Positions 1 to 64,000 of a stretch of 64,000 bases of DNA are shown here, in pieces. The position numbers and the translations under genes were made by a program. This DNA comes from Haliotis rufescens (Eukaryota), in NCBI RefSeq assembly GCF_023055435.1, contig NW_025963802.1, positions 16,182,001 to 16,246,000 on the forward strand. Direction: 5' to 3'. The stretch's first letter is position 1. Each line of letters begins with the position of its first letter. The notes beneath the pieces were generated by a model. It searched no databases, had not been told where the DNA came from, and saw only the letters and a program-made list of their open reading frames with translations.

Positions 1-629
1 GCGGGTAAAGAGCAGAAATTATTGGACTATAATATTTGTATTCAAGTTTCAGCATATCAAGAAACTCAAGCATCGAGCGTGGCTGTGCAAGTGGAAACAC
101 CCTTAGGATTAGGCGAAGAGAGAGGGGAAGAATTAGTCGATGGTCCTAAGGGCTTCAGAACCAACCTCAAATGTCGACTTTCTAAATGAGTTTTGTTGTG
201 ATGATAAATAGAATGCCCACGGCAGAATAGAAGAGAGGCCTTCTTTAATTACGTGCCATGCAAAGTCTAAGATTCTCCACACGCAACCACTGTCAAGAAT
301 GATTCTCGGGTATCGGAAATATCGTTGTAAGATCACCCAGCAACAGGCATACTGCAAACCAATAGCCACAACAGAAATGCGTTGATAGGAGCAAATAGGA
401 GGATAACTTGACTGTGACCCCTTCCGTACGTTAGCCGTAAAGCATTGGCACTATTGTCTCGCCTGCCTCGATAACGCTACGTTCAATAGTTATGTGATGA
501 AGCTACCCGGGTAGTATGGTGTAACAGTTGGTGATGAAGGCAATGAAATCCCTTAAGTGCGGAACTACCACCATCCGAATGTCTAGCGTTTGGAACATCT
601 GTAAAGTATAGGTGAGGTGGCAAGGTGAA

Positions 630-920
630 ATGAGGTTTAACATCGCGTTTAAAATATATTATTGTACGTTTTTAGATATGTGCGTGCGTGTGTACGTGCT
701 TGCGTGTGTGCTTTAGTCCGGATTAATGCCGGTGCTATCCCACTGGGATACCATGCCGCAGTTTTACATGAATATTCCACTCAGACACAGAATACTGACT
801 CCGAGCCGACAAGTCCTTGTGTTATCCCCATAATGCCAGGCAGGGTAAATACAAGTACCATCTTTTAGCGCCTATTGGTATGACGCAACCGGGAATCGAA
901 CCACCGACCTTCCGCTCACT
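630..920 (-). mobile_element. Degenerate tRNA-headed SINE with Meta/MESC-like core (family D)
   Basis: The minus strand has a B-box-like ggttcgattcccggttg, then accctgcctggcattatgggga...ggctcggagtcagtattctgtgtctgagtgg...ctgcggcatggta. Homologous to 21362-21810. The core name is from recall of molluscan SINE domains. Confidence 0.6.
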
Positions 921-1046
921 GCTGGGGTGTACATGGGGAACGTAATTCTGGGATGGTTTCTGCAGATCGCTACGCTTTTACTGGGTTTTAGTGCGAAAGT
1001 CGTTCGTCACTTTCTCATTTCTTACATGTCACATTGACGTGTCCTA

Positions 1047-1435
1047 TACGTCAGAAGCTCATGCCCCCACACGTCACAATCTCATGTCCTCACACGTCAC
1101 AAGCTCATGTCCTCACACGTCACAAGCTCATGTCCCCACACGTCACAATCGCATGTCCCCACACGTCACCAACTCATGTCCTCACGTCACAAGCTCATGT
1201 CCTCACACGTCACAAGCTCATGTCCTCACACGCCACAAGCTCATGTCCTCACACGTCACAATCTCATGTCCCCACACGTCACAATCTCATGTCCTCACGT
1301 CACAAGCTCATGTCCTCACACGTCACAATCTCATGTCCTCAGACACCACAATCTCATGTCCTCAGACGCCACAATCTCATGTCCTCAGACGCCACAAGCT
1401 CATGTACTCAGACGTCACAAGCTCGTGTCCTCATG
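1047..1435. repeat. Minisatellite, 23-bp unit (cacacgtcacaagctcatgtcct), ~16-17 copies
   Basis: Direct tandem periodicity. Explains the three overlapping ORFs at 991-1477. Confidence 0.95.
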
Positions 1436-1459
1436 CATGACAAGATCATGATGACCTCG

Positions 1460-1900
1460 TCATGTAAAGTATGTTGAGGACCACAGTTGACATAGAACCA
1501 GACCAGACAAAGCCGATAGTACTATGCACCTGGCCACTTGGGGGCATATATTCAAAGTCGGGTCCTCCCTGTAGGAAAGGGAGAGACCAGCGCCCACATG
1601 CAAGGGAGATAATTTGGTTGTTATTCACTATATGCGTATGGGTTGAAACAGGCCTTGTGTGGCCTACTACATCCATCTAGTACGACGAGCACATGTAACA
1701 CTCGAGTCCTCAGTGTGTGCAGTAAGACCCTGACGGCACCATGACGGGGATGGCAGAGTTAAGAAATAGGCTGTAATGTCAAGCGCGATAATTCTTGAGA
1801 TGGGAATAAGGAAACCGCAACAACGCCACTATCTTCCTCCTGCCGTGTGAAACAGATAAGGACGGCAACTAATGGGTGAGGCACAGAGAAGTTAGAGAGT
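1460..1900 (-). pseudogene. Possible highly decayed LINE AP-endonuclease fragment
   Basis: Minus translation LPFLQGGPDFEYMPPSGQVHSTIGFVWSGS loosely fits the L-N-D-G-x-P-T...S-x-I-D-L motif. Stops and frameshifts upstream. Confidence 0.25.
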
Positions 1901-2493
1901 CTGGGAGTTCAGTACATACTTAAATGCGACTAAACTCGGAGATTATTGTTCACACATAATAATGTTCCAATACATTTGTACCCATTTAGCAAGCCGATAA
2001 GGGGTACCGTGTCAGCTACGATTGCGACACGCACGCACACGCACGCACGCACTCACGCAAGCACACATATATATCCTCACATTTGTCATCCGGTTTGAAA
2101 CAACATAGACTATGGTTGAATGCACCTGTAATAAAAAATGTGACGTGTAATCAAAATTATATTTATATAAAAATTTATTAATCGTAACAAAAAGAAGTAA
2201 AATTATTCTACCATAAAAACATTATTTTATTAAAAAAAAGTATCTTCTCTACTCACACAATGGGAAGAATTAGTGGGTCAAGCTAATACATCCTACCAAA
2301 GCCTAGCACTCTTGAACTGTTCCACGTATTACCCCGAGGGCGTGGGAAGTTACTCATTACATCAACCACTAGTTTACCTGGCATAGTTTCGCTTGTTTAC
2401 ATGCCGTCCCAAAAGATGAGATATTGCTGACTTAAATGTAACAACCCAAACGAAACGTATTACTGCTATCAGATCAACATGATATTTATATCA

Positions 2494-2778
2494 GGGGGGC
2501 TCGGGTGGCCCAGTCGTCTAAGGCGCATCGATTCGCTGTGCAGAGTTGCGTCACCTGGGCACGCCAGAAACCTATGATAGTGGGTTCGAATCCCGGTTCG
2601 CCCCGATTATGTTTCTAGGTTTGTCAGCACCATACCCGTGCTCGTGGGTTTCAGGGAAGTGGTAAACGTCTGAGACCTGCATCGCTTCGGGCTTTCCTCC
2701 CAAATTAAGCTGACACGCCGTGATATAATTGAAATACTGTTAACAGCGGCGTTAAACCCAATTCACTCACACTCACTC
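2494..2778 (+). mobile_element. SINE family B (tRNA-Leu-like head, ~285 bp, ACTC tail)
   Basis: A box tggcccagtcgtctaaggcg, B box ggttcgaatccc, tail gcggcgttaaacc(actc)n. Imperfect TSD att(t/a)atatcag. Near-identical copy at 30408. Confidence 0.85.
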
Positions 2779-2880
2779 ATTAATATCAGCGTTAGTATTG
2801 TCCCCAATCGCCTTCTCCGTAAAGGTTGAATCCCGCTTAGCCGTCCCCCTGCCCACCCTCTTCCTGAACCCCCGACCCCA

Positions 2881-3163
2881 TGTCACGTGGCTACTGTCAC
2901 GTGCCGACATTCAAATGCCACACCAACATACGGGTACCCTAATTGACGTCAACCGCAGACGTAACGGCAGAGCCAGCATTGATGGCTTCTAATCGGCCGC
3001 TATATAGCTCAAGTTGTCAAACACACTTCAGAACTGCCCCGACAGGTATACAATACACAATAATCAACCTTTCATATTAAAATCCCCAAATGCCTTCCTT
3101 CATTCACCCACATTCACAAACATATCTATTCATTACTCTGCTTGTTTCTGTTGTCGCTAGCAG
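2881..3163 (+). promoter_or_regulatory. Candidate Pol II promoter with a short first exon and intron
   Basis: tgtcacgtg twice (2881, 2895), TGACGTCA (2944), tatatag (3001), Inr-like ttcaga ~27 nt later, cag|gt at 3046, pyrimidine tract plus cag at 3163. Confidence 0.3.
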
Positions 3164-4139
3164 TTATACCAGTCAAACCATCAACACCATGAACATGTCA
3201 GTCGCCAGATTCCAAACACCATGATGTATTAAGCTGGATTTCAAACAAACGTGGATATTGGATTCTCCAAAGACCTACCCTCTCTAGACTGATGACGATT
3301 AAAGACAAGGTTGTGAAGTAGTCCTGTTAGACATGTCATCACCAGTCAAAACCTGTCATACACATATCGAAAACTGACCAATATGGTCTTGTTTGTCAGA
3401 CATAACAGCAGTCGAAATAAATTGCATCTCGAGGAGGCATTCTTCAGGGATTTCAAAAGATGAAGAAGCAGAAATGAAAGTTTATTCATTTTGTTCTGAT
3501 GCCCTTCATACCACATGTGACAATTTGTTAGCGCCGGGCTTTCTGGTCACGTGGTTTATAAAAGATGTATTTTATATCTGAACAAAATATTGTTTCTAAC
3601 TCTAATCAACATTGGATATATGAAGTCACAACCACCTTGAGTTCCGGAAAGATCTTTATCCATTTTTCTCCGTTTTTAAAAATAAATAAATAAAATATTG
3701 CCATCGACACCACATCTAATTTTGTAACCGAACAGGAGCGGCGGGATTTGGTTTTGATTATCCACAATACATTAACTATATGTATTTTACTTTCATCTGG
3801 AAAATTAATTATTTTACACAAAGGTTGAACAAAATATTTACTTTTTCGGTTTTTCCCTAATGGCCAAATGGTCGCTTCTTAAAAACATTTCAGCCCCATC
3901 ACATGGGTAAAAACATTCATAATGTATAACATGAGCCGAAAAAAATGTGACTAACTGGAATTAAACCTAATGTGTTGTACGAATACAAATACCCTAAAGT
4001 GTTGACTTGTCGCTCTAATCAATGTTAGTATTTTTATAATTCTCTTTACATAATGAAATAAAAATGTTTAAAAATGTAAAAAAACATATGAACCTCTCAT
4101 TATATTTGTTTATGAATACAAGCTACAAAACCATTTCAA

Positions 4140-4297
4140 CAAGCACAATATATCTCTGCTTAGAGCAGAGTTCACTGTACAAGTTCGACTATATCATGGA
4201 GATGTGTTTATGAACATATGTTTATCAAATAGTGATGATACCAGTTCGCGAAAAGGTGAGCGTATCCTTCACCACCGGTCTCACCTGTCACAAACAC
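4140..4297 (-). mobile_element. Structured dispersed repeat (family P, subfamily 2)
   Basis: gtgatgataccag..ttcgcgaaaaggtgagcgtatc..ccaccggt..cacctgtcacaaacacat. Aligns with 10105-10257. Confidence 0.7.
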
Positions 4298-5567
4298 ATT
4301 CAAAGGCAAGTCAATTGTTCACCTTAACAAAAACCACTAGAACATATAGTACAAGTCAAAATAGAGAATTGCATCGGACATAAGTTTGGCCCCTGATGCG
4401 TTAAATTTGGAAAACACAGTCACTGAAACATTCTGCAATTGTGATAGCTACTGAATGATTTATCTTTACAAAAAAAAATGTATCAAGAAAATATACATGT
4501 TCAACACCCTTCTAAATTTACAATTTATCGCACTTTGAAAACGACTGACTAAGTAAACATTGCATTAAGTCGCATCAGCAATATCAGCATCAGCATTCTC
4601 GCTGATGCAGATCCATCCACTAAAAAAAGATATGGCCGTCACAAAGAAACACTGCATTCTATTGAGTTAAACTCCATAAAGAAAAATGAACTTTTCTGTC
4701 TGGAACGATACAATTAACAACTAAATCAGGTTTATTCGATGAAAAACATATTTATAAAAGAGCACCCAAATGGATTTCATATTTAGAGCATCGGTATAAA
4801 AATACACTAATGAATATGTATGTCAGTATCCTGTCTGACTTCTGTCAAGGCAGACTGTCGAAGATTTGTCAAAAGTTAAAACATGTTAATGCCGTCATTG
4901 ATTTCTTGTCAAGATAGTCTGCAAAGTGTGTGAAATTCAACATATTAGCTTAGATGGCTTCTGTAATGCCTGAAATATCTGCATATTCACGTCATTAGGA
5001 TGTCCTTTCTCTGCTTGTATATCTTCCCGTCAGAGGAGGATAGACCCCTGACGCCACTGATCTCGACTACAACGTTGAATACGCCAAGGGGCGCAGCCAG
5101 ATGCTAATAATGATTTAGTCATGAATACGATTCCTTTGTTGTGGTGAGGAGCACCATACATGTCTGCAAACCTGGTAAAGGGGGTGATGCATTATTCTAA
5201 TACATACATTGTATATTCTTCCATGTGAAAGGTTGTATGGAATAAAGGTTTTACTTGATCCTTGCTGTAACTTGTAATGTTGAACAGTAGGAATACATCG
5301 CTCCTTGCTGTGTCGTGCCATTCGTTGCACACCATTGATAGCGGTAACTGAACACCTTCTTTATAAGAACTGGTAGGGTTCTGCAGAAATGGGGCAACAT
5401 GTAGGATAGTGTTTGGTTTCGAAATATATGTATCCGGTGGATAGTGGATAGGAATCATATCGTTCTGGTGATACTATCCGTCCTTTCATCCATGGCTCGT
5501 GTTGCATGTCTCCTATTTAAAATAATGATATCCGTATATTTATATTTATGACAAGAAAGCGGTAAAA

Positions 5568-6017
5568 TACAAAACGTCAATGCCAGAGAATAACCAGTCT
5601 CGATTAACCACCGAGACAGATTCTATTGGGAATAAAAGCCAAAATAGCAGAATATGAATGAGTCACTGATAAATATCCCCGTGAAGATCCGGGTTGGAAT
5701 AGGTCTTCGGCAACCCATGTTTGTCGTAGGCGACTAACGGGATAGGGTGGTCAGGCTCGCTGACTTGGTTGACACATATCATCGTATCCCAATTGCGTAG
5801 ATCGATGTTCAAAATATCAATAACTGGATTGCCTGGTCCAGAATCGATTATTTACAAACCGCCGTCATATAGCCTGAATATTGCTGAGTGCGGCGTTAAA
5901 CATCAAACAAACAAACAAACAAACAAACAAACAAAAACAATCACTGAAAATCAGTAAGGAAAACAAGTGTGTGCGAACAGGTAAGCATGTCCTGCCCTAC
6001 CGGTAGCACCCGTCACC
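5568..6017 (-). mobile_element. Family P repeat interrupted by a family C SINE
   Basis: aaaacgtcaatgccagagaataaccagtctcgatta... (5568-5672) resumes after the SINE as tcactgaaaatcagt...gtaagcatgtcctgccctaccggtagcacccgtcac. Confidence 0.75.
5677..5938 (+). mobile_element. SINE-like family C (non-tRNA head cccgtgaagatccggg, CAAA tail)
   Basis: Full-length match to the copies at 51733 and 56848. Tail gaatattgctgagtgcggcgttaaac(aaac)n. Confidence 0.9.
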
Positions 6018-6335
6018 AACATAACTTGCATAAAAAAGTAATTCTTTGTTGTTGTCTGACGCCGTGCCCAATCAGGAAATCTGGACAATTACTATAGGGA
6101 ATGTACATATAAAACTGTATGGGAAATGTGTTAATGACAATGTCAGAGGAAGGCTATGACTTGACTAACGGGTTGCGCTATGGGTTGTGTGGAGTTGGTA
6201 GTCATATGATGTTTGTATTTCGAAGCATTCAATATTCATGATAATTTAGTGTACCGTTATTTCCAAAACAAACTGGAAATAAGACTAGACATGTGCAGGT
6301 GTTGAACACAACATGCTTTATAAATGCTGGAACAG

Positions 6336-6500
6336 TGAGTGAGTGAGTGGGTATGATGTTACGCCGTGTTTGGCAACGTTCAAACAATGCATGGCGGAGG
6401 TTGTGAACAGTATGCCGCTACCGATGCATCCATGTGGAAAATCGAACCGTGTCTGCGCATGATGAGCGAACACGTCAACCACTAACCTACCCCACCGCCC
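6336..6500 (-). mobile_element. SINE family A, degenerate
   Basis: (gagt)n tail, aatcgaacc B box and accacta..ctaccccaccgcccc head, all in reverse. Confidence 0.75.
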
Positions 6501-6859
6501 TATAAGAGAGTAGACACAGAGTCTGTAGGACAGATTGATGTTCAGGTGATGGGTGACAAAGCAACGTCTTCCCGACAACACCGTGATGGATGTGTTCTAC
6601 ACACTACAATATGCAGTCGTTATGCTACCCATTGGAGATTCAGCGCATACGCAGCCACTGAAACATGCATGTAGGCATTATGCAGAAAGATGCTGTTTTC
6701 TCCACCGTGGCCAGGCAAGTGCGTTCCTGTTGGTGTATCATCATTCATTCTATATTACAACACTATTGGGTGAATGTATATATGTGCATTTCTTGTTATA
6801 GGCATTGATATGCTGAAGCTGTTAGGGAGCTTGAAGACAATAATATCATGATAATAATA

Positions 6860-6932
6860 TTACAACAACAACAATGATAATAATAATAATAATAGTAGTA
6901 GTAGTAGTAGTAGTAGTAGAAAGTAGTAGTAG
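6860..6932. repeat. (CAA)/(TAA)/(TAG)n microsatellite
   Basis: Directly visible. Confidence 0.9.
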
Positions 6933-7487
6933 AGGGCGTCATGGAAAATGATAAATACATTTTTTTAGGAATAGGCCCATTTACAGGATTAGACGTATCC
7001 AGGCCAACAAACCTGATCTTGTCCTTTTTTTATCCATTTATATCATTGAATTTTCAGTCCCCTTTGACACTAATGTGATTGACAAGATTGAGGAAAAACA
7101 TGGCAAATATGCAGACATCGCTTTCGAAATGTCACGCTTGCATCCAAAGTACCAAGTTGTCCGACTCCCCATCGTTCTCGGTGCCTTAGGTTTGGTACCT
7201 CCCAATCTGTTGACTGACATTGGGGGAGTAACCGGGTTTGCTAACAGGAATACAGCCCTTCTGACAATTTGGGTAATGAAGAAGGCTGCAGTGTTGGGGA
7301 ATCTTCACTTTCTACGAAAAGTTCTGGGTGGGTTGACGGGGCAGCGCTTCCTGGGAAAAGTCCCATTCAATGTCTGGGCTGCGTGTAGAGGGGGCAAGGG
7401 CCCTGAGCTGATGATGAGCCTAACCAGTCTGACTGTGCCAGGATCACCCAAACCCTCTTTGCTGCATTTTTTATTTTAATCTGTAAA
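6933..7487 (+). mobile_element. 5'-truncated R4/Dong-like (R2-group) non-LTR retrotransposon: restriction-like endonuclease C-terminus plus 3' UTR
   Basis: Translation RRIQANKPDLVL..IYIIEFSVPFDTNVIDKIEEKHGKYADIAFEMSRL..LPIVLGALG..MKKAAVLGNLHFLRKVLG carries the PD..E, KxxKY, PIVxGALG and KAAxLG..LRKVL motifs. Flanked by TAA/TAG repeats. Confidence 0.85.
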
Positions 7488-7749
7488 TAGTAGTAAGAGC
7501 ACAGCACTTCTACTGCTGTTGCTACTGCTACAACAACAACAGCACCAACAAGTACTACTACATAAGTATAACAAGGTGATGGTAGTAATAATAAGACGAG
7601 CTTTTACATGGCGCCCTTCACTAATTTACCGTCTTTTGCAAAGAAGCATATATTTCCTGATTCTTATTTCTCTATTATGTTAATTAGTGACCGAAGTGCT
7701 AAAAAAAACCAATGTATTATATGTATATAACTATATTTTGCTACGACAA

Positions 7750-8195
7750 CAGACAACGTGGGCATACGTCTGCGTGTACTAGTTCCGGAGCCGTTATTCA
7801 TCATTCAAGAAATTATTAATCGATCAAATAGTCAATACATTATTATCAGATTATTGAAATGTTCCATCCAATTATTGTCCTGGTTCGGGGTTTCAAATTA
7901 AATTTCCGGTATCAAATATATGAATACCACATACGCCTTACTAGGAATATATAATACGCCAACTTCTGATCTTTACAATTAGATATTCCGTTCGGTATAA
8001 ATAGTTCTCAATTAATACCCGCCATCGATCTTTAGGTGTACTTTGATGTTATGTCGATAATCACTTGTGTCCTGGTGTACAATAATTGTGAGATGTTAAG
8101 TTTATTTATTGAATCTGATGGCGGGGTGACAGATATGTTCAACAATATTCATAAAACGTCTAAAATTTAAATTGGATGTGACATGTCTGATTCTG
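7750..8195 (-). pseudogene. Decayed Penelope-like (Naiad-type) reverse transcriptase C-terminal fragment
   Basis: Minus frame VHLKIDGGY*LRTIYTERNI*L*RSEVGVLYIPSKAYVVFIYLIP resembles the recalled PLE RT thumb motif LHLEIDxxGxLxTxLYDKRDDF...NIPxxPAYGVYISQLIRY. Abuts (TAA)n. Confidence 0.45.
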
Positions 8196-8197
8196 GG

Positions 8198-8198
8198 A

Positions 8199-8264
<66 letters not shown>

Positions 8265-8265
8265 T
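8198..8265. repeat. (TAA)n/(TGATAA)n microsatellite
   Basis: Directly visible. Confidence 0.95.
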
Positions 8266-9754
8266 AGGAAATTATACAAAAGAAACAGCTCGCAAGATGA
8301 AATAAACATTACTGGCTTCTTTGTTGTGGCGGATAGACATATATTGAAACACAAATAGTTGATGTAACAGACTTTTTTAACATACATGTTTACTTACTGT
8401 CAACGATTTGAATGATCACATAGTTTAGCATAAACACAATTTGTTGACAAAACACAATAGTATTGGTCAAAACGTATCCACTAACGGTACCCACTTAATG
8501 ACATCAGTTACATTTACACGTTTGCCTTTATAACATCAATATGAATTATATGCAAATATGTACAATGCGCAGTGCTACTAATATTTAACAATTTACCAGC
8601 TATGGCACTGAGAATGTAGCGGCGAGCAATCTGATAAATACTATATGACTCAATAAATATATTTTTTTGTTAAATGGTTGTAATAAACACATCAGTGGAA
8701 ACAGAAACATGCGCATTTGATCAGAGAGTGCTTATTTGATGAATATAAACAATTGCATATCTTGTAAAATATATTTTGATGTAAGCTCCGGTATAATTAA
8801 GAGACAAACGTATCAGTTGGTTTAGAAACAAAACTATTCACAGGTAGTAGGCGAATAGAAACATCAGTCCCCATGATATCAGTGATCATATACCATACTG
8901 TTTCTAATAAATGAATACTGAACAAATTTACATTAAGATTAGGCTAAATCGCGATGATTGAAATGAATGAAAAGTGTCAGAAATATAGTTTTTAAATCAA
9001 TTTCAACTTCATCACAGATGATATGTCAAATCTGAAAATTACTCACATATAAGATTAAATATGTAAAATATCTAATAAGTTGAAAAATATTAAAACATAT
9101 CTTACGTGAAGGGCATGTATCACGCCCTTAATGTACTTCATCCACAACGACATAAAGCTGTGCATGTATTTATACATACTCTAAATCTCAAAGGACAAAT
9201 TGCATCATTGACATTTACAAAAAAAACTTCCTCCAAATGACGCCGCGATATTTGACGGTATTTCCGCATTGAGGCATCCCTTGTGATTTCATCAAAGAAC
9301 TGTCAAATGTCTTAAAGCACAACACAGTCGGCATGTGAATCCATATGTGTATACAAATGTATCTAATTTATACCTAATGTGATGCTTTGTACATGAAACA
9401 AAATGAAACCTCCTTTAGCATGTTCGCATAACCCGCGCTCTCGGGGGATGAACAAGTAGTTTCTGATAGAGCGCGGGGAAATATATTTGGACAAGGTTTC
9501 AACTTCTGACATGCAAATAAAGACATACGAGTACATGCTAATCCGTATTCGAAATGATTAAAACAATCACCCAGTTATATTTTGCTCTCAAGACGGTTTC
9601 GGTAATACTCGAAAACAAGGAACTTTGTGATAGGATAATAATGAGTTAGTCTTCTTTATTCGACTTATCCAATGACATGTAATTATCTGGTCATTGTGGG
9701 TGGTACATGCATGTCTGATGGGACATATACATGTACACAACGGCAATATAATAT

Positions 9755-9885
9755 AAAACATCAACGCCAGAAAGTAACCAGTCTCGATTATCCGTCCAAA
9801 CAGATTTCATTGGGCGTACAAGAGAAAATGAAAATGATATGAATGGGTCATTGAAAATCAGTGATGACACCAGGTGTTCGCGAAA
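9755..9885 (-). mobile_element. Family P repeat, truncated
   Basis: aaaacatcaacgccagaaagtaaccagtctcgattatcc...aaaatcagtgatgacaccaggtgttcgcgaaa. Confidence 0.75.
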
Positions 9886-10104
9886 GCAATATCATAAAGT
9901 AATTTACGACACTTTGAGGCATAGGGTTTATTTTCAAAAAATGAAATATATTTTAATGATAATATTTTTTACAAATATATGTTTTTGTTCATGCTATTCA
10001 CAGTTAGTATTTGTGATCGTATTCTACCTAACGGTTGTTATGTATGCCATAAACAAGACCAAGTCATAAATAAAAGAGACAATACCAGTAATTTTCAACA
10101 TTCA

Positions 10105-10257
10105 TAAGACATCTCTGCTAATTCTTAGTCTATTGTGCGCTTCCGACTCTATCATAAGCATGTGTTTATGAATCATTATCAGTAAGTGATGATACCAGGT
10201 GTTCGCGAACAGGTGAGCGTATCTTGTCCCACCGGTGGCACCCGTCACAAACACATA
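10105..10257 (-). mobile_element. Family P repeat, subfamily 2
   Basis: gtgatgataccaggtgttcgcgaacaggtgagcgtatcttgtcccaccggtggcacccgtcac. Confidence 0.75.
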
Positions 10258-13200
10258 AGTAACGGTGCAATCACTGTAAAAATATATACTTGTACATCAA
10301 ATCCATTTATAATGAAACGAACCTGATCAGTTCGGGTATAGCATGTTAGACCCTTAACTCGGAAAACTCCGGTTTAACATTCAACCCGCACATGCAACAA
10401 TACACGGAAACTAGATAAATCAGTAAAATTAGTAAAACAGACCTGATTCATGATTCATGAACATACGTTAGAGACAACTAAAACAGTTCAATATTTACAT
10501 CGTCTTATATTGTCATCAAATCTGATAATAAAATGGTTTCACGGTTAGAATGGAAGCCATATTTTCATGGTTTACAGAAAGTCCAAGAGAGAAAACATTG
10601 CACTTATTCCGTCATAACATATCGGAGTGGTTAGGAGACGAAAATAAATTTATTAGGCAGCTGGTCATGACGGTGATGTTCTGTTGCTGATATGACATTG
10701 TTATCAATTAGTTATACTGATAACAACATCGTTAAAGGTGGTTATCATATGCATGTAGACCAGAACCTGAATAATATTTTGAAAATTTAAATGCGAAAAA
10801 TAATTTTAAACTGGAATTTTGAAAGCTTATTTTGAAAAGCGTATTTAATATGAATCAAGCACATTTATACAATACTAGTGTGTTTGTGTAGTTCTTATTT
10901 ACGCCCTTTTTTCTTTATTTATTTATATAAATACGCATGTATTTCATCGGCAAAATGTCGTTTGCAATGCTATTATGCCTTTATATTTTGTTACAAGCTA
11001 TTCGATTTTACATCTGAATATGTATCAAAAATATAATATTTGAAGTTGAAACACCATTTTGATAAGGCTAATGAAATGCTAGTGTTTATATATTTTATCT
11101 TGGGTTTTTTACTTTAGAAAAAATAATTCTGAGGAGATATGGGCTATGTAAACTTTACTTATTTAACTTTAAAGGATGATAATGGATCACTTAAATAGGT
11201 ATTATCAAATATTCAAAAATATCACCAAAATCTAAAAACATAAAAAAATCACATTTGAAATTTTAATGTTGCGTAATGGAAAACAGTTCTTATCAATACA
11301 TACACCATATATTTCACATCAATTGTAAAATTTTAAAACGGTTCAAATTCAGTCGTCTGCTTTACAGTTATATGATTTTCCAAAATAAAGTTATGTAACA
11401 AATTGTGTCTCCTAAATGCAACCGGTTTCCGAACTTTTTAATTCTGAGTGAGTGTATTATTTTTTTATGCCGCATTAAACAATACTACAAATAAATATCA
11501 CGGTGAGGGACACAAGAACGGGCTTCACTTTCATTCTGAACAAAGACATGTACACAAAGGTTTAAAGATGTGATTTCATGTTATCACTATCTATGATTCG
11601 TACCACGCAAATACGGGGTCATTCAAAAGTGCATTTTACAAAGTCCGTTCAGGGGAAGATGTTATTACCTTTGAAACAACAGTATCTCAAAATCAATATC
11701 AAACTATGATGAAGCCAGGCTAACCGTCATTGTAAAAAGTTCATGTGAAGTGATTTCAAATTCATGTTAATTACGTTTATTTATTCAATCGCATACTAAA
11801 AACCTTTTTGCGTGATTGTTTTACCAACTCATAAAAGAAACACAAATACACAAATTAGACCATTCTCTGCTTTTCATAAAATAATACTTTATGACGTATG
11901 AGAATATGAAATTTAATATTGATAATATGAAACGCATTTGATTTCACAGATAACGTATTATGAACTCTGCATCCTAAGAACGTTATCATTATCACCTCTC
12001 GGAGAGCATGAAATATTGGGATGCGGTGTAATTAAGTCTCTATCCTTCATTCTCATTCATGTTGTATTTCCAGCTAGTTGGACAATAGCAGGGGAGAATC
12101 GAGTCGATGAAAATGTCATAAATTGAGAAACGATAATACCAGAATTGCGTGTGTCGAGCTGAACGAAAACAGCCGGGTGCGTCGAAAACTCGGACTTGCG
12201 AAAAACCGGAGTGTGATTTCCATTAAGGCAGGGCAATAAAAGGAATACTAGGATGAAATATTACATTTATGTAACTCATAGCTGTGAGACAATAAAGTGT
12301 GATTTATGTGTTGGATGGTATCTAGGGTATCATGGGCAGTGATTAAGCGAAACGAATAATCTTTGTGTAAATCAAAACTGACACGGAATCGTTTTAGAAG
12401 AACAAGTGCCTATTCTTGAATAAATATATTTCTTTGTATTAAATTATACAACAGACTAATAACCAATAGTATAATTAGCACATAGTAAAATATTGAAAAG
12501 GCAATCCGATGAAATACACACTGATGACAGATGTCAAAGTAGAAATATATGTACATTCAAATGACTTCAATTTCTAAATTATATTAATAATTTTCCCTGT
12601 CCTTTCATAATATGTTTTTCAACAAAACATATAAGTCCAACTGGCATAAAATATGAACCATATATCGCTGTAAATGATATAACTCTTAAGATAATGCATA
12701 TTTTTAGTCGAGAACATGCGAGTCCCGTTTATTAAACACTCCTTTTTGGTATCGACAACCGTTCGCAGTTAGATATAAGTTTTGTTAAAAATGCTTTTAC
12801 AATTGTTACTGTTCTCAATTTAATATACATATGCCTTTGCTAAAACTTAACCAATTTTATTTTTTAAATGTTGAATGCCAAGATATAGATCTTGATATTG
12901 TGATTATAGAAAAAATATCAATATCATTTGTAAACATTGAAATGCTGAACTTATAATTTACTTTTCCCATCATAAGTGAAATTACACATATGCTACAATT
13001 ACATAATTCACAGTATGCGACAATATGTCCAGTGCATTCAAGAAGAACAAAATTTTTACGCTCATGTTTGTCCCGCGTATGTATAATTATCCATGTTTTT
13101 CCCATGGTAAGCATATTCAGTGAATATCTTCCTTAAAACCATTCCGATAATATAACCCGTTTTGTGTTTTTCTCACGAATCCTGTGCATACTGATATAAC

Positions 13201-14211
13201 TGTAAGATGTTTTAAGGACCATGGTATATTATAACTTAAGTTTTCATTTAAGGTTAGAAACTGCTCAAACTTAATTTTTTTTTAAAATAGTTAAATAAAT
13301 CCCGAGTATAACCGTTTCCAACTCATTTAAGGTTTATTCCGTCGCAAGAAAGATCCAAGTTTTCGAACATTACCTTCAAATGATTTCCTTTATTGTACGC
13401 TCCACATGTTTCTATCACAAGTGCTTTTCCGCAACATTTTCGTTCACCTCTTCAATCCATCTCATTTTTGACGGTGCATGAAAGTTAACTACATTATTTG
13501 ACTGTTTTGAACCGGTCTCTGTCCGTTTCTGTCACGATCCGGATTGTAATGGAACTCATCAATAAACTCACGTGGTCAGTGAGCTACAAAATAGGAGAGG
13601 GATTAACTCACCGAAATTCAATGACTTCTCCCGTTCACACTGACCGCTCCCTGCCTCCATGGCAAGAATTAATCGGTTGGGTTGAGAAGGCGATGGTTAA
13701 GGAACCAGTAAAAGAATAATTGTGATACCTCTCTTATTATCTCTTTCACAGCCTATGATCGAACGATGATCGCTTGTAATCACACACTCTGTACAAAACA
13801 AACACCAGAGTGAGCGAAATGAATTCAGCGTTCCTGGCTGGTCGCTGTAAGATCTGTCGCTCTACAGGGGGTCAAATACATTTACACACTCGTATTTTCT
13901 GTAATAACCTCGAGATGAATCTAATAATTATTCCATAATACTTAACTGGTAGTGCCTGAAGGTGATTGCAAATAAATATTATAATTCAGATTTGATAAGA
14001 GATGTATTAAGAACTCATTAAGGGACACATGTTCTGAAATTGGATAAATATGGAAAGAGATAGAAAGGAGGCTATATGGTGAAATATGACACTGACTAAG
14101 ATGTTTACTCCGAACATGTGTAGAAAACAGATTTGAATCGGTATAAATAAACGATGTAGGTCGAATCAGCCTTCTATAAACAGTGATGATATTCCAGTTT
14201 CAAGGGCAATC

Positions 14212-14238
14212 GCCCCCCCCCCCCCCCCCCCCCCCCCC
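14212..14238. repeat. Poly-C run
   Basis: Homopolymer. Source of the poly-Pro ORF. Confidence 0.9.
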
Positions 14239-15712
14239 ATATTCACTGAGACGGTCAAAGCCTACGTATTTTATATATTTATATATGTTATTCGATTATG
14301 GCATATGTTGTATTTGGGAGCATTATAATAATAATGATAATAATAATGTTGCTGAACAAAAATACACTGTTTAAAAAGGTGACAATAATATTTATATGAA
14401 ATGTAATGTGGGCGTCCATCCCTTAATTTAATATCTGCAGAAAAGGCTTTAAGTTATGAAATCAACAAATACAATATTTTCACGTACAAGTATTATGAAA
14501 TATTATCATTTTACGACCCGTGCCTGCTACAGTGGTAACGCACAGTTCCGTACTCCGGACACCGAGTAAACCGGACTACTTCAGTGTGTTACAACTAATA
14601 AACCTAATGATTCTGATTAATACGGAAACCCGTTATAAAGGCCGAAACATTACTTCCATATTGACGGGTACTTTTAGGATTGCTGAATATTTCCTGTTTC
14701 TTTAACAACAATATGATAATCTTCCATACTTTGGTTATTTTATCTCATCGTCGCAAGTGCTTTTCTTACACATCAAGGTTAAACGCAGTTTTCGGAATCA
14801 AATTAAAGAAACTGGTTCTGCTTTGTCGTTTTATAACCTGATCATTTGTTCCTATTGTGCTGAAATGAACGTTTATAGAAATAACCAATATTTTATTTTT
14901 ACACAGAAATAATCCAACTTGACACAGCCTTTGTCTTTGATCGTGTGGTAACTAACTTAATTGTTGGCAATGACGGGACTTCATTTTTCCCTGTCTCTTT
15001 CGCATCCATGATAGAACAAGTTCGTAGTCAAAACTGTACATATATGAAAATACTAAACTCTCACCTTAAATTTGCTACTTATACCAATGTTAGTAGATTG
15101 TTAACTGGGTAAATAAGTAAACAAATCTAACAATTGTCAAAATGTCTATCACACCTAAAACGAACCAGAAGCACGGATATAAGTCTGAAATATCATATTA
15201 AAGGTATTTGTTTAAAACGGAAAACTACTTACATGCAGTTTGTTTCCCCCGTACATAGCCTGCTTGAACATCGGCGAATTCTTGAACCGGCGGTTATTCC
15301 TGAAATACAACAAATCCGTTTTAGGGACAGTGACTTCTTTTTGTGAAACCAGCTGAATCCCTACGGATCTCTAAAGAATCCTTAAGCTCCTTTGATTGTT
15401 TAAATTCTCGGATATAGCTCCTGCATCTTTCCGCGCCAGTATTTACAAGCGAATCTCCCGTGATCTATTGTTTACAGAAATCAGGTGGGAAATACTATAT
15501 ATCAAGTCTACCAATGGCTGGTATTTTAGATTAAATGTAGAAACAACATGGCCTATTTTGCACTACAGAATACGCGTAGTCATTGTGGGGTTTCAAATGG
15601 ACAAGAGTGATTGTTTTTAATTAGTACCGCGATTCTACGCAAACAACACGAATACATTATTCACTCGTAAATGCTCACTATTTTGTTAAGAGGTTTTTTA
15701 ATTCTTGGGAAT

Positions 15713-15855
15713 ATAAAACGTCAACTCCAGAGAGTAACCAGTCTCGATTATCCAACGTAACAGATTCATTTGGGCGCCAAAGGCAACACAGCGATGAAGA
15801 TTATATTTTTGAAAAGGGTAAGCATAACCTGCTTTACTGGTAACACCTGCCACTC
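15713..15855 (-). mobile_element. Family P repeat, internally deleted
   Basis: aaaacgtcaactccagagagtaaccagtctcgattatcc...gaaaagggtaagcataacctgctttactggtaacacctgccac. Confidence 0.7.
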
Positions 15856-15943
15856 ACAAAATATACGTAAATAAAATATTTTTTCTGTCTGCCTGACAAC
15901 GTTCTCCTGCCGGGAATTTACCAATACGGAAATTCGGAGAAAG

Positions 15944-15974
<31 letters not shown>

Positions 15975-15980
15975 GGGGGG
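15944..15980. repeat. (GT)n plus poly-G run
   Basis: Directly visible. Confidence 0.9.
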
Positions 15981-16083
15981 CACAAAGTGTACTGTGTCAT
16001 ATTGACTTACGTACCCCGTGTGACACTATAGCAATACCGCGTACTTTAATTTGTATGTTCAATTCGCCCGACAGGTTGTATCC

Positions 16084-16240
16084 AAAACTGCCGGCAAAAA
16101 TAGTACCCACTTATGTTTGATGGTGGCTAAAAATGAAAAAAAACCAAGAAATGGTTCTTCAATTATTTGATACGGGTATCATAGTTGTGTTTGGGAGCTA
16201 AGTTTGCAGTGTTTCGGCGACTCTTTTCAGCCTGGTAAAG
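16084..16240 (+). mobile_element. Tc1/mariner-like terminal fragment
   Basis: actgccggcaaaaatagtacccacttatgtttgatggtggct...gatacgggtatcatagtt. Homologous to 59951 and 60154, and in reverse to ~49800-49905. Confidence 0.5.
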
Positions 16241-18207
16241 TCGGGGGTCAGTTGACTCACTCACTCACTCACTCACTCATGGCATGTAGTGTTTGTATAG
16301 GATGTATAGTATCTGTCTTTAGCATAAAATATCATACAACACTTTGAATTGTTTTAGCTACATATATCTTTATTTCCCACTAGCAATGTATTCTATAACA
16401 GTAAAAAATATAGTAATAACAGTAAAAAGACTATATTGGCCAAAATACCATGGGCCGGGAGAATACTGGAATATTCCTAAAAACACCAGAACCAGAATCA
16501 CTCACCGCCTTACTAAAACCAGACTCAACGAAACGAAAGACATTACTGGCAATTTCTCGACGAGTATATTTCATTACAATGTCAATCTACAGACATGTCC
16601 GACCACCTCTCGAGTCGCACCCGTCCCTCTCCTCCCCAGAACACGTGTATCGAACTGTGACCCCGTAATGATGCCATAAAGCAGTGGCTCTGCTGTAATC
16701 GTGTGTCCCTCTCATTGTCTCAAACACGGTGTGACGAGGGTGGAATTATTCGAACATCAAGAACAAACGGAACGCGTCCGTTGCAGTGAGCCTAAAATTT
16801 GATTTAGTTGTGTTGACGATATTTCCAGCTTGTGCTCGCCATCGATTTTGAAACGTTTTGTACTGGGTCTTGTCTGATAGGGAATGATACGCTAGATTAC
16901 TCCTCACATAAATTTGGGGGGAATTGAATAAACAATACATTATAGCCCTTTGCCCCGCAGTTATCACACGACGCTTATCCCCAACAGCTATCAGTGCCAT
17001 CAACATTCAATTTGATCGAATTCTGCAAAATCTAAATGACGCCATAACAATATTGTATGATTAAATAAAAACGGTTTCCATGGCAACCGAGAGTTTTATA
17101 GATATCAAGCAAAATTGAAGTGGAGTGAACAGAGGCTGTGTATTATAAATTTCAAGTATATGTTTTGAGATGTCAGACTGGTGATGCAAAAAGCAGAAAT
17201 CATCTCAAAAGTGATATAAAAAACGAAATTAGATCCGCGACATCCTTCATAAAATCAAATGTATATCCATAAATTGTGTTATCGCATCTCTTGACAGACG
17301 TAAATGATGAGTTTTATACAGATAGAATTTCTTTATTTTTGATAAAATTTTCACAAGTGTCAGTTTGACAGCTATTATTTTTCTAATAGTTCACTAGCGA
17401 CATGTACGATTGTAAAGATTAGCCCTGCTTATGAATATCATTATGTTTCCCTGATTCAAGACGATATGGTACAACGGAAATATTTTCTCTTCTTCTTGTA
17501 TGACACCGTTTTTATTATTCTACAAGCTCACTAAAATCGAAATGGTGCTAAGCAATTACACAAAGCGACACCGAAAACGGAATTGTTTGACAATGCAAAA
17601 CAACACTGAAATATGCAGTTTCCGGTTTTAATTCATTCCGTATTTTGATCCGTCGGCCCCGAATACTCAGAGTCCCTAGGGTGTCGCTTCCGCTTTGTCG
17701 AATGGGGCTATTTCAACTATAGAGAAATTCAGTCCACGAATCATCAGGATTGTATTTCCGAGGAAAGAAGCCCTCATTACAGAACGACTGAGGTGAGAAG
17801 TCCATTTGGCCAAACCATCTGTGCCGAAATCTGTGGGTTTTGATCACACGAAAGTCAAAGGTCAGTGTCGGCGCCGGTACTCACGACATAAACATGCAAC
17901 ATCATTTATGAGATGCTGATTTGCATAACAATGAGAGGGACGTCTCACAGCGTATCTAAAGACTCTTTGGTATCTATCCCAGCCAAGAGATGAAAGGAAA
18001 ACGCCACCATTGGATGTTTACATTAAATCCAGAATGGTGAATCTGTAATTGAAAGGATTCTCGCTACAGGGCGGTCATGTATTGCCCAAACAGTGTCATG
18101 ATAATAGTGTTAAATACGGAAATCAAAGGGTTGAAATTTATTTAAATTTTAAAATTTTATTAAATGTTTCAAATACATTTTGTTTATGATCAAATATGAT
18201 GGTTTTG

Positions 18208-18305
18208 GTGAGTGAGTAGACTTTTTCCGCCGCGTATAGCAATATTTCAACAATATCACGCCAAGGGGAGCTTCACACATTGCCCCCATGTGGGGAATCG
18301 AACTC
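18208..18305 (-). mobile_element. SINE family A, 3' part
   Basis: gtgagtgagta...gcaatattt..caatatcacg...cttcacacattgcccccatgtggggaatcgaac. Confidence 0.7.
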
Positions 18306-18899
18306 AGGAAGTACAAGAGGATATAACTTTCAAGCAGATATTATAACCACGCGGATGTAACATTCAGTGGATAATGTCAAATTTAATCATACAAAACATT
18401 TACATTCCTAAAACAGTTTAAATATATATGATGCTATTTCTTTTATATATGTCATGTTCAGATATATATCAATTTATGTGTCTGAATAATTATGTGTACA
18501 CACGTGTATCCATGATCACTGAAATGCTGAGCACGTTTAAGTCAGCTTTTATTATTATTCCAACCAAATCACCTTATGCAACACAATGGGCTTGTTGAGA
18601 ATCGAACCCGTGTCTTCGGTGTTATGAGCCAATGCTTTAACCACTAGGCCAGAGCCATATTATTTGAACCGATAATGGAGGTCAGTTATCCTGCTGTAGT
18701 TTTCTTCACAATTTTATAGGAATTATGCTCCCATGGGCTATAGCTTATGTGGGATTTGGCACTGTGTTTACGTATATTCGCTTTCTTTGCTTACATGGTT
18801 TGCATACGTTTATTGAGTTTATTCTTCGACATTGCGAAACACTAGTTCCAGAAAGTGGACTTGATTGGTTCCCCCCGGGACAGCTTGACATGCAGTTAA

Positions 18900-19300
18900 C
18901 ACCAGGTAGTCCGTGGACGATTAATACTGCCTGTCGTTTTATCACTGCGGTAATTTTTGACATGAAAATATGACCAATGCGCATTGAAACTGCCAGGAAG
19001 CGTCACTTTGGGAACAACTCCTTAACAAAAGCTTTATCTGTTGAGAAGAATCTGCTTCTCTTCTGCTTCTCCTCGGCGGGCAAATCCGGCTTTAACACCA
19101 GTCCAGATCTTTATAATCAACTAACCTGTCATTTAAAGCAAAGAAACAACATCTCCTAGGCACACAACCAACTTTCGAGAGATTTTGCAGTCACTATGAT
19201 TGTCTGTTTGGGATGTTGGCATGATGGAGGCAATTCAAGATCAACTCCCGATTGCAACAAAACAAACAATTTCAATTCATACTGGGAATATAAGAAAATG
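18900..19300 (-). pseudogene. Possible decayed LINE (CR1/L2-type) ORF1 C-terminal fragment
   Basis: Minus frames ..HPKQTIIVTAKSLESW.. and LVLKPDLPAEEKQKRSRF resemble the PRxIIVxF and IxPDLTxEERxKR motifs. Frameshifted. Confidence 0.35.
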
Positions 19301-19780
19301 TCTCTTGGTGAAGAGAGGATTGAAATCTGTTCTGTAATAGAGTGCAGACATCTCTGGTGCTCCTTGAGGTCCCCTATTGCTGTTGGTTAAGGTTTAACGA
19401 TGTGTGCACATGGCGGGACCCTGATTTAAGGGACAATAGGCTTCATTAAGGAAAACACGTACTTTAGTAGCGTTAAGTAAAGGCTTGTGTTACCGACAGA
19501 AAGGTTCAATATTCAGAAAGCGATATTCACAATAAGGCCTTTAGAGATGCAAGTTAAACCCTTTAAATACATCCAGTGTTAAAATATCGCGTGAATACAG
19601 TATGAATCATTTTTCATTTTCTATTGATACGCTTCCCAATACGACATTGATGTATCACAGGGGATACCAATGTTGCAGATGCGGACGTTTCTGTGGATCA
19701 CAGGGATGAGGATTAATGACCCTGACACCCGAACGGAGTGAACATTCTCCTAAACGCCTTGTGCCTTTCTTCCACAGAAA

Positions 19781-19944
19781 GGGGCGGTCGGGTAGCCTAG
19801 TGGTTAAAGCGTTCGCTCGTCATGCCGAAAACCCGGGTTCGATTCCCGACATGGGTACAATGTGTGAAGCCAATTTCTGGTGTCCCCCGCCGTGATATTG
19901 CTGGAATATTGCTAAAAGTTGCGTAAAACCATACTCACTCACTC
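19781..19944 (+). mobile_element. SINE family A (tRNA head, ~160 bp), full length with TSD
   Basis: A box tagcctagtggtt, B box ggttcgattcc, tail gcgtaaaaccata(ctca)n. TSD cttccacagaa on both sides. Confidence 0.92.
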
Positions 19945-20109
19945 TTCCACAGAAGCTGGCATCCATTAAAATTTGTACATAGCTTTACCACTCCTATATC
20001 AATTATCAATGACTTAAAATTGATTTTAATATTTTTAATATATTGAAATGTTTCCAATATATATTACTTTGAATGCCACCCTAACAGGTGATGGCCATGG
20101 GAAGGGTAA

Positions 20110-20237
20110 TATGTCAGCAACATCACGGAGGATGGACTCCAGAAATGAACATCATACACTGCACCCATCTGGGGAATCGAACCCGGGTCCTCTGAGTGAC
20201 GAGTGAACACTTTAACCACTGGGCTACCCCATCGCCT
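20110..20237 (-). mobile_element. SINE family A, degenerate
   Basis: ggggaatcgaacccgggtc...tttaaccactgggctacccc. Confidence 0.75.
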
Positions 20238-20274
20238 AAGATGACGGCAAATGAAACTGTGCAATGATAAATAC

Positions 20275-20720
20275 AGGCATACGTCAATGTTCATCCATAT
20301 ATACGCCCACCCCCACTCTTGCATACGTCCATGTTCATCCACGAATACGCCCACCCTCGTTCTTGCATACGTCCATGTTCATCCACGTATACGCCCATCC
20401 CCACTCTTGCATACGTCCATGTTCATACATGTATACGCCCACCCCCACCCTTGCATACGTCCATGTTCACCCCTGTATACGCCCTTCCCCACTCTTGCAT
20501 ACATCCATGTTCACCCCTGTGTACGCCCACCCCACTGCTGCATACGTCCATGTTCATCCACGTATACGCCCACCCCACTCTTGCATTCGTCCATGTTCAC
20601 GACTGTATACGCCCTTCCCTACCCTTGCATACGTCCATGTTCACCCCTGTATACACCCTTCCATACGGACATGTCTACCCCTATATACACCCTTGTCTAC
20701 ACTATTTCACATAGTGAGGG
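20275..20720 (-). repeat. 44-bp minisatellite, C-rich orientation (~9 units)
   Basis: Reverse complement of the 24380-27210 array unit. Confidence 0.92.
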
Positions 20721-20969
20721 TTGGTTTATGCCAGGGCTAGGGTAGCCGAGTGGTACGTCCGCTCACCAGTCACACAGAGTTCTATTCCTGACCGGAATTT
20801 ACTCTTTAAGATTGTTGCAATGTGACAAGCACATTCAACGTACAAGCGGATATATAACTCGGATATAACATACACGTATCTATAACGACGAAGCGGATAT
20901 AATGGATATAGCGGATGTGATGGATATAATGAGCACGGATGAAACATTCATCTGCCATGAACCTGCACA

Positions 20970-21230
20970 GAGTGAGTGAGCTAGTTTGGTTTAACGCCGC
21001 TTTGAATATATCACGTCGTGACAGCTTAACGTGGGAGGAAAGCCCGCAGTGATGCAGGTCTTAGACGTTTACAACTTTGGTGAAATTCACGAGTAAGGCG
21101 CTGAACCATATTCAAGGCGAGTCTGAAATTCGAACCCAGTATCATAAGTTTCTGACATAGGCCCTAAGGGGCCGAACTCTGAACAACGCATTGCCACACC
21201 TCAGGCGACTGAGCCAGTCGTGCACCCAAA
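20970..21230 (-). mobile_element. SINE family B, degenerate
   Basis: gtttaacgccgc..cagcttaacgtgggaggaaagccc..gatgcaggtcttagacgttta..ttcgaaccc. Confidence 0.75.
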
Positions 21231-21361
21231 CCTGATTGGTAGTAACGAAGTCCCGTTCCTTAACGTGTAAAACAAACGAATAATTTTAGGAAAAGGACAA
21301 AATGTGAATGTTCAATGAAGGAATCTACCTATGAAAAGGGGCCCCAGTATCTTAATACTAT

Positions 21362-21810
21362 AGGTCCGCCTACTTGGTCTTGTGGATAGAGCGTCTGTCC
21401 GGAGAGCGCCGTTTAAAGATGTCGCTTACAGTAAAATACGGTTATAACGAACACGCTTATAACGAACTGACCGATATTACGAACTTATTTTTTAGTCCCG
21501 GCCATTTGATATATATATGCTGTATATATGCTTATAACGAACTAAAATTAGTATTCGCCTGAATAGTTTACTGTAATTGTTACCCTGCCTGGCGTTCATC
21601 AATAAGGGGCTAAAACAAGGAATAGTTGGCTCCGTATACTGTTTCTGAGTGGGGTATCCATGTTAAACTGCGGCATGGTCACTCAGTGGGTTTGCACTAT
21701 AAAACTAACAATAGTTCGAGCTAGCGCGCTCACACACACCCACACATGCATGCGCGTCGTTATTTTCATGCAATGTTCTTGAACGCGAGGTTCAACCCAA
21801 TTTCACCTCT
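21362..21810 (+). mobile_element. SINE family D interrupted by a MITE
   Basis: tRNA-like head 21362-21425. Core resumes at 21576 (accctgcctggcg..ctgagtggggta..ctgcggcatggt). Homologous to 630-920. Confidence 0.6.
21429..21573. mobile_element. MITE, Tc1/pogo-type (TA-CAGTAAA...TTTACTG-TA)
   Basis: Terminal inverted repeats, TA flanks, internal ttataacgaac repeats. Inverted relative at 58042. Confidence 0.85.
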
Positions 21811-22599
21811 CATATAAAACTCTTTAATAAACACCCAAGGTTTGATTTCAGAAGTAAACGTGCAACAAGACTGGCTGAAAGCGATGATTGTGTAAATCAG
21901 GAATCAAAGATGAGGGATTAATCACAGGTATTGTCTCTTGGAAAGACGGGGAAAATCCTTATTTAACAATATCATAAATCTGTTCTGAAAATGGGTCATG
22001 TTTCATTTGTTATTGATGTAGGTGGTCTGGGGCGACAGAGGAAGCAAACCGGAAGTTTATGTCTGGACATCCCCTCGTATCCGGCATGCGCGGTGGAAGT
22101 GACAGCTCCGAATCGGTGACACTGGTGTGAACGAAGCAGGCCAAGAATTCCTGGCGAGTTCATCAAATTGGTAGCGTTTGGCCAGCACGGAAGGTGTGTT
22201 TGTTTAAGGTTTGTATACACAACATTACTGGCTACTGAGCAAAGAGATCTCACGAGATCAGGACGGGATTAATAGTGTCCATTTGTCGATTCCTTAAAAA
22301 AACATGAAAAAAGTGTAGTTCACACAATATGTATCTGCCTGAGGTGTGACGATAAGATTGGAAAAATATTCTGGCATTTCGTGTCATAATGTTGTCCTTA
22401 TTTGATATATTTTCCCCAACAGATTAAAGATGTTAAACTTACACGTGCGGATTGACGTGGCGTCTCCGGGTCATAGTCTGATATTATCTGTTCTTTTATT
22501 CGTGTCATTAATGTAATAACATTCAGTTTTATTACATTTCCATTCCTGTTATAGAAAAAAGCTAGTTCTTGTAGATTTAAAATCATTGTAAATCAAATA

Positions 22600-22770
22600 C
22601 AGTCCAACCTCGAAGTGTCGAACTTGGATGTATGGAATCTCCGATTGTCTCGAACTCATTTGGGAGTCTTAAGTATCCAAATTAAGCACAAAACCCCTGA
22701 TGACTCGAAACCCGGATAACTCGAAGTGTTTTCCAGGTCTACACGAGTTCGACATAGCAAGGTTCGACTG
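22600..22770. mobile_element. MITE, pogo/Tigger-type (cagtc(c/g)aacct...aggttcgactg)
   Basis: TIR cagtccaacctcg / caaggttcgactg, left TA, internal tcgaa repeats. Confidence 0.75.
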
Positions 22771-24379
22771 TGTGTGGTAATCCTATCGCTGTTACCTGTT
22801 GTCAGAAGGAAAATAGTGCCGTAATGTGTTTTTTTTTCACTTTAGCTAATTAAGTTATTAGATGTTTGCGCTTTTGGTATGCCATTATACTAAGATTCTG
22901 TTTAACCAATCATATACAACCAGTTTCTGTTTGTGTTAGAGAATGAAAGAATGAATGTTGGTTTACGACGCACCAGCAATATTTCAGCTCTTCGCGACGA
23001 GTTGGTGTCCGAGAACGTTATCTATATACGTCTTTGGTTCAGGCCACCCAATGACCAAAGGTACCTGTGTACGTTACAAGGCTTGTAGTGCTGTAAATGC
23101 GATATTTGTTTGAGGTACTCATTATTAACCACAAGTGCATATTTGCTTTAGTTAAATTAAAAATTAAAACACACCATTAAGTGCTAGTTCATGTTTGCAT
23201 TAAGAGAAACACTGTCGAAAATACAGTTATTAGGTAACCATTCCACACATGCAATACAGTTCTTGTCGGGATAGAAATACTTAATACAAACACGACTTAA
23301 ATATTTGGCCATAGTTCCCCAAAGCAAGAGTATGTGATGATGTTTTGCAGCATATGTCAACCGTGCATACTCATGCAAAGTTTTTTGTAGAGATGATTTA
23401 AGAACATGTTAACCTACAGACGTGCATCCTATTAATACTGGTTATAATGTTTCCATTTCAGTATTGAGATGAGTGAGTGAGTATTGCTTTACGCCGCATC
23501 ATCAACCTTGCAGCTAGCTACATTGAAATAATGGACATCACAGTATAAATAACAAAATTAAATCAAATCATATACATTATTGTATCCATTCACTTAATTC
23601 TACACCAAGAACATCGTTCATTTAAAGATGAAATTGTTTCATCCAATCATTAATCATTGCAAACATGGCCTCCATCCCAACTGCGACACCGCTCAGTCGA
23701 AACTGTCTGCGTTAAAAGACACAACGTGAAACCTTTTCCGAATTCGGAATTAATGGACAGCGTTAGCAATGGCGATCCCTTTTAAAACAACACGCAAATC
23801 TATCAGATTTTCGGCTCAGACCGAAATGATAAACTTCAAGAAAGAGAGAAGCAATTTCAGGAAAAGACGACCAGCTTCAGTATCTCACAGTATTTGTGAA
23901 GAAAGCTATTTGAAAGCTCGGCCGGTCCGGGATGGAATTGATGGCGGACGCTTCCAATGGTGCAATGATGAAGGAGACCTAAAACTCTCGCCTATGGTAG
24001 CTGACACTCCCAGATAATTCCAGTAATAGAAGTATTATTATTTTTCGATTTTGAGCTCTCAGGTCAGCAGAGTTCATATTAAGAAGTTCTGAGAAGAGAG
24101 AGAATGGCGAGATGTGCTTCGAGATATGACGAGATAGCCGTGGACACTTGCCGATGGATTAGGGGGAAGGGCAACCTCTGACTCATTGGCCTTCAATTAC
24201 AACAAAATTGCTTCGCCATCGCTGCCGACTCGTAAAATATTGTAGAAAGAGCGATCAGATATGTCCGCCACCGGAGTCAATTGTTTTGGGTTCCATGAAA
24301 AAACTGTTCACGTTATTACATGAATGGTAACTCAATCTTGTTGCGCAGGTCGGGGGAAACACGGATGGATATGGACGTA

Positions 24380-27210
24380 AGCAAGGGCGTATACAGGGGT
24401 GAACATAGACGTATGCAAGGGCGTATGCCTCACTATGTGAAATAGTGTTGACAAGGGTGTATACAGGGGTAGACATGGACGTATGCAAGGGTAGTGAAGG
24501 GCGTATACAGGGGTGAACATGGATGTATGCAATGGTGGGGAAGGGCTTATACAGGGGTGAATATGGACGTATGGAAGGGTGGGGAGGGGCGTTTACAGGG
24601 GTGTACATGGATGTATGGAAGGGTGGGGAAGGGCGTATACAGGGGTGAACATGGATGTATGGCAGGGCGTATACAGGGGTAGACATGGATGTATGCAAAG
24701 GTGAACATGGGCGTATGCAATGGTGGGGATGTGCGTTTACAGGGATCAATATGGACGTATGCAAGGGTGGGGAAGGGCGTATACAGGGATGAATACGGAC
24801 TTCTGCAAGGGTGGGGAAGGGCTTATACAGGGGTGAACATGGACGTATGGAAGGGTGGGGAAGGGCGTATACAAGGGTGAATATGGATGTATGCAAGGGT
24901 GGGGAAGGGCGTATACAGAGGTGAACATGGATGTATGCAAGGGTGGGGAAGGGCGTATACAGGGGTGAACATGGATGTATGGCGGGGCGTATACAGGGGT
25001 AGACATGGATGTATGCAAAGGTGAACATGGGCGTATGCAATGGTGGGGATGTGCGTTTACAGGGATGAATATGGACGTATGCAAGGGTGGGGAAGGGCGT
25101 ATACAGGGATGAATACGGATTTCTGCAAGGGTGGGGAAGGGCTTATACAGGGGTGAACATGGACGTATGGAAGGGTGGGGAAGGGCGTATACAAGGGTGA
25201 ATATGGATGTATGCAAGGGTGGGGAAGGGCGTATACAGGTGTGAACATGGATGTATGGCAGGGCGTATACAGGGGTAGACATGGATGTATGCAAAGGTGA
25301 ACATCGGCGTATGCAATGGTTGGGAAAGGGCGTTTACAGGAATGAATATGGACGTATACAAGGAAGGGGAAGGGCGTATACAGGGATGAATACGGACTTC
25401 TGCAAGGGTGGGGAAGGGCTTATACAGGGGTGAACATGGACGTATGGAAGGGTGGGGAAGGGCGTATACAAGGGTGAACATGGATGTATGCAAGGGTGGG
25501 GAAGGGCGTATACAGGTGTGAACATGGATGTATGGCAGGGCGTATACAGGGGTAGACATGGATGTATGCAAAGGTGAACATCGGCGTATGCAATGGTTGG
25601 GAAAGGGCGTATACAGGAATGAATATGGACGTATACAAGGGTGGGGAAGGGCGTATACAGGGATGAATACGGACTTCTGCAAGGGTGGGGAAGGGCTTAT
25701 ACAGGGGTTAACATGGACGTATGGAAGGGTGGGGAAGGGCGTATACAAGGGTGTACATGGACGTATGCAAGGGTGGGGAAGGGCGTATACAGGGGTGAAC
25801 AAGGATGTATGCGAGGGTGGGGAAGGGCGACTACATGGGTAGACATGGATGTATGCAAAGGTGAACATGGGCGTATGCAATGGCGAGGAAGTGCGTATAC
25901 AGGGATAAATATGGACGTATGCAAGGGTTGGGAAGGGCGTATACAAGGGTGAACATGGATGTATGGAAAGGCGTATACAGGGGTGAACATGGATGTATGC
26001 AAAGTTTGGGAAGGGCGTATACAGGGGTGAACATGGATGTATGGAAATACGTATACAGGGGTGAACATGGATGTATGCAAGGATGGGGAAGGGCGTATAC
26101 AGGGGTGAACATGGGCGTATGCAAGGATGGGGAAGGGCGTATACAGGGGTGAACAAGGATGTATGCGAGGGTGGGGAAGGGCGACTACATGGGTAGACAT
26201 GGATGTATGCAAAGGTGAACATGGGTGTATGCAATGGCGAGGAAGTGCGTATACAGGGATGAATATGGACGTATGCAAGGGTGGGGAAGGGCGTATACAA
26301 GGGTGAACATGGATGTATGGAAAGGCGTATACAGGGGTGAACATGGATGTATGCAAAGGTGGGGAAGGGCGTATACAGGGGTGAACATGGATATATGGAA
26401 ATACGTATACAGGGGTGAACGTGGATGTATGCAAGGATGGGGAAGGGCGTATACAGGGGTGAACATGGGCGTATGCAAGGGTGGGGAAGGGCGTATACAG
26501 GGATGAATATGGACGTATGCAAGGTTGGGGAAGGGCGTATACAGGTGTGAACATGGGCGTATGCAAGGGTCGGGAAGGGCGTATACAGGGATGAATATGG
26601 ACGTATGCAAGGGTGGGGAAGGGCGTATACAGGGGTGAACATGGGCGTATGCAAGGGTGGGGAAGGGCGTATACAGGTATGAATATGGACGTATGCAAGG
26701 TTGGGGAAGGGCGTATACAGAGGTGATCATGGGCGTATGGAAGGGCGACTACAGGGGTAGACATGCAAAGGTGAACATGGGCGTATGCAATGGTGGGGAA
26801 GTGCGTTTACAGGGATGAATATGGACTTCTGCAAGGATGGGGAAAGGCGTTTACGGGTGTGATCTGGATGTATGGAAAGTCGTATACAGGGGTGTACATG
26901 GATGTATGCGAGGGTGGTTAAGGGCGTATACAGGGGTGAACATGGATGTATGCAAGGGTTTGGGAAGGGCATATACAGGGATGAACAAGGATGTATGCAA
27001 GGGTGGGGAAGGGCGTATACAGGGATGAACAAGGATGTATGCAAGGGTGGGGAAGGGCGTATACAGGAATGAATATGGACGTATGCAAGGTTGGGGAAGG
27101 GCGTATACAGGAATGAATATGGACGTATGCAAGGTTGGGGAAGGGCGTATACAGGGGTGAACATGGGCGTATGCAAGGGGGGGAAAGGGCGTATACAGGG
27201 ATGAACATGG
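24380..27210 (+). repeat. G-rich 44-bp minisatellite (gggtggggaagggcgtatacaggggtgaacatggacgtatgcaa) with deletion variants and higher-order blocks
   Basis: Direct periodicity. Accounts for all ORFs at 24255-27228. Confidence 0.97.
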
Positions 27211-27841
27211 ACTATGGGATAAAATCATTTATAAAGCTTATCAAAACAAAGTTTAAAGTTAAAAATGTTAAAAAACGTCTCGTATTCCGGAAACAACAGA
27301 GACTTTATGAGCTGCGTTGTCATCACGTGACCTGACGTCATAGTAGAGTGTTGACTTGCAGACGATCACTGTTTTATGGTATGTTTGGTAGATTACGTTT
27401 GTTCGCCATGGCATCACCAGACAATTACACCGAAGCCGATGAAAACGTTGAAGATTTCGCAACACGCACGCACGCATTGTGTATCGGAGTCTGGTAGATA
27501 CATATAGCTGAGTGCGGCGTTAAACAATAAGCAAACGAACAAAACATGACCCACTGACGAAGGCTATTCACGACATGAGATCCCGTTAATCTGTCGAGGA
27601 CAATTCAGCAGAGCAATCAAAACATTTGGATGCTCTATTAAACATTCAGAAGTGAACCAACAATGCAACAATGCAATGCAACATTGTACAAATAACAATT
27701 AGTATTGCTGACATTGTCACCATCAAGTCAAACTGATACAGGCAATCCAGTTCTGGATTCTAGTAATCTAACTAACATTGCGGTACTGTTACCAATAAAT
27801 CAATACAGTAACTAACAATTCACTACAATAAGTATTGTGAC

Positions 27842-28072
27842 TTGTTTGTTTGTTGTTTAACGCCGCACTCAGCAATAATCCAGCTATATGACGTATGATT
27901 ATCTGTAGATAATCGAGTCTGGACCAGACAATCCAGTGATTGACATCACGAGCATCGATCCACGCAATTTGGATACGATGACCTACATCAACCAAGTCAG
28001 GGAGCCTGACCACCCCATCCCATTAGTCGCCTCTTACGACAAGCATAGTCGCCTTTTACAGCAAGCATGGGT
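27842..28072 (-). mobile_element. SINE family C, head-truncated
   Basis: (ttgt)n gtttaacgccgcactcagc...gtcgcctcttacgacaagcat. Confidence 0.9.
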
Positions 28073-28314
28073 CCGGGGTAAAATAGGTCTTCAGCAACCC
28101 ATGCCTGCCGTAATAGGCGACAATGCTTGTCGTAAGAGGTGACTTACGGGATTGGGTGGTCAGGCTCGCTGACTTGGTTGATGCATGTATCCAAACTGCG
28201 TAGACCAATGTTCATGATATTAATCACTGGATTGTTTACGATTATTTACAGACCGTCGTCATATAGCTGGAATATTGCTGAGCGCGGCGTTAAACAACAA
28301 ACAAAACAAACAAA
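28072..28314 (+). mobile_element. SINE family C
   Basis: tccggggtaaaataggtcttcagcaacccatg...gcggcgttaaacaac(aaac)n. Confidence 0.9.
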
Positions 28315-28966
28315 AGCTACTTTCGTCGTTCATGCTAGGTATCAGGTCGGCTAAGCATCGTAAAACCACATACACAGTTGATCTAACAAATAAAAAGTTT
28401 TTCTTTTAAAACTTTGATACCACCCCGACCACTGTCAAAGGCAGGGTCAGCTTGCACTCTGGTACTTGACAACTTCCTGTGAACAACATGCACTCGATTC
28501 ATGATCAATATTTAATATCGTAAACTAAAATATCGAGTTTTGCTCTTTCATTCACCAACTCGGAATATTAAACCAGGTAGCGGTCGGCTGCATACACGTG
28601 TAGCACGTGCACGCCGTAATCTGTCGAAGAAAAGTGACAGCAGTGATCGCCACGTCGGTATTGACAAACTGTCACAATTATGAATTTTTCATTAACATAT
28701 TAGTCTTGTATTTGTTGACGTCTCCAACAAGCGGATCATATCAAAGGCGTAACGGTATAAACAATGCACTCGTTGAATACTGATATTTCTTTTCACGACC
28801 TTTCGAGCTTGCGCATGCGCATATGCTTTGTATGGCCAGTTTTGTTTTGTGTACTCTTGTGTGTGACGTCACGGGTATTGTTGCTTGCGTCCTACCGGCT
28901 CATTTGCTTGGCAAACTTATTGATTGCATTAGCTACCTGTTAATAATTAACTAGTTTGATACAACG

Positions 28967-29130
28967 ATGAAAAGACGGAAGCAATTCGCTAATAATGATA
29001 GGATTGCCAACTGGTGCACAATATGGCAGGGATAAAAAATTAATCTCAGATTTGGAAGAGTAGGGGCTGTGGACGGAATTAATGTCCCCATTGTGTGAGC
29101 GGTTCATCCTCGGTGTCGCAAAGCACTAGA
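28967..29130 (+). pseudogene. Possible decayed PIF/Harbinger transposase fragment
   Basis: FGRVGAVDGINVPI resembles the first-Asp motif FPxVIGAIDGTHIPI. In-frame stops. Confidence 0.35.
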
Positions 29131-29351
29131 GGAGTGAGAATGAGTGTCAGGGTCTGTGTGAGTGAGTGAAAGACGTTTCACACTTCAGTCGACAAAATGG
29201 CAGCTATACTACGGAGGGCTAGGTTGGATCATCCGAGAATCGATCCGCACCGCTGGGGTCAGTCAGTGTGTGAGTGAGTGTTATTCTCCACTGTGGCACT
29301 TTTGCCTGGAGGTGCTCTGCTATGCAGTGGCATTCCGTGGGTGGTGAGACC

Positions 29352-29492
29352 ATAGGCGGATCCAGAGGAGGGTACCCAATTCCCCTACCACCCTTGAAAA
29401 CCAAATGTTGTATGATGTTGGCAGTAAATTTATCTGAGAGAGGATTTTGATATTTTGGACCCCATCTTATAAAAATGCTGGCTCCGCCCTTG
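29352..29492. mobile_element. Short MITE-like element (ggcggatccag...ctggctccgcc)
   Basis: Imperfect TIRs. Related element at 53955-54048. Confidence 0.55.
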
Positions 29493-29911
29493 GTGACACT
29501 TAGTGATGCGGTATGAATGAATGAATGAATGAGTGAGTGAGTGAATTTGGATTCAGCGCCGCTTGGAAACATACATTGGTTATACTACAGCTTAATGATA
29601 ATTGAAATGTCCGGAATACAGACAGGGTGCTACGACTGATAGACAAGGGACGCAACTCTGCATACCTGGTGACTACCGGGACATCCCGGGCACAGCGAAA
29701 TGCAGAAACGAAAGTGGGGAAAAGAATGTGTGAGTTTAAGTGATGCGAGTGTTACTCTGGAACGCCGGGGACGAGGCAGTAAATTCCTTCTATTCGATTG
29801 TGAAGCTCATCATGCACAGTTCTGCTTTGATGGTATATACGGCGCAAAATCGTATTCGCTCACTCAATCATTATTCATCTTCTACTAATGTACGTTTATT
29901 ATTCCCACTGT

Positions 29912-29916
29912 CACTG

Positions 29917-29948
<32 letters not shown>

Positions 29949-29992
29949 GCTACTACTACTACTGTTGCCGCTGCTACTACTACTGCTGATAT

Positions 29993-30026
<34 letters not shown>

Positions 30027-30045
30027 GCTGCTGCTGCTACTACTA
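29912..30045. repeat. (CTA)/(CTG)n microsatellite
   Basis: Source of the poly-Leu and poly-Val ORFs. Confidence 0.95.
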
Positions 30046-30138
30046 TGCAACCGATAATCACATTTTCAAACGACAACCACATGTGATGTCGAAATATATT
30101 TAAACCAGATGTATTATATACATCCACCATACAATAAT

Positions 30139-30293
30139 GAGTGAGTATTACGCCCCTTTTAGCAATATTCCAGCAATATCCGGGCGGGGACACCAGAAAT
30201 GGGCTTCACACATTGTACCCATGTCGGGAATCGAACCCGGGTCTGTGGCGTGACGAGCGAACGCTTTTAACACTAGGCTACCCGACCGCCCCC
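30139..30293 (-). mobile_element. SINE family A, full length with TSD
   Basis: Reverse complement of the 19781 copy. TSD ccatacaataat. Confidence 0.92.
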
Positions 30294-30407
30294 GCCATAC
30301 AATAATGCATCTTATAATGTCATGGAAAAACTATATTAATTATGATAACCCAGAATACATCAAACATGAACTAAGGCAAACAATTGCTATGATATCCACC
30401 AGAAATC

Positions 30408-30691
30408 GGGGGCACGGGTGGCCCAGTCGTCTAAGCGCCGCGATTCGCTGTGCAGAGTTGCGTCCCTTGGGCATGCCAGAAACCTATGATTGTTGGTTCG
30501 AATCCCGGTTCGCCCCGATTATGTTTCTAGGTTTGTCAGCACCACACCCGTGCTCGTGGGTTTCACCGAAGTGGTAAACGTCTGAGACCTGCATCACTTC
30601 GGTCTTTCCTCCCACATTAAGCTGACACGCCCCGATATAACTGGAATACTGTTAAAAGCGGCGTTAAACCCAACTCACTTACTCACTCACT
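30408..30691 (+). mobile_element. SINE family B with TSD
   Basis: Near-identical to the 2494 copy. TSD tccaccagaa. Confidence 0.9.
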
Positions 30692-32828
30692 CCACCAGAA
30701 GTAATAGTGAAGGTGCATCTCAACGGTATTGTAAACACCTAAACGATAGCTGCAATCCCTCATTGTTTGTCAGTAGTTTATATCATTATAAAAAAGAAAA
30801 ATAAATAAGACAGAGGTTGCGAAACTCAAATCAGCAACAATACATGACGCGCTTAATGTTAAAGCATTAAATAAGTTCAAGTTCGACGTGAATAAGCATT
30901 GACATTTTATTCGAGTGTCACTGGTTCCCATACATAATTCATTCTCGAATCTAGATAGTGTGAAGCACATCCACGACCTATGACGATTTTCTAATTACAT
31001 CTGGCCATCCGGAACATCTTTATTTCAAAATGCCGACTAACTACAGCGTAACATTAGGTTTAACTTCCCCTAGGACTAAATGCCTCCAGGCCGCATATGT
31101 TTACAGCTCCTTCACTTAGCAGCCCATTGTCTTGACTAGCAGAGTACGAAATAAAGCCCCAGTCGGACAAAAGGTCCTATTATCAAGAATTATCCTCCAA
31201 AACAGAAGACCTTTTGACAGCAAGATGTAGAATAGGATCCAGTTTAGGTCCACATGGGCGATTTTCAACAAGTCGCAAACTTTAATTTGTCTCTGTATTT
31301 CTCTAGAGAAATTACAGTAAAGTGACGCCAAGCAGATCGCTGATCTCGTAATTGAGTCAGAAATGAGAGGTCTACGTCAGTAACTTACCGTGGTATTTGT
31401 GTTGGAGTACTGCCCGGAAGGAGTAGATCCAACACAAAGCCTCGAAAATGAGGGCTTGATTTTTTCTTCTTCTATTACGAGAATGAACATGGCTATAAAC
31501 AGATACTTTTAGTGTTGAATATTCGATGCTTAACACGAACGTTTTATTGTCGTGTTTCTGTGATTTCGTATCTCATTGAAACTTTTGAAAATATTTTAGT
31601 CCTAAATGTGCTTTCGTTGCCTGATATTTGTCAGTAATTGGCAATTTCGTTTGTTTCTTTTGTTGCTCTGTTACGCAACGCTCTTGTGTAAGATGATCTA
31701 TTATGCGTTGCATTTGTGGTTATTACCAAGTTTTCGGTACATTGACGGGTGTTTTCCTGATGAACACCTCAATTAACATTACGATGTATTCTCTGGTCAA
31801 CTGTTTCTAAATAATTGTCCACATAACATATTTAATGACAAAAATCATTCGCATCGATTATGGTAATAGTCATATAGAAAACTCTTATAATGTACTTATC
31901 CCCTGTAAATGTCTAAACATCTTCCTGAGGTAAGTGAGTTAACTGAGTACAAAAGTTTCCACCCTTGCCGAACTGGGCTGGAATTTCTGGGCTCGATCGT
32001 AGCGGCACCAGTAGATATTACAAATTATGCCCCTCCTATTGACCAATCAGAGTCCACCTCTCGTGTCACATGCATTTGCTTCAGACAAAATGGCGGCGCC
32101 AAGTCAAAACCATCTGATCGATGATCAAAATCTACATTGTAATAAAACGGGTCTAACCTCGCGGAGGAATATATCTGTTGACGCTAAGTTGACGGTACAC
32201 ATGCATATGCTTTGGCAGTTTACGCTATTTTGATTGGACTATGCATAGACTCGTTAGTCCAGCCAAAACTCCATAATTCAAGCTCCGCAAGGAAGGAAAC
32301 TGAACTGTTAGAGTCAGTTAAATCCCTTGCCTCCGAAAGACTCCTATAGAGTATGGTGGTATTTTATATACACATATTTTGTGATAGACAAGTAGCATAG
32401 GTGGACCGCAATTTGATGTCCAGAGTTGTGTGCCCTTAGCGAGCCATAATCTTATGATCCTGGGTTCGCCATGACATAGATCTTTGTTTTTAGCAGCCCC
32501 ATTTGTGTTCTAGGGTCACATCAATGTGGTACTCGGATGTGTTCCGCATCACTGCATAACACGCCTACAGACATAGTGCGTAACGTACAAATCTCGCTTG
32601 CGGACATTAATATCATAATTGTACACATGTTGAAGTTTACACATTTTCGATGGATAATACCGTAATTTTGGCGATATTCATCTTCCATACATCGTGATCT
32701 ACACATTATTCGTATCATTTGGCGTCTAACCATTACATTATGCCGCCATTTACCGATTAAAAGAGTGTAAAGATAGCTTCTTGACTGGGCTAGTTTGCCA
32801 TGAGACATGAAAGCTTCTCACACTGTAC

Positions 32829-32970
32829 GTGTGTTTGTGTGTTTTTGTGTTTGTGTGTGTGTTTGTGTGCGCGCGTGTGTTTGTATGTGTACGTGTGTGT
32901 GTATGTATATGTGTCTGTGTGTGTGCGGGTTTGTGTGTTTGTGTGTGCGTGCGTTTCTCTGTGTGTGTTT
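32829..32970. repeat. Imperfect (TG)n microsatellite
   Basis: Directly visible. Abuts the 37-bp array. Confidence 0.9.
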
Positions 32971-32976
32971 TGAAAC

Positions 32977-35900
32977 CTAGATTGTTAGTATCAGCATGTG
33001 CAACACGTCATGTCCTAGAGGTTAGTATCAGCATGTGCAACACGCCATGTCCTAGAGGTTAGTATCAGCATGTGCAACACGCCATGTCCTAGAGGTTAGT
33101 ATCAGCATATGCAACACGCCATGTCCTAGAGGTTAGTATCAGCATGTGCAACACGCCATGTCCTAGAAGTTAGTAAATGCATATGCAACACCTCATGTCT
33201 TAGAGGTTAGTATCAGCATGTGCAACACGCCATGTCCTAGATGTTAGTATTAACATGTGCAACACGCCATGTCCTAGAGATAAGTATCACTATGTGCAAC
33301 ATACCATGTCCTAGAGATAAGTATCAGTATGTGCAACAGACCATGTCCTAGAGATTAGTATCAGCATATGCAACACGCCATGTCTTAGAGGTAAGTATCA
33401 GCATGTGTAACACGCCATGTCCTAGTGATAACTATCAGCATGTGCAACAAGCCATGTCCTAGAGGGTAGTACCGGCATGTGCAAAACGCAGTGTCCTAGA
33501 AGTTAGTATCAGCATGTGCAACAAGCCATGTCCTAGAGGGTAGTACCAGCATGTGCAACATGCCATGTCCTAGAGGTTAGTATTAACATGTGCAACACGC
33601 CTGACCTAGAGGGTAGTACCAGCATGTGCAACACGCCATGTCCTAGAAGTTAGTATCAGCATGTGCAACAAGCTATGTCCTAGAGGGAAGTATCAGCATG
33701 TGCAACACGCCATGTCCTAGAGGTTAGTATCAGCATGTGCAACACGCCATGTCCTAGAGGTTAGTATCAGCATGTGCAACACGCCATGTCCTAGAGGTTA
33801 GTATCAGTATGTACAACACGCCATGTCCTAGAAGTTAGTAACTGAATATGCAACATGCCATGTCCTAGAGGTTAGTACTAGCATATGCAACACGTCATCA
33901 CCTTGAGCTTAGTGTCAGCATGTGCAACACACCATGTCCTAGAGGTTAGTATCAGCATGTGCAACAAGCAATGTCCTTGAGGTTAGTAACTGCATATGCA
34001 GCACGCCATGTCCTAGAGGTTAGTAACTGCATATGCAGCACGCCATGTCCTAGAGGTAAGTATCAGCATGTGCAACACGCCATGTCCTAGAGGTTAGCAT
34101 CATCATATGCAACACGCCATGTCCTACAGGTAAGTATCAGTATGTACAACACGCCATGTCCTTGAGGTTAGTAACTGCATATGCAGCACGCCATGTCCTA
34201 GAGGTTAGTATCAGCATGTGCAACACGCCATGTCCTAGAGATTAGTATCAGCATGTGCAACACGCCATGTCCTAGAGGTTAGTATCAGCATGTGCAACAG
34301 ACCATGTCCTAGAGATTAGTATCAGCATGTGCAACACGCCTGACCTAGAGGGTAGTACCAGCATGTGCAACACGCCATGTCCTAGAAGTTAGTATCAGCA
34401 TGTGCAACAAGCTATGTCCTAGAGGGAAGTATCAGCATGTGCAACACGCCATGTCCTAGAGGTTAGTATCAGCATGTGCAACACGCCATGTCCTAGAGGT
34501 TAGTATCAGCATGTGCAACACGCCATGTCCTAGAGGTTAGTATCAGTATGTACAACACGCCATGTCCTAGAAGTTAGTAACTGAATATGCAACATGCCAT
34601 GTCCTAGAGGTTAGTACTAGCATATGCAACACGTCATCACCTTGAGCTTAGTGTCAGCATGTGCAACACACCATGTCCTAGAGGTTAGTATCAGCATGTG
34701 CAACAAGCAATGTCCTTGAGGTTAGTAACTGCATATGCAGCACGCCATGTCCTAGAGGTTAGTAACTGCATATGCAGCACGCCATGTCCTAGAGGTAAGT
34801 ATCAGCATGTGCAACACGCCATGTCCTAGATGTTAGCATCATCATATGCAACACGCCATGTCCTACAGGTAAGTATCAGTATGTACAACACGCCATGTCC
34901 TTGAGGTTAGTAACTGCATATGCAGCACGCCATGTCCTAGAGGTAAGTATCAGCATGTGCAACACGCCATGTCCTAGAGGTTAGTATCAGCATGTGCAAC
35001 ACGCCATGTCCTAGAGGTAAGTATCAGCATGTGCAACACGCCATGTCCTAGAGGTAAGTATCAGTATGTACAACACGCCATGTCCTAGAGGTTAGTAACT
35101 GGATATGCAACACGCCATGTCCTAGAGGTTATTAACTGCATATGCAACACGCCATGTCCTTAAGCTTAGTATCCGCATGTGCAACACACTATGTCCTTGA
35201 GGTTAGTATCAGCATGTGCAACACGCAGCGTCCTAGAGCTTAGTATCTGCATGTGCAACAGACCATGTCCTAGAGATTAGTATCAGCATGTGCAGCACGC
35301 AATGTCCTTGAGGTTAGTATCGGCATGTGCAACATGCCATGTCCTAGAAGTTAGTATCAGCATATGCAACACGCCATGTCCTAGAGGTTAGTATCAACAT
35401 GTGCAACACGCCATGTCCTAGAGGTTAGTTTCAGTATGTGCAACACGCCATGTCCTAGAGGTTAGTATCAGCATGTGCAACACGCCATGTCCTAGAGGTT
35501 AGTATTAGTATGTACAACACGCCATGTCCTTGAGGTTAGTAACTGCATATGCAACACGCCATGTCCTTGAGCTTAGTATCAGCATGTGCAACACACCATG
35601 TCCTAGAGGTCAGTATCAGCATGTGCAACACACCATGTCCTAGAGGTTAGTATCAGCATGTGCAACACGCCATGTCCTAGAGGTTAGTATCAGTATGTAC
35701 AACACGCCATGTCCTAGAGGTTAGTAACAACATATGCAACACGCCATGTCCTTGAGCTTAGTATCAGCATGTGCAACACGCCATGTCCTTGAGCTTAGTA
35801 TCAGCATGTGCAACACACCATGTCCTAGAGGTTAGTATCAGCATGTGCAACACACCATGTCCTAGAGGTTAGTTTCAATATGTACAACACGCCATGTCCT

Positions 35901-37858
35901 TAAGGTTAGTACTAGCATGTGCAACACGCCATGTCCTAGAGTTAAGTATTACCATGTGCAACACACCATGTCCTTGATGGTAGTATCAGCATGTGCCACA
36001 CGCCATGTCCTAGAGGTTAGTATCAGTATGTACAACACGCAATGTCCTAGAGGTAAGTACCAGCATATGAAACACGCCATGTCCTAAAGGGTAGTACCAG
36101 CATGTGCAACATGCCATGTCCTTGAGGTTAGTATCAGCATGTGCAACACGCCATGTCCTTGGGGTAAGTATTAGCATATGCAACACGCCATGTCCTAGAG
36201 GTTAGTATCAGTATGTACAACACGCCATGTCCTAGAGGTAAGTAACTGCATATGCAACACGCCATGTCCTAGAGGTTTGTACTAGCATATGCAACACGCC
36301 ATGTCCTTGAGCTTAGTATCAGCATGTGCAACACACCATGTCCTAGAGGTTAGTATCAGCATGTGCAACACACCATGTCCCAGAGGTTTGTATCAGCATA
36401 TGCAACACGCCATGTCCTAGAGGTTAGTACTAGCATGTGGAACACGCCATGTCCTTGAGGGTAGTATCAGCATGTGCAACACGCCATTTCCTTCGGCTAA
36501 GTATTAGCATGTGCAACACGTCATGTCCTAGAGGTAAGTATAAGCATGTGCAACACGCCATGTCCTAGAGGTTAGTATCAGCATGTGCAACACGCCATGT
36601 CCTTGAGCTTAGTATCAGCATGTGCAACACACCATGTCCTAGAGGTTAGTATCAGCATGTGCAACACGCCATGTCCTAGAGGTTAGTATAAGTAGGTACA
36701 ACACGCCATGTCCTAGAGGTAAGTAACTGCATATGCAACACGCCATGTCCTAGAGGTTTGTACTTGCATATGCAACACGCCATGTCCTTGAGCTTAGTAT
36801 CAACATGTGCAACACACCATGTCCTAGAGGTTAGTATCAGCATGTGCAACACACCATGTCCTAGATGTTTGTATCAGCATATGCAACACGCCATGGCCTA
36901 GGGGTTAGTACTTGCATGTGCAACACGCCATGTCCTTGAGGTAAGTATTAGCAAGTGCAACACGTTATGTCCTAGAGGTAAGTATTAGCAAGTGCAACAC
37001 GCCATGTCCTAGAGGTTAATACTAGTATGTGGAACACGCCATGTCCTTGAGGGTAGTAGCAGCATGTGCCACACGCCATGTCCTAGAGGTTAGTATCAGT
37101 ATGTACAACACGCAATGTCCTAGAGGTAAGTACCAGCATATGAAACACGCCATGTCCTAAAGGGTAGTACCAGCATGTGCAACATGCCATGTCCTTGAGG
37201 TTAGTATCAGCATGTGCAACAAGCCATGTCCTTGGGGTAAGTATTAGCATATGCAACACGCCATGCCCTAGAGGTTAGTATCAGTATGTACAACACGCCA
37301 TGTCCTAGAGGTAAGTAACTGCATATGCAACATGCCATGTCCTAGAGGTTTGTACTAGCATATGCAACACGCCATGTCCTTGAGCTTAGTATCAGCATGT
37401 GCAACACACCATGTCCTAGAGGTTAGTTTCAGCATGTGCAACACGCCATGTCCTAGAGGTTAGTACTAGCATGTGGAACACGCCATGTCCTTGAGGGTAG
37501 TATCAGCATGTGCAACACGCCATTTCCTTCGGCTAAGTATTAGGATATGCAACACGTCATGTCCTAGAGGTAAGTATTAGCATGTGCAACACGCCATGTC
37601 CTTGAGGTAATTTTTAGCATGTGCAACACCCAATGTCCTTGGGGTAAGTATTAGCATGTGCAACACGCCATGTCCTTGAGGTAAGTATCAGCATGTGCAA
37701 CACGCCATGTCCTTGAGGTTAATATCAACATGTGCAGCACGTCATGTCCTTGAGGTAAGTATTAGCAAGTGCAACATGCCATGACTTGAGGGTAGTACCA
37801 GCATATGCAACACGCCATGTCCTAGAGGTTAGTACTAGCATATGAAACACACCATGTC
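32977..37858. repeat. 37-bp satellite (tagaggttagtatcagcatgtgcaacacgccatgtcc), ~130 copies
   Basis: Head-to-tail units with no spacers. TAG stops recur in the unit. Confidence 0.98.
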
Positions 37859-40079
37859 GTGTGCTGGGAAGAGAACTAACAATGAATCATAACGTAACGT
37901 AGGCATAACTAACGGTTCATCGTTACTAAGGGACGGTACGCTGTAAAATTTAATTTAATTTAATTTTTAATAAATTAATCGGATTCATCTATATGAACTT
38001 TTTAAAAATAACTTGTCTTAAAATAAATATAAACTATAAAATAAAATTTTCGAAATACTGTTGAATGATTTCTTATTCAAAGCCACCTCTTCTACTTTTG
38101 AAGTAATTGAATAATTATTAAATTTCCATCCATCCCTCAAATAAAAAAAATCATAAATGTTAATTTATCATGTTCTTTTAAACCTTTCATCCTGAAATGC
38201 TGTAAATGCATTATCTTTCCATTTAAAGGGTAATTTTACACTATAAATGTTGCATTAAACTGATTTCACCGGGGCTAGGAAGTATTAATGTAATTTTCAC
38301 AGAGCTCAATAATTCAAGACAATGTCCTCGTCAGAAATCGCCAAATTAATCCTTGTTAATATTCTTTGTTTTCACATCACGGGTGTTCGGGAAGATGTTG
38401 TCAAAATATCGCGTCTAAATCAGATTTACTCGGCTATATTCCGCGTGCGAGCATGGGTATCAGATTTCAACTGTTCATTATTCAAATCAGGTTCGACACA
38501 TGTACTTGTCGAGCGAGGGAAGAAGGGCGGTTGATTCTGGTTAGTTGATCGGGAAATATTTTACTACAGATTTCGATTGTATAAATCCGCTGAGTCGTTT
38601 GTCATTTTACCATGTTCCATTGTATGTAAATGCGCGATGAGAAATAATCCCGGATCTACACTGTAATTATCGTCGAGCTATCGTAAAGGGATTCATCATC
38701 AACATGGCGTATTGTCGTTTGCGAAACAATCTGAGCGCTTATAATAGGAAAGAGTAGGATTAAGACTGCGCCCAGCTAAGAGGCTTATTTTGTTTTGCGT
38801 GATTTTTACTCGTAGATTTTGTTCATAAACTCCCGGTGCCAGACGTTAAATCCGACTTCATTGTTTGAAACAAATCTGTAATCATTACGAGTCGGGGAAT
38901 ATGAGACGAACAACGTTCTGTTTTCGTAATGTCCCTGTTTCACGTAAATGCTAATTTCATTTTAAGGTCTCGGTGTAAAAAAGCATTGAATACCAGGAGC
39001 TTCATTGAAGTCTCATACACTTCAATATCGAATATAACTCATGTATATCATTAAGAGAAATTTATCAAAACGGTAATATACGATTGAATTGTAAAATAAA
39101 ATCTGAAAATTAATAAAAAAATATTTTGAACACAAAGCAGGAAAATTACGAACATACAGGTATTAAAACTTTATATTAGTACAAGGCAACAAGTGTATTC
39201 AACATTTATAGCATTTGTAACAAAAAATATATTTTTACTGCGATAACAAAAGTATTATAATCCACTATTTATCACCCGGTATGATCTTCGACCACATTTT
39301 GGTAAGTAATACAAACAATTAGAGATCCATGGCAACACATAGGAATAATCTGTCATCAAAACAGAGCATCATCTGACTGGCAGCGCTGTCTCGGCATAGG
39401 TCAATACTCGGAGATACCACTCGACATGTTCACCCAGTACAAGCGTTGCAGTGCTATAGTCTTGACTGACTTAAACAAGGTGAATCTTTAGACGCAATTG
39501 TTAGTCGGTATGTATTCAGAGTAACCATTACAAAAACACGCTGATGGTAACCTTACCAATAAAGGGTATTTTACAATGCCATTTCTGTATGTATTTTCAA
39601 AAGGTATAGGAGGCAAGTTTCAAAGTACTGTTTTATAAACTCTCTTTTCTTTCTGGGTGTTTCCTGCTATGTAGTATAATGAAACAATTGTGTCCTTTGG
39701 AATACATTGTAAATTCCACAGCGTGTGTCCGTCCGATCCTAACTAAAATCATGTATTTCCAATATACCAAACTTGAATATTGTTTTAAATATTTTGTCCA
39801 CTGATATTTGTTTTAATTAATGAATTAATGGAAGAACCAGGCTCTGATGAACACAACTTCGCCGGACCATGTTATGAAGGACATATTTGACTGAGCCCAT
39901 TTGTGAGAATAGTCACGAAACAACAGAATATGGAACGGGAACAATGTGAAGACTTGGCGACATGCATGTTAGGGGTATGTACACACGAGGGGAATACCTA
40001 CACAAACCCAACATGACATGACTGGACATTCAAGAACCAGAAGGTCGTGCATAATTCTCTGTAACAGTCGTACTTTTGC

Positions 40080-40087
40080 TACTTCCA

Positions 40088-40129
<42 letters not shown>

Positions 40130-40575
40130 GCTGCTGCTGCTACTTCTGACAACATCTTCTACATCCAACAATAACAACATCTACTACTAATGCTGCTCTC
40201 CTATTGCTACTATTATTACTTCTACTGTTGCTTCTTCTTCTACTACTACTACTACTACTATTGTTGCTGCTGTTTCTGCTACGTCTAACAACTACTACCA
40301 CATCCAACAATAACAACATCTACTACCAATGCTGCTCTTCTATTGCTACTATTATTAATACTACTGTTGCTGCTACTACTACTACTACAACTGCTACTGC
40401 TGCTGCTGCTACTACTACTACATCCAACAATAACAACATCTATTACCAATGCTGCTCTTCTATTGCTACAACTATTACTTCTCCTGCTGCTGTAATCGTA
40501 CTGTAGTGGCTACTACTACAACTACTTCTACAACAACAACTGGTACCACCACTTCGTCTTCTGCTACTACTTCCT
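40080..40575. repeat. (CTA)n-rich region with three copies of a ~60-bp unit
   Basis: acatccaacaataacaacatcta...aatgctgctc at ~40161, 40299 and 40419. Confidence 0.9.
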
Positions 40576-41087
40576 ACCACTGATAACATCTATTAGTGAT
40601 GTCGACGCGTGTTGCAAACTCAATAGATCCTGGTCCACGTCCCTGAATATGTAGTATCTGCTGACCCCGTCAAACCCAACACACATCCACTGCTGCTTCT
40701 ACAGCACTACAACCACGTTTTTACTGAAAATACATTTTGTCCACACGCACAAAAGTAGATTAAAGCAGAAAGGAAAAAGAATAGAAACTAATGTTGAGAG
40801 GAAGTTGATTGTTCTATGTTTTTAGATAGATATCTTTTGGGAAATTCAGCGCCAAATTCGATATTGTTTATCAAACAGCTTTCCTGCTGTGAAAAGAAAC
40901 CTTTTGCACATTTAGTATATAATGCCTTTAGATGTACACCGTTTTAAGTCGCGACCACGGAATCATTTAATTACTTGTCAGCTTTTCGCTATCTAGTTTC
41001 ACAGAACGCGGGCTAACTAATGTTGTTTTCGGTGACCATAAAAGAGACGCTTCTTTCTTTAACCGCATGAGTTGAATATACATTTAC

Positions 41088-41281
41088 ATCTGCAATTCTA
41101 TAAACAAATCACCCAGGGACATCCGCAACATGTTTTTGTCCTTATAAACCATAAGAAATCTTCTCGTGCTATTAATATCATTATCCAGATGAATCGAGCC
41201 AGAATGTTGGAAATCTTTTGATTTTATATGAAAACGCATAGTGTTTAACTTCAAAGGACAAATGCCGTTGTTTTGTAGCCT
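41088..41281 (-). CDS. Isolated candidate coding exon, product unknown
   Basis: Pyrimidine tract plus tacag acceptor, 194 nt open in phase 0 (RLQNNGICPLKLNT...LFIELQ), GTAAAT donor. No recognised homology or partner exons. Confidence 0.2.
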
Positions 41282-44200
41282 CTGTAACACAATTTGAAGG
41301 GGAGAAAAGAAAACAAGGAGTTATCATTAGCGGTTGAATCTGAGCTTCAAATTGTCATTGGAAGAAGGATGAGTGCTTTCCTTGGTTTGGACATCACATT
41401 TTCTTGTCGGTATCCCCGCTAGATGTGAGTCCCTTGGCGACAGAGCCTACCAGTGCCATTCATCAAACATTTCCCAGAAGGCCTGATTAGCGGACGGAGC
41501 TTCCGTACCTGCGCACAATCATGTCAAATACCGATATTCACGCTGTGGACGGACTTGATAATGTTACAGGCATTACGATTGCAGATGCTGCCGGATTCAA
41601 CAATACAAAATCTTGAACATAATATTCTTTCTTAAAACAGTCAGAGGACCACTGTAACAAAGACAGATTTACATCTGTTGACTACTATCACAATATGCAT
41701 ACGTTGTAAGATTTTATTTAGGTTTGAAATATTTTGAAAAGATATAAATTTCTTTATTTGGTATCAATTCCGTTGTGTCAAGCATGAGCTGGAATTAATT
41801 TCTGGTGCAGAGTCTTTTCATGAGTTTGAAGTAAAAGATTCTTGAACACCTTGAAATCCCTTGACGCTGATCTGTCATTGAGCGACACGATGTCTTTTTT
41901 TTCTGAATGAATATCAAATTGAGATTTGCGTTACTCAAGCTGATATACGCCATGGTACTATTGTCATGTCAACGGCCATTCCTTAAGTTGACTCTTTTCC
42001 TGTCCAATCAATTTAGCAAGACATATTATTCTTTCAAATTTCAAATCATATCAGTTGATACAATGGCTTGCGCTCGGATTCCCTATTGCAAGTTCCGCCT
42101 ACTTATTTTAGTGTATTTTCAATGAAACCAGGTATATAATATCGATTTTGTCAAATAATGCTGAAGCTTATTCATGTCACTGAGGTTGTAAACACATCAG
42201 ATTTTACAAAAGCCCCATCACGGATCCCGCCAACTCAATCCACGTCTAAAATAGTGCGTGTTTTGCTGTCATAATGGGCATACAGGGAACCAGATTGGAT
42301 CCTTCAATCCCTCAGATGTGAGCACAGTTATGCTGTCTCAGGCGGGAGAGCTCCCAAGGGGAGACAAGTCATTAGAGAGGATTTTGCGCCCATTTAGCTG
42401 AGAGGCTGGTGACTGTCGCGGCCGACAATATCCTCTTATATCCCGACAGCCTCTCGGGCTGCCGTCAAACGGCCTTTATCCGGTTTGCACTCTTCCCGCA
42501 ATTCGTCCATTGTTGGGCCAAATGACAGTATTTCACGTAAACGTATTAGCGAACAATTAGCGCTCCTTCAGTCGGTCCTTGTATCTTCTTTGTGGACACT
42601 ACCGGGAGTCTACTGGGTCCACTTGAGCGACTGAGATCGGCAAGTTTCGTGACCTTCTGCTGTTACCGATTCCGTCTATTTTCCCGCCTTTTCCTTTGGC
42701 AAGCAGACGACACGAAACGGAGGAGAAAGTCTCGACAAATTGGACCATTTAAAACTATGCTTTGAGCAATTTACTTCTTATGTCAATGATTTATGTTTTT
42801 GTAAATATGTTGAGCCTGTACAAGAATAACTTAAGACACAAATCAACTGCTGGAATCTTTTTTCTTCGTCTAATGCAACGAAATTACACTGCCAAAAATA
42901 AACTGTTTCTTACACATCATGGCCTAAACTTGGAATTTGGTTTATAATCTAAACATGTTTAAGTTCTAAACATATAGTCTTAACATCAAATGCTTCTAAA
43001 TTAAGAAAAATAAGTTCAAATAAGTACCCTTAACGTGGTGCTGTATATAACAAAGAGGGACGAAACACTTACGGTTTTAGGAGAATCTGGAATTTGTGTG
43101 TAAACATATTTGAACTGAATTTGTATTAAATACTAATATGTTGTAAATATTAAAAACATGAACATGCCCCCACACAATGATCAACATTTGTTTCCAGTAT
43201 TTTGCGTGCAATTTTATCAAGGCTCTTCTTGAATATTGTTCGAAGCGGCGTTAAACCATACCCACTCACTCACCCAAGGTTTTTCATGAATGTGATATGC
43301 CGATTGATATACCGACAGTGGGCCTGCTGTAGACCTAGTGGCGTTCTTACCGTTGGTTCTATTAGGTATGTTCTACACGTGAACATCCGAGTTAGAATTG
43401 GTCTTCAGCAACCCATGCTTGTCATAGACCTAAACATGTCTATCGTATTTAGTTTGTTTATACATTTCTTATAGTGTAAAATGTTCCTGTTATTAGAAAC
43501 TATTTAGCAAGTGGTACATTGAAGTAGTGTTTATTATTACGTTCAATAATGATAGTTATAATAATATTTATGGCCTTCTGTGCAAAAGTATATGGAGTGC
43601 ATTTGCGTCAATTTACTTCATTATAAACACAAGCTATTACTTCTAAAACATTTTAGGGTAGTAGGGCAACTTCTAGTAGACTAGATACACACATAACTCA
43701 CTTCAAACTCACACAAGGCAAGCCAGCCTGTATTATTGTACGTGTGAACGTCACCTCACATATGCACTTTTTTAACTGAATCTTAAAAGTTGTCTCCTTT
43801 TGCGACGATAACCTTCCATATTAGGGACAGTTATATAACATGGGTAGCGGGTGAAACTGTATCAACATCTTCATCCAACACAACCCGCATCTTCTTGTAC
43901 ATTTAATTTCGTTGTCTATGAAAAAATAGTTTTATAATTTTTCATCTGTTTCTCCGTGACATCAGATTGCAAAAGTAATGTTGTAATTAAACTTGAAAAT
44001 AACAGCGAAAAAATGATTTTCTCCATCCCCTTTCACCCCACCCCTTCCGCTCACCCCTAGGGCATGCGTATCCCAGACTCAATTATTTCATTTGATAAAT
44101 GACCGGTGCCTTATGTCCTTGTGATTGTCTCCAAGTGGAGCCATTGTTATATTCAAGTGTTCGCAATTGGACGATATTAATTTCCAGCTGACATATTTAC

Positions 44201-44287
44201 TCTTTATGAAAACTTAATGCCGTTAGTCCGGCAACCCTGTCTACCGTCAAAGTACTGTTGACAGCGTCTGTACATGATGAAATACGT

Positions 44288-44492
44288 TTTTGTCTCTTTG
44301 TTGTTTAACGCCGCACTCAGTGAAATATTCCAGCTGTATGACGACGGTCTGTAAATAATAACATCTGGACCAGACAATCCAGTGATTGACATCGTGAGCA
44401 TCAATCCACGCAATTGGGATACGATGACATGCATCAAACAAGTCAGCGAGCCTGACAACCCTATCCCGTTAGTCGCCTCTTACGCCAAGCAT
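44288..44492 (-). mobile_element. SINE family C, head-truncated
   Basis: gtttaacgccgcactcag...cccgttagtcgcctcttacg. Confidence 0.88.
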
Positions 44493-44545
44493 GGAACAGA
44501 TTACGCTCACCTTTTCGCGAACACCTGGTGTCATCACTGTTTGAT
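44492..44545 (+). mobile_element. Family P core fragment (the only plus-strand copy)
   Basis: acgctcaccttttcgcgaacacctggtgtcatcactg. Confidence 0.65.
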
Positions 44546-46059
44546 CGTGATACATGATATGATCGCAGTCGTACAATGGAGACTTTGTGGAAATGGTTTT
44601 GTCGCTTTTAGGGCTGAAGACCTTTTCTAGTCCGGACCTTCATTGGGTCATGATGGAAAAAACATTCCTAGGCACCAATAGTTCTTTAATCCGGAACTTT
44701 CTATATCTGGACGATTTCACAGGACGCCGTACATTCCATATTAACGGGGTTTATTTAAAAAAAAATACATTACATTTGTAGAATCTTAAGATTCAAATGT
44801 ATTCTTTTCATTTTATACGTGCAACTTCAATCTAAAGAAACGTCTGCTAAAGAAGACATCTTATTATAATTGGGCGTTTGGTTCAAAAGAAAAAGCTGGA
44901 AATGTATGTTTAAAACGTAGTCTTTGTTAGCTAGAGGCGACTGTGTAAAATTAGGATGAAAAAACTATTGTTCCTCGGTGCCACAACCTAAACAGCGACT
45001 TGTGTTTCTATTTCACAGCCCTTGTTATTGTAATCGTTCTTCGGCTTCGTATTTCGTTTCAGGAGACGAAAGGGAAGGCGGAAGTTGGACGTGTTTTTTA
45101 TCCACCCCAGGGGGAGCTGATCAATGGAGTATACGGTTTGCGAGAGAGCCTGCGTGTGCTTTAAATTAGGGCCTCACCATCGCCAGCCTCCCTCTGTAGA
45201 GTAAACATGTTTCTATTGATACTGGGTAACGGTAGACAATGCTGAGATTGGATGAACTATTTTGAAAATGTTAAAAAGTGTGAAATTAGTCATTATCTAC
45301 GTAAATGTTAGTATTCCATTGAGTCTCGTTTCGGTCAAAAATTAAGACCCAAGTGCACTTTAACACATTCCAAATATTGATTGTTAATGTGGCTTGTCGT
45401 TTTTACCATTACACAGTTTTTATTGTCTCGTATCACAATAAGAGAATGAATACAGTAGTCAAAGACAAAGTTCACATGATTGATAGCATAATTATATTTA
45501 TTTAAGGAAATAATCCGACTTATTCAGGAATCAAAGTGTATTTCATTTCGTTGTTCGATAGTCCTACGCAGACCTGGGACCCTTGAATACTTAATCACGA
45601 ATAAGAGGTCTTGTGTATTTTCAGTTAACTGTTTGTTCAATACTAGTAATATTTACTACACTGAAAAGTCTTATCTTATAAATTAAACATCACCACTAGT
45701 AACAGAATTAACAAGTAAGGAGAACAGGGGCATACACTTAACACGCAGTATTTGTATTTCAGGTAGGACTGACCATTGATATTCTGGGTCGGGGTGGGGT
45801 GTTTGGATTGTATAAAAAAATAATTATGCTACAGAGAGTTGAAAAAAAGGATTGCTTGCAACAAAATTTACGTCAGGGATGAACGGATGAAAAGCCACAA
45901 GCATGAGTTTGGTACTGACAGACCGTGGATCGTAATCAGACGCAATTCTCAAGCTGCGGAACACATCACCACTGGTCTACCTTATGCAGTATGCAGTAGA
46001 TATATTTCCAATATGGTATCAGCTTGTCGGAAACAGAACAAGATGACTTGCCTGTCTGA

Positions 46060-46225
46060 CCTATGATCGTGGGTTCGAATCCCAGATTCGCCAAATGTCA
46101 CTGTGTTCGTCAGCACGATACCCGTACACCAAACTGGTAAACGTCTCAGACTTACATCACTGCAGGTGTTTCTCCAACAGCAAGCTGACACGCCGTGATA
46201 TAACTGAAATACTGTTCAAAAGTAG
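46060..46225 (+). mobile_element. SINE family B, 3' part
   Basis: ctatgatcgtgggttcgaatccc...ggtaaacgtctcagac...aagctgacacgccgtgatataactgaaatactgtt. Confidence 0.75.
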
Positions 46226-46241
46226 CCATCAACTAAATATA

Positions 46242-46400
46242 GAACGTCAACGTCAGAGAATAATCAGTCTCGATTATCTACCAAAACAGATTCCATTTGG
46301 CGTGAAAGGCGATATAGTGATGAAAATTATATGAATGGATTAAAATCAGTGATGACACCAGGTGTTCGCGAAAGTGGTAAGCATGTCCGTGTCGCTCACT
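46242..46400 (-). mobile_element. Family P repeat
   Basis: aacgtcaacgtcagagaataatcagtctcgattatc...cagtgatgacaccaggtgttcgcgaaagtggtaagcatgtcc. Confidence 0.75.
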
Positions 46401-49400
46401 CACTTCTATGATAACCGTGGTCTAAAAATTTCTAAATTTAATTGCTTTAGGTTTGGATATTTTATCCCACACTTGCTCCTTAAACGTAAAGTAGACGTCA
46501 GCAACGTGACAGTGACGTCCATATATCTGCACATTGTCAGATGAGAGGAAGACGATGTAACTCCTCACAGATTGACCTGTCGCTGATAAGGGTACTTGAG
46601 TCCTGTGGATTTATTACATATGCGACCAGTCAAATACCTGCTTCTGCTGATGCTACTCATAAAATATGCACGTTTTATTAATATAATGCATTTGATTAAT
46701 ATAGTATGCTATTTTTGTCTACGTCTACACGGTCACATGTCGTAGATTGTGTTCACTGCTTCACGACATACGATAAGCAGAACAGTTAATTAGTTTCGCG
46801 AAACTTCTTTTTCGGGACATCCACATCCATCCATCTTTGCTGATGTAAAACGTACGGATGCTAAATTATTTTTTTCATCTATTTTCTGAAAACCCAGAAT
46901 AGAACAGAATAGAATATCAACTTGTATGTCTCGCTTGTGTCTGAATTAATCGACAGTGTCATGCGATGGCCATAAACCCTGTCCAAGGCGTTCTGGAAAT
47001 TCAAACCAACCAAAGCATCCGTGCATAACTCAAGTGTTAATATTGAAATTGAGAGGAGTAACTTCTTTACAACAAAATACGTTTACTCTAATTGAAAAAA
47101 TAAATTGTTTTCTAAACGGAAATACATCATAGGCATTTTGACAGATTAAAAAGTGTTTACAAACAGAAAACAGATTTAATTGGTAAAAAAACAACTAACA
47201 ACTTGTACACGTTGTGTGCAAGACAAACGGAACATCATTTCCATTCTTGAAGGCACCACCACCCCCGGCCATTCTGTCACTTGCCATAATTTCACGGCTA
47301 ACTAACCAACACTTCTTGAGCCTCCCAGTTAAAGTTTCACTAATGGTGCATTTTTTTGCTATTTGTGTTTGGAATATTAAGCCATCCATTTCCAAAGAGA
47401 GCAATCTAGGACAGTCTGTATGTAAATCGACTTACAAGAGCTTATTTCAACTGGCTTTTTTCTCTTCCCAAACAGGTGTAGCTTTTGCAGTATAACAATC
47501 TATTGAAGAAAGAACTGACATCGTTAAACTGTATTACAGAGGTGACTGCAACCTTCTGTGAAGGCTGATTATGATAAAATCCCAGCTCAACTCGATCTGG
47601 CCAAGACATTTTCCGAGAAGGAGAAAGTTTTAAAGTGCTGCAATTGGAACCTTCCCATGACCACGTCGTTAAGATGCATGCGGCCGGTGGCAATATATGC
47701 AGCACGCATCTGGCGAGGGGTGGTGTCATAATTCCTCGTCCATTTTGCTAATTATACCGTTTGATATTAATAAACCAGATTCCGATATGTTGGTATTTGA
47801 AAGTGTCCAATATCTACAGTGAACCTTACAAGTAATTTACATGGCCATGAATAGTGTCCATATTGTTTTGGGGCTTGTTTATGGTGGACAATTAAAGTGG
47901 GAAATGTGTTTTGAGACAGTCCCCACATTTTGATCACATATGTGTGTAGGTAAGGATGAGGATGCTGGAGTCACACATGATTCCTGTTGTCACAATACCT
48001 CACACATGTAATGAAGTAATCTTAAACAAACACCCGTCTTTTGTAGTGTCAAATGATACAGGCTTCAGACTCCTATAGTCAACACGCATGCGTCATACGA
48101 TATCAGTCTTATCGGCACTTCTGGAATTTGAATTTAAACATATTGAGTAGACGATGGTTTCCATCAAGTAGCTGGTTGTTTTTCCGTCGCATGTTGTAAT
48201 CGTATGCCGGCTGTAAGACTTGTAGCAATATTCAAAACAAATGACTTATAACAACAGCCGGCAACATGCTCACCGTATGTGGAAAAAAGATACACATCTT
48301 CACACAATTCAGGCGTAAGGCACACTACATTCAAAAGCAAAAGTAGCTGTGTCTGTATAATATTCTTAAATGCAACTCACAATTTCTCCATTTTTGTGAA
48401 GATTAATTGGACTAAATATGAAAGCAATATTTTTATCAGATTTGATTTTAAATTGGAAGAAAAACAACTTCAAAACTTCAAATTCAATTTTAACCAGCAT
48501 TTTGGTTCTTTACGCCGATTGAGGTGTAATGTCTTCATCCTTTCAGAGACACAATAACAGTAAAGGGGGAGTCGAAGTTACAATACGCATCAAACTACCC
48601 TGGTCTGTGGGAAGTGGAGTAGAGGACAGATCCATGTACAAAGGCCATAAAACAGCTGGAACATTGCTGAGTGTGGCGTTAAACAACAAACAAAGAAACA
48701 AAGACATGCGATTTATATTATCCAATTTAAAAATAATTTTCAGTTATCAATACATTAGTATGAATACGGTTACTTTTGCTTTGGTAAATTCTGTCCTGTC
48801 TCTACTTAGGCCTCGTGGGGATATGCTGTCTCTAAGGTAAAAATTTAATGGCAAATTAAACGTTTTCCATTACTGTCTACAAGATGTACGTATAATACTA
48901 TATTTACCATAACAACGTGTCTCTGTTTACCCTCGTTGAGAAATACTGTCTAAAAGTAAAAGTTTAATGTCATATTCACACATCGCTGTATCTCTCTCGG
49001 CCCTCGTGGGGAAATGGTGTCTAACAGGTACCTGGCTTAATGTCATATGTATTTCAGCACCGTCTACATCTGGACGTTCAAAGAGAAACTCTGGATTAAA
49101 GATGAGCATTTCTACTATTGTAATAGTTTTGCAATATTTACAATAGCATAATGATACTATTGCAATATAGGTAAAGGTAGGTTTATGATATTTAATTAAT
49201 AATCCCTCCTCAATGTACACTTTGTATTATTCCACACACGGCTCACTCGATCATGATCACCAGATCCAGTAGATTGTTGCGGGTAAAAGTATAGCGGGGC
49301 ATCAGTTATTTAAACTACAGATAGTTTAACTGGTCATTGATGTTTCAATCGGACGATCAGTAATTGCGATGTATGGATAGTCGATCAGTCTGTACAGTGC

Positions 49401-51079
49401 TAGCGTGAAGGTAGAAGGCTTAATGACATATTTCCAATAGCTCTCTCGTTTGATACTTGTATTGAAATGACTGAAACGTACGCGGCCAAACACAATACAG
49501 GACAGGGTATAATTTTAAGTTACATTATAAATTTATTGCGATTTTCAATTATATTCAGAATTTCATTCGTGGTTCTTGACTATTTAATTTAGACAGAACA
49601 TGTCATCAATACCATCACTGGATAAATCAACTTACACACAACTTAGAACAATTAATGTGGCCAATGATGGCCTTGTGTGATTAAACTACCGGGCAAAAGA
49701 AGACACACACCTCAAATTTGGACGAAACCATAAAGTTATCAAAGTTGTCAAAACGTTACTAGAGTGTTGTGAGACACTCATTGATATGATGCATGTAATA
49801 TTGGGTGTGATATCCGTATCAAATACATCACCATCGAATAACCATTTCTTATTTGTGTCATTTTGAGCCACCATCAAACATTGGTGTATACTTATTTTGA
49901 CAGTTTAGTTCAGTGTTTTTTTAATATCAGAAATGTTTCATTTAACGCAAAACTATAACTTGTAACGATTGGCTTAAAACAGCAACATATTCAGAATTAT
50001 TAATCATAATCCTTGATTGGATACGTTCAATAACAGAAACCTATTACTGGAGGTTATCTCTGAAGCAATCAGCATTATTTCTAATCATGTGAATGTGAAA
50101 TTACTTGAAAAAGATGGAATATCGAACGAGGAGAAAATGAAAGAGTTCACACACAACCGAGTACAGATGCTCATTACAAGATCCTCCAGTCAGACATACG
50201 GTCTTGGGTCACGAGTTTATGATCTTCCTGACCCCCCTGGCCAATGAATTGGACTGACCAAGACAGATGACCAACACAGGCCACAGTAATTCAGATTTAT
50301 CATGGACTGACCTGTCCCCAGGGTGGGGCATGGACGTGGTATCTTCCCCTAGGGAAAGGGATGGCTAGACCCTTTGGTACACGATTTCAGATTGTTTGGA
50401 TTCTAGTAATGACGATAATGTATTTACGAGATCTTAGATTTATGGGAATCGTGAATTTATGGGGCGAACTTAGTGTAAACCTAGTCCATAGTTGACGACC
50501 GATGCCGATGCCGATGTTGATGCCGACGTTGATGACAATTCGATTATCAGTACGTCAGGAAACGCTAACAGATCGTCCACATGAATAAGCAAATGACAAA
50601 ATAGTCTTCCAAATGGCATTATTAATCACACATGCCGATATGACAGCCAGATGAACATGTACATTTAGAACAGCGTGAGATAACAACTCACCCATATATA
50701 ACGGCATGGCATTATTAAGGGAACATTACTACAGTCACGGGGTGTGTAAATCCGGATTAGTGTCAATCCCGGCCTGGTAACATGGGACCGTATGCTGCAG
50801 AATCAGATTTCATTATGATGTATGTTTCTTATATCGACGGAGGAGGCGGGATAACGCCCCATTTTGGTCTTCCTTGAAATGTAAATAGTTTAATGAATTA
50901 TTGGTATGAAAATTATCAGACATGCACACTAGTATTTTCTTCATTACAGTTGCAATTTTGGATTTATGACACATATTAAATGAGTGAAAACGCCGAATTT
51001 TCGAACTTCGGATGGACATCTAAGTATGGGGCTATACCTTACCTATCATTATAGAGACAGACTTTTTCAGTACTTTAGG

Positions 51080-51440
51080 CCCTAGGCCCATAGTACGAAC
51101 AAGAAGGAAAAAATACTTTAATGTACATGATGAATAGACGGCTGGAGAAAAGTACGTTCCATGTTACAGGAATATGTGATTTGCTTCTAATCTTTAGTAT
51201 ATGACAAAGGAATTTAATCAAACATTTGATAATAAGTATATTGTCTGTAGACATACGTCTTGCAAAGGTTTCAGTTATTGGTGGATTTATGAGATGATGC
51301 GCGAAACATTCTCTTCTCGGTTGGGAATAACTGGCAGATATCAACAATACATGTAATTCACCCTCAACATAATCAAAGCCTCTAGCATGGCCGAATAAGG
51401 AGCGTTCGGTATATGGAATCCTTGTATGGCCCTGCATTAA
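51080..51440 (-). pseudogene. Possible decayed CR1/L2-type RT C-terminal fragment
   Basis: Frameshifted YRTLLIRP/MLE.. LKPLQD.. YIKVFFPSC resemble the YxTLxRPxLEY, LxPLxxRR and YxNSFFPS motifs. Confidence 0.35.
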
Positions 51441-51635
51441 ATTTGTATCATATGCTTGGGTCTAACACTTTTCATTTTCAAATATAAGAAGACGTTTCCT
51501 AAAATATCTAAGACAGTCCTTCTTGACATACGAGTATGTATCCTCATCTATGCATATATTTAAAGTTGATATAAGCCCAATACATGCAATTATTGAAATG
51601 AACAAAGTCTAGTTCTCATTCATGTAAATATGGTA

Positions 51636-52100
51636 AATACGTCGACACCAGAGAATAACCAGTCTGGATTATCCAACGACAAAGATTCCATTGGGCGTAA
51701 AATGAAAACAGCCGTGACAATCTGGAACTGAGACCCGTGAAGATCCGGGGTAGAATAGGTCTTCAGAAACCCATGCTTGCCGTAAAAGGTGACTTTGCTG
51801 GTCGTAAAAGGCGACTAACCTGATCGGGTGGTCAGGCTCGCTGACTTGGTTGATGCATGTCATCGTATCCCAATTGCGTGGATTGATGCTCATGATGTTA
51901 ATCACTGGATTGTCTGGTCCAGACTCGATTATTTACAGACCGCCGTCATATAGATGGAATATTGCTGAGTGCGGCGTTTAACAACATACCAACCAACCAA
52001 CCAACCAACCAACCTGAATGGATTGCTGATAATTAGATGACGCTAGTTGTTCGCGAAAAGGGTAACTATGTCCTGCCCTACCTGTAGCATACGCCACTCA
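51636..52100 (-). mobile_element. Family P repeat interrupted by a family C SINE
   Basis: acgtcgacaccagagaataaccagtctggattatcc (51636-51720) resumes at 52015 as tgaatggattgctga..ttcgcgaaaagggtaac..cctgccctacctgtagca. Confidence 0.75.
51733..52014 (+). mobile_element. SINE family C, full length, (CCAA)n tail
   Basis: acccgtgaagatccggggtagaataggtcttc...gcggcgtttaac. Confidence 0.92.
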
Positions 52101-54095
52101 GACAATTTGATTAAACACATCTGATAACTTTCAGCCACTTCCGAAAGTTTTTGCTCAAAATCTCAATTAAACAGATTTTGTGGACCAATAAGGGCCAACA
52201 TTCTACTTCGTCCTTTGTATTGGTGTTTGAGACATAAATAAAATTGATCATCCCCGTTTACAACAAAGCATGTTGTCACAAACAGCAGGTAATAGGATGA
52301 AGGGTGTTAGCATCCTAGCAGGTTATATTGTTTCGTCAAGAGAAACATGAAGCGTTTCCTGTCTTCCGTTTACCTCCATCGTGTATACTGCTGATGCCAA
52401 AGAGGGGTGACCATAAAAATGCGAAATATTTCTTTCCCACGGGATACAAACTTTTGAAAACTGGAAATCTACTTAAAAAGAAAAGAAAAGTTTCTAAATA
52501 CGTTATCGACACCGCTAATTAATAGTCAGCCTATTCCTACTGAGTCTGCGCACTAAGCAGGCTGGCAAGTTCATCAGAGTGGATTGTGGGAAAAGCAGAG
52601 ATCCCGTTTGGGTCACTGTTTTCTGTAGTAATTAACGGGAAGTGAAGGGGCAAACAGTCGACAAGAAAATCATTCTTTATACAACTGTGGTGGTTGGAAC
52701 GTCCAGCTGTATCGTGACGACATTTGTCACTCTGTTTCGTAAATTGACAGTCACAGAAACGACTTTCCAGACAACTGATTTACATACATTCACAGACACA
52801 ATATATTCTCCGGATTTTTTTCTGATAAAAAAAGTTGATTTTACGGGTGACTGTATTGCGCTGTGAGTTGAGAACTGTAAGTCTGTTGAGGTACTCTCCT
52901 CACGCCTCGTCCGTAACTTTAGAATTCTGTGTTTTCATCTCATGCACTTGTTAAATTATATTTCTTAATAAGCGCTCCGTTCCACCTGTCATGGCGCTGA
53001 TCTGTGACGAACCGTAGCGGGACGCGTACACTGATGTAGACAAATACTAGTGGTAAGGAGAACAGCACATGCAGGTTTTACTTCACCATAATTGACGTCT
53101 CTATTGCACACGACTGTTAAGGTTCATAAAGTGCTCTTTTCCGCTTTTGCGTGGCTGTTGCCTTCATGTAGTGCTTTCCGACGACCATTAATGACAAAGC
53201 CAAATGAAGAAGGTTTAACTTGCCTCGCAGCGATACAGAGATATGGGCTCTGCTCCGTGTTGCCTTATCGCTTCATGCGGGGGAAATTAGAATTATTGCT
53301 AGCAATAGAACTATCATGGCGAAGCTGTCGTCTGTATTGGGCTTGATTTAAGAGCCAAGTTTTATGTGAATTAGGATGTTTAAAATTATATTTAGTATTT
53401 TTTTATCTGCCATTTAATGTTAGTTCTCCTGCGACGTACCCCGTTTGATAATTACATCCATTAGTTGTTGAAAAGTAAACAACGGGATGTACCTAGAACA
53501 ATATTGATATTTTTTATATTCTTTAATATATTTTTGGAGACTATAGTTTTCGATAATGTAGTAAAGACGATGTTTATCATCTGGTATTTTTTTTAATTTT
53601 GTAGTTGTATCGTTTTAAACAAATACCATAACTACCTCTTAAGCTTCGATTACTACAACGACTACACATACCAATACAACTACAACCACTACTGCTATTG
53701 CAAGTACTCACACTGATGAGACTACCGATACTGCTGTACAACAACTGCAACACTCACTACTTCCGTGACTACAACTACTGCAACAATGGTTGCCACTTAA
53801 ACTGTAACAATCACCACAACACTTCTACTTTTACTATTGCTACTACAGCAAATACTACCCCTACTACCACTGGCAGTACTACAGCAAATACTGCCCCTAC
53901 TACCACTGCTACTACAGCAACGGCATTGTTTTCACTTCATTCACAGCCCCTCTCAAGGGCGGATCCTAAAAGGAGGGTCCAAAATATCAATGTCCTTTTC
54001 TCAGTCAGTGATACTACTCCCTGGACCACCCAACTGGATCCCCCTATGGTTCTTCTTGGTCATATTTAACACCCCGACACACTTCCTAGAATTGT

Positions 54096-54252
54096 GGGGC
54101 GGTCGGTTAGCCTAGTGGTTAAAGCGTTCGCTCGTCACGCCGAAGACCAGGGTTCGATTCCCGACATGGGTACAATTTGTGAAGCCCATTTCGTGATATT
54201 GCTGGAATATTGCTAAAAGCGGCGTAAAACCATACTCACTCACTCACTCACT
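54096..54252 (+). mobile_element. SINE family A with TSD
   Basis: TSD tcctagaattgt. Small internal deletion. Confidence 0.92.
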
Positions 54253-54324
54253 CCTAGAATTGTTTCATACCACTACATCTAACTGCAATTACAACGACTA
54301 CATAAAATGTTCCTGTCATATCAA

Positions 54325-55775
54325 CTACTGAAACTACAACCACTGCAACTATCTATACCGCTCCCATTGCAACTGTCTCTACTGCTACAACTACTACTGC
54401 AACTATCTCTACTGCTACACCACAACTGCAACCATCTCTACTGATACATCACCACTGCAACTATCTATACCGCTCCCATTGCAACTGTCTCTACTGATAC
54501 ATCACCACTGCAACTATCTCTACTGATACAACTACAACTGCAACTATCTCTACTGCTACAACTACTACTGCAACCATTTCTACTGCTACAACTACTACCA
54601 CCACTGCAACTATCTCTACTACTACAACTACCACTGCAACTATTTCTATTGCTACAACCACCACTGCAACTATCTCTACTGCTACAACTACCAATGCAAC
54701 TATTTCTACTGCTACAACCACCACTGCAACTTTCTCTACTGCTACAACCACCACTGCAACTATCTCTACTGCTACAACTACTACTGCAACCATTTCTACT
54801 GCTACAACCACCACTGCAACTATCTCTACTGCTACAACCACCACTGCAACTTTCTCTACTGCTACAACCACCACTGCAACTATCTCTACTGCTACAACTA
54901 CTACTGCAACCATTTCTACTGCTACAACCACCACTGCAACTATCTCTACTGCTACAACCACCACTGCAACTTTCTCTACTGCTACAACCACCACTGCAAC
55001 TATCTCTACTGCTACAACTACTACTGCAACCATTTCTACTGCTACAACCACCACTGCAACTATCTATTGCTACACCAACTGCAACCATTTCTACTGCTAC
55101 AACTACTACCACCACTGCAACTATCTCTACTACTACAAGTACCACTGCAACTATTTCTATTGCTACAACCACCACTGCAACTATCTCTACTGCTACAACC
55201 TCTACTGCAACTATCTCTACTGCTACAAATACCACTGCAACTATCTCTACTGTAACACCATCACTGCAACTATATCTACTGCAACAGCACTACAGCAACT
55301 GTCTCTACTGTAACACCATCACTGCAACCATTTCTACTGCATAACCACCACTGCAACTATCTCTACTGCTACAACTACCACTGCAACTATCTCTACTGCT
55401 ACAACCACCACTGCAACTTTCTCTACTGCTACAACCACCACTGCAACTATCTCTACTACTACAACTACCACTGCAACTATCTCTACTGCTACAACTACCA
55501 CTGCAACTATCTCTTCTGCTACAACCATCACTGCAACTATCTCTACTGCTACAACCACTGCAACTATCTCTACTGCTACAACTACCACTGCAACTATCTC
55601 TTCTGCTACAACCACTACTGCAACTATCTCTACTGCTACAACCACCACTGCAACTATCTCTACTGCTACAACCATTACTGCAATACTGCTATAACTACCA
55701 CTGCAACTATCTCTACTGCTACAACCATCACTGCAACCATCTCTACTGCTACAACTTCCACTGCAACTATATCTT
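54325..55775. repeat. 30-bp minisatellite (actgcaactatctctactgctacaaccacc) with 120-bp higher-order repeat
   Basis: The 120-bp block beginning at 54721 recurs at 54841 and 54961. Confidence 0.95.
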
Positions 55776-56847
55776 TAAGTGTAGAAGTCCCTCTCGGTTG
55801 AAATTCAATTATTGTCATGAAATTTCCTGTTGGCAAACAAATGTACAAACTACTTTATTTAAGCTCATACTGAGTGTTATGTTAAAAGAGATATTTGCAA
55901 ACATGAAACAATTATGTTCAATAAATTACCTAAGTTACTGCGCGTTTCTCAGTGTAGTGTTATCGAATGTACAGCACCCAGTTACACCCTCCAACCCTAC
56001 CCCCCTCGCCCCACCCCCTCCTCCTCAAAGCGTTCATCAGTCGCATCATTGCTCCGGGAGAATTCTAAACAATAGCAAGTCAAGAGGCGGCGAACGTCAA
56101 CTCGACTATCGTGAGAGAGAAACTGTTCACTAAACATCGATTAAGATTCCGGCATAAGCGAAGCTTGAGCAAGACCTCTCGTTATGCTATGTAGATGACC
56201 TAGTTAGTTTATTTACAAGGCTCAAAACCCACGTAAAACTCATATTTATATTTGAAACGCTACATTTCACAGACAATAAACTGGTCCCGACATTATGGGA
56301 GTCGCAAGCGCATCCCTCGGGGAGGTTCTAAGACGGGGTTTGTGATAATAACGAGTCATTCATCTTACTTTTTCTATAACTCGGCAATAACTTTAAAAGA
56401 TTAGAAAATATTCTCCAACAAAAGTCCAACTGACTCATAAATTTAAATGATGAAATTTCTTTTGTTATTGATTGATATTTGATTGATATTTTTAATATCG
56501 AAAGTGGATGTTTCGTCACAGGGACTAAGTACGAAGAATATAAAAAGCACAAAATAACTGGAAAATATGGATGTAAGTTTCATACTTGAAGTATTGATGA
56601 ATATCCCCCAACAGACTAAAATGAACCTCATCTATATAATCAACTACAGTATCAGCAACATTCAGGGAAACTCTCCCCTTCATATTTAAAGACGTTCTTC
56701 AATTTTATACGAAGGAGAAATTTTTTATTGTTCCCGCTGAAAGCATATTTTGACTTTTTAAAATTTATGACGTATTTTTGTTATGTACGTTTTTGCATTG
56801 GTGTTGTAAGCCCCAATTATTTTTTTTATTCCTCCACGTGTGGTTTG

Positions 56848-57116
56848 ATTGTTTTGTTTGTTTGTTGTTTAACGCCGCACTCAGCAATATTCCAGCTATA
56901 TGACGGCGGTCTGTAAATAATCAAGTCTGAACCAGACAATTCAGTGATTGACATCATGAGCATCAATCCACGCAATTTGGATACGATGACATGCATCAAC
57001 CAAGTTAGCGAGCCTGACCACCCGATCCCGTTAATCGTCTCTTACGAAAAGCATAGTCGCCTTTTACAGCAAGCATGGGTTGCTGAAGACCTATTCTACC
57101 CTGGATCTTCACGGGT
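56848..57116 (-). mobile_element. SINE family C, full length
   Basis: Ends ggatcttcacggg. Probable TSD tcc(a/t)cgtgtggtt. Confidence 0.92.
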
Positions 57117-57871
57117 ACTCCTCGTGTGGTTAACACAGCATGAACATCCGTAGTATCAACACTTTGATGTTATCATTCGCTTTCTACGTTGCAAGTGATT
57201 TCGAATGAATTAAAGTTTGATGTTAAAGAGCGATCGTTAGAATGCGCTCGTTCCAGTTAAACCTATCACATGCTGTCCTACCGTCAAAATGACACGCAAA
57301 GAAATTATTTACTTTCATCGAGAGGGAAGAAAAGATTTACTAGGTGTAATCGAAGCGAAAAATATAATGTATTAATAATGTCCGCTGTCCTATGTTAACT
57401 ATCAATACAGTCTCACATCAAAATTACACTCCCACGTTGGTGGTTGTATCGGCGGAGACTAAACAAAGTCACACACACGATAACTCCGTTCCCGTTGTCG
57501 TGGTGGGTAATTAGGGATGCGGCTCACGCACAGTACAACATAAAACAAATTAAATATTAAAGCGCCCGCCATGGTAGGGTCTTTCTAATTAGTCCCACGT
57601 GAGGTAAGAGTTCACATTCTCTATGATCATATTCCACGACGACTTCTGACTAGTAATACCACTCATATCACACTTGTAATTTCAGCGTGGCTAGCGCGGA
57701 GGCAATGAATGAAAATACTGGCCCACTCACTGTTCAGAAGGAGGTGTTGTATCGAGTGATACTTTACTGCTCCTACTTGAATAATTGTTTGGTTTTAAAA
57801 TAATGAATCGAAAGGAGAAATATTGTACACATTACATTTTTATATCTTCATCAATTTGTCCATATGTCCAT

Positions 57872-58011
57872 GGGGCGGTGGGGTAGTCTAGTGGTTAAAG
57901 CGTTCGCTTGTCACGCCAAAGACCCGGGTTCGATTCCCCATTTCTGGTATCCCCCGCCGTGAAATTAGTGGAATATTGCTAAAAGCGGAGTAAAACCATA
58001 CTCACTCACTC
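57872..58011 (+). mobile_element. SINE family A, internally deleted
   Basis: ggggcggtggggtagtctagtggttaaagcg...aaaccatactcactcact. Confidence 0.9.
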
Positions 58012-58041
58012 CCAATCTTTCAGAAGAACTGATTTCTTTTA

Positions 58042-58202
58042 CAGTAAACTACGGTTAAAACGAACTCAAAGGGACTGCTAATTTTAGTTCGTTATAACCG
58101 TTGTTCGTTATAAGCACATATACAGCATATATACAGCAATGGCCGGGACCAAAAAATAAATTCGTTATATCCGTCAGTGTTCGTTATAACCGTAGTTTTC
58201 TG
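58042..58202. mobile_element. MITE, same family as 21429-21573
   Basis: TA-cagtaaactacggtta...taaccgtagttttctg-TA. Confidence 0.88.
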
Positions 58203-58242
58203 TAATTAGACATGTGCCCGCCCACATAATTCTCAGTAAACA

Positions 58243-58417
58243 TAAAACGTCAACACCAAAGAATAGTCAGTCTCGATTATCTGCCGAAACAGATTATCGG
58301 GTATAAAAGGCAAAATAGAGGTGAAAATGATATGGATGGATCTCTGAAAATCAGTGAGGACACCAGGTGTTCGCGAAAAGGGTAAGCATGTCTTGCCCTA
58401 CCTGTAGCTCCCGCCAT
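58243..58417 (-). mobile_element. Family P repeat, near full length
   Basis: aaaacgtcaacaccaaagaa...caccaggtgttcgcgaaaagggtaagcatgtcttgccctacctgtagctcccgcca. Confidence 0.8.
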
Positions 58418-58866
58418 TCACCATGTGTCGTTCAAAAACAGTTAAGTTGCTTGTCCATCACAAGCCATCATCACAGTTTTAGTGGAGACAACGGGAGTCT
58501 GTCCACGGTAGTCCTAGCTGAGAGTCACGGTAAAACACCAGGTGTTCGTCCACGTCAGCAGTCACGGTGGAGGCTGTCCTTCAACAGCGGTCACGGGAAT
58601 CACGATGAAGACACCAGGCATCCTCGTGTGATTAATGACTATATGCAACACGTTATATACTTTCGATTCAGTTGCACGTGTGCTAAACCTGAGGAAGGTA
58701 TGAGGTACTTTTTATCACCATGATTGATCGGGATATAGGTGGGGTCAGATGTTATATCACTGTCACCAAGAATACAACGAAAGTTTTGCTGATGTGTCTG
58801 TAATAAATGTTTATGCAGTTCCATTACTATCCTCCTCCTCCTCTTCCTCCTACGCCTCCATATCAT

Positions 58867-59005
58867 NNNNNNNNNNNNNNNNNNNNNNNNNNNNNNNNNN
58901 NNNNNNNNNNNNNNNNNNNNNNNNNNNNNNNNNNNNNNNNNNNNNNNNNNNNNNNNNNNNNNNNNNNNNNNNNNNNNNNNNNNNNNNNNNNNNNNNNNNN
59001 NNNNN
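58867..59005. other. Assembly gap
   Basis: Run of N. Confidence 1.
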
Positions 59006-59011
59006 ATGTTC

Positions 59012-59102
59012 AAAATATCAACGCCAGTATATAAGCAGTCTTGAAAATTATATGAATGTATCAATGGAATTCAGTGATGACACCAGGTGTTCGCGAAAAG
59101 GG
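59012..59102 (-). mobile_element. Family P repeat, deleted form
   Basis: atcaacgccag...tcagtgatgacaccaggtgttcgcgaaaaggg. Confidence 0.7.
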
Positions 59103-59527
59103 CAGCATACCCCTTGAATAAGAGTGAATGATGTTTTACGCTGCAGACGGTTCTATCACAGCAGTCAGTAAGCAGTTGAGTCTAGATAAGACATGTGGTT
59201 GATAGTAAGAGCAGTGATCGTCAGTTGTTTCAGAGCACGATGGCAAGGTATCGGGAGGGTCGGGCATTTTAGTCCGCGGTAACCAACAACATTGAGTGGG
59301 GAGATCATTTCTGAACCTGCACACCCGAATGTATGACGTTTCAAGCCATGGTTGTAGCATAATGGTTAAATCGTTGGCTCGTCACGCCCAGTATGGGCAC
59401 AATGCGTGAAGCCGGTGCTCGGTGTCTATCCACGGCCTTACGGTTGGACTTATGCAATAAACGTCGTAAACTCCCACTGACACTCTCACATATTAACGCA
59501 ATTTGTCTCATGACATCTCACAATGTT

Positions 59528-59750
59528 ACTTGTTGTTGTTTAACGCGACATTCCAGCAATAGGACTGTAAATATCCGAATAAGGATTAGACAATCCAGTG
59601 ATTAACACCATGAGCATCGATCTACGCAATTGGGATACGATGACATGCATCAACCAAGTCACTGAGCCTGACCACCCGATCCCGTTAGTCGCCTCTTACG
59701 ACAAGCATGGTCGCCAGTGGTTGCTTAAGACCAATTCTCACCCCGTACCT
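59528..59750 (-). mobile_element. SINE family C, degenerate
   Basis: gacaatccagtgatt..gagcctgaccacccgatcccgttagtcgcctcttacgacaagcatgg. Confidence 0.85.
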
Positions 59751-59883
59751 TCATCGGTATATCTCACATTGACACAATTTCACTAAAAATACCCTTTTGA
59801 CAAAATATTACCACTTTGGTAATTATTGTTTTATGCATTTTCTGTTAATACTGATACACAATGTCACAACGTGATTTAATGTC

Positions 59884-60268
59884 GACTATATTGCCAAGAT
59901 GAATATATCGACACAAAATTGTAAAACCATCTTTACATGATATCAAAAAATACACTGCGGGGCAAAAGAAAGTACACACTCATGTTTGATGGTTGCTGAA
60001 AGGAAACCACCAAGAAATGATTAATCGATGGTGATGTGTTCGACACGGGTATCATAGTTAAATTTTGAATTAGGGTTAGGGTTAGGGACTATATTGCCAA
60101 GATGAATATATCGACACAAAACTGTAAAACCATCTTTACATGATATCCAAAAATACACTGCAGGGCAAAAGAAAGTACACACTCATGTTTGATGGTTGCT
60201 GAAAGGAAACAACCAAGAAATGGTTAATCGATGGTGATGGTTCGACACGGGTATCATAGTTAAATTTT
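59884..60268. repeat. ~183-bp tandem duplication with (TTAGGG)3 at the junction; each copy contains a Tc1-like end (tacactgc(g/a)gggcaaaagaaagtacacac)
   Basis: 59884-60066 matches 60087-60268. TTAGGG x3 at 60070-60087. Confidence 0.93.
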
Positions 60269-62076
60269 AAACTCACGTGTGTAGTAATTCAGCGACTGTT
60301 TTCAGCCTAGTAACGTTTTGATAATATATGTAATTATTTGATTAAAAAAAAAATATTTTATACATTCTTTAACATGCCTTAAAGTGACCGAAAACATATT
60401 CTGTCTCTGAGAGCCCCCCCACCACCACTTATCCAATATTAAATATGCGACATAATGTCAGTTATAGTGACGGTTTCGTATTATCACACCATGTCACGAA
60501 AATATAGATTAATCTTATTTTTAGCAGTTTTAGTCAATTTTATTTTGTTAATGAGATAATGTGTGACACATTGAACAATATAATATACTGATACAGTATC
60601 ATAAAAAAGTCGTTTCCCAATAATAATATCGTGTCATAAAAGACATCTCTTCCTAATGTAATATCGATTTTATAAAAATGATATTGAATTGTTCAGCAAA
60701 TCAGATATTATTGTTCCAAAATTTAAACAAAGTGATATCTACTGTAACATATTCTGACAAGCATAGTAATTACGTATGGTGGATTTAATATATTTCGTTA
60801 GGAAGCGTTATCGACGTAATATGAATTTATTTAAATTGGTCGAATTGAAATTCATAAGAAGCGCTCAAGTAAAATGTAGGGCAATTCATTTTGGTTATTC
60901 AAGTGAAATTTCTAAGCCTCGTATATCAGCATTTTTAATGGAAATATGTAAGGTTTAAAAGTTTTTAGCTGAAAAGGTAAGATTGATCTATTTTCCGCGA
61001 TAAAACGTTCTGGTAAAATACTTTAGACCCATAACAAAGATTAATGCCCCCGTTGGACGTTAAAGAATTCTTGGATTCCAGTCTGATGAAAACTACCGTA
61101 TCTGTGATTGATAGAGTGAAATAAATGAAGACAAATTGTCTCAAATACCAAATTGTCGTCAGAAAACGAACTGGTCTCAGATTGAATAATTATGCGAGAA
61201 GGGGTCTCCAGATCGCCGTCTGTATGTGTATGTATACATAAATATATTATCATGACCTTTCGGAATTCCTAATAAGACGACGAAATAGAGAATCGTCATA
61301 TATCCCTCATATGTCAAACATAAGTCAACCCTGAACATTGATATCAATCTGAGAATCAGTTTACCTCGCCGTAAATTGTAGTTGAATACTCTCACTGGAG
61401 CCGTGTATCCTATATGCCTATGCATATTTTATGGCCTACTATGTAAAGAAAGAGCGTAGGTATAGCCGGCTCCACTGAGATACATGTCCGTGCTGCAGAT
61501 GCTTGTGAAGATGTCATACCTTCGCCGCGCCGTATGCACTATCGTTTATTGTATCAACCTCCGACCTATAACGGCTTTGCCAAGGATTGATTTCAGTGAA
61601 TCATTCTTCATTTTCAACATCTCTGTTGGAATTTTAAACAGGAGAGTTTATCGCGGTTGGTAATTGTTTTCAGTGAAGGGCTCGGGTTTTATTTTGGTGT
61701 CTTAACGCTGAATGTTAGAAATGGGGAATGAATCATTTAAGATAAGTCGCAATCTAGGAGAGGTGTATTGACAGGACCTATTAACAAAGAAGTATCACCA
61801 GTGCGCAGATAGGACGTTATGGACAAGTAATGGCATCTCAGGGACGTTTTGACAAAGATGAAGTATCTTTGAATTGGCAAGTTGGACAATATACAAGAAT
61901 AGACGTATCAATGTATTCAGACTTTATCGTTTTGCAAATCAGATACAAACATAAACAGTTTAATCATGTTAGTCCAGACACCGTAATTCCGGAAACCCTA
62001 CTCGTCCGGACTATTCCGAGAAACAAATGTCTGTCTGGAAGCAGAAGCTGACAAGAAAGTCGCAACCCCTTCCAAC

Positions 62077-62255
62077 NNNNNNNNNNNNNNNNNNNNNNNN
62101 NNNNNNNNNNNNNNNNNNNNNNNNNNNNNNNNNNNNNNNNNNNNNNNNNNNNNNNNNNNNNNNNNNNNNNNNNNNNNNNNNNNNNNNNNNNNNNNNNNNN
62201 NNNNNNNNNNNNNNNNNNNNNNNNNNNNNNNNNNNNNNNNNNNNNNNNNNNNNNN
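62077..62255. other. Assembly gap
   Basis: Run of N. Confidence 1.
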
Positions 62256-62610
62256 ACAGTAATAGTCGGTAACAACAGTCTTGTGTTGTAGCTTGAAACA
62301 GCCGGTAACAACAGTGATGTGTTGTAGCTTGAAACAGTCGGTAACAACAGTCTTGTGTTGTAGCTTGAAACAGTAGGTAACAACAGTGCTGTGTTGTAGC
62401 TTGAAACAGTCGGTAACAACAGTGCTGTGTTGTAGCTTGAAACAGTCGGTAACAACAGTGCTGTGTTGTAGCTTAAAACAGTCGGTAACAACAGTGCTGT
62501 GTTGTAGTAGTAATAGTCGGGATTAACGGTGTAGTATTGTATTGGTAATAGTCGGGAACAACAGTGATGTGTCGTTACAGTATAAGTCGGTAACAACATT
62601 GTAGTATTGT
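62256..62610. repeat. 36-bp minisatellite (aacagtcggtaacaacagtgctgtgttgtagcttga)
   Basis: Direct periodicity. Runs into the gap. Confidence 0.92.
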
Positions 62611-63582
62611 GGTGGAAGCACCATTCGAAAGTATCATTGATGAATTCTAGGAGTAGCAGCAGTACTAATTGTAGTAGCAGAGAGTATTAGTACATGTACG
62701 ATTTGCCGATAAGCAGACAAACCGTAAAACCTTCAATAATAATCCTTTGTAGATCTGCCACTGTAGCAGTGGAAGATATAAAGATGCGAGTACAACACTC
62801 AGAACAAGCTACTCTGGTCGGTGAATCATCAATGAAATCTGCCTTCATCAAGTAGCCGATGCACTGTAGTAGCTGTTGTCGAACTACATCGTCGGAACAG
62901 TCGCTAGTCCTGCAGACGACGTGGCTGTTGTGGTTGTAACCTGAGTACCAGCAGCTAACACTGCAACAGTATCAACAATATCTGCTGTGCAGCTGTGCAG
63001 CTGTGCAGCAGCGGCAACAACGACAGAGGCCGACACAGTCATAACATCGCATATACATGCTATAGATCTAACAAGGTACATTACATCAAAAGCTTAGCGG
63101 AGGGCACAAATCGGAAGCTGCAATTTCTGCAAAATGTCGAGTTCCTGAAAGCAACTCGATATGCATTGTGGATCACTCAAGCGTGTCTAACGTCAACCAT
63201 TGACGACTGTCTTTGATCTGGCAACAAGGGAAACCTCTTCCCAAGGGAGGTAATTTCAAATGCCATCAGAGGCTGGTTTGTCTGAGGTTCACTCTCCTTG
63301 AGTTTATCGCCCACGAGAAATCGTTTTACACGTGCTCAATTTTACAGCATGACGATTTAATTTTTGCGTGTAACTAATTAAAGCCTTTGAATTACCAAAT
63401 TCCTTTCTTTTGTGTGAAAAACGCAGACTGGATGGGGCGAATATGTGTATAAAATTAATTCTACTTCGAAGGAAATACAAAAGGCAGTACTGAACAATTG
63501 CACGGATTTATTTATTTGTTGTCAATGACATTACATTTTAAAGTATTCGTTTTCCTGTGGGGACAGTGTAAAGGAAGACTGC

Positions 63583-64000
63583 AGTAACAATCGGGAACAA
63601 TAGTGTAGTAATGTATTAGTAATAGTCGGGAACAACGGTGTAGTATTGTAGCGGTTATAGTCGGGAACAACGGTGTAGTATTGTAGCAGTTATAGTCGGC
63701 AACAACGGTGTAGTATTGTATTAGTAATAGTCGGGAACAACGGTGTAGTATTGTATTAGTAATAGTCGGTAAACAACGGTGTAGTATTGTATTAGTAATA
63801 GTCGGGAACAATGGTGTAGTATTGTAGCAGTTATAGTCGGGTACAACGGTGTAGTATTGTATTAGTAATAGTCGGGAACAACGGTGTAGTATTGTATTAG
63901 TAATAGTCGGCAACAACGGTGTAGTATTGTAGCAGTTATAGTCGGGAACAACGGTGTAGTATTGTATTAGTAATAGTCGGCAACAACGGTGTAGTATTGT
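63583..64000. repeat. 35-bp minisatellite (gtaatagtcgggaacaacggtgtagtattgtatta), runs off the window end
   Basis: Direct periodicity. Confidence 0.95.

Follow-up and report, generated by a model that had tools for sequence, protein, structure and literature searches.

Naiads, a telomerase-related clade of retrotransposons, attain copy numbers in the tens of thousands with no canonical hammerhead, and this raises the question of what job the RNA of their pseudo-LTR performs. The locus analyzed here, a 64-kb window of the Haliotis rufescens genome, had been predicted to hold a ten-copy non-coding repeat with an RNA-like fold, and all ten copies could be located with family profiles (Table 1). 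The copies are 82–93% like their family majority and all decayed: none of the ten is intact, and none matches the full invariant motif pattern. They are dead remnants of Naiad tails, and they belong to two Naiad Penelope-like families, P1 (n = 7) and P2 (n = 3). The two subfamilies of the original prediction thus exist, although the second, P2, has three copies (4105, 10059, and 44491) rather than two, and the minus-strand orientation given for the repeat applies to nine copies but not to that at 44491–44618. The palindrome previously quoted at 15834 is a plus-strand reading whose central pair becomes a C-A mismatch on the minus strand. Most of what varies from one window copy to another reflects neutral decay; real covariation was found between families (see below). 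The output of a whole-window repeat finder was dominated by satellites.

Table 1. Naiad tail copies in the window and, below them, the strands of the motif as mapped on the P2 copy at 10059–10256.
Feature	Position	Strand	Basis
P2 copy, 5′-truncated 3′ end of autonomous Naiad, motif partly broken	4105–4413	-	84% to family majority
P1 copy, 3′ half; SINE-like insert at ~5671–5939 parts the halves (whole copy 5549–6064)	5549–5670	-	family profile
P1 copy, 5′ half, motif included; H1 palindrome spans 5997–6006	5940–6064	-	family profile
P1 copy, truncated within motif, begins at H2	9742–9885	-	family profile
P2 copy, best-preserved motif of the window, one change in CAG linker	10059–10256	-	family profile
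P1 copy, 3′ half of motif deleted	15705–15912	-	family profile
P2 copy, 5′-truncated, inside SINE-like copy	44491–44618	+	family profile
P1 copy, truncated at stem B	46231–46388	-	family profile
P1 copy, 3′ half past SINE-like insert at ~51722–52014 (whole copy 51610–52117)	51610–51721	-	family profile
P1 copy, 5′ half, degenerate motif	52015–52117	-	family profile
P1 copy, motif near-complete plus 3′ body	58233–58446	-	family profile
P1 fragment, begins at H2	59036–59102	-	family profile
Invariant CGGGUG strand; partner CACCUG (stem A) or YACYC stretch (stem A′)	10239–10244	-	
H1, loop-less 10-nt palindrome, predicted intermolecular duplex	10229–10238	-	
Stem B 5′ strand, covarying pseudoknot stem	10219–10223	-	
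Conserved GCUYACY(C) stretch; GCU able to pair with RGC preceding CAG	10211–10218	-	
H2, loop-less 8-nt palindrome	10202–10209	-	
Invariant CACCYG strand	10196–10201	-	
Stem B 3′ strand	10191–10195	-	
P4 hairpin, variable sequence, then 3′ strand of outer stem P0	10168–10190	-	

The repeats are the 3′ tails of Naiad Penelope-like retrotransposons. As anticipated, the motif lies directly 3′ of the reverse transcriptase (RT): 22 of 30 RT loci in the H. rufescens genome carried it on the same strand ≤700 nt 3′ of the RT match, and one on the opposite strand. Of 73 metagenome loci with room, 21 had a same-strand RT ending ≤400 nt upstream, and no opposite-strand RT was found at any of all 79 loci. 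The proposal that the repeats are non-autonomous derivatives holds for P1, a ~600-nt unit that has lost any ORF but still carries the motif together with a 5′ motif, and not for P2, whose copies are ordinary 5′-truncated tails of an autonomous Naiad, with an RT just upstream at 15 of 30 loci. Non-autonomous Naiad derivatives are mentioned for Chlamys in the available part of PMC8557442 (Craig et al. 2021).

The linked RTs are of Naiad type. At metagenome locus L111, the ORF carries the endonuclease tail motif at residue 20, then the RT, and ends after the thumb, i.e., a GIY-YIG endonuclease precedes the RT, with only the tail of this domain present on the contigs; the own-genome locus L214 matches query residues 22–504 in order. 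CxC, GxKF/Y (GPKY in L111), and DKA all occur in L111 and L069, and DKA also in the own-genome loci L213, L214, and L221. Pfam returned RVT_1 only, below threshold. Copies have variable 5′ ends and fixed 3′ ends: 32 of 46 P1 and 28 of 47 P2 matches stop between +165 and +200. Same-family pairs ≤1 kb apart were on the same strand in 14 cases and on opposite strands in none (three are split halves, and the pairs are not all independent), and head-to-tail junctions were found in L249 and L004. This matches the Naiads of PMC8557442 both in the 5′ truncation, fixed 3′ end, and partial tandems, and in the position of the motif 40–250 nt after the RT ORF; that paper, as far as its available text goes, reports no canonical hammerhead and does not describe the fold. 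A SINE reading was rejected: consistent with the predicted lack of Pol III boxes, the repeats have no tRNA, 5S, or 7SL head, the full P1 unit starts with the Naiad 5′ motif, and tRNA-like matches in the window are located elsewhere.

Next, we evaluated the spread of the motif. Its count in the H. rufescens genome is far above chance, given 255 exact pattern matches against none with a reversed control, and 93 profile matches in 1.6 Mb of evenly spaced genome stretches (~58 per Mb). Of the published Naiad consensi, 11 contain the motif as well, with hosts ranging from a hydrozoan to a chordate; several other Naiad tails (Bfor, Amil, Movir-2, Plae, and Scon) lack it. Viral contigs yielded no pattern match. 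Prokaryote genomes yielded eight, seven of which pair at 0–3 of the 5 stem-B positions and lack the fold; the eighth, on a 407-base scaffold with a motif resembling the pearl-oyster Naiad consensus, is probably contamination. The host element was already known, but no Rfam family matches the RNA fold, and literature searches found no description of it.

The motif spans 90 nt. The GGGTG and CACCT strands had been proposed to close a simple multiloop; instead, their pairing crosses a 5-bp stem that the original prediction did not include (stem B; GACAT/GTGTC in P1, GATAC/GTATC in P2), resulting in a pseudoknot. Because GGGUG can pair with either of two conserved strands, a switch between stems A and A′ is suggested; for both stems, no two-sided changes were observed and invariance is partly built into the search pattern. 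The P4 hairpin folds in most families, and outer stem P0 was found by a permissive search without a control count. A long-range pairing between CACC and the Naiad 5′ motif is conceivable, at only 4–5 bp.

We assessed covariation by pair counts against shuffles and slid controls, in an alignment of 25 families from metagenome contigs and the H. rufescens genome. The predicted covariation was borne out, with two-sided change at all five pairs of both stem B, which was not part of the search pattern, and H1: overall, 104 cells displayed two-sided change, compared to 26.5 when shuffled and 10–22 for slid controls. The fold belongs to the sense-strand RNA, also as predicted, with G-U outnumbering A-C 6:1 in stem B and 20 of 23 families having a G-U within stem A. 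The central tetramer of H1 is self-complementary in 19 of 23 families (chance, 1 in 16), with at least nine different tetramers among these, and H2 forms a palindrome of ≥6 nt in 17 of 23. On average, H1 has a computed energy of +0.7 kcal/mol as a hairpin and −12.7 kcal/mol as a duplex (−4.9 shuffled), while the H2 duplex reaches −9.4 kcal/mol (−5.4 shuffled). Because both palindromes are loop-less and their centres self-complementary, H1 and H2 likely pair between two copies, as in Penelope hammerheads. Co-folding favoured the dimer in all 23 families, which we do not count as support since this calculation had no shuffled control and ignored pseudoknots.

These patterns bear on two rival readings. 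The motif could be a monomeric pseudoknot, either a ribozyme or a protein site, with H1 and H2 as plain small hairpins: stem B, stem A, and P4 are compatible within a single molecule, and the H1 centre is not self-complementary in 4 of 23 families. We consider this unlikely, as a hairpin leaves the self-complementary centres unexplained, H1 is unstable in hairpin form, and only 1 of 23 families has an H2 able to fold by itself. Less probable still is an element acting as DNA, i.e., an endonuclease site, a promoter, or a single-stranded DNA fold. DNA sites are typically loop-less palindromes of this kind, and a Penelope endonuclease cleaves close to the junction between its own ORF and the pLTR (PMC11167929); however, the palindromes conserve symmetry rather than sequence, G-U pairs favour sense RNA, and a crossing stem would be meaningless in double-stranded DNA.

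We then compared the motif to known ribozyme classes, and found no known catalytic core in it. A cmscan of 15 loci to E 5, which is blind to permuted forms, returned three weak unrelated matches, none to a ribozyme. In agreement with the predicted absence of a canonical hammerhead, a search of both strands found CUGANGA in a single family of the 23, where it falls within the variable P4 region and is not accompanied by GAAA, so that a hammerhead core (CUGANGA, GAAA, and UH) in any permutation was rejected. In HDV-like ribozymes, P4 and the P2 3′ strand are joined by J4/2, which holds the catalytic C, and there is a P3/L3 with P1.1; in the Naiad motif the P4-like hairpin follows stem B without a linker, leaving no J4/2, and a conserved P3/L3 is likewise absent. 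The twister P4/L4 loop carries AAGC, absent from the Naiad motif, and neither a conserved UAA nor an L4-type loop was seen in the alignment. Twister-sister, pistol, hatchet, hairpin, and VS family models gave no match. Compared to the HDV-like ribozymes of R2 and L1Tc, as partially covered in PMC6765202, the motif shares crossing stems and a G-rich stem with a G-U pair close to its 5′ end, yet lies 3′ of the ORF rather than at the 5′ end. It loosely recalls twister in its order of purine-rich strand, stem, three-base linker, stem, and GC, but has neither the U-A-A cleavage loop nor a second pseudoknot, whereas twister has two pseudoknots, T1 and T2, formed by its loops L1 (with the U-A cleavage site) and L4 (PMC6154101, in part).

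The reading we favour, which we hold at about even confidence, is that the Naiad tail is a conserved covarying pseudoknot whose palindromes pair with a second tandem copy to form a strand-swapped, predicted self-cutting dimer. Specifically, H1 and H2 would pair with those of the second copy in one tandem transcript, GGGUG would swap between its two conserved partners, and the dimer would cut its RNA, so that tandem transcripts made by read-through would be resolved into templates of unit length. The dimer is likely, judging from the loop-less palindromes and computed energies, while the GGGUG exchange is inferred from the two partners. Self-cleavage is predicted by analogy of position, because other Penelope-like elements hold dimer-dependent hammerheads at the same place. 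Other Naiad consensi carry GAAAC...CUGAUGA or a twister-like loop there. Against the favoured reading, Naiad-1_Chem carries our motif, yet is labelled HHR_core in a table of PMC8557442, so that the fold may or may not replace the hammerhead as the original prediction suggested. The loops of Penelope hammerheads are palindromic, and cleavage by these ribozymes requires a dimer (PMC4209133); the minimal dimer-dependent type-I forms of Penelope-like pseudo-LTRs resemble the Naiad motif in lying near the element 3′ end, in a palindrome too short to fold by itself, and in a tandem arrangement that supplies the second copy; the Naiad motif differs in lacking the CUGANGA/GAAA core, in having two palindromes rather than one, and in its covarying pseudoknot. 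Neither copy ends nor reads gave a cut-site signal: 5′ ends of copies fell at +28 in 5 of 69 cases in a first sample and 0 of 40 in a second, i.e., at no replicated single site, and the ~2.5 times higher 5′-end rate at +18 to +28 relates to a bin picked post hoc. Among indexed sequencing runs, no RNA run was listed as containing the motif. Reads from four raw RNA runs, aligned to a related family, spanned the motif in either direction and showed no pile-up of ends, a weak test given fragmented libraries and mixed copies, and one compatible with cleavage or its absence. Monomer folding z-scores, which were unremarkable (+0.4 to −1.5), likewise lend the favoured reading no support. If cleavage occurs, GC/UYAC would be a weak first guess at the site.

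The palindromes and tandems also fit a non-catalytic signal for dimerisation and RT loading, in which palindromes join templates, the Naiad protein is bound by the invariant bases, and a template jump yields the partial-tandem pseudo-LTR. We regard this as the less probable account, though a serious one. Ty1 RNA dimerises via two palindromes required for mobility, and in the available text of PMC6844567 these self-complementary segments, PAL1 and PAL2, lie beside a pseudoknot as in Naiads; Ty1 is, on the other hand, an LTR element with Gag and particles and with signals in its 5′ UTR. In a canonical Penelope-like element, insertion in vitro needs no hammerhead cleavage, and the Poseidon protein is a predicted dimer (PMC11167929). 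Non-autonomous P1 retaining both the motif and the 5′ motif is also consistent with this signal, and the mild 5′-end excess just 3′ of H1 would fit RT drop-off at a duplex. However, many copies begin within the motif or beyond it, so that a priming site there gains no support, and the element 3′ end is ~100 nt beyond. In addition, the motif is not found in all Naiads, and the retention of ~23 invariant bases from hydrozoan to chordate, over a distance at which the RT has diverged to ~50%, is more suggestive of a catalytic core.

Known classes of self-cleaving ribozyme number only about a dozen, few of them from animals. If the motif cleaves, it would represent a new class. The fullest form of this claim, to which we give slightly less credence than to the dimer reading itself, is an obligate two-palindrome strand-swapped dimer with GGGUG exchange as its on-switch, carried by Naiads from cnidarians to chordates in the slot that holds hammerheads in their relatives. 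If the motif only dimerises, this would suggest that what the tail RNAs of Penelope-like elements have in common is template pairing, not cutting, and may account for the partial-tandem insertions of these elements.

The structure of the motif was evaluated on an alignment of 25 families, i.e., 22 representatives chosen by eye from 121 metagenome loci plus three from the genome of Haliotis rufescens, leaving out about 95 near-duplicates and four GC-rich chance hits. On the sense strand, the order is outer stem, CGGGUG, palindrome H1, RNCAG, stem B 5' strand, GCUYACYC, palindrome H2, CACCYG, stem B 3' strand, hairpin P4, and outer stem. The original prediction had GGGTG and CACCT closing a multiloop: these strands can pair, as stem A (CGGGUG/CACCYG), but stem B crosses stem A and the fold is thus a pseudoknot. 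Covariation was recovered, with two-sided changes at 5/5 stem B pairs and 5/5 H1 pairs across the 25 families. Cells with such changes in stem B and H1 numbered 104, compared to 26.5 in shuffles and 10–22 in slid controls, and the search pattern contained neither stem B nor the H1 helix. For stem A, change was limited to G-U vs G-C, an invariance partly built in by the search pattern. An alternative pairing, GGGUG/YACYC, fits as well as stem A and lies flush with a 3-bp RGC/GCU stem, the loop of which contains the stem B strand; at a position of this stem outside the search pattern, a purine faces U in 25/25 families. All variable positions in both GGGUG partners are C/U opposite G. As a match of only five bases might arise by chance, we advance as a hypothesis from sequence that GGGUG may switch between the two partners. 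The structure of the motif itself is well supported.

The host element is of a known kind. In the portion covered of the supplement of Craig et al. 2021 (PMC8557442), 11 Naiad consensi carry the motif close to their 3' end. Clytia contributes two of these and bivalves five; the other four stand later in the file and are assigned by file position, not header, to the part covering cephalopods or acorn worms and chordates; the words searched were CGGGTG or GCTYACYC, and the other invariant blocks came along. A pattern scan of metagenome contigs yielded 122 stretches. As anticipated for a motif directly 3' of PLE RT ORFs, 21 of the 73 metagenome loci with room (among 79 with long flanks, eight of these loci having built the RT profile) had a Naiad-type RT that ended ≤400 nt upstream of the motif and on its strand, while none of the 79 had one on the opposite strand. 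The ORF of one such locus, L111, starts with the endonuclease tail, followed by CxC, GPKY, DKA, and RT, and its C-terminal part had 150 matches in the H. rufescens genome. Of 30 RT loci examined from that genome, 22 had the motif ≤700 nt 3' of the RT match and in the same orientation, and one had it on the other strand. Intact motifs also occur on contigs without a nearby Naiad RT, namely L092, L133 (and L162, L169, L174, L178), L085, L112, L115, L127, L131, and L067, with a weak RT-like match on the opposite strand in L133; these could represent additional non-autonomous families or carriers other than animals.

The proposal that the repeats are non-autonomous derivatives holds for P1, with RT just upstream in 2/58 loci and the linked motif both times a neighbouring copy, but not for P2, with RT just upstream in 15/30. 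Because P1, reaching ~420 nt upstream, starts at a short Naiad 5' motif, it is a ~600-nt internally deleted, non-autonomous element. This second conserved motif (noted at loci L249, L004, L023, L202, and L125), consisting of GCTGGTGGA, a short spacer, and CCCCGA, opens the full P1 unit as well as nine consensi published for Naiads of corals and bivalves. In tandems it lies ~180 nt beyond the 3' motif, and in some families it includes a short stem, GGAC/GTCC. A P1-like tail is carried by the L226 RT family. In both P1 and P2, copies stop at a fixed 3' position and start at scattered 5' positions, and the head-to-tail junction typical of pseudo-LTRs is present in L249 and L004.

Within the window, a profile search recovered the repeat where it had been described, and family profiles returned ten copies, two of them interrupted by a SINE-like insert. 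The two subfamilies stand as P1 (seven copies) and P2, except that the latter has three copies instead of two, and the core is on the minus strand as described for most copies, but on the plus strand for one P2 copy. Identity of the ten copies to the majority sequence of their own family is 82–93%, and the full invariant pattern is not intact in any of them. Across the 1.33-Gb genome, 93 profile hits in 160 evenly spaced 10-kb stretches (~58 per Mb) extrapolate to ~77,000 hits, counting split halves, and exact full-pattern matches numbered 255 vs 0 for the reversed control. P1 and P2 are old families in this genome. A section of the P1 body, located ~113 to 30 nt upstream of the motif, is similar to the 3' portion of a SINE-like repeat that is very abundant, and this sequence likeness suggests an old exchange between the two.

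Coordinates of repeats and related features in the window and elsewhere
Feature	Sequence	Positions
SINE-like repeat resembling part of P1 body	window	5816-5910, 27845-27942, 28219-28304, 44295-44389, 51900-51986, 56858-56950
tRNA-like heads just below Rfam threshold, probably a tRNA-derived SINE	window	19786-19857, 57877-57946 (+)
Satellite array, 37-base, 132 copies	window	32976-37858
Satellite array, 44-base, two inverted blocks	window	24453-27216 and 20277-20658
Satellite array, 30-base	window	54364-55774
37-base tandem array made of P2 motif 3' half	G000:C1	21756336-21756992
Three motif copies, same strand, ~2.2 kb spacing; possible larger tandem unit	G000:C112	1263285-1267723
GCTGGTGGA-CCCCGA motif	L249	7148-7180

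Rfam had no match to the motif, and the motif failed the tests for hammerhead, HDV-like, and twister ribozymes. The motif was absent from viral contigs and, except for one probable contaminant, from prokaryote genomes; the exception (L444) is a 407-base scaffold deposited as part of a bacterial genome, with an intact motif like the pearl-oyster Naiad consensus. No description was found in the literature searched (subscription papers, Repbase, and Dfam lying outside this scope), including the sections covered of PMC10085705, PMC6154101, PMC6765202, and the retrozyme preprint 10.64898/2026.07.22.740005.

Palindromes were counted in 23 families (24 given, one dropped by the regular expression). 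The H1 central tetramer is self-complementary in 19 (chance, 1 in 16), and H2 is a loop-less palindrome of at least 6 nt in 17. Mean H1 energy is +0.7 kcal/mol as a hairpin and −12.7 as a two-copy duplex, vs −4.9 when shuffled, while H2 folds alone in 1/23 families and reaches −9.4 kcal/mol as a duplex. G-U pairs outnumber A-C pairs six to one in stem B, which argues that the sense RNA is favoured. A second copy frequently lies close by, as same-family pairs <1 kb apart comprise 14 on the same strand (three being split halves) and none on opposite strands. The motif likely dimerises, and in the predicted arrangement each CGGGUG junction would take the partner's CAG-stem B-GCUYAC segment.

Among the Naiad consensi covered, we take the Amil, Plae, and Bfor tails to be hammerhead-like and the Scon tail to contain a 10-nt palindrome and a loop that resembles twister. 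Given such tails, and the hammerheads that canonical Penelope-like elements have near the 3' end, this position seems to serve as a slot for ribozymes, and by this analogy we put forward the motif as a predicted dimeric self-cleaving RNA, a reading to which we give an even chance. In the part of the PMC8557442 supplement covered, GAAAC stands ahead of CUGAUGA, i.e., in reversed core-word order, in the Amil and Plae tails and more weakly in Bfor. The minimal hammerheads near the 3' end of canonical Penelope-like elements have palindromic loops and must dimerise in order to cleave (PMC4209133, in part), and Naiads are described as lacking canonical hammerheads (PMC8557442, in part). The main rival explanation, which we consider possible if somewhat doubtful, is a non-catalytic dimer combined with an RT-loading signal, akin to the palindromes of Ty1 (PMC6844567, abstract). 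Against the self-cleaving reading, no known catalytic core was found in the motif, no repeated cut-site signal in copy 5' ends (+28 in 5/69, then 0/40 in a second sample), and no read-end pile-up on the motif when reads of four RNA runs were mapped to a related family. Also against it, the motif and the HHR_core label co-occur in one Naiad consensus (Naiad-1_Chem, from the portion of the PMC8557442 metadata covered), and a Poseidon element is described as inserting in vitro without need for hammerhead cleavage (PMC11167929, in part). Overall, the copies in the window are dead copies of a Naiad-tail RNA fold that is real, deeply conserved, and uncatalogued.
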